A DNA stretch of 62,014 bases, the filler included, from Sanchytrium tribonematis (lineage: Eukaryota): assembly GCA_018985235.1 (NCBI GenBank). It is 7 parts of 7 records of this genome, joined end to end, with 100 filler letters (N's around TTAATTAATTAA, not from the genome) between each part and the next. Parts side by side here need not be neighbours in the genome. Positions count along the whole stretch, not along the records: positions 11,381 to 16,951 come from JADGIG010000595.1; positions 17,052 to 22,575 come from JADGIG010000597.1; positions 22,676 to 50,777 come from JADGIG010000058.1; positions 50,878 to 56,400 come from JADGIG010000598.1; positions 56,501 to 62,014 come from JADGIG010000599.1; 2 more parts are not named here. One strand, 5' to 3'. Of this stretch, positions 1 through 62,014 are shown one piece after another. Every line of letters begins with the position of its first letter. Within the stretch, counting starts at the first letter, position 1. The notes below the pieces were generated by a model. It saw only the letters and a list, made by a program, of their open reading frames with translations, had not been told where the DNA came from and did not search any database. The translations under genes were made by a program, and so were the position numbers.

Positions 1-263
1 ATTTGATTGAAAATCATGAGAAATATACTCAATTTATAGTCAATATCGTGTGTTTGGTGCTATTGATTATTATTTCACCCATTTTCATTCATTTATTGAT
101 GAACTATAAGAGATATTTACATGATTTAGAAATGGAGGGATCTACGAGGAGTATTACGGCAGAAATCAGTCCATTAACAGATATGAGTCATAGAGAGAGT
201 ATTAGTAGCAGCAATAAGAGTAGTAACAAGAGCATAGGGAGTAAAAATAGAAAGAATTCATGA
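1..263 (+). CDS. 3' fragment of a hypothetical membrane protein (5' end outside window)
   Basis: Open frame from the window edge with one hydrophobic stretch (FIVNIVCLVLLIIISPIFIHLLM) and a Ser/Lys-rich tail; stop followed by AATAAA. Confidence 0.45.
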   Translation, partial: LIENHEKYTQFIVNIVCLVLLIIISPIFIHLLMNYKRYLHDLEMEGSTRSITAEISPLTDMSHRESISSSNKSSNKSIGSKNRKNS

Positions 264-289
264 AATAAACATGTTTCATCTTTTATTGA

Positions 290-1762
290 TTAAATCACCA
301 ATTCGTGTTCACTGGCAGAATCACTAAAATTAAAAGTGAAATTGTTTTCTAGTTTCTTTCTCATTGGAATATACAATAGACCGCATATCAATAATGCGCC
401 TAAACTAACTAATGAAGAAATGAGATTATCTCCTAAAAGTGGAAATATCAATAAAAAGACACTAGCAAGTAACACGACAATAGCACAGATTAAATTGACT
501 TTAAATGGTCTTAATAGATAGGGTTCTTGATATCTAATGATTAATAATCCCAAAATAGTCAATCCATAAAAGATCCACATGGGATAACTGACCAGTTGAA
601 TAAAGAATTCAAATGCGTTACCAGATACTGGCATATTGATGAGTAATAAAGTGAAGAATAGATTGAGTAATAATGCATTCACAGGGGATTTAAAAGTAGG
701 GCTTACTTTTCTTAATATTTTATCAAATGGGATAATGCCATTTTGAGCAGCAGAATGAAGTAGACGGGATGAACTGAATATGGTCGCATCTGCAGCACCA
801 TAACAACTTAAAAATACGAGGATGGGGGTGACTTTGTTTCCAACGACATCCCCAAAGACTCTGACGCCGTAAAGAGATGCTATCATATCTTCACTTTCAA
901 GGATCAAATCATATGGTAATACAGTATAATAGAATATATTGCATATAAAATAGCTGATGCTGACCATGGAGACGCCAATAAACACAGATTTAGGGAAATC
1001 ATTTTTTGGATTTTTCATTTCTCCTATTGCGTAATTCAAATTATTCCATCCGTCAAATACCCATAGCAAATTGAATAGAGCAGATGCATATTTAGACATG
1101 TCAGTGGTGTAATTACTGAATAATTTGGAAGAATCAAAATAAACTTGTTCATTTGCGTATCCCATAAATGCAGCTATCCCGCCCAAGCAGAGACCCAATA
1201 ATATAATAAATTTGACATATGTGAGTATACTTTGCACTTTTAATGCTAAATCAACCTTGTAAATGTTGATTATTGTCATTAAAATCACAATAATGTTAGC
1301 AGCAATTTGAATTGAAAAATCTTCTCCGTTGTCCACATTAATGATATTAAAGGATGCTAATCCGTGTACTAGGTTCTTTGCACCTGTCATGACAATAGCT
1401 GCAATTTGACCAGGTCTAATTAATACAATGCAACTCACGCAAAAGACAAATGCCACAAAATGTTTTGGTTTTCTAAATGCATACGCCAGATACGTCTGTT
1501 CTCCTCCACTTCTTGGGAATATCATACCCCATTCTACATAACAAGCAGCTGCAAACATGGCAATAAGACCAGCTACTGCCCACATAATCAATGCAACGCC
1601 AATGGATTCAACATCACGTAATATCAGACTAGGCGTCCCAAATATACCAGATCCGATCATAGTACCTGCGACCATGGCAATACCACTGGCCATTGTCATG
1701 GTTGGAATCATTTCGTCATCAACTTTCATTGTGTTTGATCGGGTCCCTCTTTTTAGAAACAC
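290..1762 (-). CDS. APC-superfamily amino acid permease (LAT / Mup1-like)
   Basis: GTMIGSGIF, EWGMIFPRSGGEQTYL and FDGWNNLNYAIGEMKNP motifs; about 12 TM segments. Confidence 0.9.
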   Translation of the reverse strand: MFLKRGTRSNTMKVDDEMIPTMTMASGIAMVAGTMIGSGIFGTPSLILRDVESIGVALIMWAVAGLIAMFAAACYVEWGMIFPRSGGEQTYLAYAFRKPKHFVAFVFCVSCIVLIRPGQIAAIVMTGAKNLVHGLASFNIINVDNGEDFSIQIAANIIVILMTIINIYKVDLALKVQSILTYVKFIILLGLCLGGIAAFMGYANEQVYFDSSKLFSNYTTDMSKYASALFNLLWVFDGWNNLNYAIGEMKNPKNDFPKSVFIGVSMVSISYFICNIFYYTVLPYDLILESEDMIASLYGVRVFGDVVGNKVTPILVFLSCYGAADATIFSSSRLLHSAAQNGIIPFDKILRKVSPTFKSPVNALLLNLFFTLLLINMPVSGNAFEFFIQLVSYPMWIFYGLTILGLLIIRYQEPYLLRPFKVNLICAIVVLLASVFLLIFPLLGDNLISSLVSLGALLICGLLYIPMRKKLENNFTFNFSDSASEHELVI

Positions 1763-2045
1763 ATTTGATTTGGAAGTACAACAGATCTAAAAGGTTACAA
1801 ATCATTTAAAGGTGTTACGAATGCGTACAGAGTCGTACTTCGGGTTGCACAGTTAATACTACAGCGAGTGATGCACCCATATTGATGTTATTTCGATTGC
1901 AAGTATTTGATGGCATCATTTATGACATGAGATTACAAATATGACTAATAATGGATGGCTATGACGCTACAATGATGTCATTTACAAAGAAATTAGCCAA
2001 AATTGCCTTGATTGTCACCAAATGGAGTAGAAATTTAAAATCTCC

Positions 2046-2735
2046 ATGTTTTTTACATTATTGGCATTTTCATCTCTCGTGGATTTAGCAAACCCACTAT
2101 TAAGAGAAAAGATACTTTTAAAATTACGATTAAACAGTGTAAATCTATTACTGATGCAATATGACACTGGCGATTCACAAGAATCACAACCTATGCAAAA
2201 TATTGAAAGATATTATAGAAAGTTATTTGAGAGTGCTTCAAGAGACGAGTATATTCAATCTAAAATTATCAACTATGAAGCAGCATGGCCTGTTAATTCA
2301 TTAGTTTACTGGGCAGACTATGTCCAAAAAAGATCAGAAAACCATTTTGATGGTTACTTAAGATATAAGATCGATCGGAGAGATATATGCAATTCAGTCA
2401 TCTACTCATTTGACCATTTGGATGCACAATTCACTCAAAAACGGGTCTATTTCACAGTGATGCTCAACATTTATGAATATATCAGAGAATATAATCCCAA
2501 GAGAATACCTGAATTATTGAGGGATTTCGTAATGGTATTCTTTTTTCAGAGACCTAATTCTAGAACTGCACAAGAAAGCGCAATAAGATTACTTGCCTCA
2601 AAATACGAAAAGCCGGAAATTGGAGAAGACGCCATTCAAAATCTCCCAAGTAGGTTTGACGATCCATTCTATCATTATTTTCAATTGAAATCGGTGAGAA
2701 AATGTTATCCTCAAGCAGTTTTACACGTAAAATAA
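2046..2735 (+). CDS. Putative secreted protein, member of an uncharacterised family (paralog of 9712-10806)
   Basis: Short hydrophobic N-terminus (MFFTLLAFSSL). EAAWPVNSLVYWA and IPELLRDFVMVFFFQRP align with EPASPVNILYYAA and APQLLKEFAFVFFMYRP of 9712-10806. Confidence 0.7.
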   Translation: MFFTLLAFSSLVDLANPLLREKILLKLRLNSVNLLLMQYDTGDSQESQPMQNIERYYRKLFESASRDEYIQSKIINYEAAWPVNSLVYWADYVQKRSENHFDGYLRYKIDRRDICNSVIYSFDHLDAQFTQKRVYFTVMLNIYEYIREYNPKRIPELLRDFVMVFFFQRPNSRTAQESAIRLLASKYEKPEIGEDAIQNLPSRFDDPFYHYFQLKSVRKCYPQAVLHVK

Positions 2736-2898
2736 ATGAATAGTGTTTTCTGGTGATTTGCGTACTAAATCTTTGAATTTTCTGGAGCTCTTGAGTTTAT
2801 GATCTGTCGGCTTGACAATTGATTCTTGGGCCCTCATTTTATCGACACGCGTTGTTAACATTTCTGAGAAATGGCCTAGTATCTGAAACAATAGAATA

Positions 2899-3411
2899 AT
2901 GAATTTTTCCCAATTAAAAACCAAAATATTGAATCCGAATGCGTCTTCTAAATCATTTAAACTATTCACATCCATTGGCCTCAGAATCATCTACATCATC
3001 ACAATGTTATTCGGAGTTGTTTGGTTTTTATTTTCCATCTCAAATCTTTATAAATCCATTTTTACCCAAAATGATCCAAATATACACGTCATGGATGTCA
3101 TTTGCTATGCATTATTGGCATTATCCGGCTTATTCCAATTCATTTCTGGTATTTATGGCAATGTATCCACCAAATCAAGAAGTAGAAGAAGACTTAAACC
3201 GTGTTTATACATTAGTATCATCTTAGAAATAGTCTATTTCCCATTATTATGCTTGGGATATGCCTACACAGCTATTCCATTTGTATTCACGCTATTTATC
3301 ATCGCAATCACCAAATTATATTTTAATTGGTTAAATAAAAGATTATTTAGATCTGAAAATAATGCACAGCGTCAATCTACGTGGGATGACACTGCTACAG
3401 TCGTTAATTAA
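2899..3411 (+). CDS. Hypothetical multi-pass (about 4 TM) membrane protein
   Basis: Four hydrophobic segments; stop overlaps an AATAAA; start uncertain. Confidence 0.55.
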   Translation: MNFSQLKTKILNPNASSKSFKLFTSIGLRIIYIITMLFGVVWFLFSISNLYKSIFTQNDPNIHVMDVICYALLALSGLFQFISGIYGNVSTKSRSRRRLKPCLYISIILEIVYFPLLCLGYAYTAIPFVFTLFIIAITKLYFNWLNKRLFRSENNAQRQSTWDDTATVVN

Positions 3412-3423
3412 TAAATAATATTT

Positions 3424-4071
3424 TTATTCTTCCATAGCATTGCAATTCACAGTCTTGGTTCCATCATAATGCGCAATTAATCTGATCTCAGTTTTAGCCA
3501 ATGGCATGCAAAGCATTTTAGCGACTTGACATTGCTCATTTGTCATCTTTTGATTATTACTACACAATGTATATGGTTTCTCTAATACCAATGTACCCAT
3601 TTCTAACTTGACAGGCACTCTTAATTTCTTTAATTGCTCCAACATGGAAGATGGTAATGCTTCTCCGTCATTTCTCTTTAATTCCTTCAATTTAATACTT
3701 TCTGATGCTCTCATTCCTGTTCTAGCATAATCAATAGTCGTATATGCCAATTTAGTTCTCAATTCATCAATAGGCGTATTGGTTAATAAAATACCAACAT
3801 CTCCCTTGACATATTTGAGAATATCCAATATTTTATTCTCTGTAAAGCACTTTTTAGCCATTTTAGACTTGCCAAACATCCAAATACCCTGTACCAATTG
3901 ACGTACCTCTTTTAAATATTGATTTCTTTGATTTTCACAATGTAAAATGTAACAATGTGAATATTCTTTTAATCCTTCTTCCATTTTATAATACATCTTT
4001 TGACGTTGTCCTTTTGTTTTCTTTTGTACTTTACCGGTGGATACGACTTTGTTTCTTTGAGAGACTGGCAT
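3424..4071 (-). CDS. MRT4: Ribosome assembly factor Mrt4 (uL10/P0 paralog)
   Basis: MPVSQRNKVVSTGKVQKK start; NQRNQYLKEVR, MFGKSKM, GDVGILLTN and DYARTG motifs. Confidence 0.88.
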   Translation of the reverse strand: MPVSQRNKVVSTGKVQKKTKGQRQKMYYKMEEGLKEYSHCYILHCENQRNQYLKEVRQLVQGIWMFGKSKMAKKCFTENKILDILKYVKGDVGILLTNTPIDELRTKLAYTTIDYARTGMRASESIKLKELKRNDGEALPSSMLEQLKKLRVPVKLEMGTLVLEKPYTLCSNNQKMTNEQCQVAKMLCMPLAKTEIRLIAHYDGTKTVNCNAMEE

Positions 4072-4191
4072 TTTAAAAGATGTTTGTACCTGGATCTCCT
4101 TTTTTGGAAATCGAAATTACAATTCTGACATATGATCAATTCAAATGAAAAAAGTAATATATCTTATTCAACTCTGCTTTATTACTTCATA

Positions 4192-4536
4192 TCACTCGGT
4201 CTTATAAGTCCGTAACGGGGGAGGCGCTTTGGGCGTCAAATTGTCTAAGAGGGTCATAATTTTCACACAATCATCATCGAAAAGGTCTGTCATAACATTA
4301 ACCACGTTATTTGCAATACATAAATCAGTAGCTCTGCTACAGTAACTCACCGCTACTACAACAGGGTCATTTTCTTCAAGAATTGCCGAAATCAACTCGA
4401 TAATTTTCTTTGTTGTAAAGTTATCAACAGTAATTTCCGGAAGATTAGTACATCTCACTTCCCATATAGTTTCTGGACCTCAGATTCTGTGAACTGCTAG
4501 ATAGAAATCACATTTCCAATTATTTCCCGTTTTCAT
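4192..4536 (-). pseudogene. Hypothetical ORF interrupted by an in-frame TGA at 4480-4482
   Basis: ATG at 4536 is in frame with the 4192-4458 ORF except for one TGA; no 19-nt intron removes it. Confidence 0.3.
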
Positions 4537-4633
4537 TGGGGTTAATCAAAATTCTCACCACAGTTTGCTTAGTCAACTCAAATTAAGAAAGGTGAAAATA
4601 CATAAACACTGCAAATCTATATTTTATTTTTGT

Positions 4634-5011
4634 CTAATCAAAGCTGAGCATTGTTTCAGGAATATAACAATCAGAATAAATCGCAATAAACAATTTTTTA
4701 AAGCTCAAAAGATCCGATGAATCATATCGAAATTCAGCATCCATACATCCATTTCCTTCAATCTTTAAAATATCGCCAGTTGAAAGTCGACTTCTTATCA
4801 AAATATTTATAAGACTGAAAGGAATCTTACTCGAAGTTCCCTTTTTTTCAATGTAGTTGTAGAAATTGTATTTTAAAATGGTGTTCGATTTCAAGTCACC
4901 ATGTAACAATTTCTTAAATTCGTGCAACTGGACTATTTGTTGTAAATTGGGATCATAAACACTAAATTTAAATTGATCGAAGCAAAGCAATGTCAATAAC
5001 AAAATCAACAT
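4634..5011 (-). CDS. Hypothetical protein with signal-peptide-like N-terminus
   Basis: First ATG at 5011 gives MLILLLTLLC; no recognisable domain. Confidence 0.45.
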   Translation of the reverse strand: MLILLLTLLCFDQFKFSVYDPNLQQIVQLHEFKKLLHGDLKSNTILKYNFYNYIEKKGTSSKIPFSLINILIRSRLSTGDILKIEGNGCMDAEFRYDSSDLLSFKKLFIAIYSDCYIPETMLSFD

Positions 5012-5258
5012 GTGAAAAAGAGACACGTTCGCTATTTATTTTGTCTATTTTTACCCCTATGAGTTGACGAATCCAATCACCAAAGTTAGAGAATGACACA
5101 ATCATAGACAATCACATACAATCAGTAATCACCGTGATATGGGGATCAAATTCATTGCCCATTTCAGATGACCCATTTTATGAGATGCAATTTCAAATTG
5201 ATTGGTTGAAACTCAATTAAAATTCAATATAGTCGCGTCTCTTCCTTTGATCTCCATC

Positions 5259-5591
5259 ATGGTCCATACCAATCCAGAAACCAATTCCATCAAATCACTA
5301 GACAATTGGAAATCCAAATTAATTTTTAAATCCAAAAAACGCACTGTGGAATGGATGGATACCACAAATCAATCCAATTTATTAAATATCAATTTAACAA
5401 ACACCATTATTAATTATGAAAACAAATGCATCCAATTAAAACAAGACAATCAAATATTATTGGATGAATTAAAATCATTAAAATCTGAAAATACAAAGAA
5501 ATCTAGTGATTATATTGAATTGGCACATTATACGGCATTATTAGGTACTATATGTGTTTGTATGGGTGTCAAATTATTCAAATGGTTGTAA
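5259..5591 (+). CDS. Small coiled-coil protein with C-terminal membrane anchor
   Basis: Heptad-rich ENKCIQLKQDNQILLDELKSLK followed by the hydrophobic tail TALLGTICVCMGVKLFKWL. Confidence 0.5.
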   Translation: MVHTNPETNSIKSLDNWKSKLIFKSKKRTVEWMDTTNQSNLLNINLTNTIINYENKCIQLKQDNQILLDELKSLKSENTKKSSDYIELAHYTALLGTICVCMGVKLFKWL

Positions 5592-5602
5592 TAACTAGTA
5601 AA

Positions 5603-5702
5603 NNNNNNNNNNNNNNNNNNNNNNNNNNNNNNNNNNNNNNNNNNNNTTAATTAATTAANNNNNNNNNNNNNNNNNNNNNNNNNNNNNNNNNNNNNNNNNN
5701 NN
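5603..5702. other. Artificial contig linker (44 N + TTAATTAATTAA + 44 N)
   Basis: Identical 100-nt six-frame-stop spacer, present six times in the window. Confidence 0.98.
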
Positions 5703-5989
5703 TGACATTTCAGTGCTGAATTGATAGTTGCAATATTTTCATTGCTTAAAATGATTTCAGGTGGCGATATATCTTGGATTAAATTGGCTGTATTTAAATG
5801 GAATCCTTGAGAGAAGCACTCCTTTAGTGTATCTGGCATTTGAACATGGTCCCTAGTACATTCAACAAGTCGTAATAATTTCTCATTATCTAATTGAAAG
5901 TATTCAGGTGGCATATAATTTGCTACTTTGCGCAAATAGTCATCCAACATTTGGACTCGACTGAATACTGTAAATAACGCAAACAACAT
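5703..5989 (-). CDS. 5' part of a putative secreted protein, paralog of 9712-10806 (truncated by contig end)
   Basis: MLFALFTVFS...VANYMPPEY...LVEC...LKECF...PPEIILS aligns with MLIALWTVFG...MANQLPNEY...LVKC...LRSCF...PKEFILS. Confidence 0.75.
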
Positions 5990-6026
5990 GGGGAAAGGCG
6001 CTCTTTTGATTTTAATACAAATCGGG

Positions 6027-6044
6027 GAACACGTGGTTGTACAA
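6027..6044 (-). promoter_or_regulatory. Conserved E-box (CACGTG) element about 41 nt upstream of the 5989 ATG
   Basis: GAACACGTGGTTGTACAA here and GAACACGTGGTTATACAA at 10845-10862, at the same spacing from the paralog ATG. Confidence 0.6.
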
Positions 6045-6122
6045 TAATTATTTTTGAAACAGATATGATCTGAAGGGCCGTAAACCACAAAATAGCTCTA
6101 TGTTGCACAGGAAAGATGTTAG

Positions 6123-6599
6123 CAATATAATGCTGATCATTTCAAATTACTACCAGATGACTGTAAGAACTGTTTTAAAATTTTACTAAAATATTCATTT
6201 TTAAATTATGTTAAACAGCTTCAAGTATTAAAAGCAAAGAAATCAAAAAAACTAGAATTACTAGAAAAGCATCAAGAAACAGAATTTAAAATTATCTCCA
6301 ATATCAAAAGTAATGACCCTTTAACTCAAAGCATACTTACCCTTGTAAAAAAATTTGACTCAGATTTGATTTATATTTCATTTTATGGATTGCTAAAGTC
6401 ACCAAGTTGTTCTATTACTAAACTGGATCTAAAAAAGCATAATTTATTGATGTTTGCAGAGTCAATTGTGCTAAAATTTGATTGTATTAGAAATATAAAA
6501 AGATCTCTGGTATATCGAATATGTGATTGCGTAATAGATATATTACTTTTGTTTGAAAATTTGAAATTTTGTCCTCCTAAATTACGGGTAAAAAAATAA
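6123..6599 (+). pseudogene. Start-less 158-codon reading frame, probably a decayed gene
   Basis: The frame of ORF 6366-6599 stays open back to 6123 (QYNADHFKLLPDDCKNC...). It is preceded by TAG, with no ATG near its 5' end. Confidence 0.4.
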
Positions 6600-6722
6600 A
6601 ATATTGAAATTTATTGCTTTGTTCTTTTTCTTCCACAGTTTCAAACCATATATAAATTCATCATCTTCAATTTTTTCAGCAGATTACAGCAAATTGAAAG
6701 AATTATCATCCATTAATTGTGG

Positions 6723-7097
6723 TTAATTGTTCAACTTTCGTTTTTTAGTTAATACTACATTAATTATCAATACCTTTACTGTTAACTGGAAATTGAATCA
6801 AATGCATGTTATTATTCATTCGACTATCTTCGTCAACATTTGCAGTTGTTTACGTTTACAAATACAACTGAGCCGTCAATAAAACAGCACTCTTTTTTTC
6901 AACCTTTCTACCAAATTTTCAGCTCTACCAGGCCAAATGGTCACGTTGAAATGATGAACATGCTTCTTCACTCCAACAAAATTAATGGACTTAAAACTGA
7001 GCTGCACAACCTGGTTTTCACCACCATCTCGCTTTATGATTGTGCGTAATTGTGGCTCGACATTTAATTTACCATTGACTTGAACAAAAATGACCAT
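6723..7097 (-). pseudogene. Frameshifted SSB-like (OB-fold) gene with a candidate 19-nt intron at 6755-6773
   Basis: VQVNGKLNVEPQLRT...HFNVTIWPGRAENLVERLKK resembles SSB motifs (GxLxxDPELR; FxVxxWGxxAExxxxYLKKG). The frame breaks at an A7 run. The spliced tail reads ...IQFPVNSKVLTKKRKLNN*. Confidence 0.55.
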
Positions 7098-7177
7098 TAA
7101 AGTGAAGGGAGTACTTAAAATTTATAGTTTTTGGATTAATAAATAATTTTGTCGTGATTTTTTGGGACAGGGGTGGG

Positions 7178-9262
7178 ATGACATCAAATCAACAAAACAA
7201 CTATCTCGATGAAGATGAAATAAGACTTTTCCAAGAAAATACTCATAGTTTATCGGCTCGTAAATCATACTTTAGTTCTATTGCAAGATTTGTCGGTTTT
7301 TTGAGTATAAAATATCCAGAATTAGTGAGTAGTGAATTGATTCAGCATTTAGATATAGATTATGAATCCTGTGAAGGTCTAAATGATAATGAGATACTCG
7401 AGTTGACAAGTTACAGCCAACGGTTCTCTAAAAAAGTGCGCATTCATATTGAAAATCTTCAAAATGGATTTCCTGTAAATTTTATTGAGATTTCACCTTC
7501 TTTATTTATTTCTTGGGTTTCTAAGCTCCGTAAATCTGATGGCAGCTATCCGGGGCCTAGTGCATATAATACTCACAAGGTTGCATTCAAATATTTCTTT
7601 TCAATCCACAAAATCAAAATGGATGAAGATTTTGAAAAGCAACTTGATGATTTATTTAAGGGCATGAAACGAACAAATGCGGTCCACACTACACGATCTA
7701 ATACAAGACTTGCTACTGGTAAAGATGCACTTGATTTTGGTGCCTATGAAATCCTTTTAAGAAGTTGGCAAATTCGAGGTACCAGTGATACTGTGTTTGC
7801 GCATACATTCAGCATTTTGTGCTGGAATCTGATGTGTCGCAGCGCTAATTGTGTTACATTGTGCTTTAATCATATACAATGGCAGGGTGACTGCTTGAAA
7901 GTATACTTTGCACACTCAAAAACGGATCAATCAGGAGAAACAATAAGATATCCACGGCATATTTATGCAAATGCACTCAATCCGACTGTGTGTCCTATCC
8001 TATCACTAGCAGTGTATTTAGCATCATTTTCAATTGGAAGTAATCAATCAAAACTGTTTGAGGGAGGTTCACAATATAATAGATTTAGTGGGATTTTGGG
8101 TGATGAAGTTAATAAATTAAAAGCAGATCACAATGAGTTTGTAAATGTGGATTTGGGGACTCACTCATTTCGAAAGGGTGCAAATACGTTTTGTAGCAGT
8201 GGCTCAACAGCCGGACCACAATCTGCAGCTATTAAATTGAGGGGTGGGTGGACTCTTGGAGGATCTCAAGATATTTACACACAATATCAAGAGTCGGGTG
8301 ACCGGTATGTTGGTCGTTTTCTGTCTGGACTGCCCAATTACAATCAGGAGTTTGCAATGTTGCCCCCTGCATTTGATGATATCATTACATCAAATGACAT
8401 TAAAGATTCAATTCAATTTACATTTAGCAATATTCAATCTAGTCAAATTCATCTAGCCGAATACTTACTTGCATCTTTGGTGTATCATAGCGATTATATA
8501 TTTGCTACTTTTGCACAGAACCATTTATTATTTAATAATCCTTTATTCAAGGATCCTGAGAGAATGTCATTTCTAAAAGAACATGTCCATGTTCATAATT
8601 TTTCATCTTCAAGGCTTTCTGCCACTGGTATTCCTCCATTTGCATCCATTTTATATCAGCTATCAGGTCTAAAAACAGCTGTTGACGCTCTGGAACCCAC
8701 TATAAAAGATGTCACTAAAGACACCATAAATGGTATTGTAGAAGAATTAGAACACCGATCTGTTCAGATGAATGTAGTCACTTACGATGGTTTAAATGCT
8801 AGATTGCATGATGTTGTTAATACAGCCATTCGAGCTGCATTAGATGATTCGGGAATAGGCAATAATGCTCAAAATAATGCTACAATAGAACCGGTAGAGC
8901 CCGTAAACAATGGTTATACCATTTATTCTCACAATAACAGGTTGAATATGCTTCCTGAAAATTATAAAATCCCTTCTACAAGTGTACCAAATGTATTGCA
9001 TTTGTTTTATTATGGTGATTTGAGAACAAAGATACCACCATTAAGACTAGTTACACCAGAAGATTTCAACATTAGAAATAACAGAAAGAGATTTAGTGAT
9101 TTGAAAAGGCTAGTGTTTAAAGTAATAGTTCCCAGTGATAATATTCCCTCACTTCAAGTAATTAATGAAAATTGGACCAGTACTATTGAAAGATATCAGA
9201 TTGATATAAACAACCGACGAACAACGCAAATGTCGTGGAGATCTGCAAATAGCTTGATATGA
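7178..9262 (+). CDS. Crypton-type tyrosine recombinase (CryptonS-like)
   Basis: Catalytic set R (WNLMCR), K (HSKTDQ), HxxR (GTHSFRKG), W (RGGW) and Y (QDIY) is intact. PRHIYAN and GDRYVGRFLSGLP blocks match my recollection of oomycete/diatom CryptonS proteins. Confidence 0.85.
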   Translation: MTSNQQNNYLDEDEIRLFQENTHSLSARKSYFSSIARFVGFLSIKYPELVSSELIQHLDIDYESCEGLNDNEILELTSYSQRFSKKVRIHIENLQNGFPVNFIEISPSLFISWVSKLRKSDGSYPGPSAYNTHKVAFKYFFSIHKIKMDEDFEKQLDDLFKGMKRTNAVHTTRSNTRLATGKDALDFGAYEILLRSWQIRGTSDTVFAHTFSILCWNLMCRSANCVTLCFNHIQWQGDCLKVYFAHSKTDQSGETIRYPRHIYANALNPTVCPILSLAVYLASFSIGSNQSKLFEGGSQYNRFSGILGDEVNKLKADHNEFVNVDLGTHSFRKGANTFCSSGSTAGPQSAAIKLRGGWTLGGSQDIYTQYQESGDRYVGRFLSGLPNYNQEFAMLPPAFDDIITSNDIKDSIQFTFSNIQSSQIHLAEYLLASLVYHSDYIFATFAQNHLLFNNPLFKDPERMSFLKEHVHVHNFSSSRLSATGIPPFASILYQLSGLKTAVDALEPTIKDVTKDTINGIVEELEHRSVQMNVVTYDGLNARLHDVVNTAIRAALDDSGIGNNAQNNATIEPVEPVNNGYTIYSHNNRLNMLPENYKIPSTSVPNVLHLFYYGDLRTKIPPLRLVTPEDFNIRNNRKRFSDLKRLVFKVIVPSDNIPSLQVINENWTSTIERYQIDINNRRTTQMSWRSANSLI

Positions 9263-9311
9263 AATTAATAAATATATTTGCAGGATTTGAACTTGATTTA
9301 GTGAGAATTTA

Positions 9312-9550
9312 AGTTAAAAGTTCAATGGGATGCGTTGTCCCAAATTCTGGAAATGTTTTTATTATTTTTACAATTGAGGGGAAAACAGTCACAAAAACAG
9401 TTAAAATAAATGAATTAATTACAGAATATGGGATGATTGGTCCCAATCTCATATAACCATTGGCTATAAAGTCCCAGAAAGTTAATATAAATGAGTTTAT
9501 TTAAATGGTCATTGTTTAATACATTTTTGGGCTATGATTGTCCAACCAAT
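9312..9550 (+). repeat. Degenerate 80-100 bp repeat units containing TGGGA-N7-TCCCA dyads
   Basis: TGGGAtgcgttgTCCCA at 9326-9342 and TGGGAtgattggTCCCA at 9429-9445; AGTTAAAATAAATGAATTAATT (9399) resembles AGTTAATATAAATGAGTTTATT (9480). Confidence 0.55.
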
Positions 9551-9711
9551 TAAACAGCCAAAATGCTATTACGTGGCTGCAAAATTACGTGGCTAGACTG
9601 AGTCATCATGAGCCATCAGAAATATAGATTTTTAGAATGAGGAATAAATTTATTTTGGATTAAAAATCACAATTTGAGACTTTGCTGGATCTAAATTCCT
9701 CTCTTTCCCAG

Positions 9712-10806
9712 TTAATATACGATGCATTTCATTGGTGATCTACTCACTTTTTCATTCTCTAGTGTGTAATATCCATATTCTACATATGAATTAACGAGAC
9801 GGACATCAAGAAGGCCATAGTGCTTGCGCATTTCATTTATTACCCATATTCGTTGCTCTTTATTGGTAGGTCTGTACATGAAAAATACAAATGCAAATTC
9901 CTTTAATAATTGTGGTGCTTCTCTTACTCTATGCTCTAAAACATAATCAAATATCTTAATCATGATATGAGAATAGAATCCATTTTGTGTTAATGTAGAA
10001 TCATAGTAATCAAGCGATAAAATGCTCTGTGATGGCACTTTGTAAAAATCATGCCACGCTTCTGAATATTTAACAAGATTCATCCATTTATATGATTTTA
10101 ATTTCTCTTCTAAATGCAATGCAGCATAATACAAGATATTCACTGGAGATGCAGGTTCTAAATGATGCGCATCATTTGTAAAATCTTCCATTTTAAAAAA
10201 AGTTTCATACATGTTTTGAACACTACCGTACTTGTTAATCACTGCAGACACACTTGTATATTGAGAAACATACTTGTGAATATGTGATTGTGTATATGCA
10301 ATCATGACTGCACCAATTAATAAAATAATGAGCCCCATAAATCCGACTGATCGACTAATTTTAGCACCAAATACATTGGCAACTACTACAATTTGACCTA
10401 ATAAAACTAAACCATCTGCTGTACGTAATACATGTCTAATGACTTGCAACTTGTTTGGCGTTCTTTTCATTAATAAATGTGTTCCAAGTTGTTGTGCATA
10501 TTCAAGTGCTTCTGGATGGTTCATTGCAATTTGTAATTGCTTTAAAATAGAATCAGACAAAATGAATTCTTTTGGTGTCTTGTATTGAATTGACTCTGCA
10601 AAATTGCCATAATCAAATTCCACTGGAAAACATGATCTTAATCGAATAGGATCATGATGATACTCATTTATACATTTTACGAGTGCCAATTTCTGATCAT
10701 CAGTGAATTTTGGATACTCATTTGGCAATTGATTTGCCATTTGTTGCACATAATTCTCAATTTTGATTGATTGACTGCCAAATACTGTCCATAATGCAAT
10801 CAACAT
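9712..10806 (-). CDS. Putative secreted protein of an uncharacterised family, with an internal hydrophobic hairpin
   Basis: Signal-like N-terminus; similar to 5703-5989 (N-terminal part) and to 2046-2735 (C-terminal part). Confidence 0.75.
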   Translation of the reverse strand: MLIALWTVFGSQSIKIENYVQQMANQLPNEYPKFTDDQKLALVKCINEYHHDPIRLRSCFPVEFDYGNFAESIQYKTPKEFILSDSILKQLQIAMNHPEALEYAQQLGTHLLMKRTPNKLQVIRHVLRTADGLVLLGQIVVVANVFGAKISRSVGFMGLIILLIGAVMIAYTQSHIHKYVSQYTSVSAVINKYGSVQNMYETFFKMEDFTNDAHHLEPASPVNILYYAALHLEEKLKSYKWMNLVKYSEAWHDFYKVPSQSILSLDYYDSTLTQNGFYSHIMIKIFDYVLEHRVREAPQLLKEFAFVFFMYRPTNKEQRIWVINEMRKHYGLLDVRLVNSYVEYGYYTLENEKVSRSPMKCIVY

Positions 10807-11003
10807 GGGGAAGTACGTTGCAATTTCTTTTGTAGAACTTTGTAGAACACGTGGTTATACAAATGTGCTCCTTGCTAATTTGATTGGCAGGAATTGAAAA
10901 GGAATATATTTTGTATTCTTTTTGAAACAAGTTTGCCGATTCACAATATTCAAATGATTTAACGAGTTGTATGAATCCAATTCTGATTAAATAAATCCTA
11001 AAT

Positions 11004-11280
11004 TTATTGAAAGAATAAAGTAGCAGCTGTCATAATCACGTACGTAGCTTTTCTAGAACCTGATGTTGACCACTTACCATCATATTTTGCAGCACAATCT
11101 TTCATTTGCTGTTTTTGCTTTTCCAAAACAAGCTCTTCACCATCAAGATATCCATTGTCTACGTAATACTTTGCGTAATATTTGTCACAATTATCTTCAC
11201 AGGAAAATGTAGCTCCTCCTTTCGGTGCACAATAAATACCATTTTCTTGATGACAAGTAGCACCAAATTGTTGCAATATT
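11004..11280 (-). CDS. 3' fragment of a Cys-rich protein with hydrophobic C-terminal tail (possible GPI anchor)
   Basis: Five Cys residues; tail SGSRKATYVIMTAATLFFQ; 5' end cut by the linker. Confidence 0.45.
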
Positions 11281-11380
11281 NNNNNNNNNNNNNNNNNNNN
11301 NNNNNNNNNNNNNNNNNNNNNNNNTTAATTAATTAANNNNNNNNNNNNNNNNNNNNNNNNNNNNNNNNNNNNNNNNNNNN
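11281..11380. other. Artificial contig linker
   Basis: N44-TTAATTAATTAA-N44. Confidence 0.98.
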
Positions 11381-13843
11381 TGACACAAATATTCTGCTTC
11401 TTCCAAATTATGAGTGGTTAAAATGACAGTAGATGTCTTTTTCATTTCTTCAATCATTGTCCAAATACATCTACGCACCTAAATAAATCAAAAAAACTTC
11501 TGGATCCAATCCCGTCGTTGGTTCATCTAAAAAGATTAAAGATGGATTATTCACATTTGCCATACTAATAGACACTCTTCTCTTCTCTCCTCCACTTAAT
11601 TTATTAGGGAATCGCTTTTGAAATCCATTCAATTGAGCGTGTAATAAAGCAGCATCTGCTTGCGATTTTGCTGTTTTCAATTCTAACCCCTTTAAAATAC
11701 CAAAAAAGATCAAATGTTCAATCACAGATAGATCTGGAATGAAAATATCATGTTGCGCACAAATACCAATCATTTTATGGATCTCATCAATTTGTGAATT
11801 TAAATCATATTGACCCAATTTACCAAAATAGGTGGCACTGCCATGTGTTGGCTCTAATAATCCTGTTAATATGGAAATCAAGGTGCTTTTACCAGCCCCA
11901 TTGGATCCCAATAATCCAAATACGGTATTCTTTTCAACTGAAACTGTCACATCTTTTACAGCCACTTTATGGCCAAATTGCTTTCTTAAATGGTGACATA
12001 CCAATGCAGGTGAGTCATATTTACCCGCATCTACATTATTACGCATATCCACGACATCCTGATCTTCAATTTGTGATTCATGCTTCACATCTTTATCTTG
12101 AAATTGCGAATACACTTTTCCACCATGGACTGTCTTTTTACCCATTAATTCTAATACTTTGTGATACACATAGCCAATTGGGAAGAAAATATTCTTTCTA
12201 GTACCAAATTCACTCTTGATGATTAATGAGAAATAAATGGCCAAAATCAAATAAACAATCCAAGTTAAAAAGAGTGCTAGCATCGCATACCCTACAGAAT
12301 TAGGGAGGTTTAATTGTTGAAATCCATATGGATATTTGGTGGAATCTGTGGCTGCTTCATTAATTAAAATGAGAGCTTTAAAAAATGCATATGGGCCATA
12401 AACAAATAGAGCATCTGGGATACCGAGTGATGGAATACCAGTTAATTGACCTAGTACGACATTACCAAGTGTCAAAATAGCAGTGAATATGGTTGCACTT
12501 CTAGCTTTGTTGAAAAAGGCAGAAATTAAAAAACTGAGTGAAATTTGACTTAATCCCCATAAAATAAATAATACGGCAATGACGCCAAAATTAGTACGCA
12601 TAATAAAATGGATACCCCATATGGCACTAGTGATTAAAAAGACAATGGCACTGCAAATGTAAATTAAGAAATTTTGACAAAATAACACGAAAAAGTATTT
12701 CATTTCACTCACTCCATTCATTTTCAATAAAATGAAGATTCTTTCTTCTTTCTCTTTAACTAAAGAATGTACGAATACAGGCAATAGAAATGAGAAACAA
12801 AGAGGAAGGAAAAATGAGATGATTTGACCTGAAAAATCAAATTTTCCATTTTGATAGTCACTTTGTGGCATTGTTCTGAATCCACCACCAATAATCCAAT
12901 CACTGGTCTGTTTAATTATTGCATTAGACACCATATTGATGTAATAACCCGCATTATAAAAATCAACTGTGGTTTCCCTCCCCATGACTGCATTTGCATA
13001 ATCACCAATTTGAATAGTCACAGCATCATCAGTCGCACTAATTGCATATTGAGGAAAAATACCAGGTCTACCTCTATAAAAATAACCACCTTGCTTTGAA
13101 AAGTAGAATTGCTCATCTTTTAATTTCTTGACAAGTGCTGTTTTTAACGCACTAGGGCTATCATATGATTCTACCGTCGTAGCTAGTTCACAGTTCTTGC
13201 TATTACATTTGAAATAATTGGTTAAAGATCCCAACAAACCAGTTCCAAACTTGGAGTAAATCACAGAATTATTTTGATTGTAGCCCTGAGTAAAGTTATT
13301 GACCATCAATGAAGCTGGAATAGAGTCATTTCTTGTTCTTTGTCCCCATTTACTACTAAATGTACCAATAACACTCACATTATTCCCATAAATCGTTTCT
13401 GGCGTGTAATTTCCATTTGGTCCAAAATACATACTGCCCATATCTCCCCAATATTGCCATGAACTAGGTTGATATTGCTGGTCATACTGCTCAGTATCTT
13501 GTACCTGTAATTCCAATTCTGCAGGGTGAATTGGCGCGTAGAATCGATTACAGTTGTAATTAAATAGCTGGTTTGGACTCTTTATAGCAGTCTGATTCAT
13601 TCTCACACAACTGTAAGCAGTGAATGGCTTAAAATTAGCAATACTAATCGCCAATAACATCTGAATCAACCCACAAATACAAACCAACAAAATTGGACAT
13701 AAAAACACACATATCAAATTAGACCATTTCTGTCTCTTTTGCGTATTGAATGACTTGTAAAACAAAGCTTGTATCACAGTATCTTTCTTTTTCATCATCA
13801 TTTCTGTTTTCGGACTTTCAAACGCTTCTCGGTGGCTTGGCAT
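11381..13843 (-). CDS. ABCA-subfamily ABC transporter (3' truncated; intron 11479-11497)
   Basis: LVKEKEE, Walker A GSNGAGKST, signature LSGGEKRR and Walker B LIFLDEPTTGLDPE. Splicing restores DPE|VRRCIW...ILTTHNLEEAEYLC. Confidence 0.92.
11479..11497 (-). other. 19-nt spliceosomal intron (GTTTTTTTGATTTATTTAG)
   Basis: Removal restores the ABCA D-loop to H-loop continuity (LDPE-VRRCIW...TTH). Confidence 0.93.
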
Positions 13844-13860
13844 TTTAAAAATGTTGATTT

Positions 13861-13900
13861 TTTAAACGTGATTTAAAAACGTGCTATTTAAAACGTGATT
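13861..13900. repeat. Three tandem TTTAAA(A)(A)CGTG units in the 57-bp gap upstream of the ABCA gene
   Basis: tttaaacgtga / tttaaaaacgtgc / tttaaaacgtga read directly from the sequence. Confidence 0.75.
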
Positions 13901-15121
13901 TTATTTCCAAGCCAATGTGTGTCCAATATCCACACGTTGCTGCTGATCTCTTATTTTCATTTCCTCATAAATCAATTTTCCGTGTTTTAACAAATGTTCT
14001 GCAGAGGGTCGTTGATTTGGATCCAAATGCACCATTTTCTGAATAGCTTGTTTTAATGAATTGTCCACTCGTGTGCATTCTACTTGATAATTAAATTGGA
14101 TTCTCCCAATTTCATGTTCTAAAATGTCCACATCTTCTGATGAATATGGCAATTTACCAAAACAAATAAAGTATAAACAGATGCCACTACTCCATATATC
14201 GGATTCTTTTGTAAATAAATGTGTTTTGAGTAATTCTGGACTCATAAAATCCATGGTTGAATGATCTCGTGGATCTTTTGATAATCCTTGATTTAAAGAA
14301 ATGGATTCTCCAAAATCACTAAGCAAAATGGTGGGCACATCCAATTGATTCACACTATCATTAAATCGCAACAACAAATTATTTGGCTTCAAATCTCGAT
14401 GTAAAATATCCAAAGAATGCAAATAACTCAAACCACTCAATAAATCTAAAAATAGCTTTAAAATAGTCGTAGAATCTAAGCATCTCATAATTTGATCATC
14501 AATGGAGATCCCAATGCCTGATTTCTTGTTGGATTCTTGTTTTGACATGCAATGTTTTATTTGAAAATCTGGATGCATCCAATTTTGCAAGTTATTTCCA
14601 TTGATATATTCCATTAATATGAATAATACGGGTATGTTGGGACCAAATTGAGTCATTTGAGCATGTTCTAGCCATACGTGCATATATTTTACAATATGAT
14701 CGTGACGTAATTGTTGTAACAACGTGACTTCTCTGAGTAATTTCTTGAGATATTCGTGTGATTCACCAGTAGGTACTTTTTTGACTGCAAAATAACCCAG
14801 AGAAATCGAATCTAAAATGTGTAAACATTTGAAAACACTGCCTCTGCCACCTCTTCCCAATTGATCTTGTTGAATAAAGAACCTTTCGTAATAACCATCA
14901 TTAAATAAATAACTGGGTAGATTCTCATTGATTAAATTGGATAAACATTTGAAATAATCATTATCCATGTAAACTGGATTGTTATTGTCTAAATGGCTGC
15001 CACATAATGGACAATTTTGGAAATTGGACTTTAATAGTTGTATTTTATTATCTTTTTCGTGATAAAGGACGGTAGTTTGGGGTTGCCGAAGCATAATTTG
15101 CCAATTAGACTCATTTTGCAT
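13901..15121 (-). CDS. IKS1: Iks1-like Ser/Thr protein kinase
   Basis: CPLC N-terminal motif; GYYERFF...LGRGGRGSVF, FAVKKVP, HRDLKPNN and DFG motifs. Confidence 0.8.
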   Translation of the reverse strand: MQNESNWQIMLRQPQTTVLYHEKDNKIQLLKSNFQNCPLCGSHLDNNNPVYMDNDYFKCLSNLINENLPSYLFNDGYYERFFIQQDQLGRGGRGSVFKCLHILDSISLGYFAVKKVPTGESHEYLKKLLREVTLLQQLRHDHIVKYMHVWLEHAQMTQFGPNIPVLFILMEYINGNNLQNWMHPDFQIKHCMSKQESNKKSGIGISIDDQIMRCLDSTTILKLFLDLLSGLSYLHSLDILHRDLKPNNLLLRFNDSVNQLDVPTILLSDFGESISLNQGLSKDPRDHSTMDFMSPELLKTHLFTKESDIWSSGICLYFICFGKLPYSSEDVDILEHEIGRIQFNYQVECTRVDNSLKQAIQKMVHLDPNQRPSAEHLLKHGKLIYEEMKIRDQQQRVDIGHTLAWK

Positions 15122-15152
15122 TGTTTTAAAAATTAATAGAATTTAATTTATT

Positions 15153-15641
15153 TCATCGCTTAAACAGTGGATCTCTGCAAATTGGGCAAGTGCCATGTGA
15201 TCCAATATTAGAGTTGTACCATTTTGTAATGCAATGTCTATGGAATTCGTGGCTACAATCTGTTTTGACTATGAGTTCCATTGTTGGCAGCTTTTCATGA
15301 CAAATTCCACATTCTGACTCATTTGGAGTGGTTATGTAAGTATCGTCAATGTAAATTTTCGTATTTCTAGTGGGAGATGCATTTCTAACAGCGTTTGACT
15401 GCATTTGAGTGACAATTGGTTTTTGAGTTTGTCGGATTCTTGCTGTAACTTCTGTTTTGTTGGTCTCGGCGTGATTTGATCTATGCTTTTGTATTCCAAA
15501 ACCAAGTGAAAGGAATATAGTACACCCACCAAGAATGATAAGTGTCAAATTATGATAAAGACTGCCCAAAATAACCAAAATAGTCCCCACAACAATTCCA
15601 TCGTACCATCTTGGTGTTCTACAATATCTAGACATAGTCAC
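15153..15641 (-). CDS. Two-TM RING-H2 E3 ubiquitin ligase-like protein
   Basis: CGICHE...CSHEFHRHCITKW...CPICR; two N-terminal hydrophobic segments. Confidence 0.85.
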   Translation of the reverse strand: MTMSRYCRTPRWYDGIVVGTILVILGSLYHNLTLIILGGCTIFLSLGFGIQKHRSNHAETNKTEVTARIRQTQKPIVTQMQSNAVRNASPTRNTKIYIDDTYITTPNESECGICHEKLPTMELIVKTDCSHEFHRHCITKWYNSNIGSHGTCPICRDPLFKR

Positions 15642-15760
15642 GATAATTTAAAGTGGTTCTCTCGACTTTAAATATTTAGAAATGGCTTTTGTGAGCCAAT
15701 GAAATGGATATATTTTAGCCATTTTCGCGCTAGTCATCTCAAATTGAAAGTATAAATTAT

Positions 15761-16225
15761 TTATTTACTAAACAATGGATCTCTACACAGAGGACAAGTC
15801 AAATCAAACCCATATTTGTGTGAATGCCAACTTTTTAAGCACGATTTATGAAATTCATGATTGCAATCCGTTTTTATAATAATTTCGCTAGATTTCATTT
15901 CTTCACAACAAATACAACATTCTAATTCACTAGGAATCGTAATGTAGCTCTCATCAATGGTAAATATGGATTTAACAGACTGTTGATCCATTGCAGAATC
16001 TGCATTTTCCATTTCTTGCATATAAGTTTGTCTAACTCGTCTAATTCTCTCAATTTCTTGTTGGTGCTTCCTCATATTAAACTTGAATTTGATTGTAAGG
16101 AATAATACAACTAGAGCTGCACCTATTATCAGCACAATGTAGTTGTGTGTGAAAGCGGCATGAATTAAAAGTATTGTAATTAGTGTTGAAACAATTTGAA
16201 TTGTTGAATATTTTTGATCTGTCAT
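15761..16225 (-). CDS. Two-TM RING-H2 E3 ligase-like protein, tandem paralog of 15153-15641
   Basis: CCICCE...CNHEFHKSCLKSW...CPLCRDPLF; shares IDxxYIT and KTDC blocks with its neighbour. Confidence 0.85.
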   Translation of the reverse strand: MTDQKYSTIQIVSTLITILLIHAAFTHNYIVLIIGAALVVLFLTIKFKFNMRKHQQEIERIRRVRQTYMQEMENADSAMDQQSVKSIFTIDESYITIPSELECCICCEEMKSSEIIIKTDCNHEFHKSCLKSWHSHKYGFDLTCPLCRDPLFSK

Positions 16226-16951
16226 GAATCAAATAATGAGCAATTCGTATTTGATGTCATCGCATCAAGAATTGCCAATCATTGTAACCCAATCAAAATC
16301 CACCAACTCAGAATCGTTAGAGAAACAGGGAGAGTTCGTATTCTGTATTAAAAATACCTCCTCAATATTATTTGACTATTGTCTAGTCATTTGAAAGTGT
16401 ATTTTCATTCGATGGTTTCTTCAAAATGATCAAAAAGTATGATTTGAGTCTGATTTTTGGAATTATAAATCTAGAAAGTTCCCAAAAATCAAGAGGGAAT
16501 TATTTTCAGTATCAATCAATTATACAGCACCAGCCTATAGTTGTGAATCGCAAGAAACTATTATAGCCCTTGCTTTGAAGCTCAAAGTTTATACATCTGG
16601 CTTGCATTGGTTGGTCTGGAGATGTGATGAAACATTACTTTCAAGTTTCTTCAAAGTGACCAAATCCTAATTGAAATCATTATCATATTTACACTAATAC
16701 ACTAGATTCACGTCATATACACCACACTAGTCTCCATTAGACTGCATATTTTCAAATTTGAGATTTACTCTAAACTTCAGAATATTTCACTTCAATTTTA
16801 AAATTCCCTGGATTTACCCCATGAATCACCGTGATTGAAACTCCTAGCGCATTCAATTGTTTTAATCCTACTACCCACTCAAAGTGTCTCTCACGGGTCT
16901 GATTTTCCTGAGTCTCTGTATCTGATTGGACTCTCAGTCTCCCTTGTTAAA

Positions 16952-17051
16952 NNNNNNNNNNNNNNNNNNNNNNNNNNNNNNNNNNNNNNNNNNNNTTAAT
17001 TAATTAANNNNNNNNNNNNNNNNNNNNNNNNNNNNNNNNNNNNNNNNNNNN
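16952..17051. other. Artificial contig linker
   Basis: N44-TTAATTAATTAA-N44. Confidence 0.98.
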
Positions 17052-17374
17052 TAAACCTAATCTCAACAAATTTGAAGGAGCAAGTTGAGGTCTCTCACAT
17101 TCCAGTCAGACCTCAATCATCCATAATTTCGCCCCTTCTTCTTGGAAATAGTCTTTACGGATCACCTTTGAGTGTTCAGCTACCAAGTAGCCTTGCCAAT
17201 TCAGAGATATCAGGTCTCGATCAGTTTGCACAATGGATCCTGATTATAAGGCACTTTAAGAACCTACTCGTTGCGATGCAAGCGGAGAAAGATTTGGATG
17301 GAGTAGCAATCGATTCAGCAATCACTATTGCAGATCAAACACTGCTTCTTTTAAATTCGAAAATTAGTAAATAA
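17052..17374 (+). CDS. 3' fragment of a hypothetical protein
   Basis: Open frame from near the contig edge; no recognisable motif. Confidence 0.35.
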
Positions 17375-17494
17375 TGATTCAAGCCCACATGTAGCAAAGT
17401 GTGGTGCAGCCAATCAAATTAATTCGATTCTTCTAGAATCTAAGAGATCAATAAATTCTGGATTCTAGATGTAACATGACAACATTTCCAATTT

Positions 17495-18130
17495 ATGAAT
17501 TATTATGAGATACTTGAGGTCCAAGAATCTGCATCTATGGAAGAAATAAAACAAAATTATAAAAAATTGGCACTAATTCATCATCCCGATAAGCACAGTT
17601 GTAAATCGAAAGAAGAGCAGGAACAGAATATGGAGAAATTTAAAAAGATTACAGAAGCATTTGAAATCCTGTCAGATCCATGTAAAAGAAACCAATACAA
17701 TCAAAAGAAAAATCAAAATTATTCAGTGAATGGATTTGATTTGCATAATCCGTTCGATATATTCCATCAGATGTTTGGATCTGGACATGATACCCATTGT
17801 AATCGACAATTTATGAGAGATCCTTTTATGGGAATGACCATGCCAAGTTTTGGCAATTTTGCAAACGATCCCTTTTTTGATATGCACACCTCAATTTTTA
17901 GTAATATGAGCACAAATTCTCGTTCCCAATTTTGCAGATCTTCTTTCACTAGCACTTCGAGAAGAGAAACTATGATTAATGGTAGGAGGAAAATACTTAC
18001 CACTAGGAGAGATGAACAAGGAAATATAGAAGAAATAGAAGAAATCTATGAAGGCAGGAGAAACGCAAAATCAATCAGGAAAAATGGCAAAATTGTTTGC
18101 CAGTCTGGTGATATGAGGCTTTTGACTTAA
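17495..18130 (+). CDS. J-domain protein (DNAJB6-like Hsp40)
   Basis: NYYEILEV...HHPDK...FKKITEAFEILSDP J domain, F/M-rich linker and C-terminal STS...INGR beta region. Confidence 0.88.
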   Translation: MNYYEILEVQESASMEEIKQNYKKLALIHHPDKHSCKSKEEQEQNMEKFKKITEAFEILSDPCKRNQYNQKKNQNYSVNGFDLHNPFDIFHQMFGSGHDTHCNRQFMRDPFMGMTMPSFGNFANDPFFDMHTSIFSNMSTNSRSQFCRSSFTSTSRRETMINGRRKILTTRRDEQGNIEEIEEIYEGRRNAKSIRKNGKIVCQSGDMRLLT

Positions 18131-18447
18131 ATAAAATATTGTTTCGTCTTAGCAAAACAAATAAGATGTAATTCTCCTTGATATCATGTTTACTTCGCTA
18201 GTTAGTCCTTCAAATTATACATATTGAAAATACAGAAATCAAAGATGCCAGTACCAAAAATACCAACACATTCATCCATATAAATGATAAAGTATTTGAA
18301 AATCTTGAACATCCGGCCATTACGGAATTGTCAAAATATTTACCGAAAGTAACAGAGGAAGAAGACAATCTGGAATGGACATTTTATTCAGTCGTTAATG
18401 ATCTCAAAAAGGCAAATAGTAAAAAAGTTTAATAAATAACGAAACCC

Positions 18448-19581
18448 TCAATAAACAGCATTTATAAATAGCATTTGAGAATATCTCGCACCACTGTGAC
18501 CAAACGTTCCTGCATAAATAACAGGATGTGACGGATGCCAAGCTAGATCGCGAATGATGGGAGAGTCGTGCCAATAATCAATACTGGAAGAGTCAGAGTC
18601 GTCTGTCGGAGTTGTTATTTCAGAAATCACCTCGCCTAGTAGATTCCATATATAAATCGATCCGTCTGATGAACCAGATGATATGAAATTCCCACAAGGA
18701 GAAAATTTGGCCTTAATCATAGTAGAATAAACCGAGTGACCAAAGCAAGTCAAGATTGATTTATCTTCTGAGTGTGTTGAGCTTTTCGGATCATAGCTAT
18801 ACTTATCCCATCTATAGTCATATTGCCGTTCCTTAGATTTTTTTGGCCTAGAAGGTGAGGTATTTCTTAGATCGTGTAATTTTAATTTTTGATCTTTACC
18901 ATTAGACAAAATAAATGTACCGTTTAAGGTATCTAATGATGTTATTCCTTGAGTGTGTCCAGCAATATACCCAACGTATCTCTGCTCTTTGTTTGACGAA
19001 AGTAACCTTGTGTCCCATAGTTTAATAATAGAATCATCACCCGCAGTTGCCACCAAATGATTATCAACTGTGACTACAGAATTGCAATCATCTCTTCCAT
19101 GTTCAACAGAACATATTTCGTTATTTCGAGACATATCCCAAGCATACATCTTTCCATGACCGCGGCTAGTGACTGGCTTCGAGGCACCAAACAAAGTATT
19201 GTCTTTGGTACAAAACGACATGAAAGCAGCGTCTTCTGTACACGAATAAAATACTCTGTTTTGAGTTTTAAAGTCAATGAATTCAATAAAAGGCGTTAGT
19301 GAAGAATGACCGATAAATTTATCATGGAATTGCAAATCAGTCATTGTCCATTGTCCGATTGATCCTCTCAAGTTTAAATTAAGCTTTATTCCAAAATTGG
19401 AATCTAAACCCTCAAAATACGGATCAGAGCTGTCATAAAGATGGATCATTTGGTCTTGAGTTCCGACTGCAAGAAAATCTCCAGAGTCTGAAAATCTTAT
19501 ATTGTATATATTGCTATTGAATTTCTCGGCAATAGCTTTCACTTGCGAAGGAACTGGATTCACTAAATTTCTTTGTCGCAT
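18448..19581 (-). CDS. WD40 protein, DCAF11/WDR23-like
   Basis: GQWTMTD, GHTQGITSLD, ILSNGKDQKLKLHDLR, YDYRW and GHSVYSTMIKAKFSP blocks. Confidence 0.8.
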   Translation of the reverse strand: MRQRNLVNPVPSQVKAIAEKFNSNIYNIRFSDSGDFLAVGTQDQMIHLYDSSDPYFEGLDSNFGIKLNLNLRGSIGQWTMTDLQFHDKFIGHSSLTPFIEFIDFKTQNRVFYSCTEDAAFMSFCTKDNTLFGASKPVTSRGHGKMYAWDMSRNNEICSVEHGRDDCNSVVTVDNHLVATAGDDSIIKLWDTRLLSSNKEQRYVGYIAGHTQGITSLDTLNGTFILSNGKDQKLKLHDLRNTSPSRPKKSKERQYDYRWDKYSYDPKSSTHSEDKSILTCFGHSVYSTMIKAKFSPCGNFISSGSSDGSIYIWNLLGEVISEITTPTDDSDSSSIDYWHDSPIIRDLAWHPSHPVIYAGTFGHSGARYSQMLFINAVY

Positions 19582-19616
19582 TTCCCTTTGTTTTGGGTTT
19601 TATTTTTTTAAACAAA

Positions 19617-22412
19617 ATGTCAAAGGCCAATCCTGTTCCTGCAAATGCAAAACTCCAGATCTTGTTAAACAGAGTTTTGGAAAAAGACTTCAAGGCGGAT
19701 ATGGAGGTAGAGGCATTTGCTAGCCAATCTACTGTAGAGGAATTATTTGTTGCATACAAGCAAGTGGATCAAAGGGTGAAAAAATCATCCAAAGAATTGG
19801 AAAGATATTATTACAACAATTATTATTCCTTCATAGAATCCGCAAAGGAGCAAATTGACATCACTAAACTTCTAGAGCAAGTAAATACCAAATTGGCCAG
19901 TCAATATATTCCATTGTTAGAAGAAATCAATTCTTCCTTTGAAGGTATTCGAGATCAGCTTGCTGATGAGCTGATGAGATACGAACAAATGAAGAAGTAT
20001 TCAGTTGCCAAGAAGCAATCTGGTTGGGTTGTTGATCTATTTGTGAATTTGGAGAAATCATATCATCGTATAAAAGGCTTAACTCCTTTGCAGCCGAAAC
20101 ATCAGGGCTTCAAGGAAATTAATTATAAAGTATACGGATATATCATCAGATGCGCATACCACATTAAGAATTATTTTCTTTTGCAAGGATATCCAAAGCA
20201 AAGTGAAGCCATTTTAGCAATTGTTGAAAAATGCAAGACGGTGCTGCCAAGGATCGCAAGTTTATTCGAAAATTTACTCAAGAACGCTTGTAGTTATTCA
20301 GGAAGCTGGGCCCTTGAATACCCCATTCTTTTAGTTATTCATTGTTTTTTAGTGAAATTAAATATCGAGTCAAACATCAACGTTCTGGTTGAAGAAAAAT
20401 TTGCCGTTATATTCAATGCTTATAAAGAACAGTTTAAGGGATTAATTTCGACTGATATCAAGGAAACTATCAATATTAATACAACGGAAATGTTTTTAAA
20501 AATGAGAAATCTCATTATGAGAGACATAAATTTAATGGTATTAACTTCAAATTGTCTCACGACTAATAATGCAGAGCCTTTAAATTGCGATTCCTCTAAC
20601 ATTAAGATTATTTTTAATCATTTGACACAAATTCGATTAATTTTAGAACCACCACAATGTTTAAGTGTTGGGTTGTTGTTTTCGGAAATCTTTGAAAATT
20701 TTCTGGAGGAAGACAATCAATTGATTAGACTCACTGCTCAACTTTATACTGATTTGATTAGATATAGTTTAAGAAAAGATTTTTTGGGAGAAAACTTTAA
20801 CGCGAGCAAGTTGATTCATCTTTTAAGAAATTTAAAGGCCGAATGCCACGAGGCGGCCTCTTTTCCTTTTGAATTCCTTCTAGCTACAGATCGAAACTCA
20901 CCCATGAAAGTTGATGAAAACGTGGTCAATTTTGTTTTGAAAAATGAATCTACAATTCATTCTACAAACTTTAAGTACACCCAAGTCTTTTTTCACCGAA
21001 TTGGGAACAATTTGCTTAGCATAGTAGTGCGAGAGGCTGTCAAATGTTCAATACTTGAGGTCAACGTTAAGTTGAGAGACTCTCTAAAGGAATGCATGAA
21101 AGTAATTGGACCTCTGGCTTCCTCAAAGACGATCGCGAATGGGTTGTTAGACACGGAAAAAGTTTTGGAAAGAACTTTAAATGAGACTGTTAGAAAGCAA
21201 CTGAAAAAGTTACGCAAGTCGTTAAACGAATCAAACCTTTGGTTTCCTGGTCAAAGCGAAAATTTTATTTTCCAAGAATCGATAATTTCTGAACTGCAAA
21301 ATTTTTGGAAGCAAATTGGAAATATGAAGCTCGACGATCCAAATTCGGAACTTCTGCTAAGTAGAATATGTTTCGACTCAGATATGCATATTATCGATAG
21401 CTGCTTCTCGAAGTTCTTGCCATTGGTAGCTGACAAATTTGAAGGGAGCTTATCTCCGGACGTGGTGGCGCAATTTAAAGAAAACGACTTTGATGAAGAG
21501 AATGATGATAGCTCCCCGTCACTTTCTATGGAAAGACTCGGACTTTACAACACTTTAAATTTAGGTGTAGGAGAGTTGCGAGAAATTGTCAGGGATCGAG
21601 CAAAATACAAGCTCGGAAATTATATTCTTTACCATGCGCTAGAATTGAGTAAGAAAATGGATGGCTTTTTGGAAGATTTGGACATCGGTAGAGAGCGCAA
21701 ATCTATTGAAAAATATATTGTTTCCCCTCAACTCTGTACTTGCATTACCTACATTATGGCAATAGAAAAATTTGCAAGCGTTATTTTTGACGAAATGGCC
21801 CGTGAAGACTTATACGCAAAACGGCCACCAGTTCAAAAGAAATCTCACGCCAAAAAATATTCTTTGGACGATAGGTTCAGCGACCGAGAGAGCATGTCAA
21901 GTACAATGTCTCCCACTAAAAATGACTCCAAATCAGTAGTCAGCTCAAATCATGTTCTCAATGCTCCAAAAATGAACAATTCTTACATGAGCCATGTACA
22001 CAAACTTTTTCGCAAGCATGTAGATTTTTTCCCACAATTACCTAGCCTTTTGATACAAAATGACTTGAAAGTTAGAGTTGATTTCACAAAAGAAGCAGTT
22101 ATAGAGCATTTATTATTAGTTATTATTAAACATTTAACTGAGGGATTAAAAAATAGAGTTACAATCTTCCATAGAAATTCGTTGACCCCAATACAATACG
22201 AACAGATCTACATTGATATAGAGTATTTGAAAATGATTATAAGACTCTCCGCAACCAAATTGGAGAGCTCGGTCCTAGATGATAAATTCCTTATGATACT
22301 GCTTGATGAGGCTAGATCATATGCCTTTCAATTGTGTTTATCTCCTAGATCACCAGATACAAAGCTACTTAATCAACTGTTAGAAGAAGAAAGGGTGAAA
22401 TTAGCTAAATAA
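19617..22412 (+). CDS. VPS51: Vps51/Ang2-like GARP tethering subunit
   Basis: N-terminal YYNNYYSFI resembles the Vps51 VYENYNKFI motif. C-terminal HKLFRKHVDFF...VDFTKEAVI...QIYIDIEYL resembles the Vps51 C-terminus. Confidence 0.62.
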   Translation: MSKANPVPANAKLQILLNRVLEKDFKADMEVEAFASQSTVEELFVAYKQVDQRVKKSSKELERYYYNNYYSFIESAKEQIDITKLLEQVNTKLASQYIPLLEEINSSFEGIRDQLADELMRYEQMKKYSVAKKQSGWVVDLFVNLEKSYHRIKGLTPLQPKHQGFKEINYKVYGYIIRCAYHIKNYFLLQGYPKQSEAILAIVEKCKTVLPRIASLFENLLKNACSYSGSWALEYPILLVIHCFLVKLNIESNINVLVEEKFAVIFNAYKEQFKGLISTDIKETININTTEMFLKMRNLIMRDINLMVLTSNCLTTNNAEPLNCDSSNIKIIFNHLTQIRLILEPPQCLSVGLLFSEIFENFLEEDNQLIRLTAQLYTDLIRYSLRKDFLGENFNASKLIHLLRNLKAECHEAASFPFEFLLATDRNSPMKVDENVVNFVLKNESTIHSTNFKYTQVFFHRIGNNLLSIVVREAVKCSILEVNVKLRDSLKECMKVIGPLASSKTIANGLLDTEKVLERTLNETVRKQLKKLRKSLNESNLWFPGQSENFIFQESIISELQNFWKQIGNMKLDDPNSELLLSRICFDSDMHIIDSCFSKFLPLVADKFEGSLSPDVVAQFKENDFDEENDDSSPSLSMERLGLYNTLNLGVGELREIVRDRAKYKLGNYILYHALELSKKMDGFLEDLDIGRERKSIEKYIVSPQLCTCITYIMAIEKFASVIFDEMAREDLYAKRPPVQKKSHAKKYSLDDRFSDRESMSSTMSPTKNDSKSVVSSNHVLNAPKMNNSYMSHVHKLFRKHVDFFPQLPSLLIQNDLKVRVDFTKEAVIEHLLLVIIKHLTEGLKNRVTIFHRNSLTPIQYEQIYIDIEYLKMIIRLSATKLESSVLDDKFLMILLDEARSYAFQLCLSPRSPDTKLLNQLLEEERVKLAK

Positions 22413-22455
22413 ATATAAGTGAAGTCCTAAACTTCAATATCTGAAACAAATCAAC

Positions 22456-22575
22456 ATGTCGAGTTCTCGATCAAACAGACTTCAAAGAGTAAGGCGCCCT
22501 CCTAAAGAATATAAAGGAAGGCCTTGTCTTTGTTGGGTGGCAATGTGTTGCTGTTCGTCACTTTTTATAATTTTA
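22456..22575 (+). CDS. 5' fragment of a probable membrane protein (truncated by contig end)
   Basis: MSSSRSNRLQRVRRPPKEYKGRPCLCWVAMCCCSSLFIIL is open into the linker. Confidence 0.35.
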
Positions 22576-22675
22576 NNNNNNNNNNNNNNNNNNNNNNNNN
22601 NNNNNNNNNNNNNNNNNNNTTAATTAATTAANNNNNNNNNNNNNNNNNNNNNNNNNNNNNNNNNNNNNNNNNNNN
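22576..22675. other. Artificial contig linker
   Basis: N44-TTAATTAATTAA-N44. Confidence 0.98.
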
Positions 22676-22744
22676 GTAATTGCCCAATCAAACGTTACCG
22701 TCTCGCCGATTTTTGTATAAATATCCAACCAACACCGGATACTC

Positions 22745-23251
22745 ATGGACAACACCGCAGTGCATACCACTACAAATTTTTGTGACGCTGCAACCCAATG
22801 CGAAATATTGAAAGTGTCTTGGATGCGTAAACTTATTAATTCAACCAAAAGACAAGTGCGAATGATTATGAAAAAGAAAAGGGTGAATAATTTAAATGTT
22901 GTGAAAGAAGCCCAAAAAGAAAAAAGTCAAGCAAAAAATTATAATGCTTGTAACTCGACTTTACCCACTATCCCTGAATTTCCTGAGGGCTTGTTGGAGG
23001 TGAAATTAGTTACCCCCGTCTGCAAATTAGCACCACCTACTATCACCAAGTGCCATAATGTCAAGCAACCAGACCGACTTATAAATGAGATAAAAAATTT
23101 CCAAGCAAGTAAGTTGAAAAGCGTGAAATTATTGAATTCTTATGCCAATCGACATGCGGAACTAGATGTACTCAAGCGTAAACTACAAACCATTCGAAAT
23201 AGATCTTGCACAACCAACTCTTCTGCTTCTGAATCCAGTGACTGGATTTAA
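22745..23251 (+). CDS. Hypothetical protein with a WH2-like motif
   Basis: DRLINEIKNFQASKLKSV resembles the WH2 helix plus LKxV; acidic/Trp C-terminus (SESSDWI). Confidence 0.5.
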   Translation: MDNTAVHTTTNFCDAATQCEILKVSWMRKLINSTKRQVRMIMKKKRVNNLNVVKEAQKEKSQAKNYNACNSTLPTIPEFPEGLLEVKLVTPVCKLAPPTITKCHNVKQPDRLINEIKNFQASKLKSVKLLNSYANRHAELDVLKRKLQTIRNRSCTTNSSASESSDWI

Positions 23252-23287
23252 AAATAGAAATTAATAAATTTTAGATTTAAAAATTTA

Positions 23288-24730
23288 TTAAAAAGTAAGC
23301 TGCTGTTTGTTTTCCTCTAATTGCTTTCTCATTTCGTGCTTCTTGTGGACACGAATATGATTGTTGAGGTTATCTGATCTTGTAAATGCTTTGCCACATC
23401 CCGGAATAGGACAACTGAATGGCTTTTCACCAGTGTGAATTCTTTCATGACGCTTTAAATGCTCGAATCTCTTGAATCGTTTTCCACATCCATCCCATTT
23501 GCATTCATACTGACGGTCTTCATCATAGGAAGGTGCTTTAAGTTGATATGGATTAGTCAATGAAGTATGGTAATGGACAGAAGGTGGTAGAGGAGGCATA
23601 TATAGATATTGTTCATAAGACTGGCCGTATTGTTGATTATGCTGGTGCTGATGTTGATGTGGGTGGAAATCTGGAAGAGGTGGGGACTGGAATCCCTGAT
23701 AATTGTGATTCAAAATAGAGTCATATTCATGAGGCTGATGTGCTTGTAGTAACGGGTCAGATGCAAATGGCTGAAAGTGGGTTGGTGGAGGTAAAGCCAT
23801 ACTGTCTGATAAGTCAAAATTGCCCATATCATCTCTCAAAATTGGCGGATAATGAGCCATTTGCTCTTCCAAAAAATTCTTAGTGAAATGAAATTGATTG
23901 GAATCCTGTTCCGCAACACTAATCTGTTCGTTTTTGCTATCATTTAGTTCTTGTTGGACGGATGGAGTCTTAGAGACCTGCTGATCACCTGAGGCTTGTT
24001 CAACTTGATCATCTTGCTCCAAAACTGCTTCCTTTACTTCTTCTGGCTTATTGCTTTGTTGATCAGCAGATAACGCCTTGTTTGGTGTCTCATTCAACAT
24101 GTATGGATCGTTCAAGACATCCTCATTGATACCTGATACATCTTCAATAGCTTTCAAAGCTGGTGTATTCTCAACAGAAACGGGAGGCGTATTATCTTGA
24201 AGTGGTTGTGGCTGATTCAACATTTCAGTCAAAATCTGACCAGGAGGTGGTTTGACAGTAATTGTGGTTGGAGGGACCCCTAAAGCTTCACGCTTTAAAT
24301 CTCTTTCTAATGCATCAACAAATAGTCTATCGTGTTCAACAGAATACCAATAGAATACCTTTTGCTTCTTTTGAGTTCTAATGCAATTATTTTTGTACAA
24401 TAGTTCCAAGAAATCACTTCTAGGTTCTTCAAGAGTAGCATCTGTGCCGCTTTTTAAATTTCTTAAATCACTAAAGACTCCTTCTTCAAACTTTTTCAGA
24501 TTGCGGACAGGTCTGCCATAGGCCTGAAATCGATAGAGCAAAACTCGGATAATATCCGTTCCAGTTATGTGAAAAATGTTGTTCCAAAATACACAGCTCA
24601 CATATTCCCCATTAGGCAGAAGGTGTCTTCTCATGGTTTCATTGCTATTCCAGTTTAAGGGGGCCGTTCCTAGAAAGTATCGTAATCTCTCCACGGACTC
24701 CTGAATTCCGTTGTCCAAAGTTATAGTCAT
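23288..24730 (-). CDS. STE12: Ste12/SteA transcription factor with two C2H2 zinc fingers
   Basis: STE domain ([41 protein letters not shown]) and C-terminal [19 protein letters not shown] fingers. Confidence 0.95.
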
Positions 24731-24926
24731 GTTGACAATAGGGGACACTCCTCTCTTTAAACCCCTGATCGGGGTACGGAGTTGTACAATAAACCTGGTG
24801 ATTGGCCAAAATATGTCACAGAGTCGGTCACATGCAACTTGTCCAACGTTATCTGCAAATAAGATAAGATGGTTGTGAATTTGTGTATCGGATACACAAG
24901 GTCATTAAAAATCACAGTTTTATTTA

Positions 24927-26097
24927 TCATCTTTTCAACCTGTCCTCCAAATTTTTAATGTCAAGTGTCAATTGAGTAATGTAGGAATGTTCCAACTCCA
25001 AATCTTTGTTCAGTCTATCTCTTTCCGCAATTAACTAAGTAAGAAATCACTACCTTTTGTTCCCACTGCTTAAATCTTACTTCTTCTGAACGTACTTGTT
25101 CAGTAAACTTCTTCCTCAGAGACTCCTCCATATCTTTGTATTTAGAATCTTTTTGACTTAATGAACTTAATATTGAACCTCTCTCGTCAACATGTTCAGC
25201 ACGGAATTTTTCAAAATGAACGCCAACAGTTGAATCAATCAAGCTTAGCATGTGCGTTCTAATTAGAAGAGATCTTAACGCAACAAAGTCAGAGTGTGCT
25301 TCATTTTCCACTTCAGCGACGCCCCACTTGTACTTACGCCCAAGAGCAGTTTTCCCATTCACGGTGACTTTCTGAGTACTGCATACAATAGCAAAAGGCA
25401 TCCGTGATAAAATATTGGTATTATTTTTGGTATTTTGTTCATCGTCAGAATGAGGATCAATAGAGAAAATCTGTATGCTGTTTTCGGAAATGATTCTCAA
25501 AATTTTGTCTTTAAATTCGGCGAGCTCTTTTTTCGTAAAGGTGTCAGCCTTAGGAATAACTGGAATAAGGTTGACTCTACTTCCTAACAGTTTCATGGTA
25601 TTTATATCGAGCTGTGAAAGTCCATGTCCAGTAGGCCTGATAAAATACAAACAAGCGTGTACTCTTCCATCTAAAATATCATCACGCATGGGTTGCATTT
25701 CTTGTCGCAAATAACTTTCGTGTTGCCCATCCAAAAATTCAACAATAGGTGTCCATGCTTCTGTGTTATTACAATAATCGCCAAAACCATTTGTTTCTAC
25801 AATATTTAAATGAACTCTAAAGCCTTTTTCTTCGATTTCAGCTCTATGTACAGCAATATCAACAGTGTGCTTTGTTTGTTGGCTTCTACGGAATGCGTCA
25901 TCCATATAGTCGCCGTAGGGAATCAAGTCAGTCTGAAATAAAGTATTGATAAATGTAGTTTTACCTACTCCACTAGCACCAACGACCATTATTGTAAAAG
26001 AAGTACCCTTTTTTACGCAAGCTCGATACATTTGATTTGGCAAATTGGAGATTCCTAATAATCCAGAACCCGTAGCAGAACTTGGCGAGGTTGGCAT
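24927..26097 (-). CDS. Septin (Cdc12-like), intron 25035-25053
   Basis: GISNLPNQ, GASGVGKTTFINTLF, VHACLYFI and GRKYKWGVAEVEN motifs. Splicing gives QWEQK|LIAERDRLNKDLE, the Cdc12-type coiled coil. Confidence 0.93.
25035..25053 (-). other. 19-nt spliceosomal intron (GTAGTGATTTCTTACTTAG)
   Basis: Restores the conserved WEQKLIAERDRLNKDLE. Confidence 0.95.
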
Positions 26098-26170
26098 TTG
26101 AAAATGTTTCACATATTTCTCCTTAATTATTTGCAAAGGCTTGTTCCGAAATACATAACTTCAAAATTTA

Positions 26171-26656
26171 TTATAAAATATGAAATAAGACAAGCAACAT
26201 GAAAAACCCCATAGAAGTAGAGCTGTTTGTCACAACACATTTTAGCGAGCAGTCCGGGTGTGTTGGATCATCCCAAGGAGTAACATATGAATTCAATGGT
26301 TCTGAGCATTTGTTGTCAGAAAAGCTGTTTTCATTGATTCCATTTGCGTCACACGTATTCTTTAAAAATTGATAGCTCTCAGTTAATTCACAAGCATTCG
26401 ACAATCTTGTATATAAAATAGAGTACGGATTAGTTTCGTTGTTTTTAATACAAGTTTTAAGGTAATATGGCTTACTTAATGGTGTGATGTCTGCGACAGT
26501 CTTTTGACAAGTATAAACATATTTGAAACCGACTTTACACGAATTATCTACTGAAGCAGTACAGTTGGAGGCAGGGACTAACTTGGCATCAATGTATTTT
26601 GTATAAGTGTAGTCAGAGCTGCACGGAACTGCTGTTTTTATTTGATATAGTGACAT
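26171..26656 (-). CDS. Cys-rich protein with hydrophobic C-terminal tail (possible surface/GPI protein)
   Basis: About 10 Cys; tail NSSTSMGFFMLLVLFHIL; no clear signal peptide. Confidence 0.5.
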   Translation of the reverse strand: MSLYQIKTAVPCSSDYTYTKYIDAKLVPASNCTASVDNSCKVGFKYVYTCQKTVADITPLSKPYYLKTCIKNNETNPYSILYTRLSNACELTESYQFLKNTCDANGINENSFSDNKCSEPLNSYVTPWDDPTHPDCSLKCVVTNSSTSMGFFMLLVLFHIL

Positions 26657-26705
26657 GACAATTTGTTTGAGGCTTAGTTTTTATTCTAATTTATTTGAAA
26701 AAGAG

Positions 26706-29535
26706 ATGTCAGAGGCAAGTCAGAACAACTACGATCATAAAATGGCTGCTCTTCTCCCTCCTGCTAGAGTTTTAGGAACATACTATCAAGGAGGATCCGT
26801 ATTTCCGATGAATCAGAAATTTAAAGAGAAGGATGGAACACTATTGGATTCAAAGAGCGGTGGACTTTTAGAGATGGATAAAAATGGACTAGTTGTATTG
26901 GAACCAGGCGCAGACTATGTTATTAACAAAATTGAATCAGGTACAAGACGAAAGTCAAAAGCCTACGACACAATTCAAGGTAATAAAAATCAGCGTAAAG
27001 TTTCTGCACAATCAAATACATTTGCAACAGTCAGAAAACCTTTCAATAGTTCCAAAAGCAGCACAATGGCACCTCAATCAACTGAATCTGCAGCTCCCAT
27101 ATCTTCAGAAAGACGACGGTCAATTCTTCCAGAATTTACGTCTATTTTTACATCTCAACAAGAAGCAACCATAATTCCAGAACCAGAATCACCGATAGAC
27201 GGTGAGGAGGTCATTAACAGACTTAAAGTACCACCACTCAAAGGATTCTTAGAAGTACAAATTTTTAAAGAAAATTCGTTTGTTAGACGTCTGGTGGAAT
27301 TGGTATCTTTCAATCTTATTGTAACAACAGGTCAAAATGAAATCGATCGGCTTGTTTTCACTCTTAACAAATCTTCTATGGCGCTTGTGTCAGAAAACCA
27401 TTCCGATGATTATAATTTTGACCTATTTGTTGGACAAGACATGATAACTTTTAAGTGTATTTCCAAAGCGCAGATGATGGCCTGGGTAAGCTCAATCAAT
27501 ACATCATGTACAAATTTATATTTACTTGAAATTATGCACAGCTTTGATATGAAAGAATTCCGAATCACTCTTGAAAAATCTTTCAAATTTTATTTTCAGA
27601 AATTCAACACTAACATTGCGGAAGAATTGGAAAATATTATAAAGGAACTTCAAAAGTATTCTCAACAAAAAAAGGTTGCTTGGACGAAAACTAGTACTGA
27701 AGGAAATTCACCTGATACTCAAACTGCTGTTAATTTTTTCACAGTTTTGACAGCTAGGAAGAGCATCAGAAGAGATCACACTAACAAAAAAAGAATTCCT
27801 AAGCTTCCTTCCAAAATCAGCAAAAGCATTGAGTTCCAAGAGCAAGATGAAGATCTATTTAACAAATTGCAGGATTTGATTATGAGCGATGATCAAATTG
27901 AACAAAAAAAGGAAAGCGCTCTGTCAAATTTAAAAATTGAAAGTGACTCCCCAGCATCAGACTTTTCTATCACATCTCTTAACGAAGACCCGGAAAGTTT
28001 TCTTGACGAACTATACAAGATTGTAGAACAAGCAGATTATTTACCCGAGTCTAAAAAGACGGAACTCAAAAAACAGGCACGGGAAATGAATAACTTTTTA
28101 ATTCAGAATAATAGCGAAATATTAAGAGGTAGCCAGACTTTAACAAATGACTCAAACAACGAACTAAATAACACTGTAAAAATTAATGAAGAGATATCAA
28201 AAATTCCCGATCTTAGAGCTCCTATAAAGCAAGACGATTCAAATTACGGAATGTTGCGGCAAGATAGCTGGGATGAGTTGGGGAATCCCCAAGTTTACTA
28301 TTCCACTAATTCTGAAAAGCAAACATCGAAATTTGACATCGCGGCCGCATCTATAGATAAACTAGTGGAAAGACTGGCGGACCATTTTGGACCCGCAGAT
28401 GATGGCTACATTAAAACACTGTTTTTAGGCTACAGACATGTACTTGATAATCAAACTTTCTTTAAGAAAATAATATCGAGGCTGAACTCCGAAGTGGAAA
28501 ATACAGAGAAATTTTCTAGATTGCATTTGCATACTCGCATTATTAAGGCGGTATCGTTTTGGATTGAGAATTATTGGGTGGATTTTCAATCTCCAGAAAT
28601 GCAACTAGTTTTGCAAGGATTTCTTGCAGTAATTGAAGATAATATTCTTGTGACTAACCACCAAAAACTTAAAATATTATCTGAGTATTTAGGTAGTCTT
28701 ATCCAGACGAAAATCGAGGAAACCTCTCAGAAGTCTATAAAACCAAAAGGCAATAAGAAAAATCCCAAAATGGTAATCGACAATTTTCTGCTGGCATACA
28801 ATGCTCAAACTATTTCCAGAACTATAACTGAATTAGAATTTGACAGGTTTTTAAAATTAGAATCCATTGAGACGTTGCTACAATTATGGAGCCCAGTAGA
28901 GTCAGTCCAGGACTATCCAAATTTAGGAAATTTAATTAATAGCTTCAACAATGTAATTTAAATTTACATAGACAACAAATTGGGTGGCAACAGAAATAAT
29001 AACAGAGTCAAATGAAGTTTATAGGACTAAAAAGATAGAGTTATTCATAGATGTCGCATTAGAATTGAAGCAATTAGGAAATTACAATCAATTAATGGCA
29101 ATGATATTAGCGTTGAATTCAGCAGCAGTTTCTAGGTGCAAAATAAGCTGGGAACAGATAAAACCAGGAAAAAAGAAACAGTTAGAGGAAGTCGAACAAA
29201 TTATGAATATGGATGGGAATTACAAAGCTTATCGTGAGATTTACAATACTAAACTGAAATCAGGAGAATTCTTCATTCCGTTTTTAGGATTGTTTTTAAA
29301 AGATTTGGTGTTCCTTAACGACGGAAATCCAAAAAAAATTCACAATTTAATTAATTTCTCAAAATTGACAATGTTTCGACAAAAATTAGAAGAACTTGAA
29401 AAATTTCAAAAAGGAAAAGCCTTTTTTACTACTGATAGTGAGATACAGGCGTTCAAGCATTACATCTCAAGTGCTAGAATCTTAAACTCCGACCAAATAT
29501 ACCATTTATCTAGAAAATCTGCTGATCGACAGTAA
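26706..29535 (+). CDS. PH-REM-Cdc25 RasGEF, intron 28953-28971
   Basis: PH-like region (LKGFLEV...MMAWVSSI), REM (ASIDKLVERL) and Cdc25 domain (FNN|TTNWVATEII, LGNYNQLMA, IPFLGLFLKDLVFLNDGNP, INFSK). Confidence 0.92.
28953..28971 (+). other. 19-nt spliceosomal intron (GTAATTTAAATTTACATAG)
   Basis: Joins two ORFs in frame and restores FNxxxxWVATEI. Confidence 0.95.
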
Positions 29536-29541
29536 AATTAT

Positions 29542-29883
29542 TCATTTACTTTTCAAATGCATGTCATCTACTAATTGCTGGATTAATTGTTTTCGCTCCT
29601 TATGGTATCCCTGCATCTCACCGTACAATTCTTGTATAGATGTCTTCATATCCTGATCATTTTGTTGACTTTTAGAAAGTACCATTTCAAATTGCTGATT
29701 AATTTCATCCATTTCATCCTGATAATCTTTCTTAATTTTTTCAGTTACAGCCTCTTGCTGCTTAATCAGTGAGAGAAGTGCATTATGCATTGTATTTTTC
29801 TTCTCAACTCGAAATTGCTTCGATTTATTATTTTTATTATTAAATAATTTCTCATTTATTTCAAATTCATATTCAGAAGACAT
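29542..29883 (-). CDS. Small coiled-coil hypothetical protein
   Basis: MSSEYEFEINEK start; Q/E/K-rich helical composition. Confidence 0.5.
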   Translation of the reverse strand: MSSEYEFEINEKLFNNKNNKSKQFRVEKKNTMHNALLSLIKQQEAVTEKIKKDYQDEMDEINQQFEMVLSKSQQNDQDMKTSIQELYGEMQGYHKERKQLIQQLVDDMHLKSK

Positions 29884-29996
29884 TGTGATAAATGTTTCGA
29901 GATACGTCACCAGATCCAACTGCAAATACGGATTACGTCCGGAACAGCCTTTGACTGGAGGGCTGGTAAAAATTCTCCTTTTTTGCCTTGAAATTA

Positions 29997-30984
29997 ATGT
30001 TTGAAGAATTTCTACCACTCACTTTCAAGACCCCAAATGAATTCAAGATGCTGCCAAACAAATTTTTGACAGAAGACTTCCAAAATCCAAATATAGACTT
30101 GATGAATTTATCAAAAACTGATTTGATGGATTTTGCAATGGGTATTTTCAAATTACATCCATCTGAGGATATTGACTTTGAGATTTTAGATAAATTTGTG
30201 CAAGTTATTGCACATAACTACTATGATAACAACAGCTTCCACAATTTTAGCCATGCAGTTTCTGTTTTACAATTTGCATACATTTTACTCTCAAAAGCCA
30301 GTACTGCTCAATTCTCTCCATTAGAGTCAATAACATTGTTAGTTTGTGCATTGTGCCATGACGTTGGCCATCCAGGCATATCCAATAAGTTCCTAAATTC
30401 TATTTGTAGTAAGCTCAGTTTAATTTATGGTTTTCAATCAACTTTAGAGCGAATGCATATAGCTATCACTTTATCGATTTTATCGGATCCTAAGTATGAT
30501 TTTTTAAAGCTAGTTTCCGACAAAAAACTAGAACTATATCAGAAAATTACAGATATTATTTTAGTGACAGACTTGGCAAATGCATTTAAGCTTTCAGAAG
30601 AAATAAGACATATTCCTCTGTCAAATATTACAGTAGTTTAATTTAAATTAGTATTCAAAAGTGATTCTTGCCATGGCAGATTTGTCAAATGAATTTAGGA
30701 ATGATGAAATTGCTAAGAAGTGGTCAGACGCCATTTACGAAGAGCAATCATTTGAAGTTAGAATCACCTCTAAATGGCCTTTAACAGAAGGACAGTACAA
30801 ATCTATGAAAGAATCAAAATTACAACCTCAAACAAGTTTTTCCGAAACTTCAAAATCGCAGATATTCTTTCTCAATACCTTTGTAAATGCTAAAATAGAT
30901 TATTGCGTGAGAGCGCTTCCAGAACTGCAGTCATTACTGAAAACCAAATTTGCGCTGGCAATTAATCGATATGAAAAACATTAG
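29997..30984 (+). CDS. Class I cyclic nucleotide phosphodiesterase (catalytic domain), intron 30633-30651
   Basis: FHNFSHA, CHDVGHPG, LERMH and TDLA motifs; ADLSN after splicing. Confidence 0.9.
30633..30651 (+). other. 19-nt spliceosomal intron (GTAGTTTAATTTAAATTAG)
   Basis: In-frame join to YSKVILAMADLSN, which the PDE fold requires. Confidence 0.9.
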
Positions 30985-30993
30985 TAAATTGGT

Positions 30994-31945
30994 TTATTTC
31001 AGATTGTCGAATGAAGTCCCTCTGGAATTCAAACGGTCCATTTGAATTTCATCTTGCTGCAACTGGTATTGTGCTTTGCTTGTGTTTTGATCATTTATAA
31101 CATAAACCCCAATAAAGGATATTATAAACCCAATAAAAACTCCTATAACGTCTTTGTCATTCGCATTTTCCATTCCTTGAAATAAAATGACGTTAGCAAC
31201 AATGGTAAGTGTTGTAAATCCGCAATAATATATTGGGGTGACCACGTTGGATGCAAATTCGTCTAACGCCTTATTAAAATAACTCATTTGGGTGCTGATA
31301 CACATAATCATTGTTAATAAAAAAGCCCAAGTGCTGGGATAAACTAGTTGATTAGAACCCATTAAAGTCAGTCGAATAGCAATTCCAAAGGCCTTGCAAG
31401 CTATGACTGTTATTGACCCAATAGAAGAGCAAATCCCAAGATAAATAAACAGCCTATTTTTTCCAATATGTTCTACCTTGTAGATTAAATAGTAGGTCAA
31501 AAATAAGACAGAACCAAGATAAGTTAGAAAACCAGGTTTCACGGCCTTGTCTAACATCTCATCAACAGAATCTATTTTTGCCTCTTCTGGAGAATTCAAG
31601 ATGACCAATACAGCACCCAGGAGACAAAGAACAACGCCGGTCCAGCCTATTCTTGTCATATTTTCTTTCAATATTAAGTAAGCCAATATATTGCCAAAAA
31701 CAACTGAAAGCGCACCCAATGGCGTTACCGTTATAGCGCTCGCAAAAGAGTACGCCACGAAATTTAAAACTTCACCCGCTCCCATGGTGGCCATGCCCAG
31801 CCCTATGTGAAATATATTTACAGTAGGTTTTGGATTGCAGGTAATTTGGGCTACCGAGCCCTCTTTTGGTAATAATAAAGGATGAGCCTATCAGTATGCT
31901 AGAGCTGATTGCAAGTGTTAAACCAATTATTTTCGACTCTGACAT
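30994..31945 (-). CDS. NIPA-family Mg2+ transporter, intron 31803-31821
   Basis: Exon 1 IIGLTLAISSSILIGSSFIITKRGL; spliced YWLGMATMGAGEVLNFVAYSFA...VTPLGALSV. Confidence 0.93.
31803..31821 (-). other. 19-nt spliceosomal intron (GTAAATATATTTCACATAG)
   Basis: Phase-1 intron splitting a conserved Trp codon (T|GG). Confidence 0.94.
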
Positions 31946-32109
31946 TTTAATTACAATTTCACCTTCAAAAAATTTGTTTCAAATTATAAAAACCTGAGAC
32001 AAGTACATAAGTCTACTTTTTCTATTTAGTATGATGCTATTGAGTTTACATTTTTATAAGATAAAAGCATTTTTTTATTTGCTGATACTATACATCAAAC
32101 ACCCCTAAA

Positions 32110-33255
32110 ATGGAAGATGAAGATTTACTCATCAGAAAGTCAGAATCCCAAACTATCGTTGTTTTCATTGGCAATATACCCAACGGTCTTGCAGATGATC
32201 ATATGATTAAACTGCTGCATGCTGCTGGAAATTTGAGGCAGTGGAAACGAGTGAAAGACAATTTGGGGGCAATGAGAAATTTCGGCTTCGTTCATTTTGT
32301 TGATCCAATATCGGTATTGAGGTGTGATCGGATACTCAATAATTATTCAATTATTTCACCTTTAGGAATAGAGGGTAAATTGGCTGTTCGTATTGACGAG
32401 AAAATTAAAAAGCAACTAGATCGATGGATTCAGGATAACCCAAAAGACGGAAATGCGCAATATGATGCACCTTACATTGCGAAGGTCTCTGCTGTTGCAG
32501 ACGAATTACTGGATGAAAAGCCAATGTCTTATCAGCTAATGAATGTTGAAAAACAAAAAACTGAGGAATCTGTTCGTCAAATTCACGAGCAACGTCGAAA
32601 AGCGGCTATGAAAAGCAAACATCAAATAAAAGAACAAGAAAAAGAAAATTTGGATCTTAAATTTCAACAAAGGCTGAAGAAATGGCAAGATAGAGAGTCG
32701 GAAAAGCAATCATATTTCAAAAAATATATTCAACCAGCTTCTCCAGAAAGAAATGATAGGTTAAAATTAGAGGCTGAATTACAAAATTGGGAAGAAGGTT
32801 GCAATCATCCATATTACAATAACAGGATGAAATACTTGAAAGATCGCCGCCCTATCCGGTTACATGAAGAACGGCGAGATAATTGGAATTTTAGAGAGAT
32901 GGACGAAGAATCAGCCAAAATCGCAACTCGGAAACGAAAAGCAGATACGCCCGTTCAGCTAAAAAAATCACGGGAAGACCACTTGATGATTCCGAGTGAA
33001 ATAGGAGAGATTCCAACTATCAATTGGGACTCAATAGATAGTCGAATATTGAATTCTCTGAGACCCATGATTTTGATCCAACTTCGTAAAGAAAATGTAA
33101 AGGACGAATTTGCCATAGTTGATAATTTAATTAAAAAGTTAGAAAGTCACTCTTCGGCCATTGACTTCTTCTCAGAATTAAATGAGGTCCCCTTAGCCAC
33201 CAGAGTAAAGTGTACGCAAGATGTCTTCAGAATTTTGAATGTCAAATCAAAATAA
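32110..33255 (+). CDS. RBM25/Snu71-like splicing factor (RRM, charged region, degenerate PWI)
   Basis: VFIGNI and WKRV...FGFVHF RRM; C-terminal IP...INWDSID...LRPMI resembles a PWI domain. Confidence 0.72.
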   Translation: MEDEDLLIRKSESQTIVVFIGNIPNGLADDHMIKLLHAAGNLRQWKRVKDNLGAMRNFGFVHFVDPISVLRCDRILNNYSIISPLGIEGKLAVRIDEKIKKQLDRWIQDNPKDGNAQYDAPYIAKVSAVADELLDEKPMSYQLMNVEKQKTEESVRQIHEQRRKAAMKSKHQIKEQEKENLDLKFQQRLKKWQDRESEKQSYFKKYIQPASPERNDRLKLEAELQNWEEGCNHPYYNNRMKYLKDRRPIRLHEERRDNWNFREMDEESAKIATRKRKADTPVQLKKSREDHLMIPSEIGEIPTINWDSIDSRILNSLRPMILIQLRKENVKDEFAIVDNLIKKLESHSSAIDFFSELNEVPLATRVKCTQDVFRILNVKSK

Positions 33256-33257
33256 AT

Positions 33258-33863
33258 TTACTCGTCATCCAGAGGCATTTCATCATCCAGTATCTTTTTA
33301 AGAGAAATCTTTATTTCGGTTGTCTGATGGCCGAGTAAAGTATCTGCAATAAAGTCTGCAGAAACTTGAACCTGAACCATCTCTAGAGCTCCTTCAATAA
33401 CTCCACAAATTGCATTTGAGTAAAATAGCTGTTCATCGTCGTTCGAAGTATACCACACGTCCTCATATGCATGTATCTTAGAGCTTCTCAAATACTCATT
33501 CGCAGATTTTGGCAACACGGCGTATTCTGCAAGCGGATTTTCAGTTAGTGTGATTATTGCTTCAGTTTCACTCGTCATTTTGTACTTGGGACTTAGATTT
33601 AGAAACATTTTGAAAGCGACTTCACAAATAACTGCCATACACTCTTCAAAGGTGGAGCACTTAGGTATATTCGCACGGGCGAAGAAATCCTCTACTAAAC
33701 GATTTCCTATTTGCCGACCTATATTTTTTAATTCAATATTAACTTTTTTAAATGATTGATGATCTTGAAGTAATTGGACAACAAAGGCACCGTATGTTAG
33801 CACAAACAAGTCTGAATTTATCTTCTCCATTTTTCTTGACCCGTCCTCAGCAACCTTGAACAT
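33258..33863 (-). CDS. BET3: TRAPP complex subunit Bet3/TRAPPC3
   Basis: EKINSDLFVLTYGA, IGNRLVEDFFA, AFKMFL, ENPLAEY and YSNAICGVIEGALEMV motifs. Confidence 0.93.
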   Translation of the reverse strand: MFKVAEDGSRKMEKINSDLFVLTYGAFVVQLLQDHQSFKKVNIELKNIGRQIGNRLVEDFFARANIPKCSTFEECMAVICEVAFKMFLNLSPKYKMTSETEAIITLTENPLAEYAVLPKSANEYLRSSKIHAYEDVWYTSNDDEQLFYSNAICGVIEGALEMVQVQVSADFIADTLLGHQTTEIKISLKKILDDEMPLDDE

Positions 33864-33905
33864 CAGCGAAACTAGGAGAATTGCATTTATTTCTACAACT
33901 TTATT

Positions 33906-34286
33906 CTAAAACCATTTCAAAAGGTTAATGAATCCAACAAAATAAAGAACTAAAAGCAAAGGTGTTAATATATGCAGTTCATTAAACAATGCAATTGTAA
34001 TTAATACATATCCCAAAACTCCTGCTATAGAAGCGGATTCGATTTCATGCTTAGCGTACCTCTCATAATTTTCAGGAGTAATTTGGGATACTTTTTTGAC
34101 TCTAGGTATTATGTAGATGACCCTCACCCCTTGATATATACATACAGCACAACAAGCAAACGCAGCTTGGGTGGTATAGAAATAAAATGATCTTTGCAAC
34201 ACATGGTAGAGATCAAAAAAGTACATGGTGAATATAGAAAGACCCACCCAAAACAAGGAAACCACAGCAGAATTTATGTCTATCAT
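33906..34286 (-). CDS. TMEM128-like four-TM protein
   Basis: SLFWVGLSIFTMYFFD and IALFNELHILTPLLLVLYFVG resemble the TMEM128 first and last helices. Confidence 0.55.
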   Translation of the reverse strand: MIDINSAVVSLFWVGLSIFTMYFFDLYHVLQRSFYFYTTQAAFACCAVCIYQGVRVIYIIPRVKKVSQITPENYERYAKHEIESASIAGVLGYVLITIALFNELHILTPLLLVLYFVGFINLLKWF

Positions 34287-34305
34287 GTGTGTCAAGGGGA
34301 ATTCT

Positions 34306-34869
34306 TTATTGGGCTAGAATTACATTCTTTACGGTGTTCACTTTATCAACAACACTAAGATCAATTAAATAGTCACCAAATTCTACAATAAACCCTCCTT
34401 TAATGTCTGGGTTGACCGCATTAGAAATTTGAATTGTGCCTTTGACAATTTTAACAAGTCTAGATTTGATTTGATCTAATTCTTTTGGAGTCAATGAAGC
34501 TGGGGAAGTAACGATAACGTCAACAATCCCATCTTTTTGCTTAACGAGAGACATAAATTCGTCTAAAATCTTACTCAACATAACGTCTCGCTTGTTTTCA
34601 ACAATGACATCTAAAAATGAGCCCGTAACTTTATTGTACTTAAATTTAGAAGCTATATCTTTAACCCACTTCTGTTTCACGGCAATTGACATTGTTGGAT
34701 TTTCAAAAAAAGATCGAGCCTTTTCATCAGCATTTAATTTTGAATGTAGATCAGCAATATCTTTCTTGATTGCAGGTAACTGGTTCTGGGATGTGCCTGC
34801 CTGATATAAAGCAGTAGCGTACTTTCCACTCAATGAGAATTGATTGTAATTTCTGGCTAGTCTCAGCAT
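34306..34869 (-). CDS. ATP5: Mitochondrial ATP synthase subunit OSCP
   Basis: Presequence MLRLARNY; GKYATALY and VNPDIKGGFIVEFGDYLIDLSV motifs. Confidence 0.93.
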   Translation of the reverse strand: MLRLARNYNQFSLSGKYATALYQAGTSQNQLPAIKKDIADLHSKLNADEKARSFFENPTMSIAVKQKWVKDIASKFKYNKVTGSFLDVIVENKRDVMLSKILDEFMSLVKQKDGIVDVIVTSPASLTPKELDQIKSRLVKIVKGTIQISNAVNPDIKGGFIVEFGDYLIDLSVVDKVNTVKNVILAQ

Positions 34870-35054
34870 TTGTTACGAGGGGCGAAAACTTTTAACGAAA
34901 CCAATATTTTATGCCATTTAAAAGACGCTTTCTTCACATTAAAGATAAAGTATTGTCATCAGATTCCAATTTTCACGATTTTTTTGGTTTTGGCATGATC
35001 CAAAATACGTCTTGAACATTTTCGACGATCAATGCCAAGATATTTTAAAACGAA

Positions 35055-36903
35055 ATGTTCTCTACGATCTACATTTGGATTGCATTAGTTAGTGCTCAAA
35101 TCAGCTCTCTGGGGTCTTTATACTCACTTGGAGGTGAAATACAGTTCTCCATCATTAATTTGCAAGATGTTGCCAAAACTACAATTTTACTATCAAATAA
35201 TGAAGGGCCTCATCCATTCACTGCGTTGATTCAAAAATTGGATTCCAAACTGACTGATATTTCTGTCACTTTGCCTTCTAAATTTGCTGTTGGCAAAGGA
35301 TTTTACTTCACTGTTATTTACGAAGGAACTTCCACAACAACTTATAAAAGCAGCTTATTTGAAATTAAAGGAGATGGATTCGCAATCGGAAGTGCAAGTG
35401 TTACGTTTAATTATCCTGTCCGTGATGTGGTTGTGGAGACCGACTTAGTTTACGATGTCAGCTATGACCAAAATTTTTTGACCAATCCTATCAAATTGAC
35501 AGCGACTCTTGTAAGGGCTGATGGAATTGATATTGGCATTGTCGATCTTAACAATGACTTGGATCCCAAGCATCTGAGCTTCGAGTGGCATGTAGGAACT
35601 GATTTGTCAACTTCTAAATATTACTACATTTACTTAGAGGCAGATTTTGGAACTTCCAAAGCGGGCTCATTTTCGCCGCAATTTACAGTTAATAATCCTA
35701 ATGATGTTGCAAGTGCAGATGGAGTCAATGTTAAATTTCTAGCTCCAAAATCGCAGTCACTCTTAGTGGTTGGATCGCAATTTGATGTCTCTTGGGAGTA
35801 TCTCGTTCAGCCAGCCAAGACCATCAACTTAAAGTTACTTAAATCCGATAGCACTGAAATCAAAATTGCTGCAGATATTGGTACACTGGACAATGTTTTA
35901 GACACCGATATATCTGGGAAAATCTCCATTACTGTTCCAACTGTAGCACCTGGCAATTTTTATCAAATACTTTTAACGGGTAGCATTGATGGACAATTTG
36001 TATTTTCAGAATTATCTCAAGTTTTTTCAATCACTGACCCGAATGATGTTAATGGCCTTCAATTTTCTTTGCCCCAGGCTGATGATGTATACTCTGTTTC
36101 ACAAGCTTACGATGTAGCGTTTACCTTTTTAGGTACCAAAAAACCAAAACATATCTCATTTGATCTTTGCAAAGGATCATTCGATACATTCCCGATTGAC
36201 CAAACAATTTCTGACGACGCGTCTTCACTTTCCAAGTTTGTAAGTGGTGAAACTCCCGCTTTGACATTTCGCGTTCCCATTTTCACAGTTCAGTCGATTA
36301 TAACTCTAAATTATGACACGCCTCCAGCCCAGGGATTCGACAGCTTCACCTTTGAAGTGCCGTTCTTTATTACTACTGGAAAAGATTACTTTATCCGTGC
36401 AAAAATTACATACTCTGATAATTCCGAAAAAGAGTCCAACTCTGCCACATTCACTGTACAAGGAACAGCCGGTACTTTTATTTTATGTAGATTCAAGTGT
36501 TGTTCAAGTCACACTTCCAAATCCAGGCCAAACATTGGTGAAAGGCTCCGTCTATAACATCGGCTGGACTCTACATTCTATTACACCAGTCTTGAGCTTC
36601 AAACTTGAGCTATTCAAAGCTACAGATATTGTGAATGGCGAACAAGTGGTTACTGAAATCAAATTAGTTAAAAACATTGCAAAAGATTTAAACCCTAACA
36701 AAATCACGTTCATGTGGAAAGTAGACGATTTGGAAACAAGTTCTGGATACTATATTCGTATTACTGGTGATCTTGGAAATGGTAAGACGATTTGTGGCGT
36801 CAGTGGAGAATTTTACATTGCAAATGCCGACTTTCTTCCAATCAAATTCAAGATTAAAAGAGAGAATAAGTTGGTTCAAAAATTAATCCAAGAGTTCAAA
36901 TGA
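35055..36903 (+). CDS. Secreted protein with about 5 tandem beta-sandwich (Kre9/Knh1-N-like) repeats, intron 36472-36490
   Basis: Signal peptide; repeats of about 110 aa of the form P...Y/F.V.W/F...Y/F.I...S..F.I/V; splicing joins the last repeat in frame. Confidence 0.7.
36472..36490 (+). other. 19-nt spliceosomal intron (GTACTTTTATTTTATGTAG)
   Basis: Joins overlapping ORFs 35055-36557 and 36313-36903 (TA-D-SSVVQVTLP). Confidence 0.88.
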
Positions 36904-36921
36904 TATTAAATATTTATGTTT

Positions 36922-39036
36922 TTAGTTGCTTTTTTTACTATAATGAAATTTTTTTATCGCTTCTTGGATTTGAGGTAAATCATTAGCATATTTTTTAAAC
37001 GCATCGTCAGAGATAGGCAGTGTCATGGAATCAAAAGCAGGTATTATATTGTATCCGCTATCTTTGCATGCCTTCATGATGGAATCAGCTTGAAATAAGG
37101 GTAGCTTTTGTGAAAAATGGCTTAATATCATTTTCTTAGGTTTTGCTACCTCATATATTTGAAGGGCATCATTCAACGTAGAATGCTGTTTTTTCGCCGC
37201 ATTTTCAGCATCTATATTTTCAAATGTGCACTCATGAAGTAGTAAATCTACATTGGATGAAAATTCGCCAAGATTTTGAGAATAAGTTGTATCCCCGCTG
37301 TAAACAAAAGAAAACTTTTTCGTCGTAATTTTGCATGCATTTGCTTGTCCTGGATGGTTAACTGGAATCGTTTCAAGAATAACATTCGAACTTCTCATAA
37401 ATTTGGCTTTTTGGTCATCTTGTACACGATTGAACATGAAACTTTTGAGATGTGAATCTCGTTGATATTTTTTCGGAGTATACCAACTAGACATATGTAA
37501 AAAGATTCGATCAGAACTTATATATTCGGACGAATCATTTAAAGCCTTTAAATAATTATAAAGTTTTGGGGTTACAATGACATCAATGGTTTCAATAGTG
37601 GTATTGAGAGACCATCTAGTGAGAATGGTTTGTATCCCACTATGGTGATCTGCATGATTGTGCGTTACGTATATCGCGGACAAAGACTTCCAGTATTGGG
37701 TTTCTCTCATCGAATTTTCTTCGGGTGATTTGTTGGGATCCAATAAGTCAAATAGTATTGATCTGAGAGTATCTTCACCAGGATCTAGCAGGAACCTTTG
37801 GTTCTCGATGTTTAAAGAATATCCAGATACATTTCGATATAGGTTGGGAATCGCGGATCCAGTACCATATATAGAAATTGATACGTTCTCATTATTTTTT
37901 TCCGCATAAATTGGAACAGATGTCTGGTTAGAAGCAGAAGCAGAAGATACTTCTTTGATTGAAGGATAAACCTCGTATTCTTTAAATCCCCCAAACCCCA
38001 AGCCGTGAGAATTATGAAAAAACTCGCATGATGATTTCATCGCAGAAATTTGTTCTTGATACAGAGGAAGACCTGACATAATGGTAGTATCACTCTGAAA
38101 ATGGGTTGCGTTCTTAAATAAATTACAAAATTTTGAATAAGCTATCGTTTTGAATAATTCACTTGAAGTAACGTGCATAACAATCAGCTCTTGATCCGAA
38201 TTATTTTTTTGATATAATTCCACATAGGGATTATCTATCAAGTCGTGTAAATATTCGATGTTTGGACAAAATAGAAGTAAAATTATTCTACCCTTTCGAG
38301 GCTCGGATGATATCATACTTAAAGTCACTTTTTTACCATTAAAAATAACACCCTCTTCTCCACTTTTTATGATCTTTCCGATATCCTTGGGTGGAATTTG
38401 AAATTTTTCAACTTTCTTCATCTCTACTTTCCCTCGGTATTTAGGCAAATGAATCGAATAACACAAAGTCATACTATCACCAGCATTAGTTTTCACAATT
38501 TTAGTTCTTTTAACGGGCTTTTTCCTTCTTATGAAGATAGGAAATACTCTAACTACATTGTCTTGGAAAAAAGCGGATTCCCTTTTAATTTCCAACCCAG
38601 TACCAGTTATATCTCGATCTTTGTTTCTTCCTTTGTATGTAAAGTCTACTGGCTTCATTTCCCTGGTTATTTCCTTTTCAAGATCGGATCGCAAAAAGTC
38701 ATATATTGTGCAATTTGGAATTTTCTCAGTAAAATTTGTCATTCCCAATATGTAATCAGACATATCGCTTGAAAATATATTAGTATGGGCATTAAATATA
38801 GAGGAAGTCATTAATAAACCAAATATCCCAGAGCTATTTTGTTTGTCAGAAAGAAAAATATGACTTACGTTTTTAATTGGAATTTGCAATTGTTGAAGAT
38901 CACGTTGAATGCCCTCCTTTGGATTAAATAAATAGCAGCTATCTGGAGTTATCAATAGGGCTGCTTGGCCGATCATATGTAATTTAATAGACATATTATT
39001 TTTAGGAATGTGTCTTAGAAGTATCCCCAGTTTCAT
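36922..39036 (-). CDS. TRZ1: Long-form tRNase Z (Trz1/ELAC2)
   Basis: YLFNPKEGIQR, GTGSAIP, LLDPGEDT, THNHADHH, YSGDT, LLHECTF and LSHFSQ motifs. Alternative ATG at 38994. Confidence 0.92.
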   Translation of the reverse strand: MKLGILLRHIPKNNMSIKLHMIGQAALLITPDSCYLFNPKEGIQRDLQQLQIPIKNVSHIFLSDKQNSSGIFGLLMTSSIFNAHTNIFSSDMSDYILGMTNFTEKIPNCTIYDFLRSDLEKEITREMKPVDFTYKGRNKDRDITGTGLEIKRESAFFQDNVVRVFPIFIRRKKPVKRTKIVKTNAGDSMTLCYSIHLPKYRGKVEMKKVEKFQIPPKDIGKIIKSGEEGVIFNGKKVTLSMISSEPRKGRIILLLFCPNIEYLHDLIDNPYVELYQKNNSDQELIVMHVTSSELFKTIAYSKFCNLFKNATHFQSDTTIMSGLPLYQEQISAMKSSCEFFHNSHGLGFGGFKEYEVYPSIKEVSSASASNQTSVPIYAEKNNENVSISIYGTGSAIPNLYRNVSGYSLNIENQRFLLDPGEDTLRSILFDLLDPNKSPEENSMRETQYWKSLSAIYVTHNHADHHSGIQTILTRWSLNTTIETIDVIVTPKLYNYLKALNDSSEYISSDRIFLHMSSWYTPKKYQRDSHLKSFMFNRVQDDQKAKFMRSSNVILETIPVNHPGQANACKITTKKFSFVYSGDTTYSQNLGEFSSNVDLLLHECTFENIDAENAAKKQHSTLNDALQIYEVAKPKKMILSHFSQKLPLFQADSIMKACKDSGYNIIPAFDSMTLPISDDAFKKYANDLPQIQEAIKKFHYSKKSN

Positions 39037-39166
39037 TTGAGTCCTTTGTAATTCATAAGCATTTCCAGATGTGAGAAACACATCGAAGAAAATTGGTGTC
39101 TTAAAAGTGATTCCAAGCCAGGTTTCCAATATAGTTGAAACAAAACATTTAAAATTATTTCAAAAC

Positions 39167-40153
39167 ATGGATATTTATCAGATTTTGTTAGATAATACCT
39201 CAACGTTATTGAAATCACAAAATAAAAGAGCTTATGTGGTAAAAATGGGTGAAATATGTAAAGATCTAGAAAATGAATTGAAATGTCCGACAAATCCATT
39301 TTTAAAAGATACACTTAAATCAGAATTGGCAGGACAATTATCAGATTATTCTGAAGATATGAAAAAAATACTTCTTTATTACAAACCATATTTATCTGTC
39401 CACAAAATAATATCAAATATTTACGAAAAAGTCATCAAAAATGTTGACCACAAAGACGAAATGCAAGTAATTATAGAATCACTAATGAAAGTGGAATCGG
39501 AATCAATTACTAGAAGCAAAATTGCAGAGCTTGAAAAATCGAGTGAGACCTTAGATCATCTTTTGAACACTCAACTCACTGATCTTCTCTCTCGAAAAAC
39601 ACAAATAAATCCGTACCAATTAAGATACATAGTGAGTCAATACAAGCAAAGAAAATTAGATACTGATAACATAGCTTCAATTATTGATGAGCAAATAGAA
39701 GATTATGAAGAAATTATAAATAGACTTAAAAAAGAAAAAGAAGTGCTTATTATTGACAGACACAAAAACCACATTGATAGACTCATAAAAATGTACCAAA
39801 AATCGAGTGTACAACGATTGGAAACTATTTCTCTAGACCAAGAAATTCTTGGAGAACCTGTATCTGCAAATTTAATTGATCCTCATGCACAACCTACCCC
39901 AAAACTAATTCAACGATTTTCATTTAGCATTCCTGATATTTCTGATCAGGAGTCTATATTCACTGACGTCATGGATGAGCTGCAGATTGTGCACGCCGCT
40001 AATAGTGTTCCCATTCAGCTGCCAGAGAGAAAACACAGCATTAATCAATTGGAACAATATTTGAAATTCCGAAAGAGCGATATGTCTCAAATACCGGAAC
40101 AGGACTTGCACCTGGAATTGGTCGAAAAAAGCAAAAGTCGAACGTCTTTGTAA
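39167..40153 (+). CDS. Hypothetical coiled-coil protein
   Basis: Long helical ORF with no recognised motif; ATG chosen to avoid overlap with TRZ1. Confidence 0.6.
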   Translation: MDIYQILLDNTSTLLKSQNKRAYVVKMGEICKDLENELKCPTNPFLKDTLKSELAGQLSDYSEDMKKILLYYKPYLSVHKIISNIYEKVIKNVDHKDEMQVIIESLMKVESESITRSKIAELEKSSETLDHLLNTQLTDLLSRKTQINPYQLRYIVSQYKQRKLDTDNIASIIDEQIEDYEEIINRLKKEKEVLIIDRHKNHIDRLIKMYQKSSVQRLETISLDQEILGEPVSANLIDPHAQPTPKLIQRFSFSIPDISDQESIFTDVMDELQIVHAANSVPIQLPERKHSINQLEQYLKFRKSDMSQIPEQDLHLELVEKSKSRTSL

Positions 40154-40219
40154 TTATTAAAATATTTTTTCAACATTAATAAACCTTGAATTTGTTCTAA
40201 ACTTGGGGGAACAAAATCC

Positions 40220-41104
40220 ATGGAAATAATTTCATTTGACAATTGTTGCACTGTTATCAAGAAATTATTAACAAAGGCAAATACATTGTATCAATACATA
40301 GACCTCGCGAATGAGCAGAGCAATCAGTTTTTACACAAGGGAGATATTCTACAATTTACATACATTCAATATTCTTTATCGAAAATTAAGGAAGAAGTGG
40401 AGGAGCAATTAGGGCTTGATTTTACACCCTTAGATGATTACTTAGACAGCAATTTACAAACAATTCCTGACCAAAATATGGATTCGATTCGAAAATTAGT
40501 TTTAAAAGGCATTAATGAGAGCATTGAGGAATACAGATCCAGCAGGGAATTAATTACAAATAACTTGATGGAAATATTGGGGTCTGATTCCACTTGCATT
40601 TTATTGATTGGAAAAGTTGATGATTATTTAAAGCTTGTTTCTGACAAGTCACAGTTAGAGAAACACTCTTTTGTATGCGTGGATTTGGATATGGCTCAAA
40701 GTTTAGGAAAGTTTGGTTTAAACGTGACAGTTGTGAGGGAATCACATATCTTTGCTTTAATGTCAAAGTTCGATAAAATTATAATTTCTGTCTACGCACT
40801 TTTAGCTGACACATCTGTCTTAACGATGACAGGGTCTTTAAATGTTTGTCATCTCGCCAAATATTTCAAAAAACCTGTTGTAGTTACACTTCAAAATCAT
40901 CTGATTTCGTCGAAGCATGCGGAACAGCTACAAGCAGTTGATAAGTTGAAGCTTCCTTTTGAGAAGCAAAATATTGGCTTAAAATCACCTTATGAATTTG
41001 TTTCTCTTGAAAATGTAGATATCTTTGTCACTTCTCAGGGTAATTACCCAAGTTCCTACGCATACCAGCTCGTAAGAGAATTTGGAAAAGGATTTAAGAT
41101 CTGA
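40220..41104 (+). CDS. eIF2B regulatory subunit (beta/Gcd7-like)
   Basis: ESHIFALMSKFDKIII, LAKYFKKPVVV and YEFVSLENVDIFVT...PSSYAYQLVRE motifs. Confidence 0.78.
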   Translation: MEIISFDNCCTVIKKLLTKANTLYQYIDLANEQSNQFLHKGDILQFTYIQYSLSKIKEEVEEQLGLDFTPLDDYLDSNLQTIPDQNMDSIRKLVLKGINESIEEYRSSRELITNNLMEILGSDSTCILLIGKVDDYLKLVSDKSQLEKHSFVCVDLDMAQSLGKFGLNVTVVRESHIFALMSKFDKIIISVYALLADTSVLTMTGSLNVCHLAKYFKKPVVVTLQNHLISSKHAEQLQAVDKLKLPFEKQNIGLKSPYEFVSLENVDIFVTSQGNYPSSYAYQLVREFGKGFKI

Positions 41105-41115
41105 TCAAAATAAAT

Positions 41116-42579
41116 TTACTTTTGACTGCATTTCAGAACATATGAGAGTACGATTGGATGTCTATAATGCAATTTAGGGATCATTTCTTTAATTTCGTAC
41201 CAATGCCTGCAGTCCTGTTGAATCAATCGAAATGGTATTGCATTCATTACGCGAATATATCCTCGAACATTATCAAGTAATTGAAAAGCATTTAGAAGGA
41301 CGTGTAAAATTTTAATAGATTTTACATTAGACACTGGATATGAAAACATCTTCGTGAAATAATAGTCAGAAATAGCGCTGATCAATGCGAGGTTGACTCT
41401 AAGCCCAAACGTTTTTAAATAAGAAGCATTGGTCAATATTGAGTTAAAGTATGTCAAATCTATTATTGATTTGTAAAAGTCAGTAGAATGGCAGACTCTA
41501 AGTGGCTTCAAACTAACAAATGCATTTGGATCAATATCCAGCAAATAAGGACTGAACTCATCAGAATAACGCTTCAATGTCTCAATATCGGCAGTAGCGT
41601 TAAAATCGCTGTTGGCCATTTTATAACATTTAGTCATTTTCATAGGAGTAAGACTAAAATAATGAACTTTCTTGCAATTAAAATTAAAAAGATGAAGATG
41701 TTGAGAATCAAGTGTGTCGATCATTTCTTGAATACTTATCAAACGCAGCAAATTTCGAACATGTCTTGAACTTTCAGGCTCGCTTTGTCCACTTGATAGC
41801 CGGTAAACGTGTCCAGCATGATAAACGTGTTTTTTAATTGTATCCCCAACTTCTTCCTCAAACGGAAAAATCGAGATTTCAGGAGGACGAAGAATATTTA
41901 GTCTCCATAGCAACTCCAATTTGGACCTTCTACCGTATCTCATTCTCTCATTAAAAAGAAGTGATGAGTTTTTGGTGAAAACAATTTGAGGCTCTTCTTT
42001 CCATATATTATTAGAATTTTGTCCACTTCTTTGCATTGTTAGAAGATAATAGTCGGCCTCGTGCTTCCTAATGGTGTCTTTTATCTCTACCAAGGTTCTA
42101 ACAGGCAGAAAGATATTCCCATCTAAAGGCAATACAACATCTGCAATTTGTTTACCAACCATTAAGGCGCAATTTCTGCCACCATTATTATTCATGACAT
42201 AAATATTTTTAAATCGATAAACGTGGTCCATAATCCTTAATTTATATAAAAGAGATTCATTCATTGCGTGATACATCATGTCTGGAATATGAAATTGATA
42301 GTCATGATGTATTTTAGAGTATTTTGCTGGCTCAAATTTAATCTCAATAAAAGTTTGATTTTTTGCAATAATCCATGATTTGATAGTATTTAGAACAGTT
42401 GTGTTGATTATCCTATTTAAAATAAAATATTTGTCTTGAGAGCCAGCCTCATGATCAAGAATTTTTTTCACATTCTGTAATGTTTGTAACTTTGAGTGTC
42501 TTGGTGGTAAATCATTTCCAATTATCCTAAATAAGGCAGTGGTAAGTGCTTGCGCCAGCGAAAACAAAAGTAAATACAT
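41116..42579 (-). CDS. Secreted conserved hypothetical protein (RIIGNDLPPRH family, possibly glycosyltransferase-like)
   Basis: Signal peptide; FRIIGNDLPPRH, YVMNNNGGRN, VLPLDGNIF, EEPQIVF and YGRRSKLELLWRL blocks look conserved. Function not established. Confidence 0.6.
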   Translation of the reverse strand: MYLLLFSLAQALTTALFRIIGNDLPPRHSKLQTLQNVKKILDHEAGSQDKYFILNRIINTTVLNTIKSWIIAKNQTFIEIKFEPAKYSKIHHDYQFHIPDMMYHAMNESLLYKLRIMDHVYRFKNIYVMNNNGGRNCALMVGKQIADVVLPLDGNIFLPVRTLVEIKDTIRKHEADYYLLTMQRSGQNSNNIWKEEPQIVFTKNSSLLFNERMRYGRRSKLELLWRLNILRPPEISIFPFEEEVGDTIKKHVYHAGHVYRLSSGQSEPESSRHVRNLLRLISIQEMIDTLDSQHLHLFNFNCKKVHYFSLTPMKMTKCYKMANSDFNATADIETLKRYSDEFSPYLLDIDPNAFVSLKPLRVCHSTDFYKSIIDLTYFNSILTNASYLKTFGLRVNLALISAISDYYFTKMFSYPVSNVKSIKILHVLLNAFQLLDNVRGYIRVMNAIPFRLIQQDCRHWYEIKEMIPKLHYRHPIVLSYVLKCSQK

Positions 42580-42705
42580 GGAATAATTTGTTGGTGTTTT
42601 GGATATTCACGACGAGAAAGGTCACATTTCGGATACGTCAAGACATGAAACTCATACCAATAGGAGAAATTTGTTTAGGATTTAAAGTTCGGTATAAATA
42701 ATTTA

Positions 42706-44127
42706 TTATTTTTTGTAAAGTTTTTTGATCTCTTCAATAGCAGATTGTTTGGCTTCGTCAAATTTCCTCTCTATAATTGCAATTATATCTGCCTCACGAA
42801 CTGAGCTGAATGACCCTGTTTCTGTTTTTTTCATAGTATTAGCCGGGCTGCTCTTGTTGGTGTTCAATGGCGTTTCTACTGGTTTCTGGGAAGTTACAGA
42901 GGGTGACCTATTCCGATTAGCCGTGCTAGAATTTATCAGAGCAGGTGCTGGAGCCGGTGTATTGTTGGATTTAATCGGACCAGTAGGGGCAGAAGATGGA
43001 GGAGGAGTGTTACTAGCCGGATTGTCTAAAGCAGCTTTTTTCTTTGCCATTTTGGCTGCCATTTCATCAAACATACTTCCTCCACCCCCTCCGGATTTTG
43101 GAGCTTCTTCTTGTTTTTTTGCAGCTTCTAATGGTTTTTCAGCAGGAGGAGTTGTTTTCTTCAATTTCTTGAGTGCGCTTGCCATATTGTTGCCACCATC
43201 GTCATCGTTTCCACCAGAAGGAGGGGGCGCTGGTGGTGGTGGTCCACCCATAGGTGGCGGAGGCCCGGGTGGAGGAGGTCCGCTCATTGTAGGAGGCCCA
43301 GGTGGCGGAGGGCCGGGAGGCGGAGGTCCACCCATTGAAGGAGGCCCGGGTGGAGGAGGTCCGCTCATCGAAGGAGGTCCAGGTGGAGGGGGGCCAGGAG
43401 GCGGAGGACTGCCCATTGAAGGAGGCCCAGGTGGAGGAGGACCGCTCATTGAAGGTGGACCAGGTGGAGGGGGGCCAGGAGGCGGAGGACTGCCCATTGA
43501 AGGAGGCCCAGGTGGAGGAGGGCCGGGAGGTGCTGCAACTGGAGGTCTAGGAGGGCCTGTTGGAGGAATTGATGTTGGTGGACCAGGAGCAGATATGGGT
43601 GCATTAGTCGGAGGGCCTGTTGGCGCAGAGTTTGGAGGTCTTGGTGGTCCAATTGGCGGCCCCGTAGGAGGCTGTATTGGGGAACTATTCGGATTTCCTG
43701 GTCTCTGAGGAGGTCCGGTTGGTGGCCCTGAGGGTCTCATTGATTGTGCTCCGGTCATAGTCCCACTTCGGGAGCCTGTGCCAGACTTTAACTTTTCAAT
43801 TTTTGATGTGACATGATTGCTGAAAATTAAAGCATCGGGAGCTGTTGCAAAATTAAATCCAAGAACTTGAGCCCCTTCTTGAAATTGAAAAAATTGAGCT
43901 GATAATGATTTGAATTGTGATGCTGCTGAGATTTTAACTTGTAAAAGTAACTGATTTTGTAAATTTAAGCATTTCACGTCATCCTCTAGTATTAATATTA
44001 ATGCTTGTGGAGATATAGGAACCCATTGATTCTTGTCAAAAGCAAAATTCATAACTTGAGAATAGAGAGGCATCGATTTGTTTTTGTTTGAAACGATTTT
44101 AAAGCCACGTTCCAATAAAAAATTCAT
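42706..44127 (-). CDS. Ena/VASP-like actin regulator (EVH1, polyproline, GAB, FAB, coiled coil)
   Basis: EVH1 FFQFQEGAQVLGFNFAT..DA..F; GPPPP repeats; ASALKKLKKT; GGGGGSMFDEMAAKMAKKK; C-terminal coiled coil. Confidence 0.75.
   Translation of the reverse strand: MNFLLERGFKIVSNKNKSMPLYSQVMNFAFDKNQWVPISPQALILILEDDVKCLNLQNQLLLQVKISAASQFKSLSAQFFQFQEGAQVLGFNFATAPDALIFSNHVTSKIEKLKSGTGSRSGTMTGAQSMRPSGPPTGPPQRPGNPNSSPIQPPTGPPIGPPRPPNSAPTGPPTNAPISAPGPPTSIPPTGPPRPPVAAPPGPPPPGPPSMGSPPPPGPPPPGPPSMSGPPPPGPPSMGSPPPPGPPPPGPPSMSGPPPPGPPSMGGPPPPGPPPPGPPTMSGPPPPGPPPPMGGPPPPAPPPSGGNDDDGGNNMASALKKLKKTTPPAEKPLEAAKKQEEAPKSGGGGGSMFDEMAAKMAKKKAALDNPASNTPPPSSAPTGPIKSNNTPAPAPALINSSTANRNRSPSVTSQKPVETPLNTNKSSPANTMKKTETGSFSSVREADIIAIIERKFDEAKQSAIEEIKKLYKK
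43230..43530 (-). repeat. Coding tandem repeats of GPPPPGPPSM(G/S)
   Basis: GC-rich near-identical units inside the Ena/VASP-like gene. Confidence 0.9.
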
Positions 44128-44144
44128 ATTTTTGATTTATTAAC

Positions 44145-46199
44145 TTAGTTGACGTATAGTTTAATGGTGCCATCGCTGCCAGACGAAAAAAGCCATGGTT
44201 GGGTTGGGTGAAATTCGATTGCCAAAGCACCTAACTTTAAATTTTCCAAAGGAGGATGCGCATTTCTAACGACATGGATTGGGGCAATCAAAGGATGCGT
44301 CACAAGGTCATCAAAAATTTTGCCATACATAATATAGAGATGTCCATCATCTCCGCAGGCTGTAAAAATAGGATACTTTGAATGAAATTTGACAGACTGA
44401 ATCGCAAACTCTCCAAACTTTAATGACTTGTATGGCTTATCAGAGAGTTGGGCGTCAATCCAAGTAATTTTGGGATCATAAGCTCCGAGAAGTACATGTT
44501 CACCACTAGGATGAACAGAAAGCGAGGAAACATCAGAACACCCTGAAAAATACTTTTTCGCAAAACTCTGATTGACCAAATCGTACAAAAATAAATGCTT
44601 TTCGGTACAGAGATAGATTTTTGGCGAGTTTGGATGAAATTCGGCCGCTCTAACAGCTCCCTTAATTTTTGTAAACGGATTTTGGGATGTTCGATCAGAA
44701 ATTTTATGTATAAGTATAGAAGAGTGCCCAGCCGCATTTGTGGGCGAGCATGTTAAGAAATAATCTCCTTTTCTATGCCAAGACATATTATTTACCGGGA
44801 AAGGAAAACCAAGTAAAATATATGAGCTTTCAATTCGAGATGGTCGAGCTTTCCTTTCAAACTTATCAAATGCAACGGATATCTCTTCGTCCTGGTTTTC
44901 CAGATTATCAATCTCACATTTTTTTAACCACTTGACAGATCTTGATTTTGAAAGATCGTTAGTTTTTAAAATGTCTTCTACCTTAGACTCGGAGCAATTT
45001 AAAAAATCAGTATTAGCTTTGTTGATCTTTGCGCTAATTGAGTCAGCCGATAGAATTAACACATATTTTCCAACAGAAACAGCAAAAACACTTAATTCCA
45101 ATCGAGGATTCCACTTGATACTTCGAATGCCATCAAATGATTCATCTAATATATATTTGTGTTCTAACTGTACCTCCTCTGTGTTAGACTTTAATTTTTG
45201 TCCACGAGCTTGACCATTAATTTGGAAATTCCATTTTCGGATACATCGACCACTAATAACTTCCCACATCCTAAGTTCGCCATCATCCGAGCCGGAAAGA
45301 AGCCATTGCCCACAAGGACTTGGGGCAATTGCTCTTATAGGCGCCTGGTGGCCAGCATAGATAATAGACATTGTAGATGGAAAAGGTTTCAAATTTTCGA
45401 TATCTGGTAGTTTTGGAATCAGTTCATCCGGGTCAGCAATAATTCGATCTCTTTTAACTCGAGGACATAAATAGAGGTCTAAACATCTATAAAATCTCTC
45501 TTTGAGAAAATTCTCATATGCAGGGACATGTCTCAAGCAAGAGTACTTTTGAGGAAGAAAATTGCGCTCTCTTTTTGAGTCATCCACCATCTTCCAATTT
45601 TCAATTTCTTCTTTATCAGGCAGATATTCTTGTGGAGGATTATAGCTCTCATAAGTTGAAGGGAGTTTGCTCTTAGGAGGAGCAATATAATCTGGATTTT
45701 CATCCTGTTCCTTCTCCCATAAATCTACAATTTTTAATTTAAAAGAAGATTTTTCCTTGATCAATCCTAATCTTATAGCTTTAACTAGTTTTCGAATTTT
45801 CTTTGCTTCCCATTTTGATGGCAGGAATTTTCTCTTTGGTTCTTGTATATTCAAGATCGGCAGACTTTCAATGTTTTTCTTAAAGTAACTTGAATAATCT
45901 TCATCCGGGTTGAACGAAAGGTCTCCGTATTCACCATTCTTGATCTTTGAGATAATTTGCATTTCTTCTTCGGTCATTTTCATCATAACACCCTGCCTCT
46001 CATCAGGTATACTAGTCCAGTATTCGTCCTCCATCCTTTCCATGATATTATCCAAAAGGTCTCCTGTTAATGGAACTGTATCTCTACCATTTACTTTCGC
46101 ATTTTTCCGAAGAACTTTCTCACCCTCAACATCATATCCGATATGTTCTTGACCATCGTATACGCTCATTTCAATATTTCCAACTCTGTTTGCACTCAT
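44145..46199 (-). CDS. ERB1: Ribosome biogenesis protein Erb1/BOP1
   Basis: NRVGNI, HIGYD, EPKRKFLPSKWE, ESYNPPQEYL and RCLDLYLCPR motifs plus WD40 repeats. Confidence 0.95.
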   Translation of the reverse strand: MSANRVGNIEMSVYDGQEHIGYDVEGEKVLRKNAKVNGRDTVPLTGDLLDNIMERMEDEYWTSIPDERQGVMMKMTEEEMQIISKIKNGEYGDLSFNPDEDYSSYFKKNIESLPILNIQEPKRKFLPSKWEAKKIRKLVKAIRLGLIKEKSSFKLKIVDLWEKEQDENPDYIAPPKSKLPSTYESYNPPQEYLPDKEEIENWKMVDDSKRERNFLPQKYSCLRHVPAYENFLKERFYRCLDLYLCPRVKRDRIIADPDELIPKLPDIENLKPFPSTMSIIYAGHQAPIRAIAPSPCGQWLLSGSDDGELRMWEVISGRCIRKWNFQINGQARGQKLKSNTEEVQLEHKYILDESFDGIRSIKWNPRLELSVFAVSVGKYVLILSADSISAKINKANTDFLNCSESKVEDILKTNDLSKSRSVKWLKKCEIDNLENQDEEISVAFDKFERKARPSRIESSYILLGFPFPVNNMSWHRKGDYFLTCSPTNAAGHSSILIHKISDRTSQNPFTKIKGAVRAAEFHPNSPKIYLCTEKHLFLYDLVNQSFAKKYFSGCSDVSSLSVHPSGEHVLLGAYDPKITWIDAQLSDKPYKSLKFGEFAIQSVKFHSKYPIFTACGDDGHLYIMYGKIFDDLVTHPLIAPIHVVRNAHPPLENLKLGALAIEFHPTQPWLFSSGSDGTIKLYVN

Positions 46200-46255
46200 A
46201 GAAGTCGTTGTGGTTTGATCCTGATATTTTGGGGAAATTATCAAACAAACAATTG

Positions 46256-48205
46256 ATGGAACTTTTGACGGAGCTTGAATGTTTGTTAGGAAAGGCCAAA
46301 CCGCTAAAAATTGATGGCGACAAAGCCTGTGCCTTGAAAAAATCAAAATCTTATCCCACTTTAGAAGAAATATACATTTTTTTGACAAAAGCTGTGTTAC
46401 ACAAAACTCCAATATGCACAAAAGATTGGCAACTATTGCTGGAGCAAATATCCTACCTAAGAGCCTTTCAAAAACTCGAGGTTCTGAAATTACAAGGTAA
46501 TTCTGGACTGCGGCAAATCAAAAAATCTGTAACTTCTCGCAGTTTGACAACTATGGATATGATACATAATGAAGTCAAACATAGCGTCAAGGATAGAAGA
46601 TATCACTTGAGGTGGAAAAAATGGATGTGCATGATGTGCATAAGAGAAAGTATAAATCATCCCTTGGCCTTAAAAATACGTAAAATACCAGCTGAAAATG
46701 ATGCTATGGATATCGATAACGAATTGGAAAAAGAGAAACTTATCATATCAGAATTATGCAATCAAAAATTCGATACTACTTATGATGCCGATACAACTGA
46801 TCCAGTAATTTATATAAAGACATTGGGGGAAGAAAACCCCATTACTTTAAATAAGCCTACCTATGATGACGTATTTGAGGAACTCAATTTTACCCCTCTT
46901 CCTTACATGTTGGACAGGAAAGAAATAAAGAAAAAAGGATACGAGTTAATTCCTATTGAATTCGCTGATCATGAATTGTTTGTAGATTTTGAGGATTTGA
47001 CGCCTGTTGAAGATGTGGAGACTACGAACGAGTGGTTTATGGAAGAAGATGATTTTTTACTAGAAATTTTAGAATCTTTACACTATTCTCACAAACTGTC
47101 TATAAAAAATTCTTGCTGGAGGCTTGTTACAGATATACACAATTTGCATTTTCGAAGGCCTTCAGATTTTATGGGTAAATTGCGCTCTTTTAAAGAGATT
47201 CAAAAGCGATATTTTATACTTTCAGAACAGCGGCCTTTGACTTCTTCTATGAAATTAAGAGATAGCGTCGACAAAATGTTCAATACCATCGCCATGTTTG
47301 CATCCAAAAAACCAAAGCCAATTAATCCAACAAAGAAGCAGCCATTTGCCATTGATAAATCGGACGTACAAAATCAGACACCCCAAGAAGTTGAGGCTTC
47401 AAGATTTAGTGAAAATCCTGAAGAAAATGGACAATCCGGCTCAAACCAATTCTATCAATATTTAAATCGCCCTATGACTCAGCAGCAAGTGCAAAAACGA
47501 ACCGGTAATCAAAATAGTTCTTATTCCAATCAGCCAAACCTTCAGAACAAAACTGCTGTTGAACAATGGCAAAGCTTCTTGGCACAGAGGCAATACTTGC
47601 AGTCGTATGGAGGTCAGAGGAAGTCAGAGGAAGACGATGACAAGAAGAAAAAACGAAGAAAATCAAGCACAGTTACATTGAAACAACAGCAGCAACCTGA
47701 TACCCAGTCAGAAGACAAGACGCCGCATCCTTTACAAAATCAAGTGATGTATGCAACCAATCCATCTGCTCAGGTACAGATGATGCCGATGAATATTCAA
47801 CAACAACAGCAATATATGCAAATGGCAGCTCAAATGTCCGTGCCGCAGAATATCAATCAAATCCAAATGGCTCAACAGCAGCAGCAAGCAATGCAAAATC
47901 AGCAAATACCCTCAAACTATAATAGTGCCCAAGCAATGCAATGGATGGCTCACGTTCAAAGACAAAAATATAGGCAGCAGCAACAATTTCCATCAAGTGG
48001 TGCTGTGCAGAGACCTAATGGCATGGATCTACAGCATCAAGCTGCCGTATATTCTTATCAACAAAGGCCACCATTTTATGGCCAGCAAGTGCAGTTTACT
48101 CCGCAACAAATGGCTCAACTTCAGCAGCAACAACAGCAGATTCAACAACAAGCAGCACCTCCTGCCCAGAAACCGAAGAAAAGAAAGAAAAAGAAGGATG
48201 ATTAA
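46256..48205 (+). CDS. Eaf1/Vid21-like protein (HSA-like helix, SANT/Myb-like, Q-rich tail)
   Basis: EWFMEEDDFLL...CWRLVTD...RSFKEIQKRY SANT-like pattern; Q-rich C-terminus with basic NLS. Confidence 0.55.
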   Translation: MELLTELECLLGKAKPLKIDGDKACALKKSKSYPTLEEIYIFLTKAVLHKTPICTKDWQLLLEQISYLRAFQKLEVLKLQGNSGLRQIKKSVTSRSLTTMDMIHNEVKHSVKDRRYHLRWKKWMCMMCIRESINHPLALKIRKIPAENDAMDIDNELEKEKLIISELCNQKFDTTYDADTTDPVIYIKTLGEENPITLNKPTYDDVFEELNFTPLPYMLDRKEIKKKGYELIPIEFADHELFVDFEDLTPVEDVETTNEWFMEEDDFLLEILESLHYSHKLSIKNSCWRLVTDIHNLHFRRPSDFMGKLRSFKEIQKRYFILSEQRPLTSSMKLRDSVDKMFNTIAMFASKKPKPINPTKKQPFAIDKSDVQNQTPQEVEASRFSENPEENGQSGSNQFYQYLNRPMTQQQVQKRTGNQNSSYSNQPNLQNKTAVEQWQSFLAQRQYLQSYGGQRKSEEDDDKKKKRRKSSTVTLKQQQQPDTQSEDKTPHPLQNQVMYATNPSAQVQMMPMNIQQQQQYMQMAAQMSVPQNINQIQMAQQQQQAMQNQQIPSNYNSAQAMQWMAHVQRQKYRQQQQFPSSGAVQRPNGMDLQHQAAVYSYQQRPPFYGQQVQFTPQQMAQLQQQQQQIQQQAAPPAQKPKKRKKKKDD

Positions 48206-48238
48206 ATATAACTTTTAGCTTAAACTTTAAATTGCGAA

Positions 48239-48829
48239 CTACTTAATTTTACTATTTAGAATTGCGAAGATTCTCTTCATTTTTGTATCTGCAATTCCAG
48301 GACAGTCAATCAAGTCTTCTTTTGTAGCTTTTGAAAAGTTTTTAATACTTTTAAATTTGGTGATCAGGGTTAAAGCATCGCTTTTGTTAACTCCCTTGAT
48401 GGAAGTAAGAGTTTTTTGAACTTGTTCTAGATAATCATAGTTGGACTTTGGTAGAATAAATTCTTCTCCTTTATTGGCGAAAATGCTAAATGATTCCAAA
48501 ACATTTGCGCATTCCATAATATCTGCCCCAAACATTAATCTGAAATTATGTTGAATAGTCAGCAAATATAATTCTTTCAATGTAGCTGAATAGTCTTGCA
48601 CGTCTAGTTGTACTAAAAGGATCTTTAATTTATGGGGTTGAAATTCTTTTAGTTTTTTCTCTATGAACTCAGGATGTAAACGATGATATTGAATTGATAA
48701 AAAATACACGCCTGTGTGATTGTTTGGAATAAAATCTATGGTTATGTCATCTACAAAATTGTATTGCACCTGCAAAATGTGTTTCAAAATCGGATTTTGT
48801 TCTTGTAATCGGTGAACTTGTATTGACAT
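48239..48829 (-). CDS. ERCC1: ERCC1/Rad10
   Basis: QEQNPILKHI, FLSIQYHRLHPEFI, ILLVQLD, LTSIKGVNKSDA and CPGIADTK (HhH) motifs. Confidence 0.93.
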   Translation of the reverse strand: MSIQVHRLQEQNPILKHILQVQYNFVDDITIDFIPNNHTGVYFLSIQYHRLHPEFIEKKLKEFQPHKLKILLVQLDVQDYSATLKELYLLTIQHNFRLMFGADIMECANVLESFSIFANKGEEFILPKSNYDYLEQVQKTLTSIKGVNKSDALTLITKFKSIKNFSKATKEDLIDCPGIADTKMKRIFAILNSKIK

Positions 48830-48880
48830 GGTTTAAAGGAGTTTTGTCGCGAATTTATTTAAGATCTTGGAGTTTAATAG

Positions 48881-49087
48881 CTATCTTAGCTGCCTCTCAG
48901 TGTTGGGATCATAATCCATTTTATATATTTTAGTTTTTGTAAAACTTGGTTCTTTGATAAGTTCCTCCGTAAATGGAACAAATTTATCATTTATAGCGAG
49001 ATATTCACGTGATAAGCTTTTGCTTCTAGAGTTTGATTCGTATCTTTCAATGATATCTTCTAGCCTTTCCTGAAATCTTGATCGCAT
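48881..49087 (-). CDS. Small protein with Scm3/HJURP-like N-terminal motif
   Basis: RSRFQERLEDIIERY resembles HJURP RRRFQRRMQRLIEKY; ATG preceded by AAATTT..CTCCTT like other genes here. Confidence 0.4.
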   Translation of the reverse strand: MRSRFQERLEDIIERYESNSRSKSLSREYLAINDKFVPFTEELIKEPSFTKTKIYKMDYDPNTERQLR

Positions 49088-49104
49088 GAAGGAGAATAAA
49101 TTTT

Positions 49105-50728
49105 TTATTCTGCCAAGAAGTAAGAATGTGCATCCACTAAGTTAGATAACTCGTGAATCTTTTCGAGACCACCAGGTATAGAATATAAATCTTTCGGGAA
49201 ATCCGGTTCAGATTTTGGAAGTGCCTAAATAAAAACGTATTACGAAATCAGTATCGAATAAGGAATGTGCGGACATTATCAAATGTGCAGTCAAATGATT
49301 GACTATCAGTGTTCGAAGATAGTCATCAGACAAAAACGGCTGTATATTAGATACAAATGATGCTTCTGTTGATTTAAAATCTAGCATTGCCAGGGTAATA
49401 ATTTGCTTCAGATCATCGATTCCTTTGACGACAAGACTTAGAACGTCCTCGTTGCAGTTTAGCGCATCAGACACGTGTAAAAAGCCAAGATTAGGTGAAG
49501 TGACAAAAAGCGTGTATAAACTTCCATACGTTACGTAATTTTCAAATTTCAAAGGTATGTCAGAAGGGCTTTGTAAAATTAATAACGGCATGTTATGAAA
49601 GTTTGGAAGATTGAATTTCCTATTTCCAGGCGAATCTATCATAAGAATCAATGGCTTTCTGGTAAAAGGTAACAGATCTAATGGATATAAAGCATTTGTT
49701 TCTATAGAATCTCTATCTTGAGTAGATCCAGCCGTGTCAATGCAGCTCAAACCTACATTGTAAAACGACCCGAATGCATTTAGCGCATTATCTTGAGTCT
49801 GTAGCTTTTGTGAAAAAGCATCTGAAGAAATATATACAAATAAAGTCGAGCTTGCCTGTTTAAATGCACCTGATAAAAATGTAGATAAACTAGAAAATGA
49901 GGGTCTGTAGAGCAGATATTTTTTGGGAAACGAAGGATTTGCAACAGAACTAGCACTAGAATTGCTTTTGTTCACTTCCAAAACCTGCAATATTCGATAC
50001 ATGTCAATCGTTAATTCGCTACATTTGATTTGAGATAAGTGACCTCCAATGATTAGGGATTCACCAAGAACGAGTCCTTTAGAAGGCGGATTCGATGCTG
50101 GTAGACGAAGGGAATCTATTGCTTTTGCTTGAGGGTTAGAATTCATGAGACAATGAGTAAATGCTGTAATTTCCTGCAGAACAAGATGCCACTCTTTGGC
50201 GTCATCTGATTGGAACGTATCTGAATACTGATCTATAAGCACTCTTAATTCATTATACAATTCAGTGGTCAGTTTCAAATCATTACACAACAAGCAAACA
50301 ATACAATATCTACAGTAGTATCGAAGTTTCTTCACTACCAGTGTAGGATTTTTGAGCTCAAAGAGGTTGTTAAAATATTGTCTGTCCCGAATAGCATCAT
50401 AAAATACCTTCGATTCGTATAAATATGTAGTATCAGAGGTCCTTAAATAATAATGATAATATAGCTGGCCAATTTTAGATGCTATTTCTCCAATTTCGTA
50501 TCTCTTTAGTTGGTATTCGTCATTTAAAAGTTGTCGATGCACTTGCTGAAATCTCCAAAGCCTTGAAAAAAGCTCAAATGTTTTTTGAAAATACGATTGC
50601 CACTGCTTATTCGTGCTTAATGGGCTTAGATCTCGTAACTGATTGAACAATTGATGAGATTTTTCGAGCATGTAGGTAAACTCGGAAACTATTTCGTTGC
50701 TGGCTTCCTTTGAATTTTCCTTCGACAT
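49105..50728 (-). CDS. SCAI: SCAI-family protein, intron 49225-49243
   Basis: LWRFQQVHR, LKRYEIGEIASKIGQLYYHYYLRTS, KKLRYY, KYLLYRP and LYPLDLLPFTRKPL motifs. Confidence 0.9.
49225..49243 (-). other. 19-nt spliceosomal intron (GTAATACGTTTTTATTTAG)
   Basis: Adds a 39-aa terminal exon (ALPKSEPDFP...) that fills otherwise unexplained space; matches the intron consensus. Confidence 0.85.
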
Positions 50729-50777
50729 TGTATTAAAAATTAATAGCCAAAAATTTATTTGATAATTTACTTTCTTC

Positions 50778-50877
50778 NNNNNNNNNNNNNNNNNNNNNNN
50801 NNNNNNNNNNNNNNNNNNNNNTTAATTAATTAANNNNNNNNNNNNNNNNNNNNNNNNNNNNNNNNNNNNNNNNNNNN
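50778..50877. other. Artificial contig linker
   Basis: N44-TTAATTAATTAA-N44. Confidence 0.98.
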
Positions 50878-51126
50878 TTTTCAATTTATATAATATTAAT
50901 CCATTTCTGAGTTCTGGTCTTGAAGTTAAAAGATTTTTGTTTTCGTCCACAATTTTCTCAATCTCATTTTGCATCAAGGAGCTATTACGTCGTATAACTC
51001 ACCACACAGTATTAATTTAAAATTCTTCAATCTGTCTGTCATCGATTATTTGATTTTGCACATAAATCTATTTTAAGATCAAGTTAAAACCATAAAACGA
51101 TCATTTCAAGAATTTCCCTTGTAACA

Positions 51127-53139
51127 ATGACTACGATACATCTGCCTCTTAAGAGTGATCATGATGTCCGTCCTTTGTTTATATGTCCAAATACCCACCA
51201 AATTTACTTAGAAGCCTTCTCGCCATTGGCACAGCAAACCATGGATTTTTTAATTGCAATTTCGGAACCCATCTCTCGACCTAAATTTATTCATGAATAC
51301 AAAATGACTGAACAAAGCTTAAATGCTGCTGTTAGTGTAGGACTTCAGGCGCAAGATATTTTAACTTTTTTAGAAAGGCTAAGCAAGACAACTCTGCCAC
51401 AAGATTTAATTGATTTTGTAAATGACAAAACCGAGTCATTTGGAAAAGTGAAACTTGTTCTTAAAGAAAACAGAATTTTCGTAGAAACCACCGATGCCAA
51501 AACTCTGCAACTCTTGCTGAAAGATGCTGTGATTAAAGCAGCCAGAACATATGAAAAATTCGAAATGGAAGATGACGAAGAAAGTGACGAGGATTTTATT
51601 CAGTCTTTCGAGATAAAAGGTGATCAGGTTGAAACTATTAAAAAACATTGTAAGGATATAGGCTTTCCGATGCTTGAGGAGTATGACTTTAGAAACGATA
51701 AATCTAACAAGCCACTAAATATTGATTTAAAACCAACCACTCAAATTAGGCCTTATCAAGAAAAATGTTTATCTAAAATGTTTGGAAATGGAAGAGCTAG
51801 ATCTGGCATTATTGTGCTGCCTTGTGGGGCTGGAAAAACATTAGTTGGTATTACCGCTGCTACTACAATTAAGAAAAACACATTGGTTTTGTGCACTTCT
51901 TCAGTCAGCGTCAACCAATGGAAACAGCAATTTTTACATTGGGCAAATGTCAACGATAGTCAAATAGCTGGATTTACTGCTGATTCTAAAGAATATTTTG
52001 TGACCGAAACCGGAATCGTCGTCAGCACTTATTCAATGGTCGCCAACTCCAGAAAAAGAGCATTTGATACCCAAATTGTGATGAGCAAACTCGAAAATGT
52101 CGAATGGGGGCTTGTGATTCTAGATGAAGTCCACGTTGTCCCTGCAAACATATTTAGAAAGGTTATAACGACTATTAAGGCTCACACAAAACTGGGTTTA
52201 ACTGCAACTCTCGTCCGAGAAGATGAAAAGATCGATGATTTGTCTTTTCTTATTGGCCCAAAATTATATGAAGCAAATTGGCAGGATTTAGCTAACCAGG
52301 GACACATTGCAAGAGTTCAGTGTGCAGAAGTCTGGTGTGATATGACTCCCGAATTTTATTATGAGTACCTTCGCGCTCAAAAGTCTAGGAAGCCTCTTTA
52401 TTACATTATGAATCCTCGAAAATTTCAGATTTGTCAATATCTAATCAATTACCATGAAAATCGGGGCGATAAAATCATCGTTTTCAGTGATAATGTTTTT
52501 GCTTTAGAAGTTTACGCTAAAAAATTGAGAAAGTATTATATTTATGGTGGAACTGCTACAAGAGAAAGAGAAGAGGTTCTGAGCAGATTTAGAAACGACC
52601 CTACTTGCAACACTATATTTCTTAGTAAGGTTGGAGATACTTCAATTGATTTACCCGAAGCTACATGTCTAATCCAAATTTCTAGCCATTTTGGTAGCAG
52701 AAGGCAGGAAGCGCAAAGACTTGGAAGAATTTTAAGAGCAAAACGTAGAAGTGATGAAGGTTTCAATGCTTATTTTTATACGCTTGTAAGCAGGGACACC
52801 AATGAAATGTTTTATTCTCAGAAAAGACAGCAATTTTTAGTGGATCAGGGCTATGCATTCAAAGTTATTACTCATCTAGACGGAATAGATAGTGCCAATT
52901 TATTCTTTGATACTTCTCAAGAACAGAAGGAACTTTTGAAGCTTATTATTCTCGCCACAGAATCTGATATTTCCAAACAGGATACAATGCCAGAAATGGA
53001 CGAACTGACTGAAATTTCAAACTCTGCTATAATCAAAAAAGCGACTGCTGCAATGTCTACCCTGACTGGTGCCGAAGATATGACTTACCAGGAATACAAC
53101 AAACCTGTCAAGCAACCGAAGAAGAGAAAATTTAATTAG
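51127..53139 (+). CDS. SSL2: TFIIH helicase XPB/Ssl2
   Basis: [32 protein letters not shown] and [14 protein letters not shown] motifs. Confidence 0.97.
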
Positions 53140-53312
53140 TGTCAATCATTAAATAAAAATCTATTGATTGTAGCTGTTGACATTTTAAACAGACCCGCTC
53201 ACCGCCTTGACATGATCTTTATCCGCAAGACCAGGGAAAATATAATTCACTCAACAAACGTCGCTCTAAATTTTAGATATGCTATAAAAGTAAAACATGA
53301 TTAAAATTTTAA

Positions 53313-53897
53313 ATGAATTTGATTGACAAAATTTTGACTGATCATAAAGATATAAAATCTTACAGGGATCAGTTCTTGTCTAATCTCGAAATTAATCCAA
53401 CGTTTAAGGAAAAAGTGGAGGACAAATGGTTTAATATGCTTGTTTGGGAATTAGCTCGTCATTATGTAGCTATAGAAATTGCAGTTTATCCATTGCTAGA
53501 GTCGTATGGGCCCGAAGGTCAAGAGTTAGCGTCGCTTGGAAGAGCTGCTCACCATCAATTGAAAAGAGATTTAGATCAAATTCATGACAAAGCTGATTGC
53601 TCCAAAATTAGTAAAGTCATGGATGATCTAATGGACCAGATGAAAGTTGAAGAAACCAAAGATATCCCATACTTGAAGGAAAATCTGACTGAGGACGAAT
53701 TAATAGCTGCTGGAAAAGCATTCGACTTTCGGAAAAAAATTGCTCCAACTCGAATCCACTCTTTCATACCAAATCATTCCCCCTCATTGGAAACTGCCCT
53801 GGGACTCTTTGTCAGTCCAATTGACAAATTTCGGGATCTGTTTTTAGATTTTCCTGATAACTTTGAGATCAAACATGCTAGTGACGGAATGAAGTAA
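53313..53897 (+). CDS. Hemerythrin/HHE-domain protein
   Basis: ILTDH, WELARHYVAIEIAVYP and APTRIH...PIDKFRD pattern; TATAAAA at 53284. Confidence 0.8.
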   Translation: MNLIDKILTDHKDIKSYRDQFLSNLEINPTFKEKVEDKWFNMLVWELARHYVAIEIAVYPLLESYGPEGQELASLGRAAHHQLKRDLDQIHDKADCSKISKVMDDLMDQMKVEETKDIPYLKENLTEDELIAAGKAFDFRKKIAPTRIHSFIPNHSPSLETALGLFVSPIDKFRDLFLDFPDNFEIKHASDGMK

Positions 53898-53899
53898 AT

Positions 53900-55915
53900 T
53901 TATTTTCTGTTGTATATATAATCAGCAGCTTTAACTACTTGGCCCATTTCCTTGACATCATGAACTCGCACAAACTTACAGCCATTTTCAATACAGACTG
54001 TAACTACCGCAGCTGCACCCATAACTCGGTCCTTTGCCACAGGCTCACCGACCATATTTCCTATGAATGATTTGCGACTAGGACCCATAAGAACTGGAAA
54101 GGTCTTGAATAAATTTTTACAATATGGTAATTCTGAATGTGAAAAATCGCTGGGGTCGTCACAAGTAGCTTTTAGTTTAATTAAGTCAATATTTTGCTCT
54201 ATATTTTTAGCAAATCCTAATCCAGGATCGACAATGATGAGCCATCTCGGAATACCTTGCTGAAGTGCCATTCGTACCTTTTTGCTTAGTTCATGCTGCA
54301 CATCATTAACAGTATGAGAATAGTTTGTCAACTTGGTCATCGTCTCTGGAGTTCCCCGCATGTGCATCATAACAAAAGGAACCTTATACTTACGAATTAC
54401 GGAAAACATATTAGGATCCCTTCCAGCAGTAACGTCGTTTATCATGGAAGCCCCGTGAAGAATAGCCTGTTCAGCTACTTTAGATCTGTATGTATCTACA
54501 GATACAATGACATCATTAACATTTTTCAACACTGGAATCACTCTATCTAGTTCCTCATTTTCAGTGACTTCCACAGCTCCAGGCCGTGTGGATTGCCCTC
54601 CAATATCAATGATGTCCGCTCCTTGATTCTTCATTTCTAATATCCTGGATTGTGCTAGATCTGGGGAAGCGTATTCATTGCCGTCAGAAAAGCTGTCTGG
54701 AGTTACATTTAAAATGCCCATGATTCTAGTTTTATCAAAATTCCAAGTCTTATTATTAATTGGGACCACCCTATTACAAGTTGATTTAGATGACTGCAAA
54801 AGTAATTGAAGTAGTTTCTCCTGGCTCCGCTTTATTACAGGATGTACAAAATGAGGTGCAATATCGTTCATGGGTTGGAGAACAAATTCTCTTTCTTGAA
54901 TGCCTCTATGAGGTATGATTAAATCTTCTGATTCAAAAATGAGGTCATTGTAATAAATGATATCAATGTCAATTGGTCTTGGACCATTGACAATGTACTT
55001 TTCAAAACGTCCCATATTAGTTTCTATTGATTTCAGATATTTTAAAAGGTTTTTCGGTGCCAAAGACGTATTAATTTTGACTACACAGTTCAAGAAATTA
55101 GGCTGATCTGTTTTATACATGGGTAAACTTTCATACAAAAATGAAGAATCCAGTAGCGAGCATTCGGATTGCAAAAAATCCAAAGCTTTATGAATATTTT
55201 CTCTCGCATTTATATTGCTCCCGAGACTCAAAAACACAATGTTGGGAGAATCATGCGATGGTCTGATTTCTTTGTACCAGTCCAGTTGTCTAGTTGAAAT
55301 TACTCTAGCTGAATTTGCAAATCCGAATGCAAGAGGTTTATCAATTGTGATTTTAACCTGTCGAAACAAATGACAATCAAATACCGCCTGTAGCAAATGA
55401 ATGTTTAAAGCTTCAATCGTTTTAAACGATGCAATTTTGGCCCTATTTCTCACTTCTTTACAAATTAAACGATAATTGACTTTCGTTGGCCCTGATTTCA
55501 TTTCCAAATGAATCAAAATGGGCTGTAATGACAATCTTTCATGCGGATTGACACCGACAATCGTCTCGACTTGTAAAGCCCTAATACTGTAAATATACTC
55601 ATTCATTTTTTTCTCTAGTTTAATTGAACCCGTAAACAGAGCTCCTTTTGGTAGTTCGACTACTATTTCGCCTCCAAATTGACTTAAAAAATCAACCAGT
55701 GATTCAACATCATCAAATTCTGTGTCAATATTAGCGATTTGCTTTTGTAATTTTGTATAGTCCAAAGTGTGATGGATGTCATCTGATTTAGAAACTTTTT
55801 CGAAGTTATGCGAATTAGAAATTGTTATCATTATATCTTGTGGTTTCTTCCTTTCCCACAGATCTACGCCAACAATTAAAGGTACACGTAACTGATGTAC
55901 AACAATTTCATCCAT
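53900..55915 (-). CDS. FOL1: Trifunctional folate synthesis protein (DHNA x2, HPPK, DHPS)
   Basis: IVGV...ER DHNA repeats; LSLGSN, GPRPIDIDI and PHRGIQEREFVL (HPPK); MGILNVTPDSFSDG, DPGLGF, SRKSF and RVHDV (DHPS). Confidence 0.96.
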   Translation of the reverse strand: MDEIVVHQLRVPLIVGVDLWERKKPQDIMITISNSHNFEKVSKSDDIHHTLDYTKLQKQIANIDTEFDDVESLVDFLSQFGGEIVVELPKGALFTGSIKLEKKMNEYIYSIRALQVETIVGVNPHERLSLQPILIHLEMKSGPTKVNYRLICKEVRNRAKIASFKTIEALNIHLLQAVFDCHLFRQVKITIDKPLAFGFANSARVISTRQLDWYKEIRPSHDSPNIVFLSLGSNINARENIHKALDFLQSECSLLDSSFLYESLPMYKTDQPNFLNCVVKINTSLAPKNLLKYLKSIETNMGRFEKYIVNGPRPIDIDIIYYNDLIFESEDLIIPHRGIQEREFVLQPMNDIAPHFVHPVIKRSQEKLLQLLLQSSKSTCNRVVPINNKTWNFDKTRIMGILNVTPDSFSDGNEYASPDLAQSRILEMKNQGADIIDIGGQSTRPGAVEVTENEELDRVIPVLKNVNDVIVSVDTYRSKVAEQAILHGASMINDVTAGRDPNMFSVIRKYKVPFVMMHMRGTPETMTKLTNYSHTVNDVQHELSKKVRMALQQGIPRWLIIVDPGLGFAKNIEQNIDLIKLKATCDDPSDFSHSELPYCKNLFKTFPVLMGPSRKSFIGNMVGEPVAKDRVMGAAAVVTVCIENGCKFVRVHDVKEMGQVVKAADYIYNRK

Positions 55916-55938
55916 GTTTCGAAATAGGGTGGTTAAAT

Positions 55939-56400
55939 TTATTTACTTTCATCCTTTGCAATTTTAGGAAGCCAAAAGGATAGAGTATTATCCGAGCATG
56001 TAGTCAGTACTTCATACCTATGATTGAATGCAATGCATTGAACCTGGGTAACGGAATCACTCTCTAGCAGAGCCACAGGTTCATCAACTTTAGGATCATA
56101 TATTTGCACAACGCCATCTCCACTTCCTGCTACGATATACTTTCCACAGGGTGTCCAATCGGCTTGATAACCACCTAATGTACCTTTGACAGGTGTAAAA
56201 CCGCTCACCTCTGCAACCAAAGTACCTTCAAAAGCGTCGAAAACAAGATGCCTGTAATCGTTTGTAACTGCTAATATTTGTTTTCCACTCAAATTAAACT
56301 TTAATCGTTGAATTTTATAGTCTCCTGGGACATGTCCTAATGATTTGCTTTTAATTGATGTTTCTAAAAAAGGACCATTTTGATAATTGCGAATGTCAAA
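55939..56400 (-). CDS. 3' fragment of a WD40 protein (Swd2/WDR82-like)
   Basis: FDIRNY..GPF, DAFEG, WTPCGKYIVAGSGDG and terminal LSFWLP. Confidence 0.75.
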   Translation of the reverse strand, partial: FDIRNYQNGPFLETSIKSKSLGHVPGDYKIQRLKFNLSGKQILAVTNDYRHLVFDAFEGTLVAEVSGFTPVKGTLGGYQADWTPCGKYIVAGSGDGVVQIYDPKVDEPVALLESDSVTQVQCIAFNHRYEVLTTCSDNTLSFWLPKIAKDESK

Positions 56401-56500
56401 NNNNNNNNNNNNNNNNNNNNNNNNNNNNNNNNNNNNNNNNNNNNTTAATTAATTAANNNNNNNNNNNNNNNNNNNNNNNNNNNNNNNNNNNNNNNNNNNN
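56401..56500. other. Artificial contig linker
   Basis: N44-TTAATTAATTAA-N44. Confidence 0.98.
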
Positions 56501-56919
56501 GGCATCGATCTATCTACTTGGAAATCAAATCTTAGTTCTAAACCTTTCATTTTCCATTTATCTGACCATCTACCTTCCATGAGTGGCATCATCCAGGCAC
56601 CTTTTTCTAATGGACCACTTAAGGTGATACTTTTTGAGTCCACCAAATATGTGGCGCCTTCCTTCCTTTTTCTTTGCTTTTTTTCAGTTTCAATTGATTT
56701 TTTAGGATTATTGGAAGAACTGAATACCTGATATAATTTATGTGCATTTTCTGTTAAGGAATCGACTCTTAAAGCGTATATTTGAACACAATTATCAAGC
56801 GTATTTGTAGCTGAATTAAAATTAACCATCTCACCTTTGACCTCCTCACTAAACTCATCAATCCGATTCGTTGCCCAGCTAGTTTGAATATTCAATTTGG
56901 TTTGTGTGTTCAATCGCAT
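56501..56919 (-). CDS. 5' fragment of condensin kleisin (Brn1/CAP-H-like); start uncertain
   Basis: KLNIQTSW...ID and NFNSATNTLDNCVQIYALRVDSL match the barren N-terminal motif. Confidence 0.78.
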
Positions 56920-57287
56920 CTCCTTTGTCACGAAAATTTTAAAGATAAAATTGTTACGTTTTGTCTGTACGACATGGTTCCGCAAATGGATTTGGCGATT
57001 GAATTAGATTCCATTCATAAGCATTTGCTCACACTTGATACTGCAGAGTCCCGTGATCTTGTTCATGACCAAAAACAAGTTATATTAAATTTATTAGCGA
57101 CCTGCAATAAATTTGTAGCTAAAATTTAAATTTGGGAAATAAAAATATTAAATCTGATTCTTTAAAATTTGGATCAACCAAAACCTGCTGAATATCATTT
57201 TGGGACTTGAATTCACTCATGATTAAAATATTTTAGCAAAATATGGATAATTATGTCATGAGCAATCAGTCTCAATTTTCACCGGTA

Positions 57288-59717
57288 TTAATCCCACTGA
57301 GCATTTCCCAAGTTCTTTAAACGATCAAATTCTCTTTCCAATATAGCTGAATAATTAATCTCAATCTTAATAAATTCAGATGTAGATATCACTTGACTGG
57401 CCATTCCTCTTTTTTCAATTGTTTTCAACTCGACATCATCTTCGATAGAATTGCTGCATATAAAATAGTATACAAACACAGGCTTAGTTTGTCCAATTCT
57501 ATAGCATCTATCAACTGCTTGGTCGCAAACAAAAGGGTTGTACCACAAATCAGCAATGATGACAAAATTTGCACATGTCAAATTTAACCCTGTGCCTAAG
57601 CCCAAAGTGATGAGCATTATCTGGTAATTGTTGGAAGTACTCTTAAACAACTCAATCTGAGTAGCTCTTTCTTCTTTTGAAAGTTGACCATGTAGCATAA
57701 CAGTTTTATATCCTTTTTCGTTTAAATGATATTCATAGATATCAAGCATTGATTTCCATTGACTAAACAAAACACACTTGTTTTCACCAACATCTGTTCT
57801 GATAAGATTTAAAACTGATCTAACTTTTTCGCTATCAGGTAAATCCGACAAATCTACTGTTGATGCTTGAGAATTCCCATCTTCAAGATTGTTGTTATTT
57901 AAATCTTCAAATAAAAAGTCATCGGGAACATATTCTTCTGGCATTAAAAGGTGATCAGCTGGCTCCTTACAGCTGAGACAGCGTTTTTCGCCATCCAATT
58001 TGACAAATGAGCACTTCGTACAAAATATAGATTTGCAATAGTAACAAATGCAAGGTTCTGGATTGAACTCCCTACTACACTGCGGACAAAACCCGTTGCT
58101 ATTTAAGTCAAGAAAAAATATAAGCGCGTTTTTGTAATTTGAAATCCAAAGCTCATCACTTGTAGGAATCGGCTGTTGGAAGATCTTAATTAAAGTGCAA
58201 ACCCTATCTTTGTTTGACAAGGTATAATGATTACAGCATTGTCTTAATCTGAGTGCTAGTAGCAACATCCAGCCATGATTTTTATAAAAATTAATCTTAT
58301 TCTTTAAATCCAAATATGATGTTAGAATTTCCTTATATGTTTTTAATTCGTTTCCTGAAAGACTAATTCTATTTGTAACAATCGTTTTTGGCGGCAAAGC
58401 GACAATTGGTTTACCATCAATAAGTGTTTCTTTGGTTCGTCTTAAAATATAGCATTGGGAAAACAAATTGCATTTTTGGGGAGAAATAATTTCATTTACG
58501 CCAATGTGATTTTTAAAATTATCTGCATTTTCGAGATAATGCGCTCGAATAAATGTGGTTAAAGCTCTTAAATCGGAAAGGTAATTGTTGATAGGCGTGC
58601 CTGTCAAGGCAATATAGCAATCTGCCTGAATTTTACTTACAGATTCAAAATATGATTTTCCAGCATTTCTGATTTTGTGTGCCTCATCTAAAATGCATCT
58701 CCTGAAATTCCATTGGCTAAAATATTGCGGTCTTTGTTGCACTCTTTCATATGTTGTTATCACCACATCTCGATGCTCTAAACTAGGATTAAATTTCGCG
58801 GATTCACCATATAAAACCATGTAACTCAAAGAATTAGGCATACAGTGCTCATCAATTTGCTCGCTCCAATTATCTATTAATGTTTTGGGACACACAATTA
58901 ACGTTGGACCCGATTTGTACCAATTAGGATTCGTTTCTTTATCTTTTAGAATAAGAGCAATTGTTTGGATAGTTTTCCCAAGACCCATATCATCTGCTAC
59001 AATCATTGATTGAGTAAAATTGGGAGATGTTGTTGCTTTCCTAGTTAACACATTAATATAAGTATCATCGTCTATTTTCTTGTAGAATTGCATAATTCTT
59101 GAAGGATCTGCATCTAAAGCAGCTTTGGGATTCTCACAATCGAACATCCAAGCCAGTGCTTGCTGTTGATGAGGCAAAAGTTTTGATTTTAAATTTAGTG
59201 GAGAAGGCTCTTTTCTATATTTATGAGCATAATCATTGTCCACCTTAAACTCTTTCCAAAATTTGTCAAAGTCGAAATGTACTTTCTTAATTTTTTTGCG
59301 GATTCCACGTTCGGAATTTTCTGGATATTCTTCTTCGCTTTGAGATAGTTTTATTCCGAGTTTCTCTAGCTTTGCTTTTTGCTTGTCTGCTCCATATATT
59401 TGCAACTCAATATCAATATAGTGATTATGCACAAATCCTTTCAAATATGCTTTACAACTGATTTTTGGGTCATCCTTCATAAGCTCTCCCACTAATCTTA
59501 TATACTTATCCTCCAATTGGCCGACTTTTTCCTCGACAAAACATTCAGGTTTTTTCTTTGTAGCTTTAAATTTTCTCATGTAATAAACACTTGGGTATAT
59601 TTCGTCATTCAAGTACTCTAATCTAAGAACAACTTCACAGTTCCGTGTAAAGTTGCTTTTACAAGTTCCTAGAAAAACTTTTGTGTAGTTTTTACCGAGA
59701 AATGATTTACTTGTCAT
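57288..59717 (-). CDS. Rad5/HLTF-like SNF2 ATPase with RING finger
   Basis: ADDMGLGKT, TLIVCP, ILDEAH, LTGTPINN, LRLRQCCNH, RING-like Cys cluster and QAVDRCYRIGQ. Confidence 0.9.
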   Translation of the reverse strand: MTSKSFLGKNYTKVFLGTCKSNFTRNCEVVLRLEYLNDEIYPSVYYMRKFKATKKKPECFVEEKVGQLEDKYIRLVGELMKDDPKISCKAYLKGFVHNHYIDIELQIYGADKQKAKLEKLGIKLSQSEEEYPENSERGIRKKIKKVHFDFDKFWKEFKVDNDYAHKYRKEPSPLNLKSKLLPHQQQALAWMFDCENPKAALDADPSRIMQFYKKIDDDTYINVLTRKATTSPNFTQSMIVADDMGLGKTIQTIALILKDKETNPNWYKSGPTLIVCPKTLIDNWSEQIDEHCMPNSLSYMVLYGESAKFNPSLEHRDVVITTYERVQQRPQYFSQWNFRRCILDEAHKIRNAGKSYFESVSKIQADCYIALTGTPINNYLSDLRALTTFIRAHYLENADNFKNHIGVNEIISPQKCNLFSQCYILRRTKETLIDGKPIVALPPKTIVTNRISLSGNELKTYKEILTSYLDLKNKINFYKNHGWMLLLALRLRQCCNHYTLSNKDRVCTLIKIFQQPIPTSDELWISNYKNALIFFLDLNSNGFCPQCSREFNPEPCICYYCKSIFCTKCSFVKLDGEKRCLSCKEPADHLLMPEEYVPDDFLFEDLNNNNLEDGNSQASTVDLSDLPDSEKVRSVLNLIRTDVGENKCVLFSQWKSMLDIYEYHLNEKGYKTVMLHGQLSKEERATQIELFKSTSNNYQIMLITLGLGTGLNLTCANFVIIADLWYNPFVCDQAVDRCYRIGQTKPVFVYYFICSNSIEDDVELKTIEKRGMASQVISTSEFIKIEINYSAILEREFDRLKNLGNAQWD

Positions 59718-59760
59718 AAAGTAAAAGGAGAATTATATTTTTAATTATAAATCACTATAT

Positions 59761-61321
59761 TTATTTCTGAATTGCTGTCAAGGTGTCAAGATAGCCGACG
59801 GCGACATCTTTGACAACCGACCTATCCGGAATAGTTGCTACTAGTCCATACCTAAGTTAACTGAAATTACATGGCGGCACTTCCTCCTTTGATTCCCTTT
59901 TTACCAGTCTTCTTAAAGTCATTTACGGCTACTTCTAGATCTCTGATAAACTGATCGCCATTAGTTAGATGTGTGCATGCAAAATGTAAAGCATTTGGAT
60001 TCTGCAAAGGGTTGAGGTGCCAACCTTTCGATTTTATAAAATCATTTAACACAAATACATCGTAGCCAGGCATCGAAAATGCAAAGACAGACGTTACTGG
60101 AACTCCAATCAATTCTAGGTCTGGATTTTTTTCTATATAACGTACTATTTTTTGCGTGTTAGTGGCAATTTTATCTATTGCTTCAGTATATCCTCTATTT
60201 CCCAACGAAAGCATTGCTGCCCAACAGCCTGCAATCAATGAGCCAGGTCTTGAGCCTCCAAGTAAGGGTGTAGCATATACACCACCAACCCAGTCTGTAG
60301 TAATATAATATTGATACTTTCTCAAATTTTCATTTTTATACATTATAACTGATGACCCTTTAGGGGCCAAACCGTACTTGTGGGTATCGCAAGAAATCGA
60401 CGTAACTCCTGGTAATCTAAAATCGAATGTAGGGATGGGGTAACCAAGTTTTTCCATGAATGGCAACATAAAAGAGCCCAGGCAGCAATCTACATGGAAG
60501 TAAATATTTTTCTTTAGCGCCAATTCATTCAAAGCATGTATATCGTCCATTGTACCGTAAGGCCAATTGACCGCACTTCCGACGACTAAAATGGTATTTC
60601 TATTCATTGCTTTCTTCACAAGATCTATTCGAACTTGCCCATTTTTGTCACATTCAATTTCAACAAATTTCAAATTAAAATAGTGACAACTTTTTGCGAA
60701 TGCTGCATGGGCTGAAGCTGGCACAATCATCTCAGGATTATTTATTCCTCTAGCTTTGGCAATATCGCGGTAAGCTTTCCCGGCTAGAAGGATACTTTCA
60801 GTGCCACCACTTGTCACACTTCCGCAACCAGTAGAAGAACCATGAAATAAATTTAATACCATGCTAACAATTTCAGATTCCATTTGTCGAACACTCTTAA
60901 ATATTTCTGGATGTAACGGATTAGAGCTATATAAAACTGACATAGCCATTTGAGCGTTATCCATTACATTTTTAATATTGTGGTAAATTGCTCCACTCAT
61001 CAAACCTGTTGTGTAATCTTCGTCATGAGAAATATATTCTTGAAGTCTTTTTTTGATTGAAGCATAATCCATTGGGTCTTCTGGCAATTGATAAATGGGT
61101 TTAATTGGTAGTATAAGATCCTTTCTCAACTCTGTTATGGCTTCAGTAACGGACTTTTTGACCGGATTATTAGGTAACAATTTGATCGATGAAATAAAAA
61201 TTCTAGCAATAGAAGTAAATATTTTTTTAATTATTCCTATCGGACCGTTTTTATAAATTTGGTATAGTAAACATAGTGCTCCATAAATTTGTAAGCCTTG
61301 TAATGCTTTGGCTTGATTCAT
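59761..61321 (-). CDS. DPL1: Sphingosine-1-phosphate lyase, intron 59852-59870
   Basis: SGAIYH, SNPLHP, TSGGTESI, HVDCCLG and SCDTHKYG motifs; splicing restores AAMYG...IPDRSVV. Confidence 0.95.
59852..59870 (-). other. 19-nt spliceosomal intron (GTAATTTCAGTTAACTTAG)
   Basis: Phase-2 intron (AT|G) restoring the conserved C-terminal YG...IPDRS motif. Confidence 0.94.
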
Positions 61322-61371
61322 TAGGTTTCAAGACCTCCCCAATAAATTGTTCTTGTTTGAAAATCTCAGAT

Positions 61372-62014
61372 TTATTTATACTCTGGAATCGAGCAAGCGT
61401 TTTCAGTGAAGTGAGGAACGTGTTTTTTGTCGTAAAAAGAAATAACTTGTTTGGACTTTTTCACGATATTAGCAGTGGTGAAACCAAACTTTTTGTAAAC
61501 ATCCGCTTGCGGTCCAGATGCTCCGAAAGTTGTCATACCATGAGTGGCATTAGCATATCTCTCCCATCCAAGTGGACTACTAGCTTCCACGGATAACACT
61601 GGCACACCAATAGGGAACACACTTGTCTTGTATTCCTTTGATTGCTTTTCAAATAACTCCCAAGATGGAAACGAGACTACCCTGGCGCTGCCCAACTCTT
61701 TTGCGGCATCCATAGCAATTGATACTTCTGTTCCAGTTGCGGCAATAACAATCTTCGGTTCTGCTACATCATGTGCGACATATGCGCCTTTAAGGGCTTT
61801 TTCAATTGAGGAAGTAGGTACTCCAGCAACCGAGTGTCTAGAAAAGCAAAGAACAGTAGGCCCTTGATGTTCCAACGCTGCAATATAACCAGCGCTTGTT
61901 TCGTTTCCATCTGCAGGTCTTACAACTAAAACATTTGGAGTCGATCTGATCAAAGGCAAAATTTCAATAGGTTGATGCGTGGGTCCCTTAGTTAATAAAA
62001 AATACGTCTTCTCC
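61372..62014 (-). CDS. TKL1: Transketolase, 3' part; intron 61987-62005
   Basis: GED|GPTHQPIE after splicing; RPADGNE, KGAYV, ATGTEV, RVVSFPSWELF and FGASGP motifs. Confidence 0.95.
   Translation of the reverse strand, partial: EKTYFLLTKGPTHQPIEILPLIRSTPNVLVVRPADGNETSAGYIAALEHQGPTVLCFSRHSVAGVPTSSIEKALKGAYVAHDVAEPKIVIAATGTEVSIAMDAAKELGSARVVSFPSWELFEKQSKEYKTSVFPIGVPVLSVEASSPLGWERYANATHGMTTFGASGPQADVYKKFGFTTANIVKKSKQVISFYDKKHVPHFTENACSIPEYK
61987..62005 (-). other. 19-nt spliceosomal intron (GTATTTTTTATTAACTAAG)
   Basis: Interrupts the highly conserved transketolase motif GEDGPTHQP. Confidence 0.96.

Follow-up and report, generated by a model that had tools for sequence, protein, structure and literature searches.

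Nine likely introns of 19 nt in a sanchytrid fungus

The heterotrich ciliate Stentor coeruleus has introns of 15–16 nt, with the branch adenosine at position 10 or 11 and a tail of 5 nt (PMC9505925). Blepharisma introns are 15 nt long in 79% of cases and 16 nt in 10.5%, and those of Fabrea salina are enriched at the 3′ side of genes (PMC13685798). In Mikrocytos mackini, 217 of 224 introns measure 16 nt and seven measure 17 nt (PMC10245619). Chlorarachniophyte nucleomorph introns span 18–21 (to 23) nt (PMC6461891), those of Encephalitozoon cuniculi 22–76 nt (PMC3629993), and those of myxobolids and Dicyema have medians of 22–27 nt (PMC13644364).

We analyzed a window of 62 kb, formed by seven contigs joined end to end, which contains about 42 genes. 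Nine of these genes, spread over three of the contigs, carry a putative intron of 19 nt. The preliminary description had reported nine frame-repairing GT..AG segments of this length on three contigs, and a check of coordinates and frames confirmed it in every case: each segment runs from GT to AG on the gene strand and is exactly 19 nt long, and its removal connects the longest open frames found on either side. If retained, it brings a stop within the segment itself in four genes, and 8–28 codons further on in the remaining five. The segments are the following:

11479..11497, minus strand: candidate intron of an ABCA transporter gene, 19 nt, phase 0, directly past the Walker B/D-loop; putative branch A at 11484
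25035..25053, minus strand: candidate intron of a septin (Cdc12/Spn4-like) gene, 19 nt, phase 0; putative branch A at 25040
28953..28971, plus strand: candidate intron of a RasGEF gene, 19 nt, phase 0, within the RasGEF domain; putative branch A at 28966
30633..30651, plus strand: candidate intron of a cyclic-nucleotide phosphodiesterase (PDE) gene, 19 nt, phase 0; putative branch A at 30646
31803..31821, minus strand: candidate intron of a NIPA magnesium transporter gene, 19 nt, phase 1; putative branch A at 31808
36472..36490, plus strand: candidate intron of a gene for a secreted Kre9/KNH-like Ig-domain protein, 19 nt, phase 1; putative branch A at 36485
49225..49243, minus strand: candidate intron of a SCAI gene, 19 nt, phase 0; putative branch A at 49230
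59852..59870, minus strand: candidate intron of the sphingosine-1-phosphate lyase gene DPL1, 19 nt, phase 2; putative branch A at 59857
61987..62005, minus strand: candidate intron of a transketolase (TKL) gene, 19 nt, phase 0; putative branch A at 61992

From sequence, consensus, frame repair and conservation in relatives we infer that these segments are spliced, and they are likely genuine introns. Phase 0 is in excess (6/9), and the NIPA intron is the only one located at the 5′ side of its gene. In septin, ABCA, RasGEF and SCAI, removal of 19 nt restores the homologous protein with the junction pinned. The W-to-ERD spacing of septins is six residues in 114 of 115 homologues; the 19-nt splice yields six, and an alternative 16-nt splice seven. 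The DP-to-W spacing of ABCA proteins is likewise six residues, matching the 19-nt splice, in 101 of 116 homologues, with no other spacing found and the remaining 15 outside the pattern match. In RasGEF, position 48 of the PF00617 profile corresponds to the last upstream residue (a weak match, E 0.039) and position 50 to the second downstream residue; the upstream piece had no match in the PDB, retention introduces an in-frame stop, and all alternative splices are of at least 55 nt. In SCAI, the 19-nt splice reaches 512.9 bits with a profile built from 15 homologues; the unspliced form and three other splices lie at 481.7–493.7.

For transketolase and DPL1, homology supports the junction from one side. 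The first residue of the downstream transketolase exon aligns with residue 478 of the yeast enzyme; only three upstream codons lie within the window, the segment is the sole GT..AG option at the site, and its retention gives an in-frame stop. The 29-residue downstream exon of DPL1 has a single PDB match, the C-terminus of S1P lyase (8cmx, E 0.027); retention leads to an immediate stop, and the alternatives are of at least 40 nt. The remaining three junctions are not pinned. Both halves of PDE match PF00233 and retention gives an in-frame stop, with a 16-nt alternative donor also compatible with homology. Both halves of NIPA match PF05653, the alternatives being of at least 37 nt. In the secreted protein, 474 and 137 open codons are joined by a segment that fits the consensus, among many alternative GT..AG pairs; a self-comparison of this protein revealed no internal repeat that could pin the junction.

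The nine segments share a signal that the preliminary description had missed: position 14 is A and position 12 is T in all of them. A column consisting entirely of A has a frequency of 7.5e-5 among 200,000 interior shuffles, and A occupies position 14 in just 97 of 324 other 19-nt GT..AG segments. Position 15 is a pyrimidine in 8/9, the donor is GTA in 8/9 (ABCA has the sole GTT), and the acceptor is TAG in 8/9 (AAG in transketolase). The canonical branch consensus is y-U-n-A-y. The T-n-A-y at positions 12–15, with its A 5 nt ahead of the 3′ end, is a branch-point-like motif and the predicted branch site. Pairwise, the introns differ at 4–9 of 19 positions (mean 6.4, conserved ends counted), which argues against a recent repeat family. 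Introner elements or recent transposon-derived introns were rejected on the same grounds, as no family of near-identical copies is present.

Proteins derived from related genomes carry the same breaks in septin and SCAI. The septin frame is interrupted at the same codon, with valine (GT), in all four close relatives, at identities down to 67%; five genomes share the position. SCAI of the relative P0374, a genome-derived protein, breaks at the same site. Of the lengths that could be tested, 19 nt alone is compatible with the read-through tails of P0374 and of the septins P0131 (Amoeboradix gromovi) and P0132; in control trials, random tails matched this length in 3/228 and 11/1500 cases, and the decoding is blind to stop-containing introns of at least 28 nt. 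The tails of P0129, P0130, P0249 and P0250 end inside the intron and give no readable length. Codon 5 is Asn or a stop in all five tails that are long enough, compatible with A at position 14. In ABCA, each of three relatives has the break at a codon of its own, the three positions lying within 18 nt. Contigs re-assembled from run X1, possibly the source of the window itself and hence no independent check, cover seven of the nine sites (all but ABCA and SCAI) without gaps or joints.

These observations bear on the idea that the segments are not spliceosomal, but assembly errors, pseudogene indels, elements excised at the DNA level, or sites of ribosomal frameshifting or bypass. Removal is here deduced from DNA, and 19 nt, six codons plus one, would suit a +1 shift. 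However, the uninterrupted re-assembled contigs and the septin position common to five genomes speak against it, as do the homologues of septin, ABCA and RasGEF, which leave no space for six extra residues. The in-frame stops in 4/9, the GT, AG and branch-like motif in 9/9, and the differences between introns point in the same direction, and we give this idea almost no weight.

The nine segments are probably conventional U2-type introns of the major spliceosome, reduced to the minimum length that the splicing machinery of this lineage would accept, with A14 as the predicted branch point. In line with the U2 type, GT donor and AG acceptor are found in 9/9, and a branch-like adenosine lies in a U2-pairing motif, recognized as a sequence motif. 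U1 and U6 would recognize a short GTA donor at about positions 1–6, and T-n-A-y (about positions 9–15) would pair with U2, leaving A14 bulged. A lariat loop of 14 nt would then form, and the AG five bases beyond the branch A would be joined, giving 14 + 5 = 19. The length would be uniform because donor and branch could sterically come no closer, because the AG would follow the branch at a constant distance, and because a compact parasite genome would be biased toward deletion, as in the floor-plus-deletion model of intron size (PMC10245619). Because 19 is 3n+1, a retained intron would always run into a premature stop. Two introns contain a second internal GT that would yield 16 nt; for the septin intron, homology excludes its use, as a size floor predicts. 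The break of ABCA at three codons in three relatives is left unexplained by the floor model.

The preliminary description had proposed ruler-like, length-defined splicing, in which the spliceosome would count from the donor to choose branch A and AG, so that 19 nt alone could be spliced. Such a ruler would account for 19 nt in 9/9 window introns and 3/3 decodable tails, for the branch-like A at constant distances from the two ends in all introns, and for the lack of a 20-nt case, although an intron of that length would clear a simple floor and likewise break the frame. Since a branch-like T-n-A-y signal is present, however, counting is unnecessary, and the fixed length may be just the minimal distance from 5′ site to branch plus a fixed branch-to-AG distance. 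Moreover, described tiny-intron lineages retain a minor second length, and nine cases could easily miss a 5% class. Length-defined splicing is thus not demonstrated, a size floor with deletion bias fits the data equally well, and a dedicated ruler appears rather unlikely. A broader conjecture holds that all Sanchytriomycota splice with a single-length, donor-counting spliceosome of 19 nt, and that their introns are 3′-biased and relocate by a few codons, as the three ABCA positions might suggest. We regard it as unlikely; if true, it would make the phylum a fungal model of two things, intron relocation and splicing by a hard-wired ruler.

When all lengths from 12 to 150 nt were given the same prior, a gene parser assigned 19 nt to 6 of 21 predicted introns under a strict penalty, with any other length at most once, and to 7 of 48 under a medium penalty, with any other length at most twice; the 15 and 41 predictions of other lengths were judged by eye, not singly. 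The training set of the weight-matrix scans was the nine sites themselves. Sense motif matches at lengths other than 19 numbered three, versus an antisense background of seven. Three scans of the 62-kb window gave a single peak at 19 nt and no second one. The words "every" and "fixed-length" stand for these nine introns alone: 0/9 introns of other lengths in 62 kb sets a 95% upper bound of 28%.

That bound leaves room for 19 nt as the mode of a wider distribution, with longer or 3n introns missed when frame breaks are read. The initial selection favors frame-breaking introns, and in-frame introns of 18, 21, 24 or 27 nt without a stop would hide in open frames. The parser's predictions of other lengths are compatible with this, as are in-frame motif matches of 18–27 nt, candidates only, in FOL1 (55453–55470), SNF2 (58185–58202), RRM (33118–33138 and 32386–32412) and eIF2B (40253–40276), and at 22119–22142. 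By contrast, no second peak emerged, sense matches do not exceed antisense ones, and XPB, septin and ABCA have no unexplained insertion relative to their homologues. Four in-frame candidates proved to be coding: septin 25149–25166 and ABCA 12031–12042, without insertion relative to homologues, SCAI 49569–49586, and DPL1 59909–59926, which aligns with yeast Dpl1 without a gap as far as residue 470. A wider distribution is therefore quite improbable.

Further 19-nt candidates were discarded. The parser's prediction at 34314–34332 would fuse OSCP and TMEM128, both complete genes; 41101–41119 (score 10.2) has no A14 and overlaps a natural stop; and 59180–59198 (score 10.1) is antisense. A search for missed 5′ introns gave seven candidates with an upstream Met, with a top score of 1.4 versus 9.6–17.2 for the nine.

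At 19 nt in 9/9 introns and 3/3 decodable tails, these introns fall within the 15–23-nt range of ultra-short uniform systems, and they are probably a new fungal case of that known kind. They share with heterotrichs (Stentor, Blepharisma and Fabrea; PMC9505925, PMC13685798) the GTA donor, an AT-rich body, a constant A 5 nt ahead of the 3′ end, a predominance of genes with one intron and the phase 0 excess. Heterotrich introns, in turn, are of 15–16 nt, mainly 3n rather than 3n+1, and belong to a ciliate rather than a fungus; with the same 5-nt tail, the lariat loop here would be of 14 nt instead of 10–11 nt, that is, 3–4 nt longer. Mikrocytos and Paramikrocytos (16–17 nt; PMC10245619) are also reduced-genome parasites with a near-single 3n+1 length, conserved intron sequence and mostly one intron per gene. 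Mikrocytos introns, however, are 3 nt shorter and, in that report, none lies in metabolic or transporter genes, whereas transketolase, DPL1, NIPA and ABCA carry them here; its 224 introns are genome-wide and their splicing was shown with RNA, whereas ours are denser (9 in about 42 genes) and known from DNA. Nucleomorph introns are of the same size range but of several lengths, with no clear donor motif and at a much greater density, about 3 introns per kb (PMC6461891), and the present ones lie in a fungal nucleus. Encephalitozoon, myxobolids and Dicyema (PMC3629993, PMC13644364) share GT-AG ends, a reduced donor and a parasitic lifestyle, but the introns here are shorter and of one length. They are also far more numerous per gene than in microsporidia (PMC3629993), and their putative branch A is fixed, whereas that of myxobolids shifts away from the AG in longer introns (PMC13644364). 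The earlier view that a fungal lineage has tiny introns of spliceosomal type is supported: they lie below the Encephalitozoon range (PMC3629993), in the heterotrich, mikrocytid and nucleomorph size class (PMC10245619).

They are likely the shortest introns yet found in fungi. Our literature search, with most subscription papers beyond its reach, found no report of sanchytrid introns; the main text of PMC8371127 has the word "intron" once, in a reference title, and its searched supplements once, in an unrelated annotation. As far as the literature was searched, ultra-short uniform introns would have arisen independently once more, here for the first time in true fungi, and none of the published opisthokont introns that we found is as short (Encephalitozoon has 22 nt, and the myxobolid median is 22). 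The 14 + 5 arrangement would add a second geometry to that of Stentor (10–11 + 5) and bear on how small a lariat a spliceosome can form, for which fungi, whose spliceosome is structurally well known, are a useful kingdom.

Public EukProt proteins are unspliced forms, truncated or split at the introns (8/9 looked up). The introns had been suspected to escape predictors with a 20-nt minimum; they are indeed absent from these proteins, but the cause lies elsewhere, as the published sanchytrid proteomes came from TransDecoder run on genomic contigs without any intron model (PMC8371127). If about one fifth of sanchytrid genes are affected, inferences on gene content and domain loss in the phylum need re-annotation.

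By its sequence relationships, the host is a sanchytrid, near A. gromovi yet distinct, with 84% (septin) and 49% (ABCA) identity to proteins named for that species. It is an algal-parasitic fungus. The best named matches for XPB, septin and ABCA are blastoclads. In a quick septin tree without outgroup, the window and four relatives group with 100% SH-aLRT and join between Blastocladiomycota and other fungi; in an ABCA tree, the sanchytrid clade falls in a different place, weakly supported and adjacent to a further long branch. The identities and the septin tree agree with membership of Sanchytriomycota, the long-branch fungal clade that holds A. gromovi next to Blastocladiomycota. The independent fungal origin proposed earlier is likely on this lineage placement. 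An Rfam search of the 62-kb window gave no match, and a JGI metagenome scan with septin yielded five loci of GC-rich fungi (28–39% identity), no sanchytrid among them. In A. gromovi, Prp8 and cactin are annotated (PMC8371127, supplement file 4).

The window, seven contigs with their spacers, has about 35% G+C, is gene-dense (about 42 gene spans by our own list) and follows the standard code. The preliminary description held that nine genes in it are each interrupted by a segment of a single length. All nine segments were recovered, and each is 19 nt long with GT..AG ends:

11479-11497, ABCA
25035-25053, septin
28953-28971, RasGEF
30633-30651, PDE
31803-31821, NIPA
36472-36490, secreted protein
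49225-49243, SCAI
59852-59870, DPL1
61987-62005, transketolase

In every gene, taking the segment out connects the longest open frame before it with the longest one after it, and its retention brings a stop inside the segment (4/9) or within 8-28 codons (5/9). Six introns are in phase 0, two in phase 1 and one in phase 2. A gene parser trained on codon use alone, with a flat prior on lengths of 12-150 nt, gives a length peak at 19 nt (6 of 21 calls under a strict penalty, 7 of 48 under a medium one), and any other length receives at most one call (strict) or two (medium). Among the 19-nt calls, one falsely fused two genes; calls of other lengths resemble, by eye, fusions over spacers or shadow-strand frames. 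The introns sit late in their genes, eight of the nine within the final third of the coding sequence (mean relative position 0.74; p ~0.005 against a uniform distribution, post hoc, with ABCA and transketolase lengths taken from homologues). This is the reverse of the 5' bias usual for intron-poor genomes, with Fabrea salina as a precedent for a 3' skew.

Alignment of the nine segments reveals a branch-like signal that the preliminary description had overlooked: a GTA donor (8/9), T at position 12 and A at position 14 (both 9/9), a pyrimidine at 15 (8/9) and a terminal TAG (8/9). The pattern at positions 12, 14 and 15 agrees with the canonical branch motif, and A14, the predicted branch point, leaves a 5-nt tail to the 3' end. 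Among 200,000 shuffles of the segment interiors, an all-A column arose in a fraction of 7.5e-5, and in no shuffle was such a column preceded by an all-T one two positions before it. An A at position 14 is present in 97 of 324 other 19-nt GT..AG segments. The nine score 9.6-17.2 when each is left out in turn, and 3 of the 324 others reach at least 9.6. A length-neutral matrix of the ends gave 3 sense versus 7 antisense matches over the remaining lengths between 13 and 40 nt; its 7 matches at 19 nt are expected from the setting of the threshold. A wider hidden length distribution is unlikely, being limited by the length scans and by the rejection of the four in-frame candidates, out of ten, that were tested. 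The 19-nt GT..AG segment at 6755-6773 (minus strand) also has A14 and scores as high as the nine (14.9), with no clear gene joined (15 + 10 codons); it is possibly an intron of an untranslated region or small RNA, or chance.

Homologues fix several junctions. In septin, six residues separate W from ERD in 114 of 115 homologues; the 19-nt splice yields six and a 16-nt alternative seven. The DP-to-W spacing of ABCA is six residues, as in the 19-nt product, in 101 of 116 homologues, the other 15 lying outside the pattern. The Pfam profile of RasGEF is contiguous over the junction (position 48 before it and 50 at the second residue after it), with a weak upstream match. The 19-nt form of SCAI scores 512.9 bits, versus 481.7-493.7 for four alternatives, and the transketolase and DPL1 junctions are supported from the downstream side. 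For PDE, NIPA and the secreted protein, homology comparison fixes no exact junction. Contigs re-assembled from sequencing run X1, a non-independent sample, span seven of the nine sites without gap or joint, which argues against assembly error. Alternative X1 contigs carry clustered substitutions and small indels at 22837-23198, 23924-24143, 34897-34967 and 57169-61743, none inside the seven covered introns; the clusters suggest heterozygosity, mixed strains or repeats.

Close relatives number three or four for each of XPB, septin and ABCA (one from EukProt, the others from ENA/Logan), past which the best named matches are Blastocladiomycota. For septin and ABCA, the EukProt sister is labelled Amoeboradix gromovi by its source. 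In a septin tree (27 rows, quick method, no outgroup), the window and its relatives form a group with 100% support whose long branch lies between the blastoclads and the other fungi; the ABCA tree is poorly resolved and sets the clade beside another long branch. Judged from sequence, the window comes from a sanchytrid other than A. gromovi. TransDecoder, run on assembled genomic contigs, supplied the published sanchytrid proteomes (PMC8371127, accessible part), which rules out, as far as that source goes, the earlier explanation that the introns were lost to a 20-nt minimum in gene predictors, since no intron model was used. Unspliced or split forms stand as such in EukProt for eight of the nine genes looked up, RasGEF as two pieces; the unspliced SCAI form was not found there. 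Of ten intact proteins from the window that were looked up, eight are EukProt singletons. Prp8 is listed for A. gromovi (PMC8371127, consulted part of the supplement).

Because they were called without an intron model, the relatives' proteins run into introns. The break codon in septin is the same, Val, in 4/4 relatives. The tails were read as intron plus shifted exon for lengths of 8-27 nt, a procedure blind to introns of at least 28 nt with an internal stop, which stay compatible. For the septin relatives P0131 and P0132, 19 nt is the sole fit (3 of 228 random tails fit 19), as it is for the SCAI relative P0374 (11 of 1500 random tails, 3 of 1500 with the A required). In all five sufficiently long tails the fifth codon is Asn or a stop, compatible with A14. 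Readings that dispense with the spliceosome are highly improbable, given the in-frame stops in the segments, the exact homology at the junctions and the conservation in relatives. The ABCA break counts against a simple picture: three sequences have it at different but nearby codons and a fourth lacks it. These codons lie within 18 nt (window 11479-11497, A. gromovi P0250, and P0249) and each opens with Val (GT); P0251 is unbroken. The septin and SCAI sites, in contrast, are conserved. The shift in ABCA may reflect hidden paralogy, or an intron that moved or was gained more than once.

The nine segments are probably U2-type introns at the minimal size of the lineage, with a donor, a branch A at 14 and AG five bases on. 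On such an intron, spliceosome structure would place the canonical U6-donor helix at about positions 1-6 and the U2-branch helix at about 9-15. Both helices would leave about two free bases, and a steric floor is therefore suggested, down to which deletion bias would drive all introns. A floor-plus-deletion model was proposed for Mikrocytos (PMC10245619, in part). A true counting ruler, favored in the preliminary description, shares everything with the minimal-size reading except the cause of uniformity and is rather unlikely; it predicts that a 20-nt class is lacking, and the nine cases fit both readings.

The nine fall within the size of "ultra-short introns". These putative introns would work like the 15-16-nt introns of heterotrichs, the 16-17-nt introns of mikrocytids (PMC10245619) and the 18-21-nt introns of nucleomorphs. 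Stentor has the same 5-nt tail, with the branch A placed at 10 or 11 rather than 14 (PMC9505925, in part). Introns of Encephalitozoon (22-76 nt) and myxobolids (median 22-27 nt) are longer. No report of sanchytrid introns was found in the literature searched, although subscription papers and one supplement might hold one; the parts examined of PMC10459994 and PMC8476143 do not mention them. The 19-nt segments are real and an apparently unreported fungal addition to ultra-short introns.

Other genes in the window include:

7106-9262, plus strand, 718-codon ORF without a Pfam match
2031-2735 (plus), 5651-6097 (minus) and 9712-10854 (minus), three ORFs without a Pfam match, sharing motifs and hydrophobic N-termini by eye
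15153-15647 and 15761-16228 (both minus), two small genes in tandem for membrane-anchored RING-H2 ligases

The first presumably resembles Crypton-like tyrosine-recombinase transposon proteins, and the three ORFs are perhaps a lineage-specific secreted family. XPB (51127-53136) is intronless. Its length of about 670 residues, shared with four close relatives, falls short of the 760-900 or so of most other listed fungi and points to protein shortening in the lineage.
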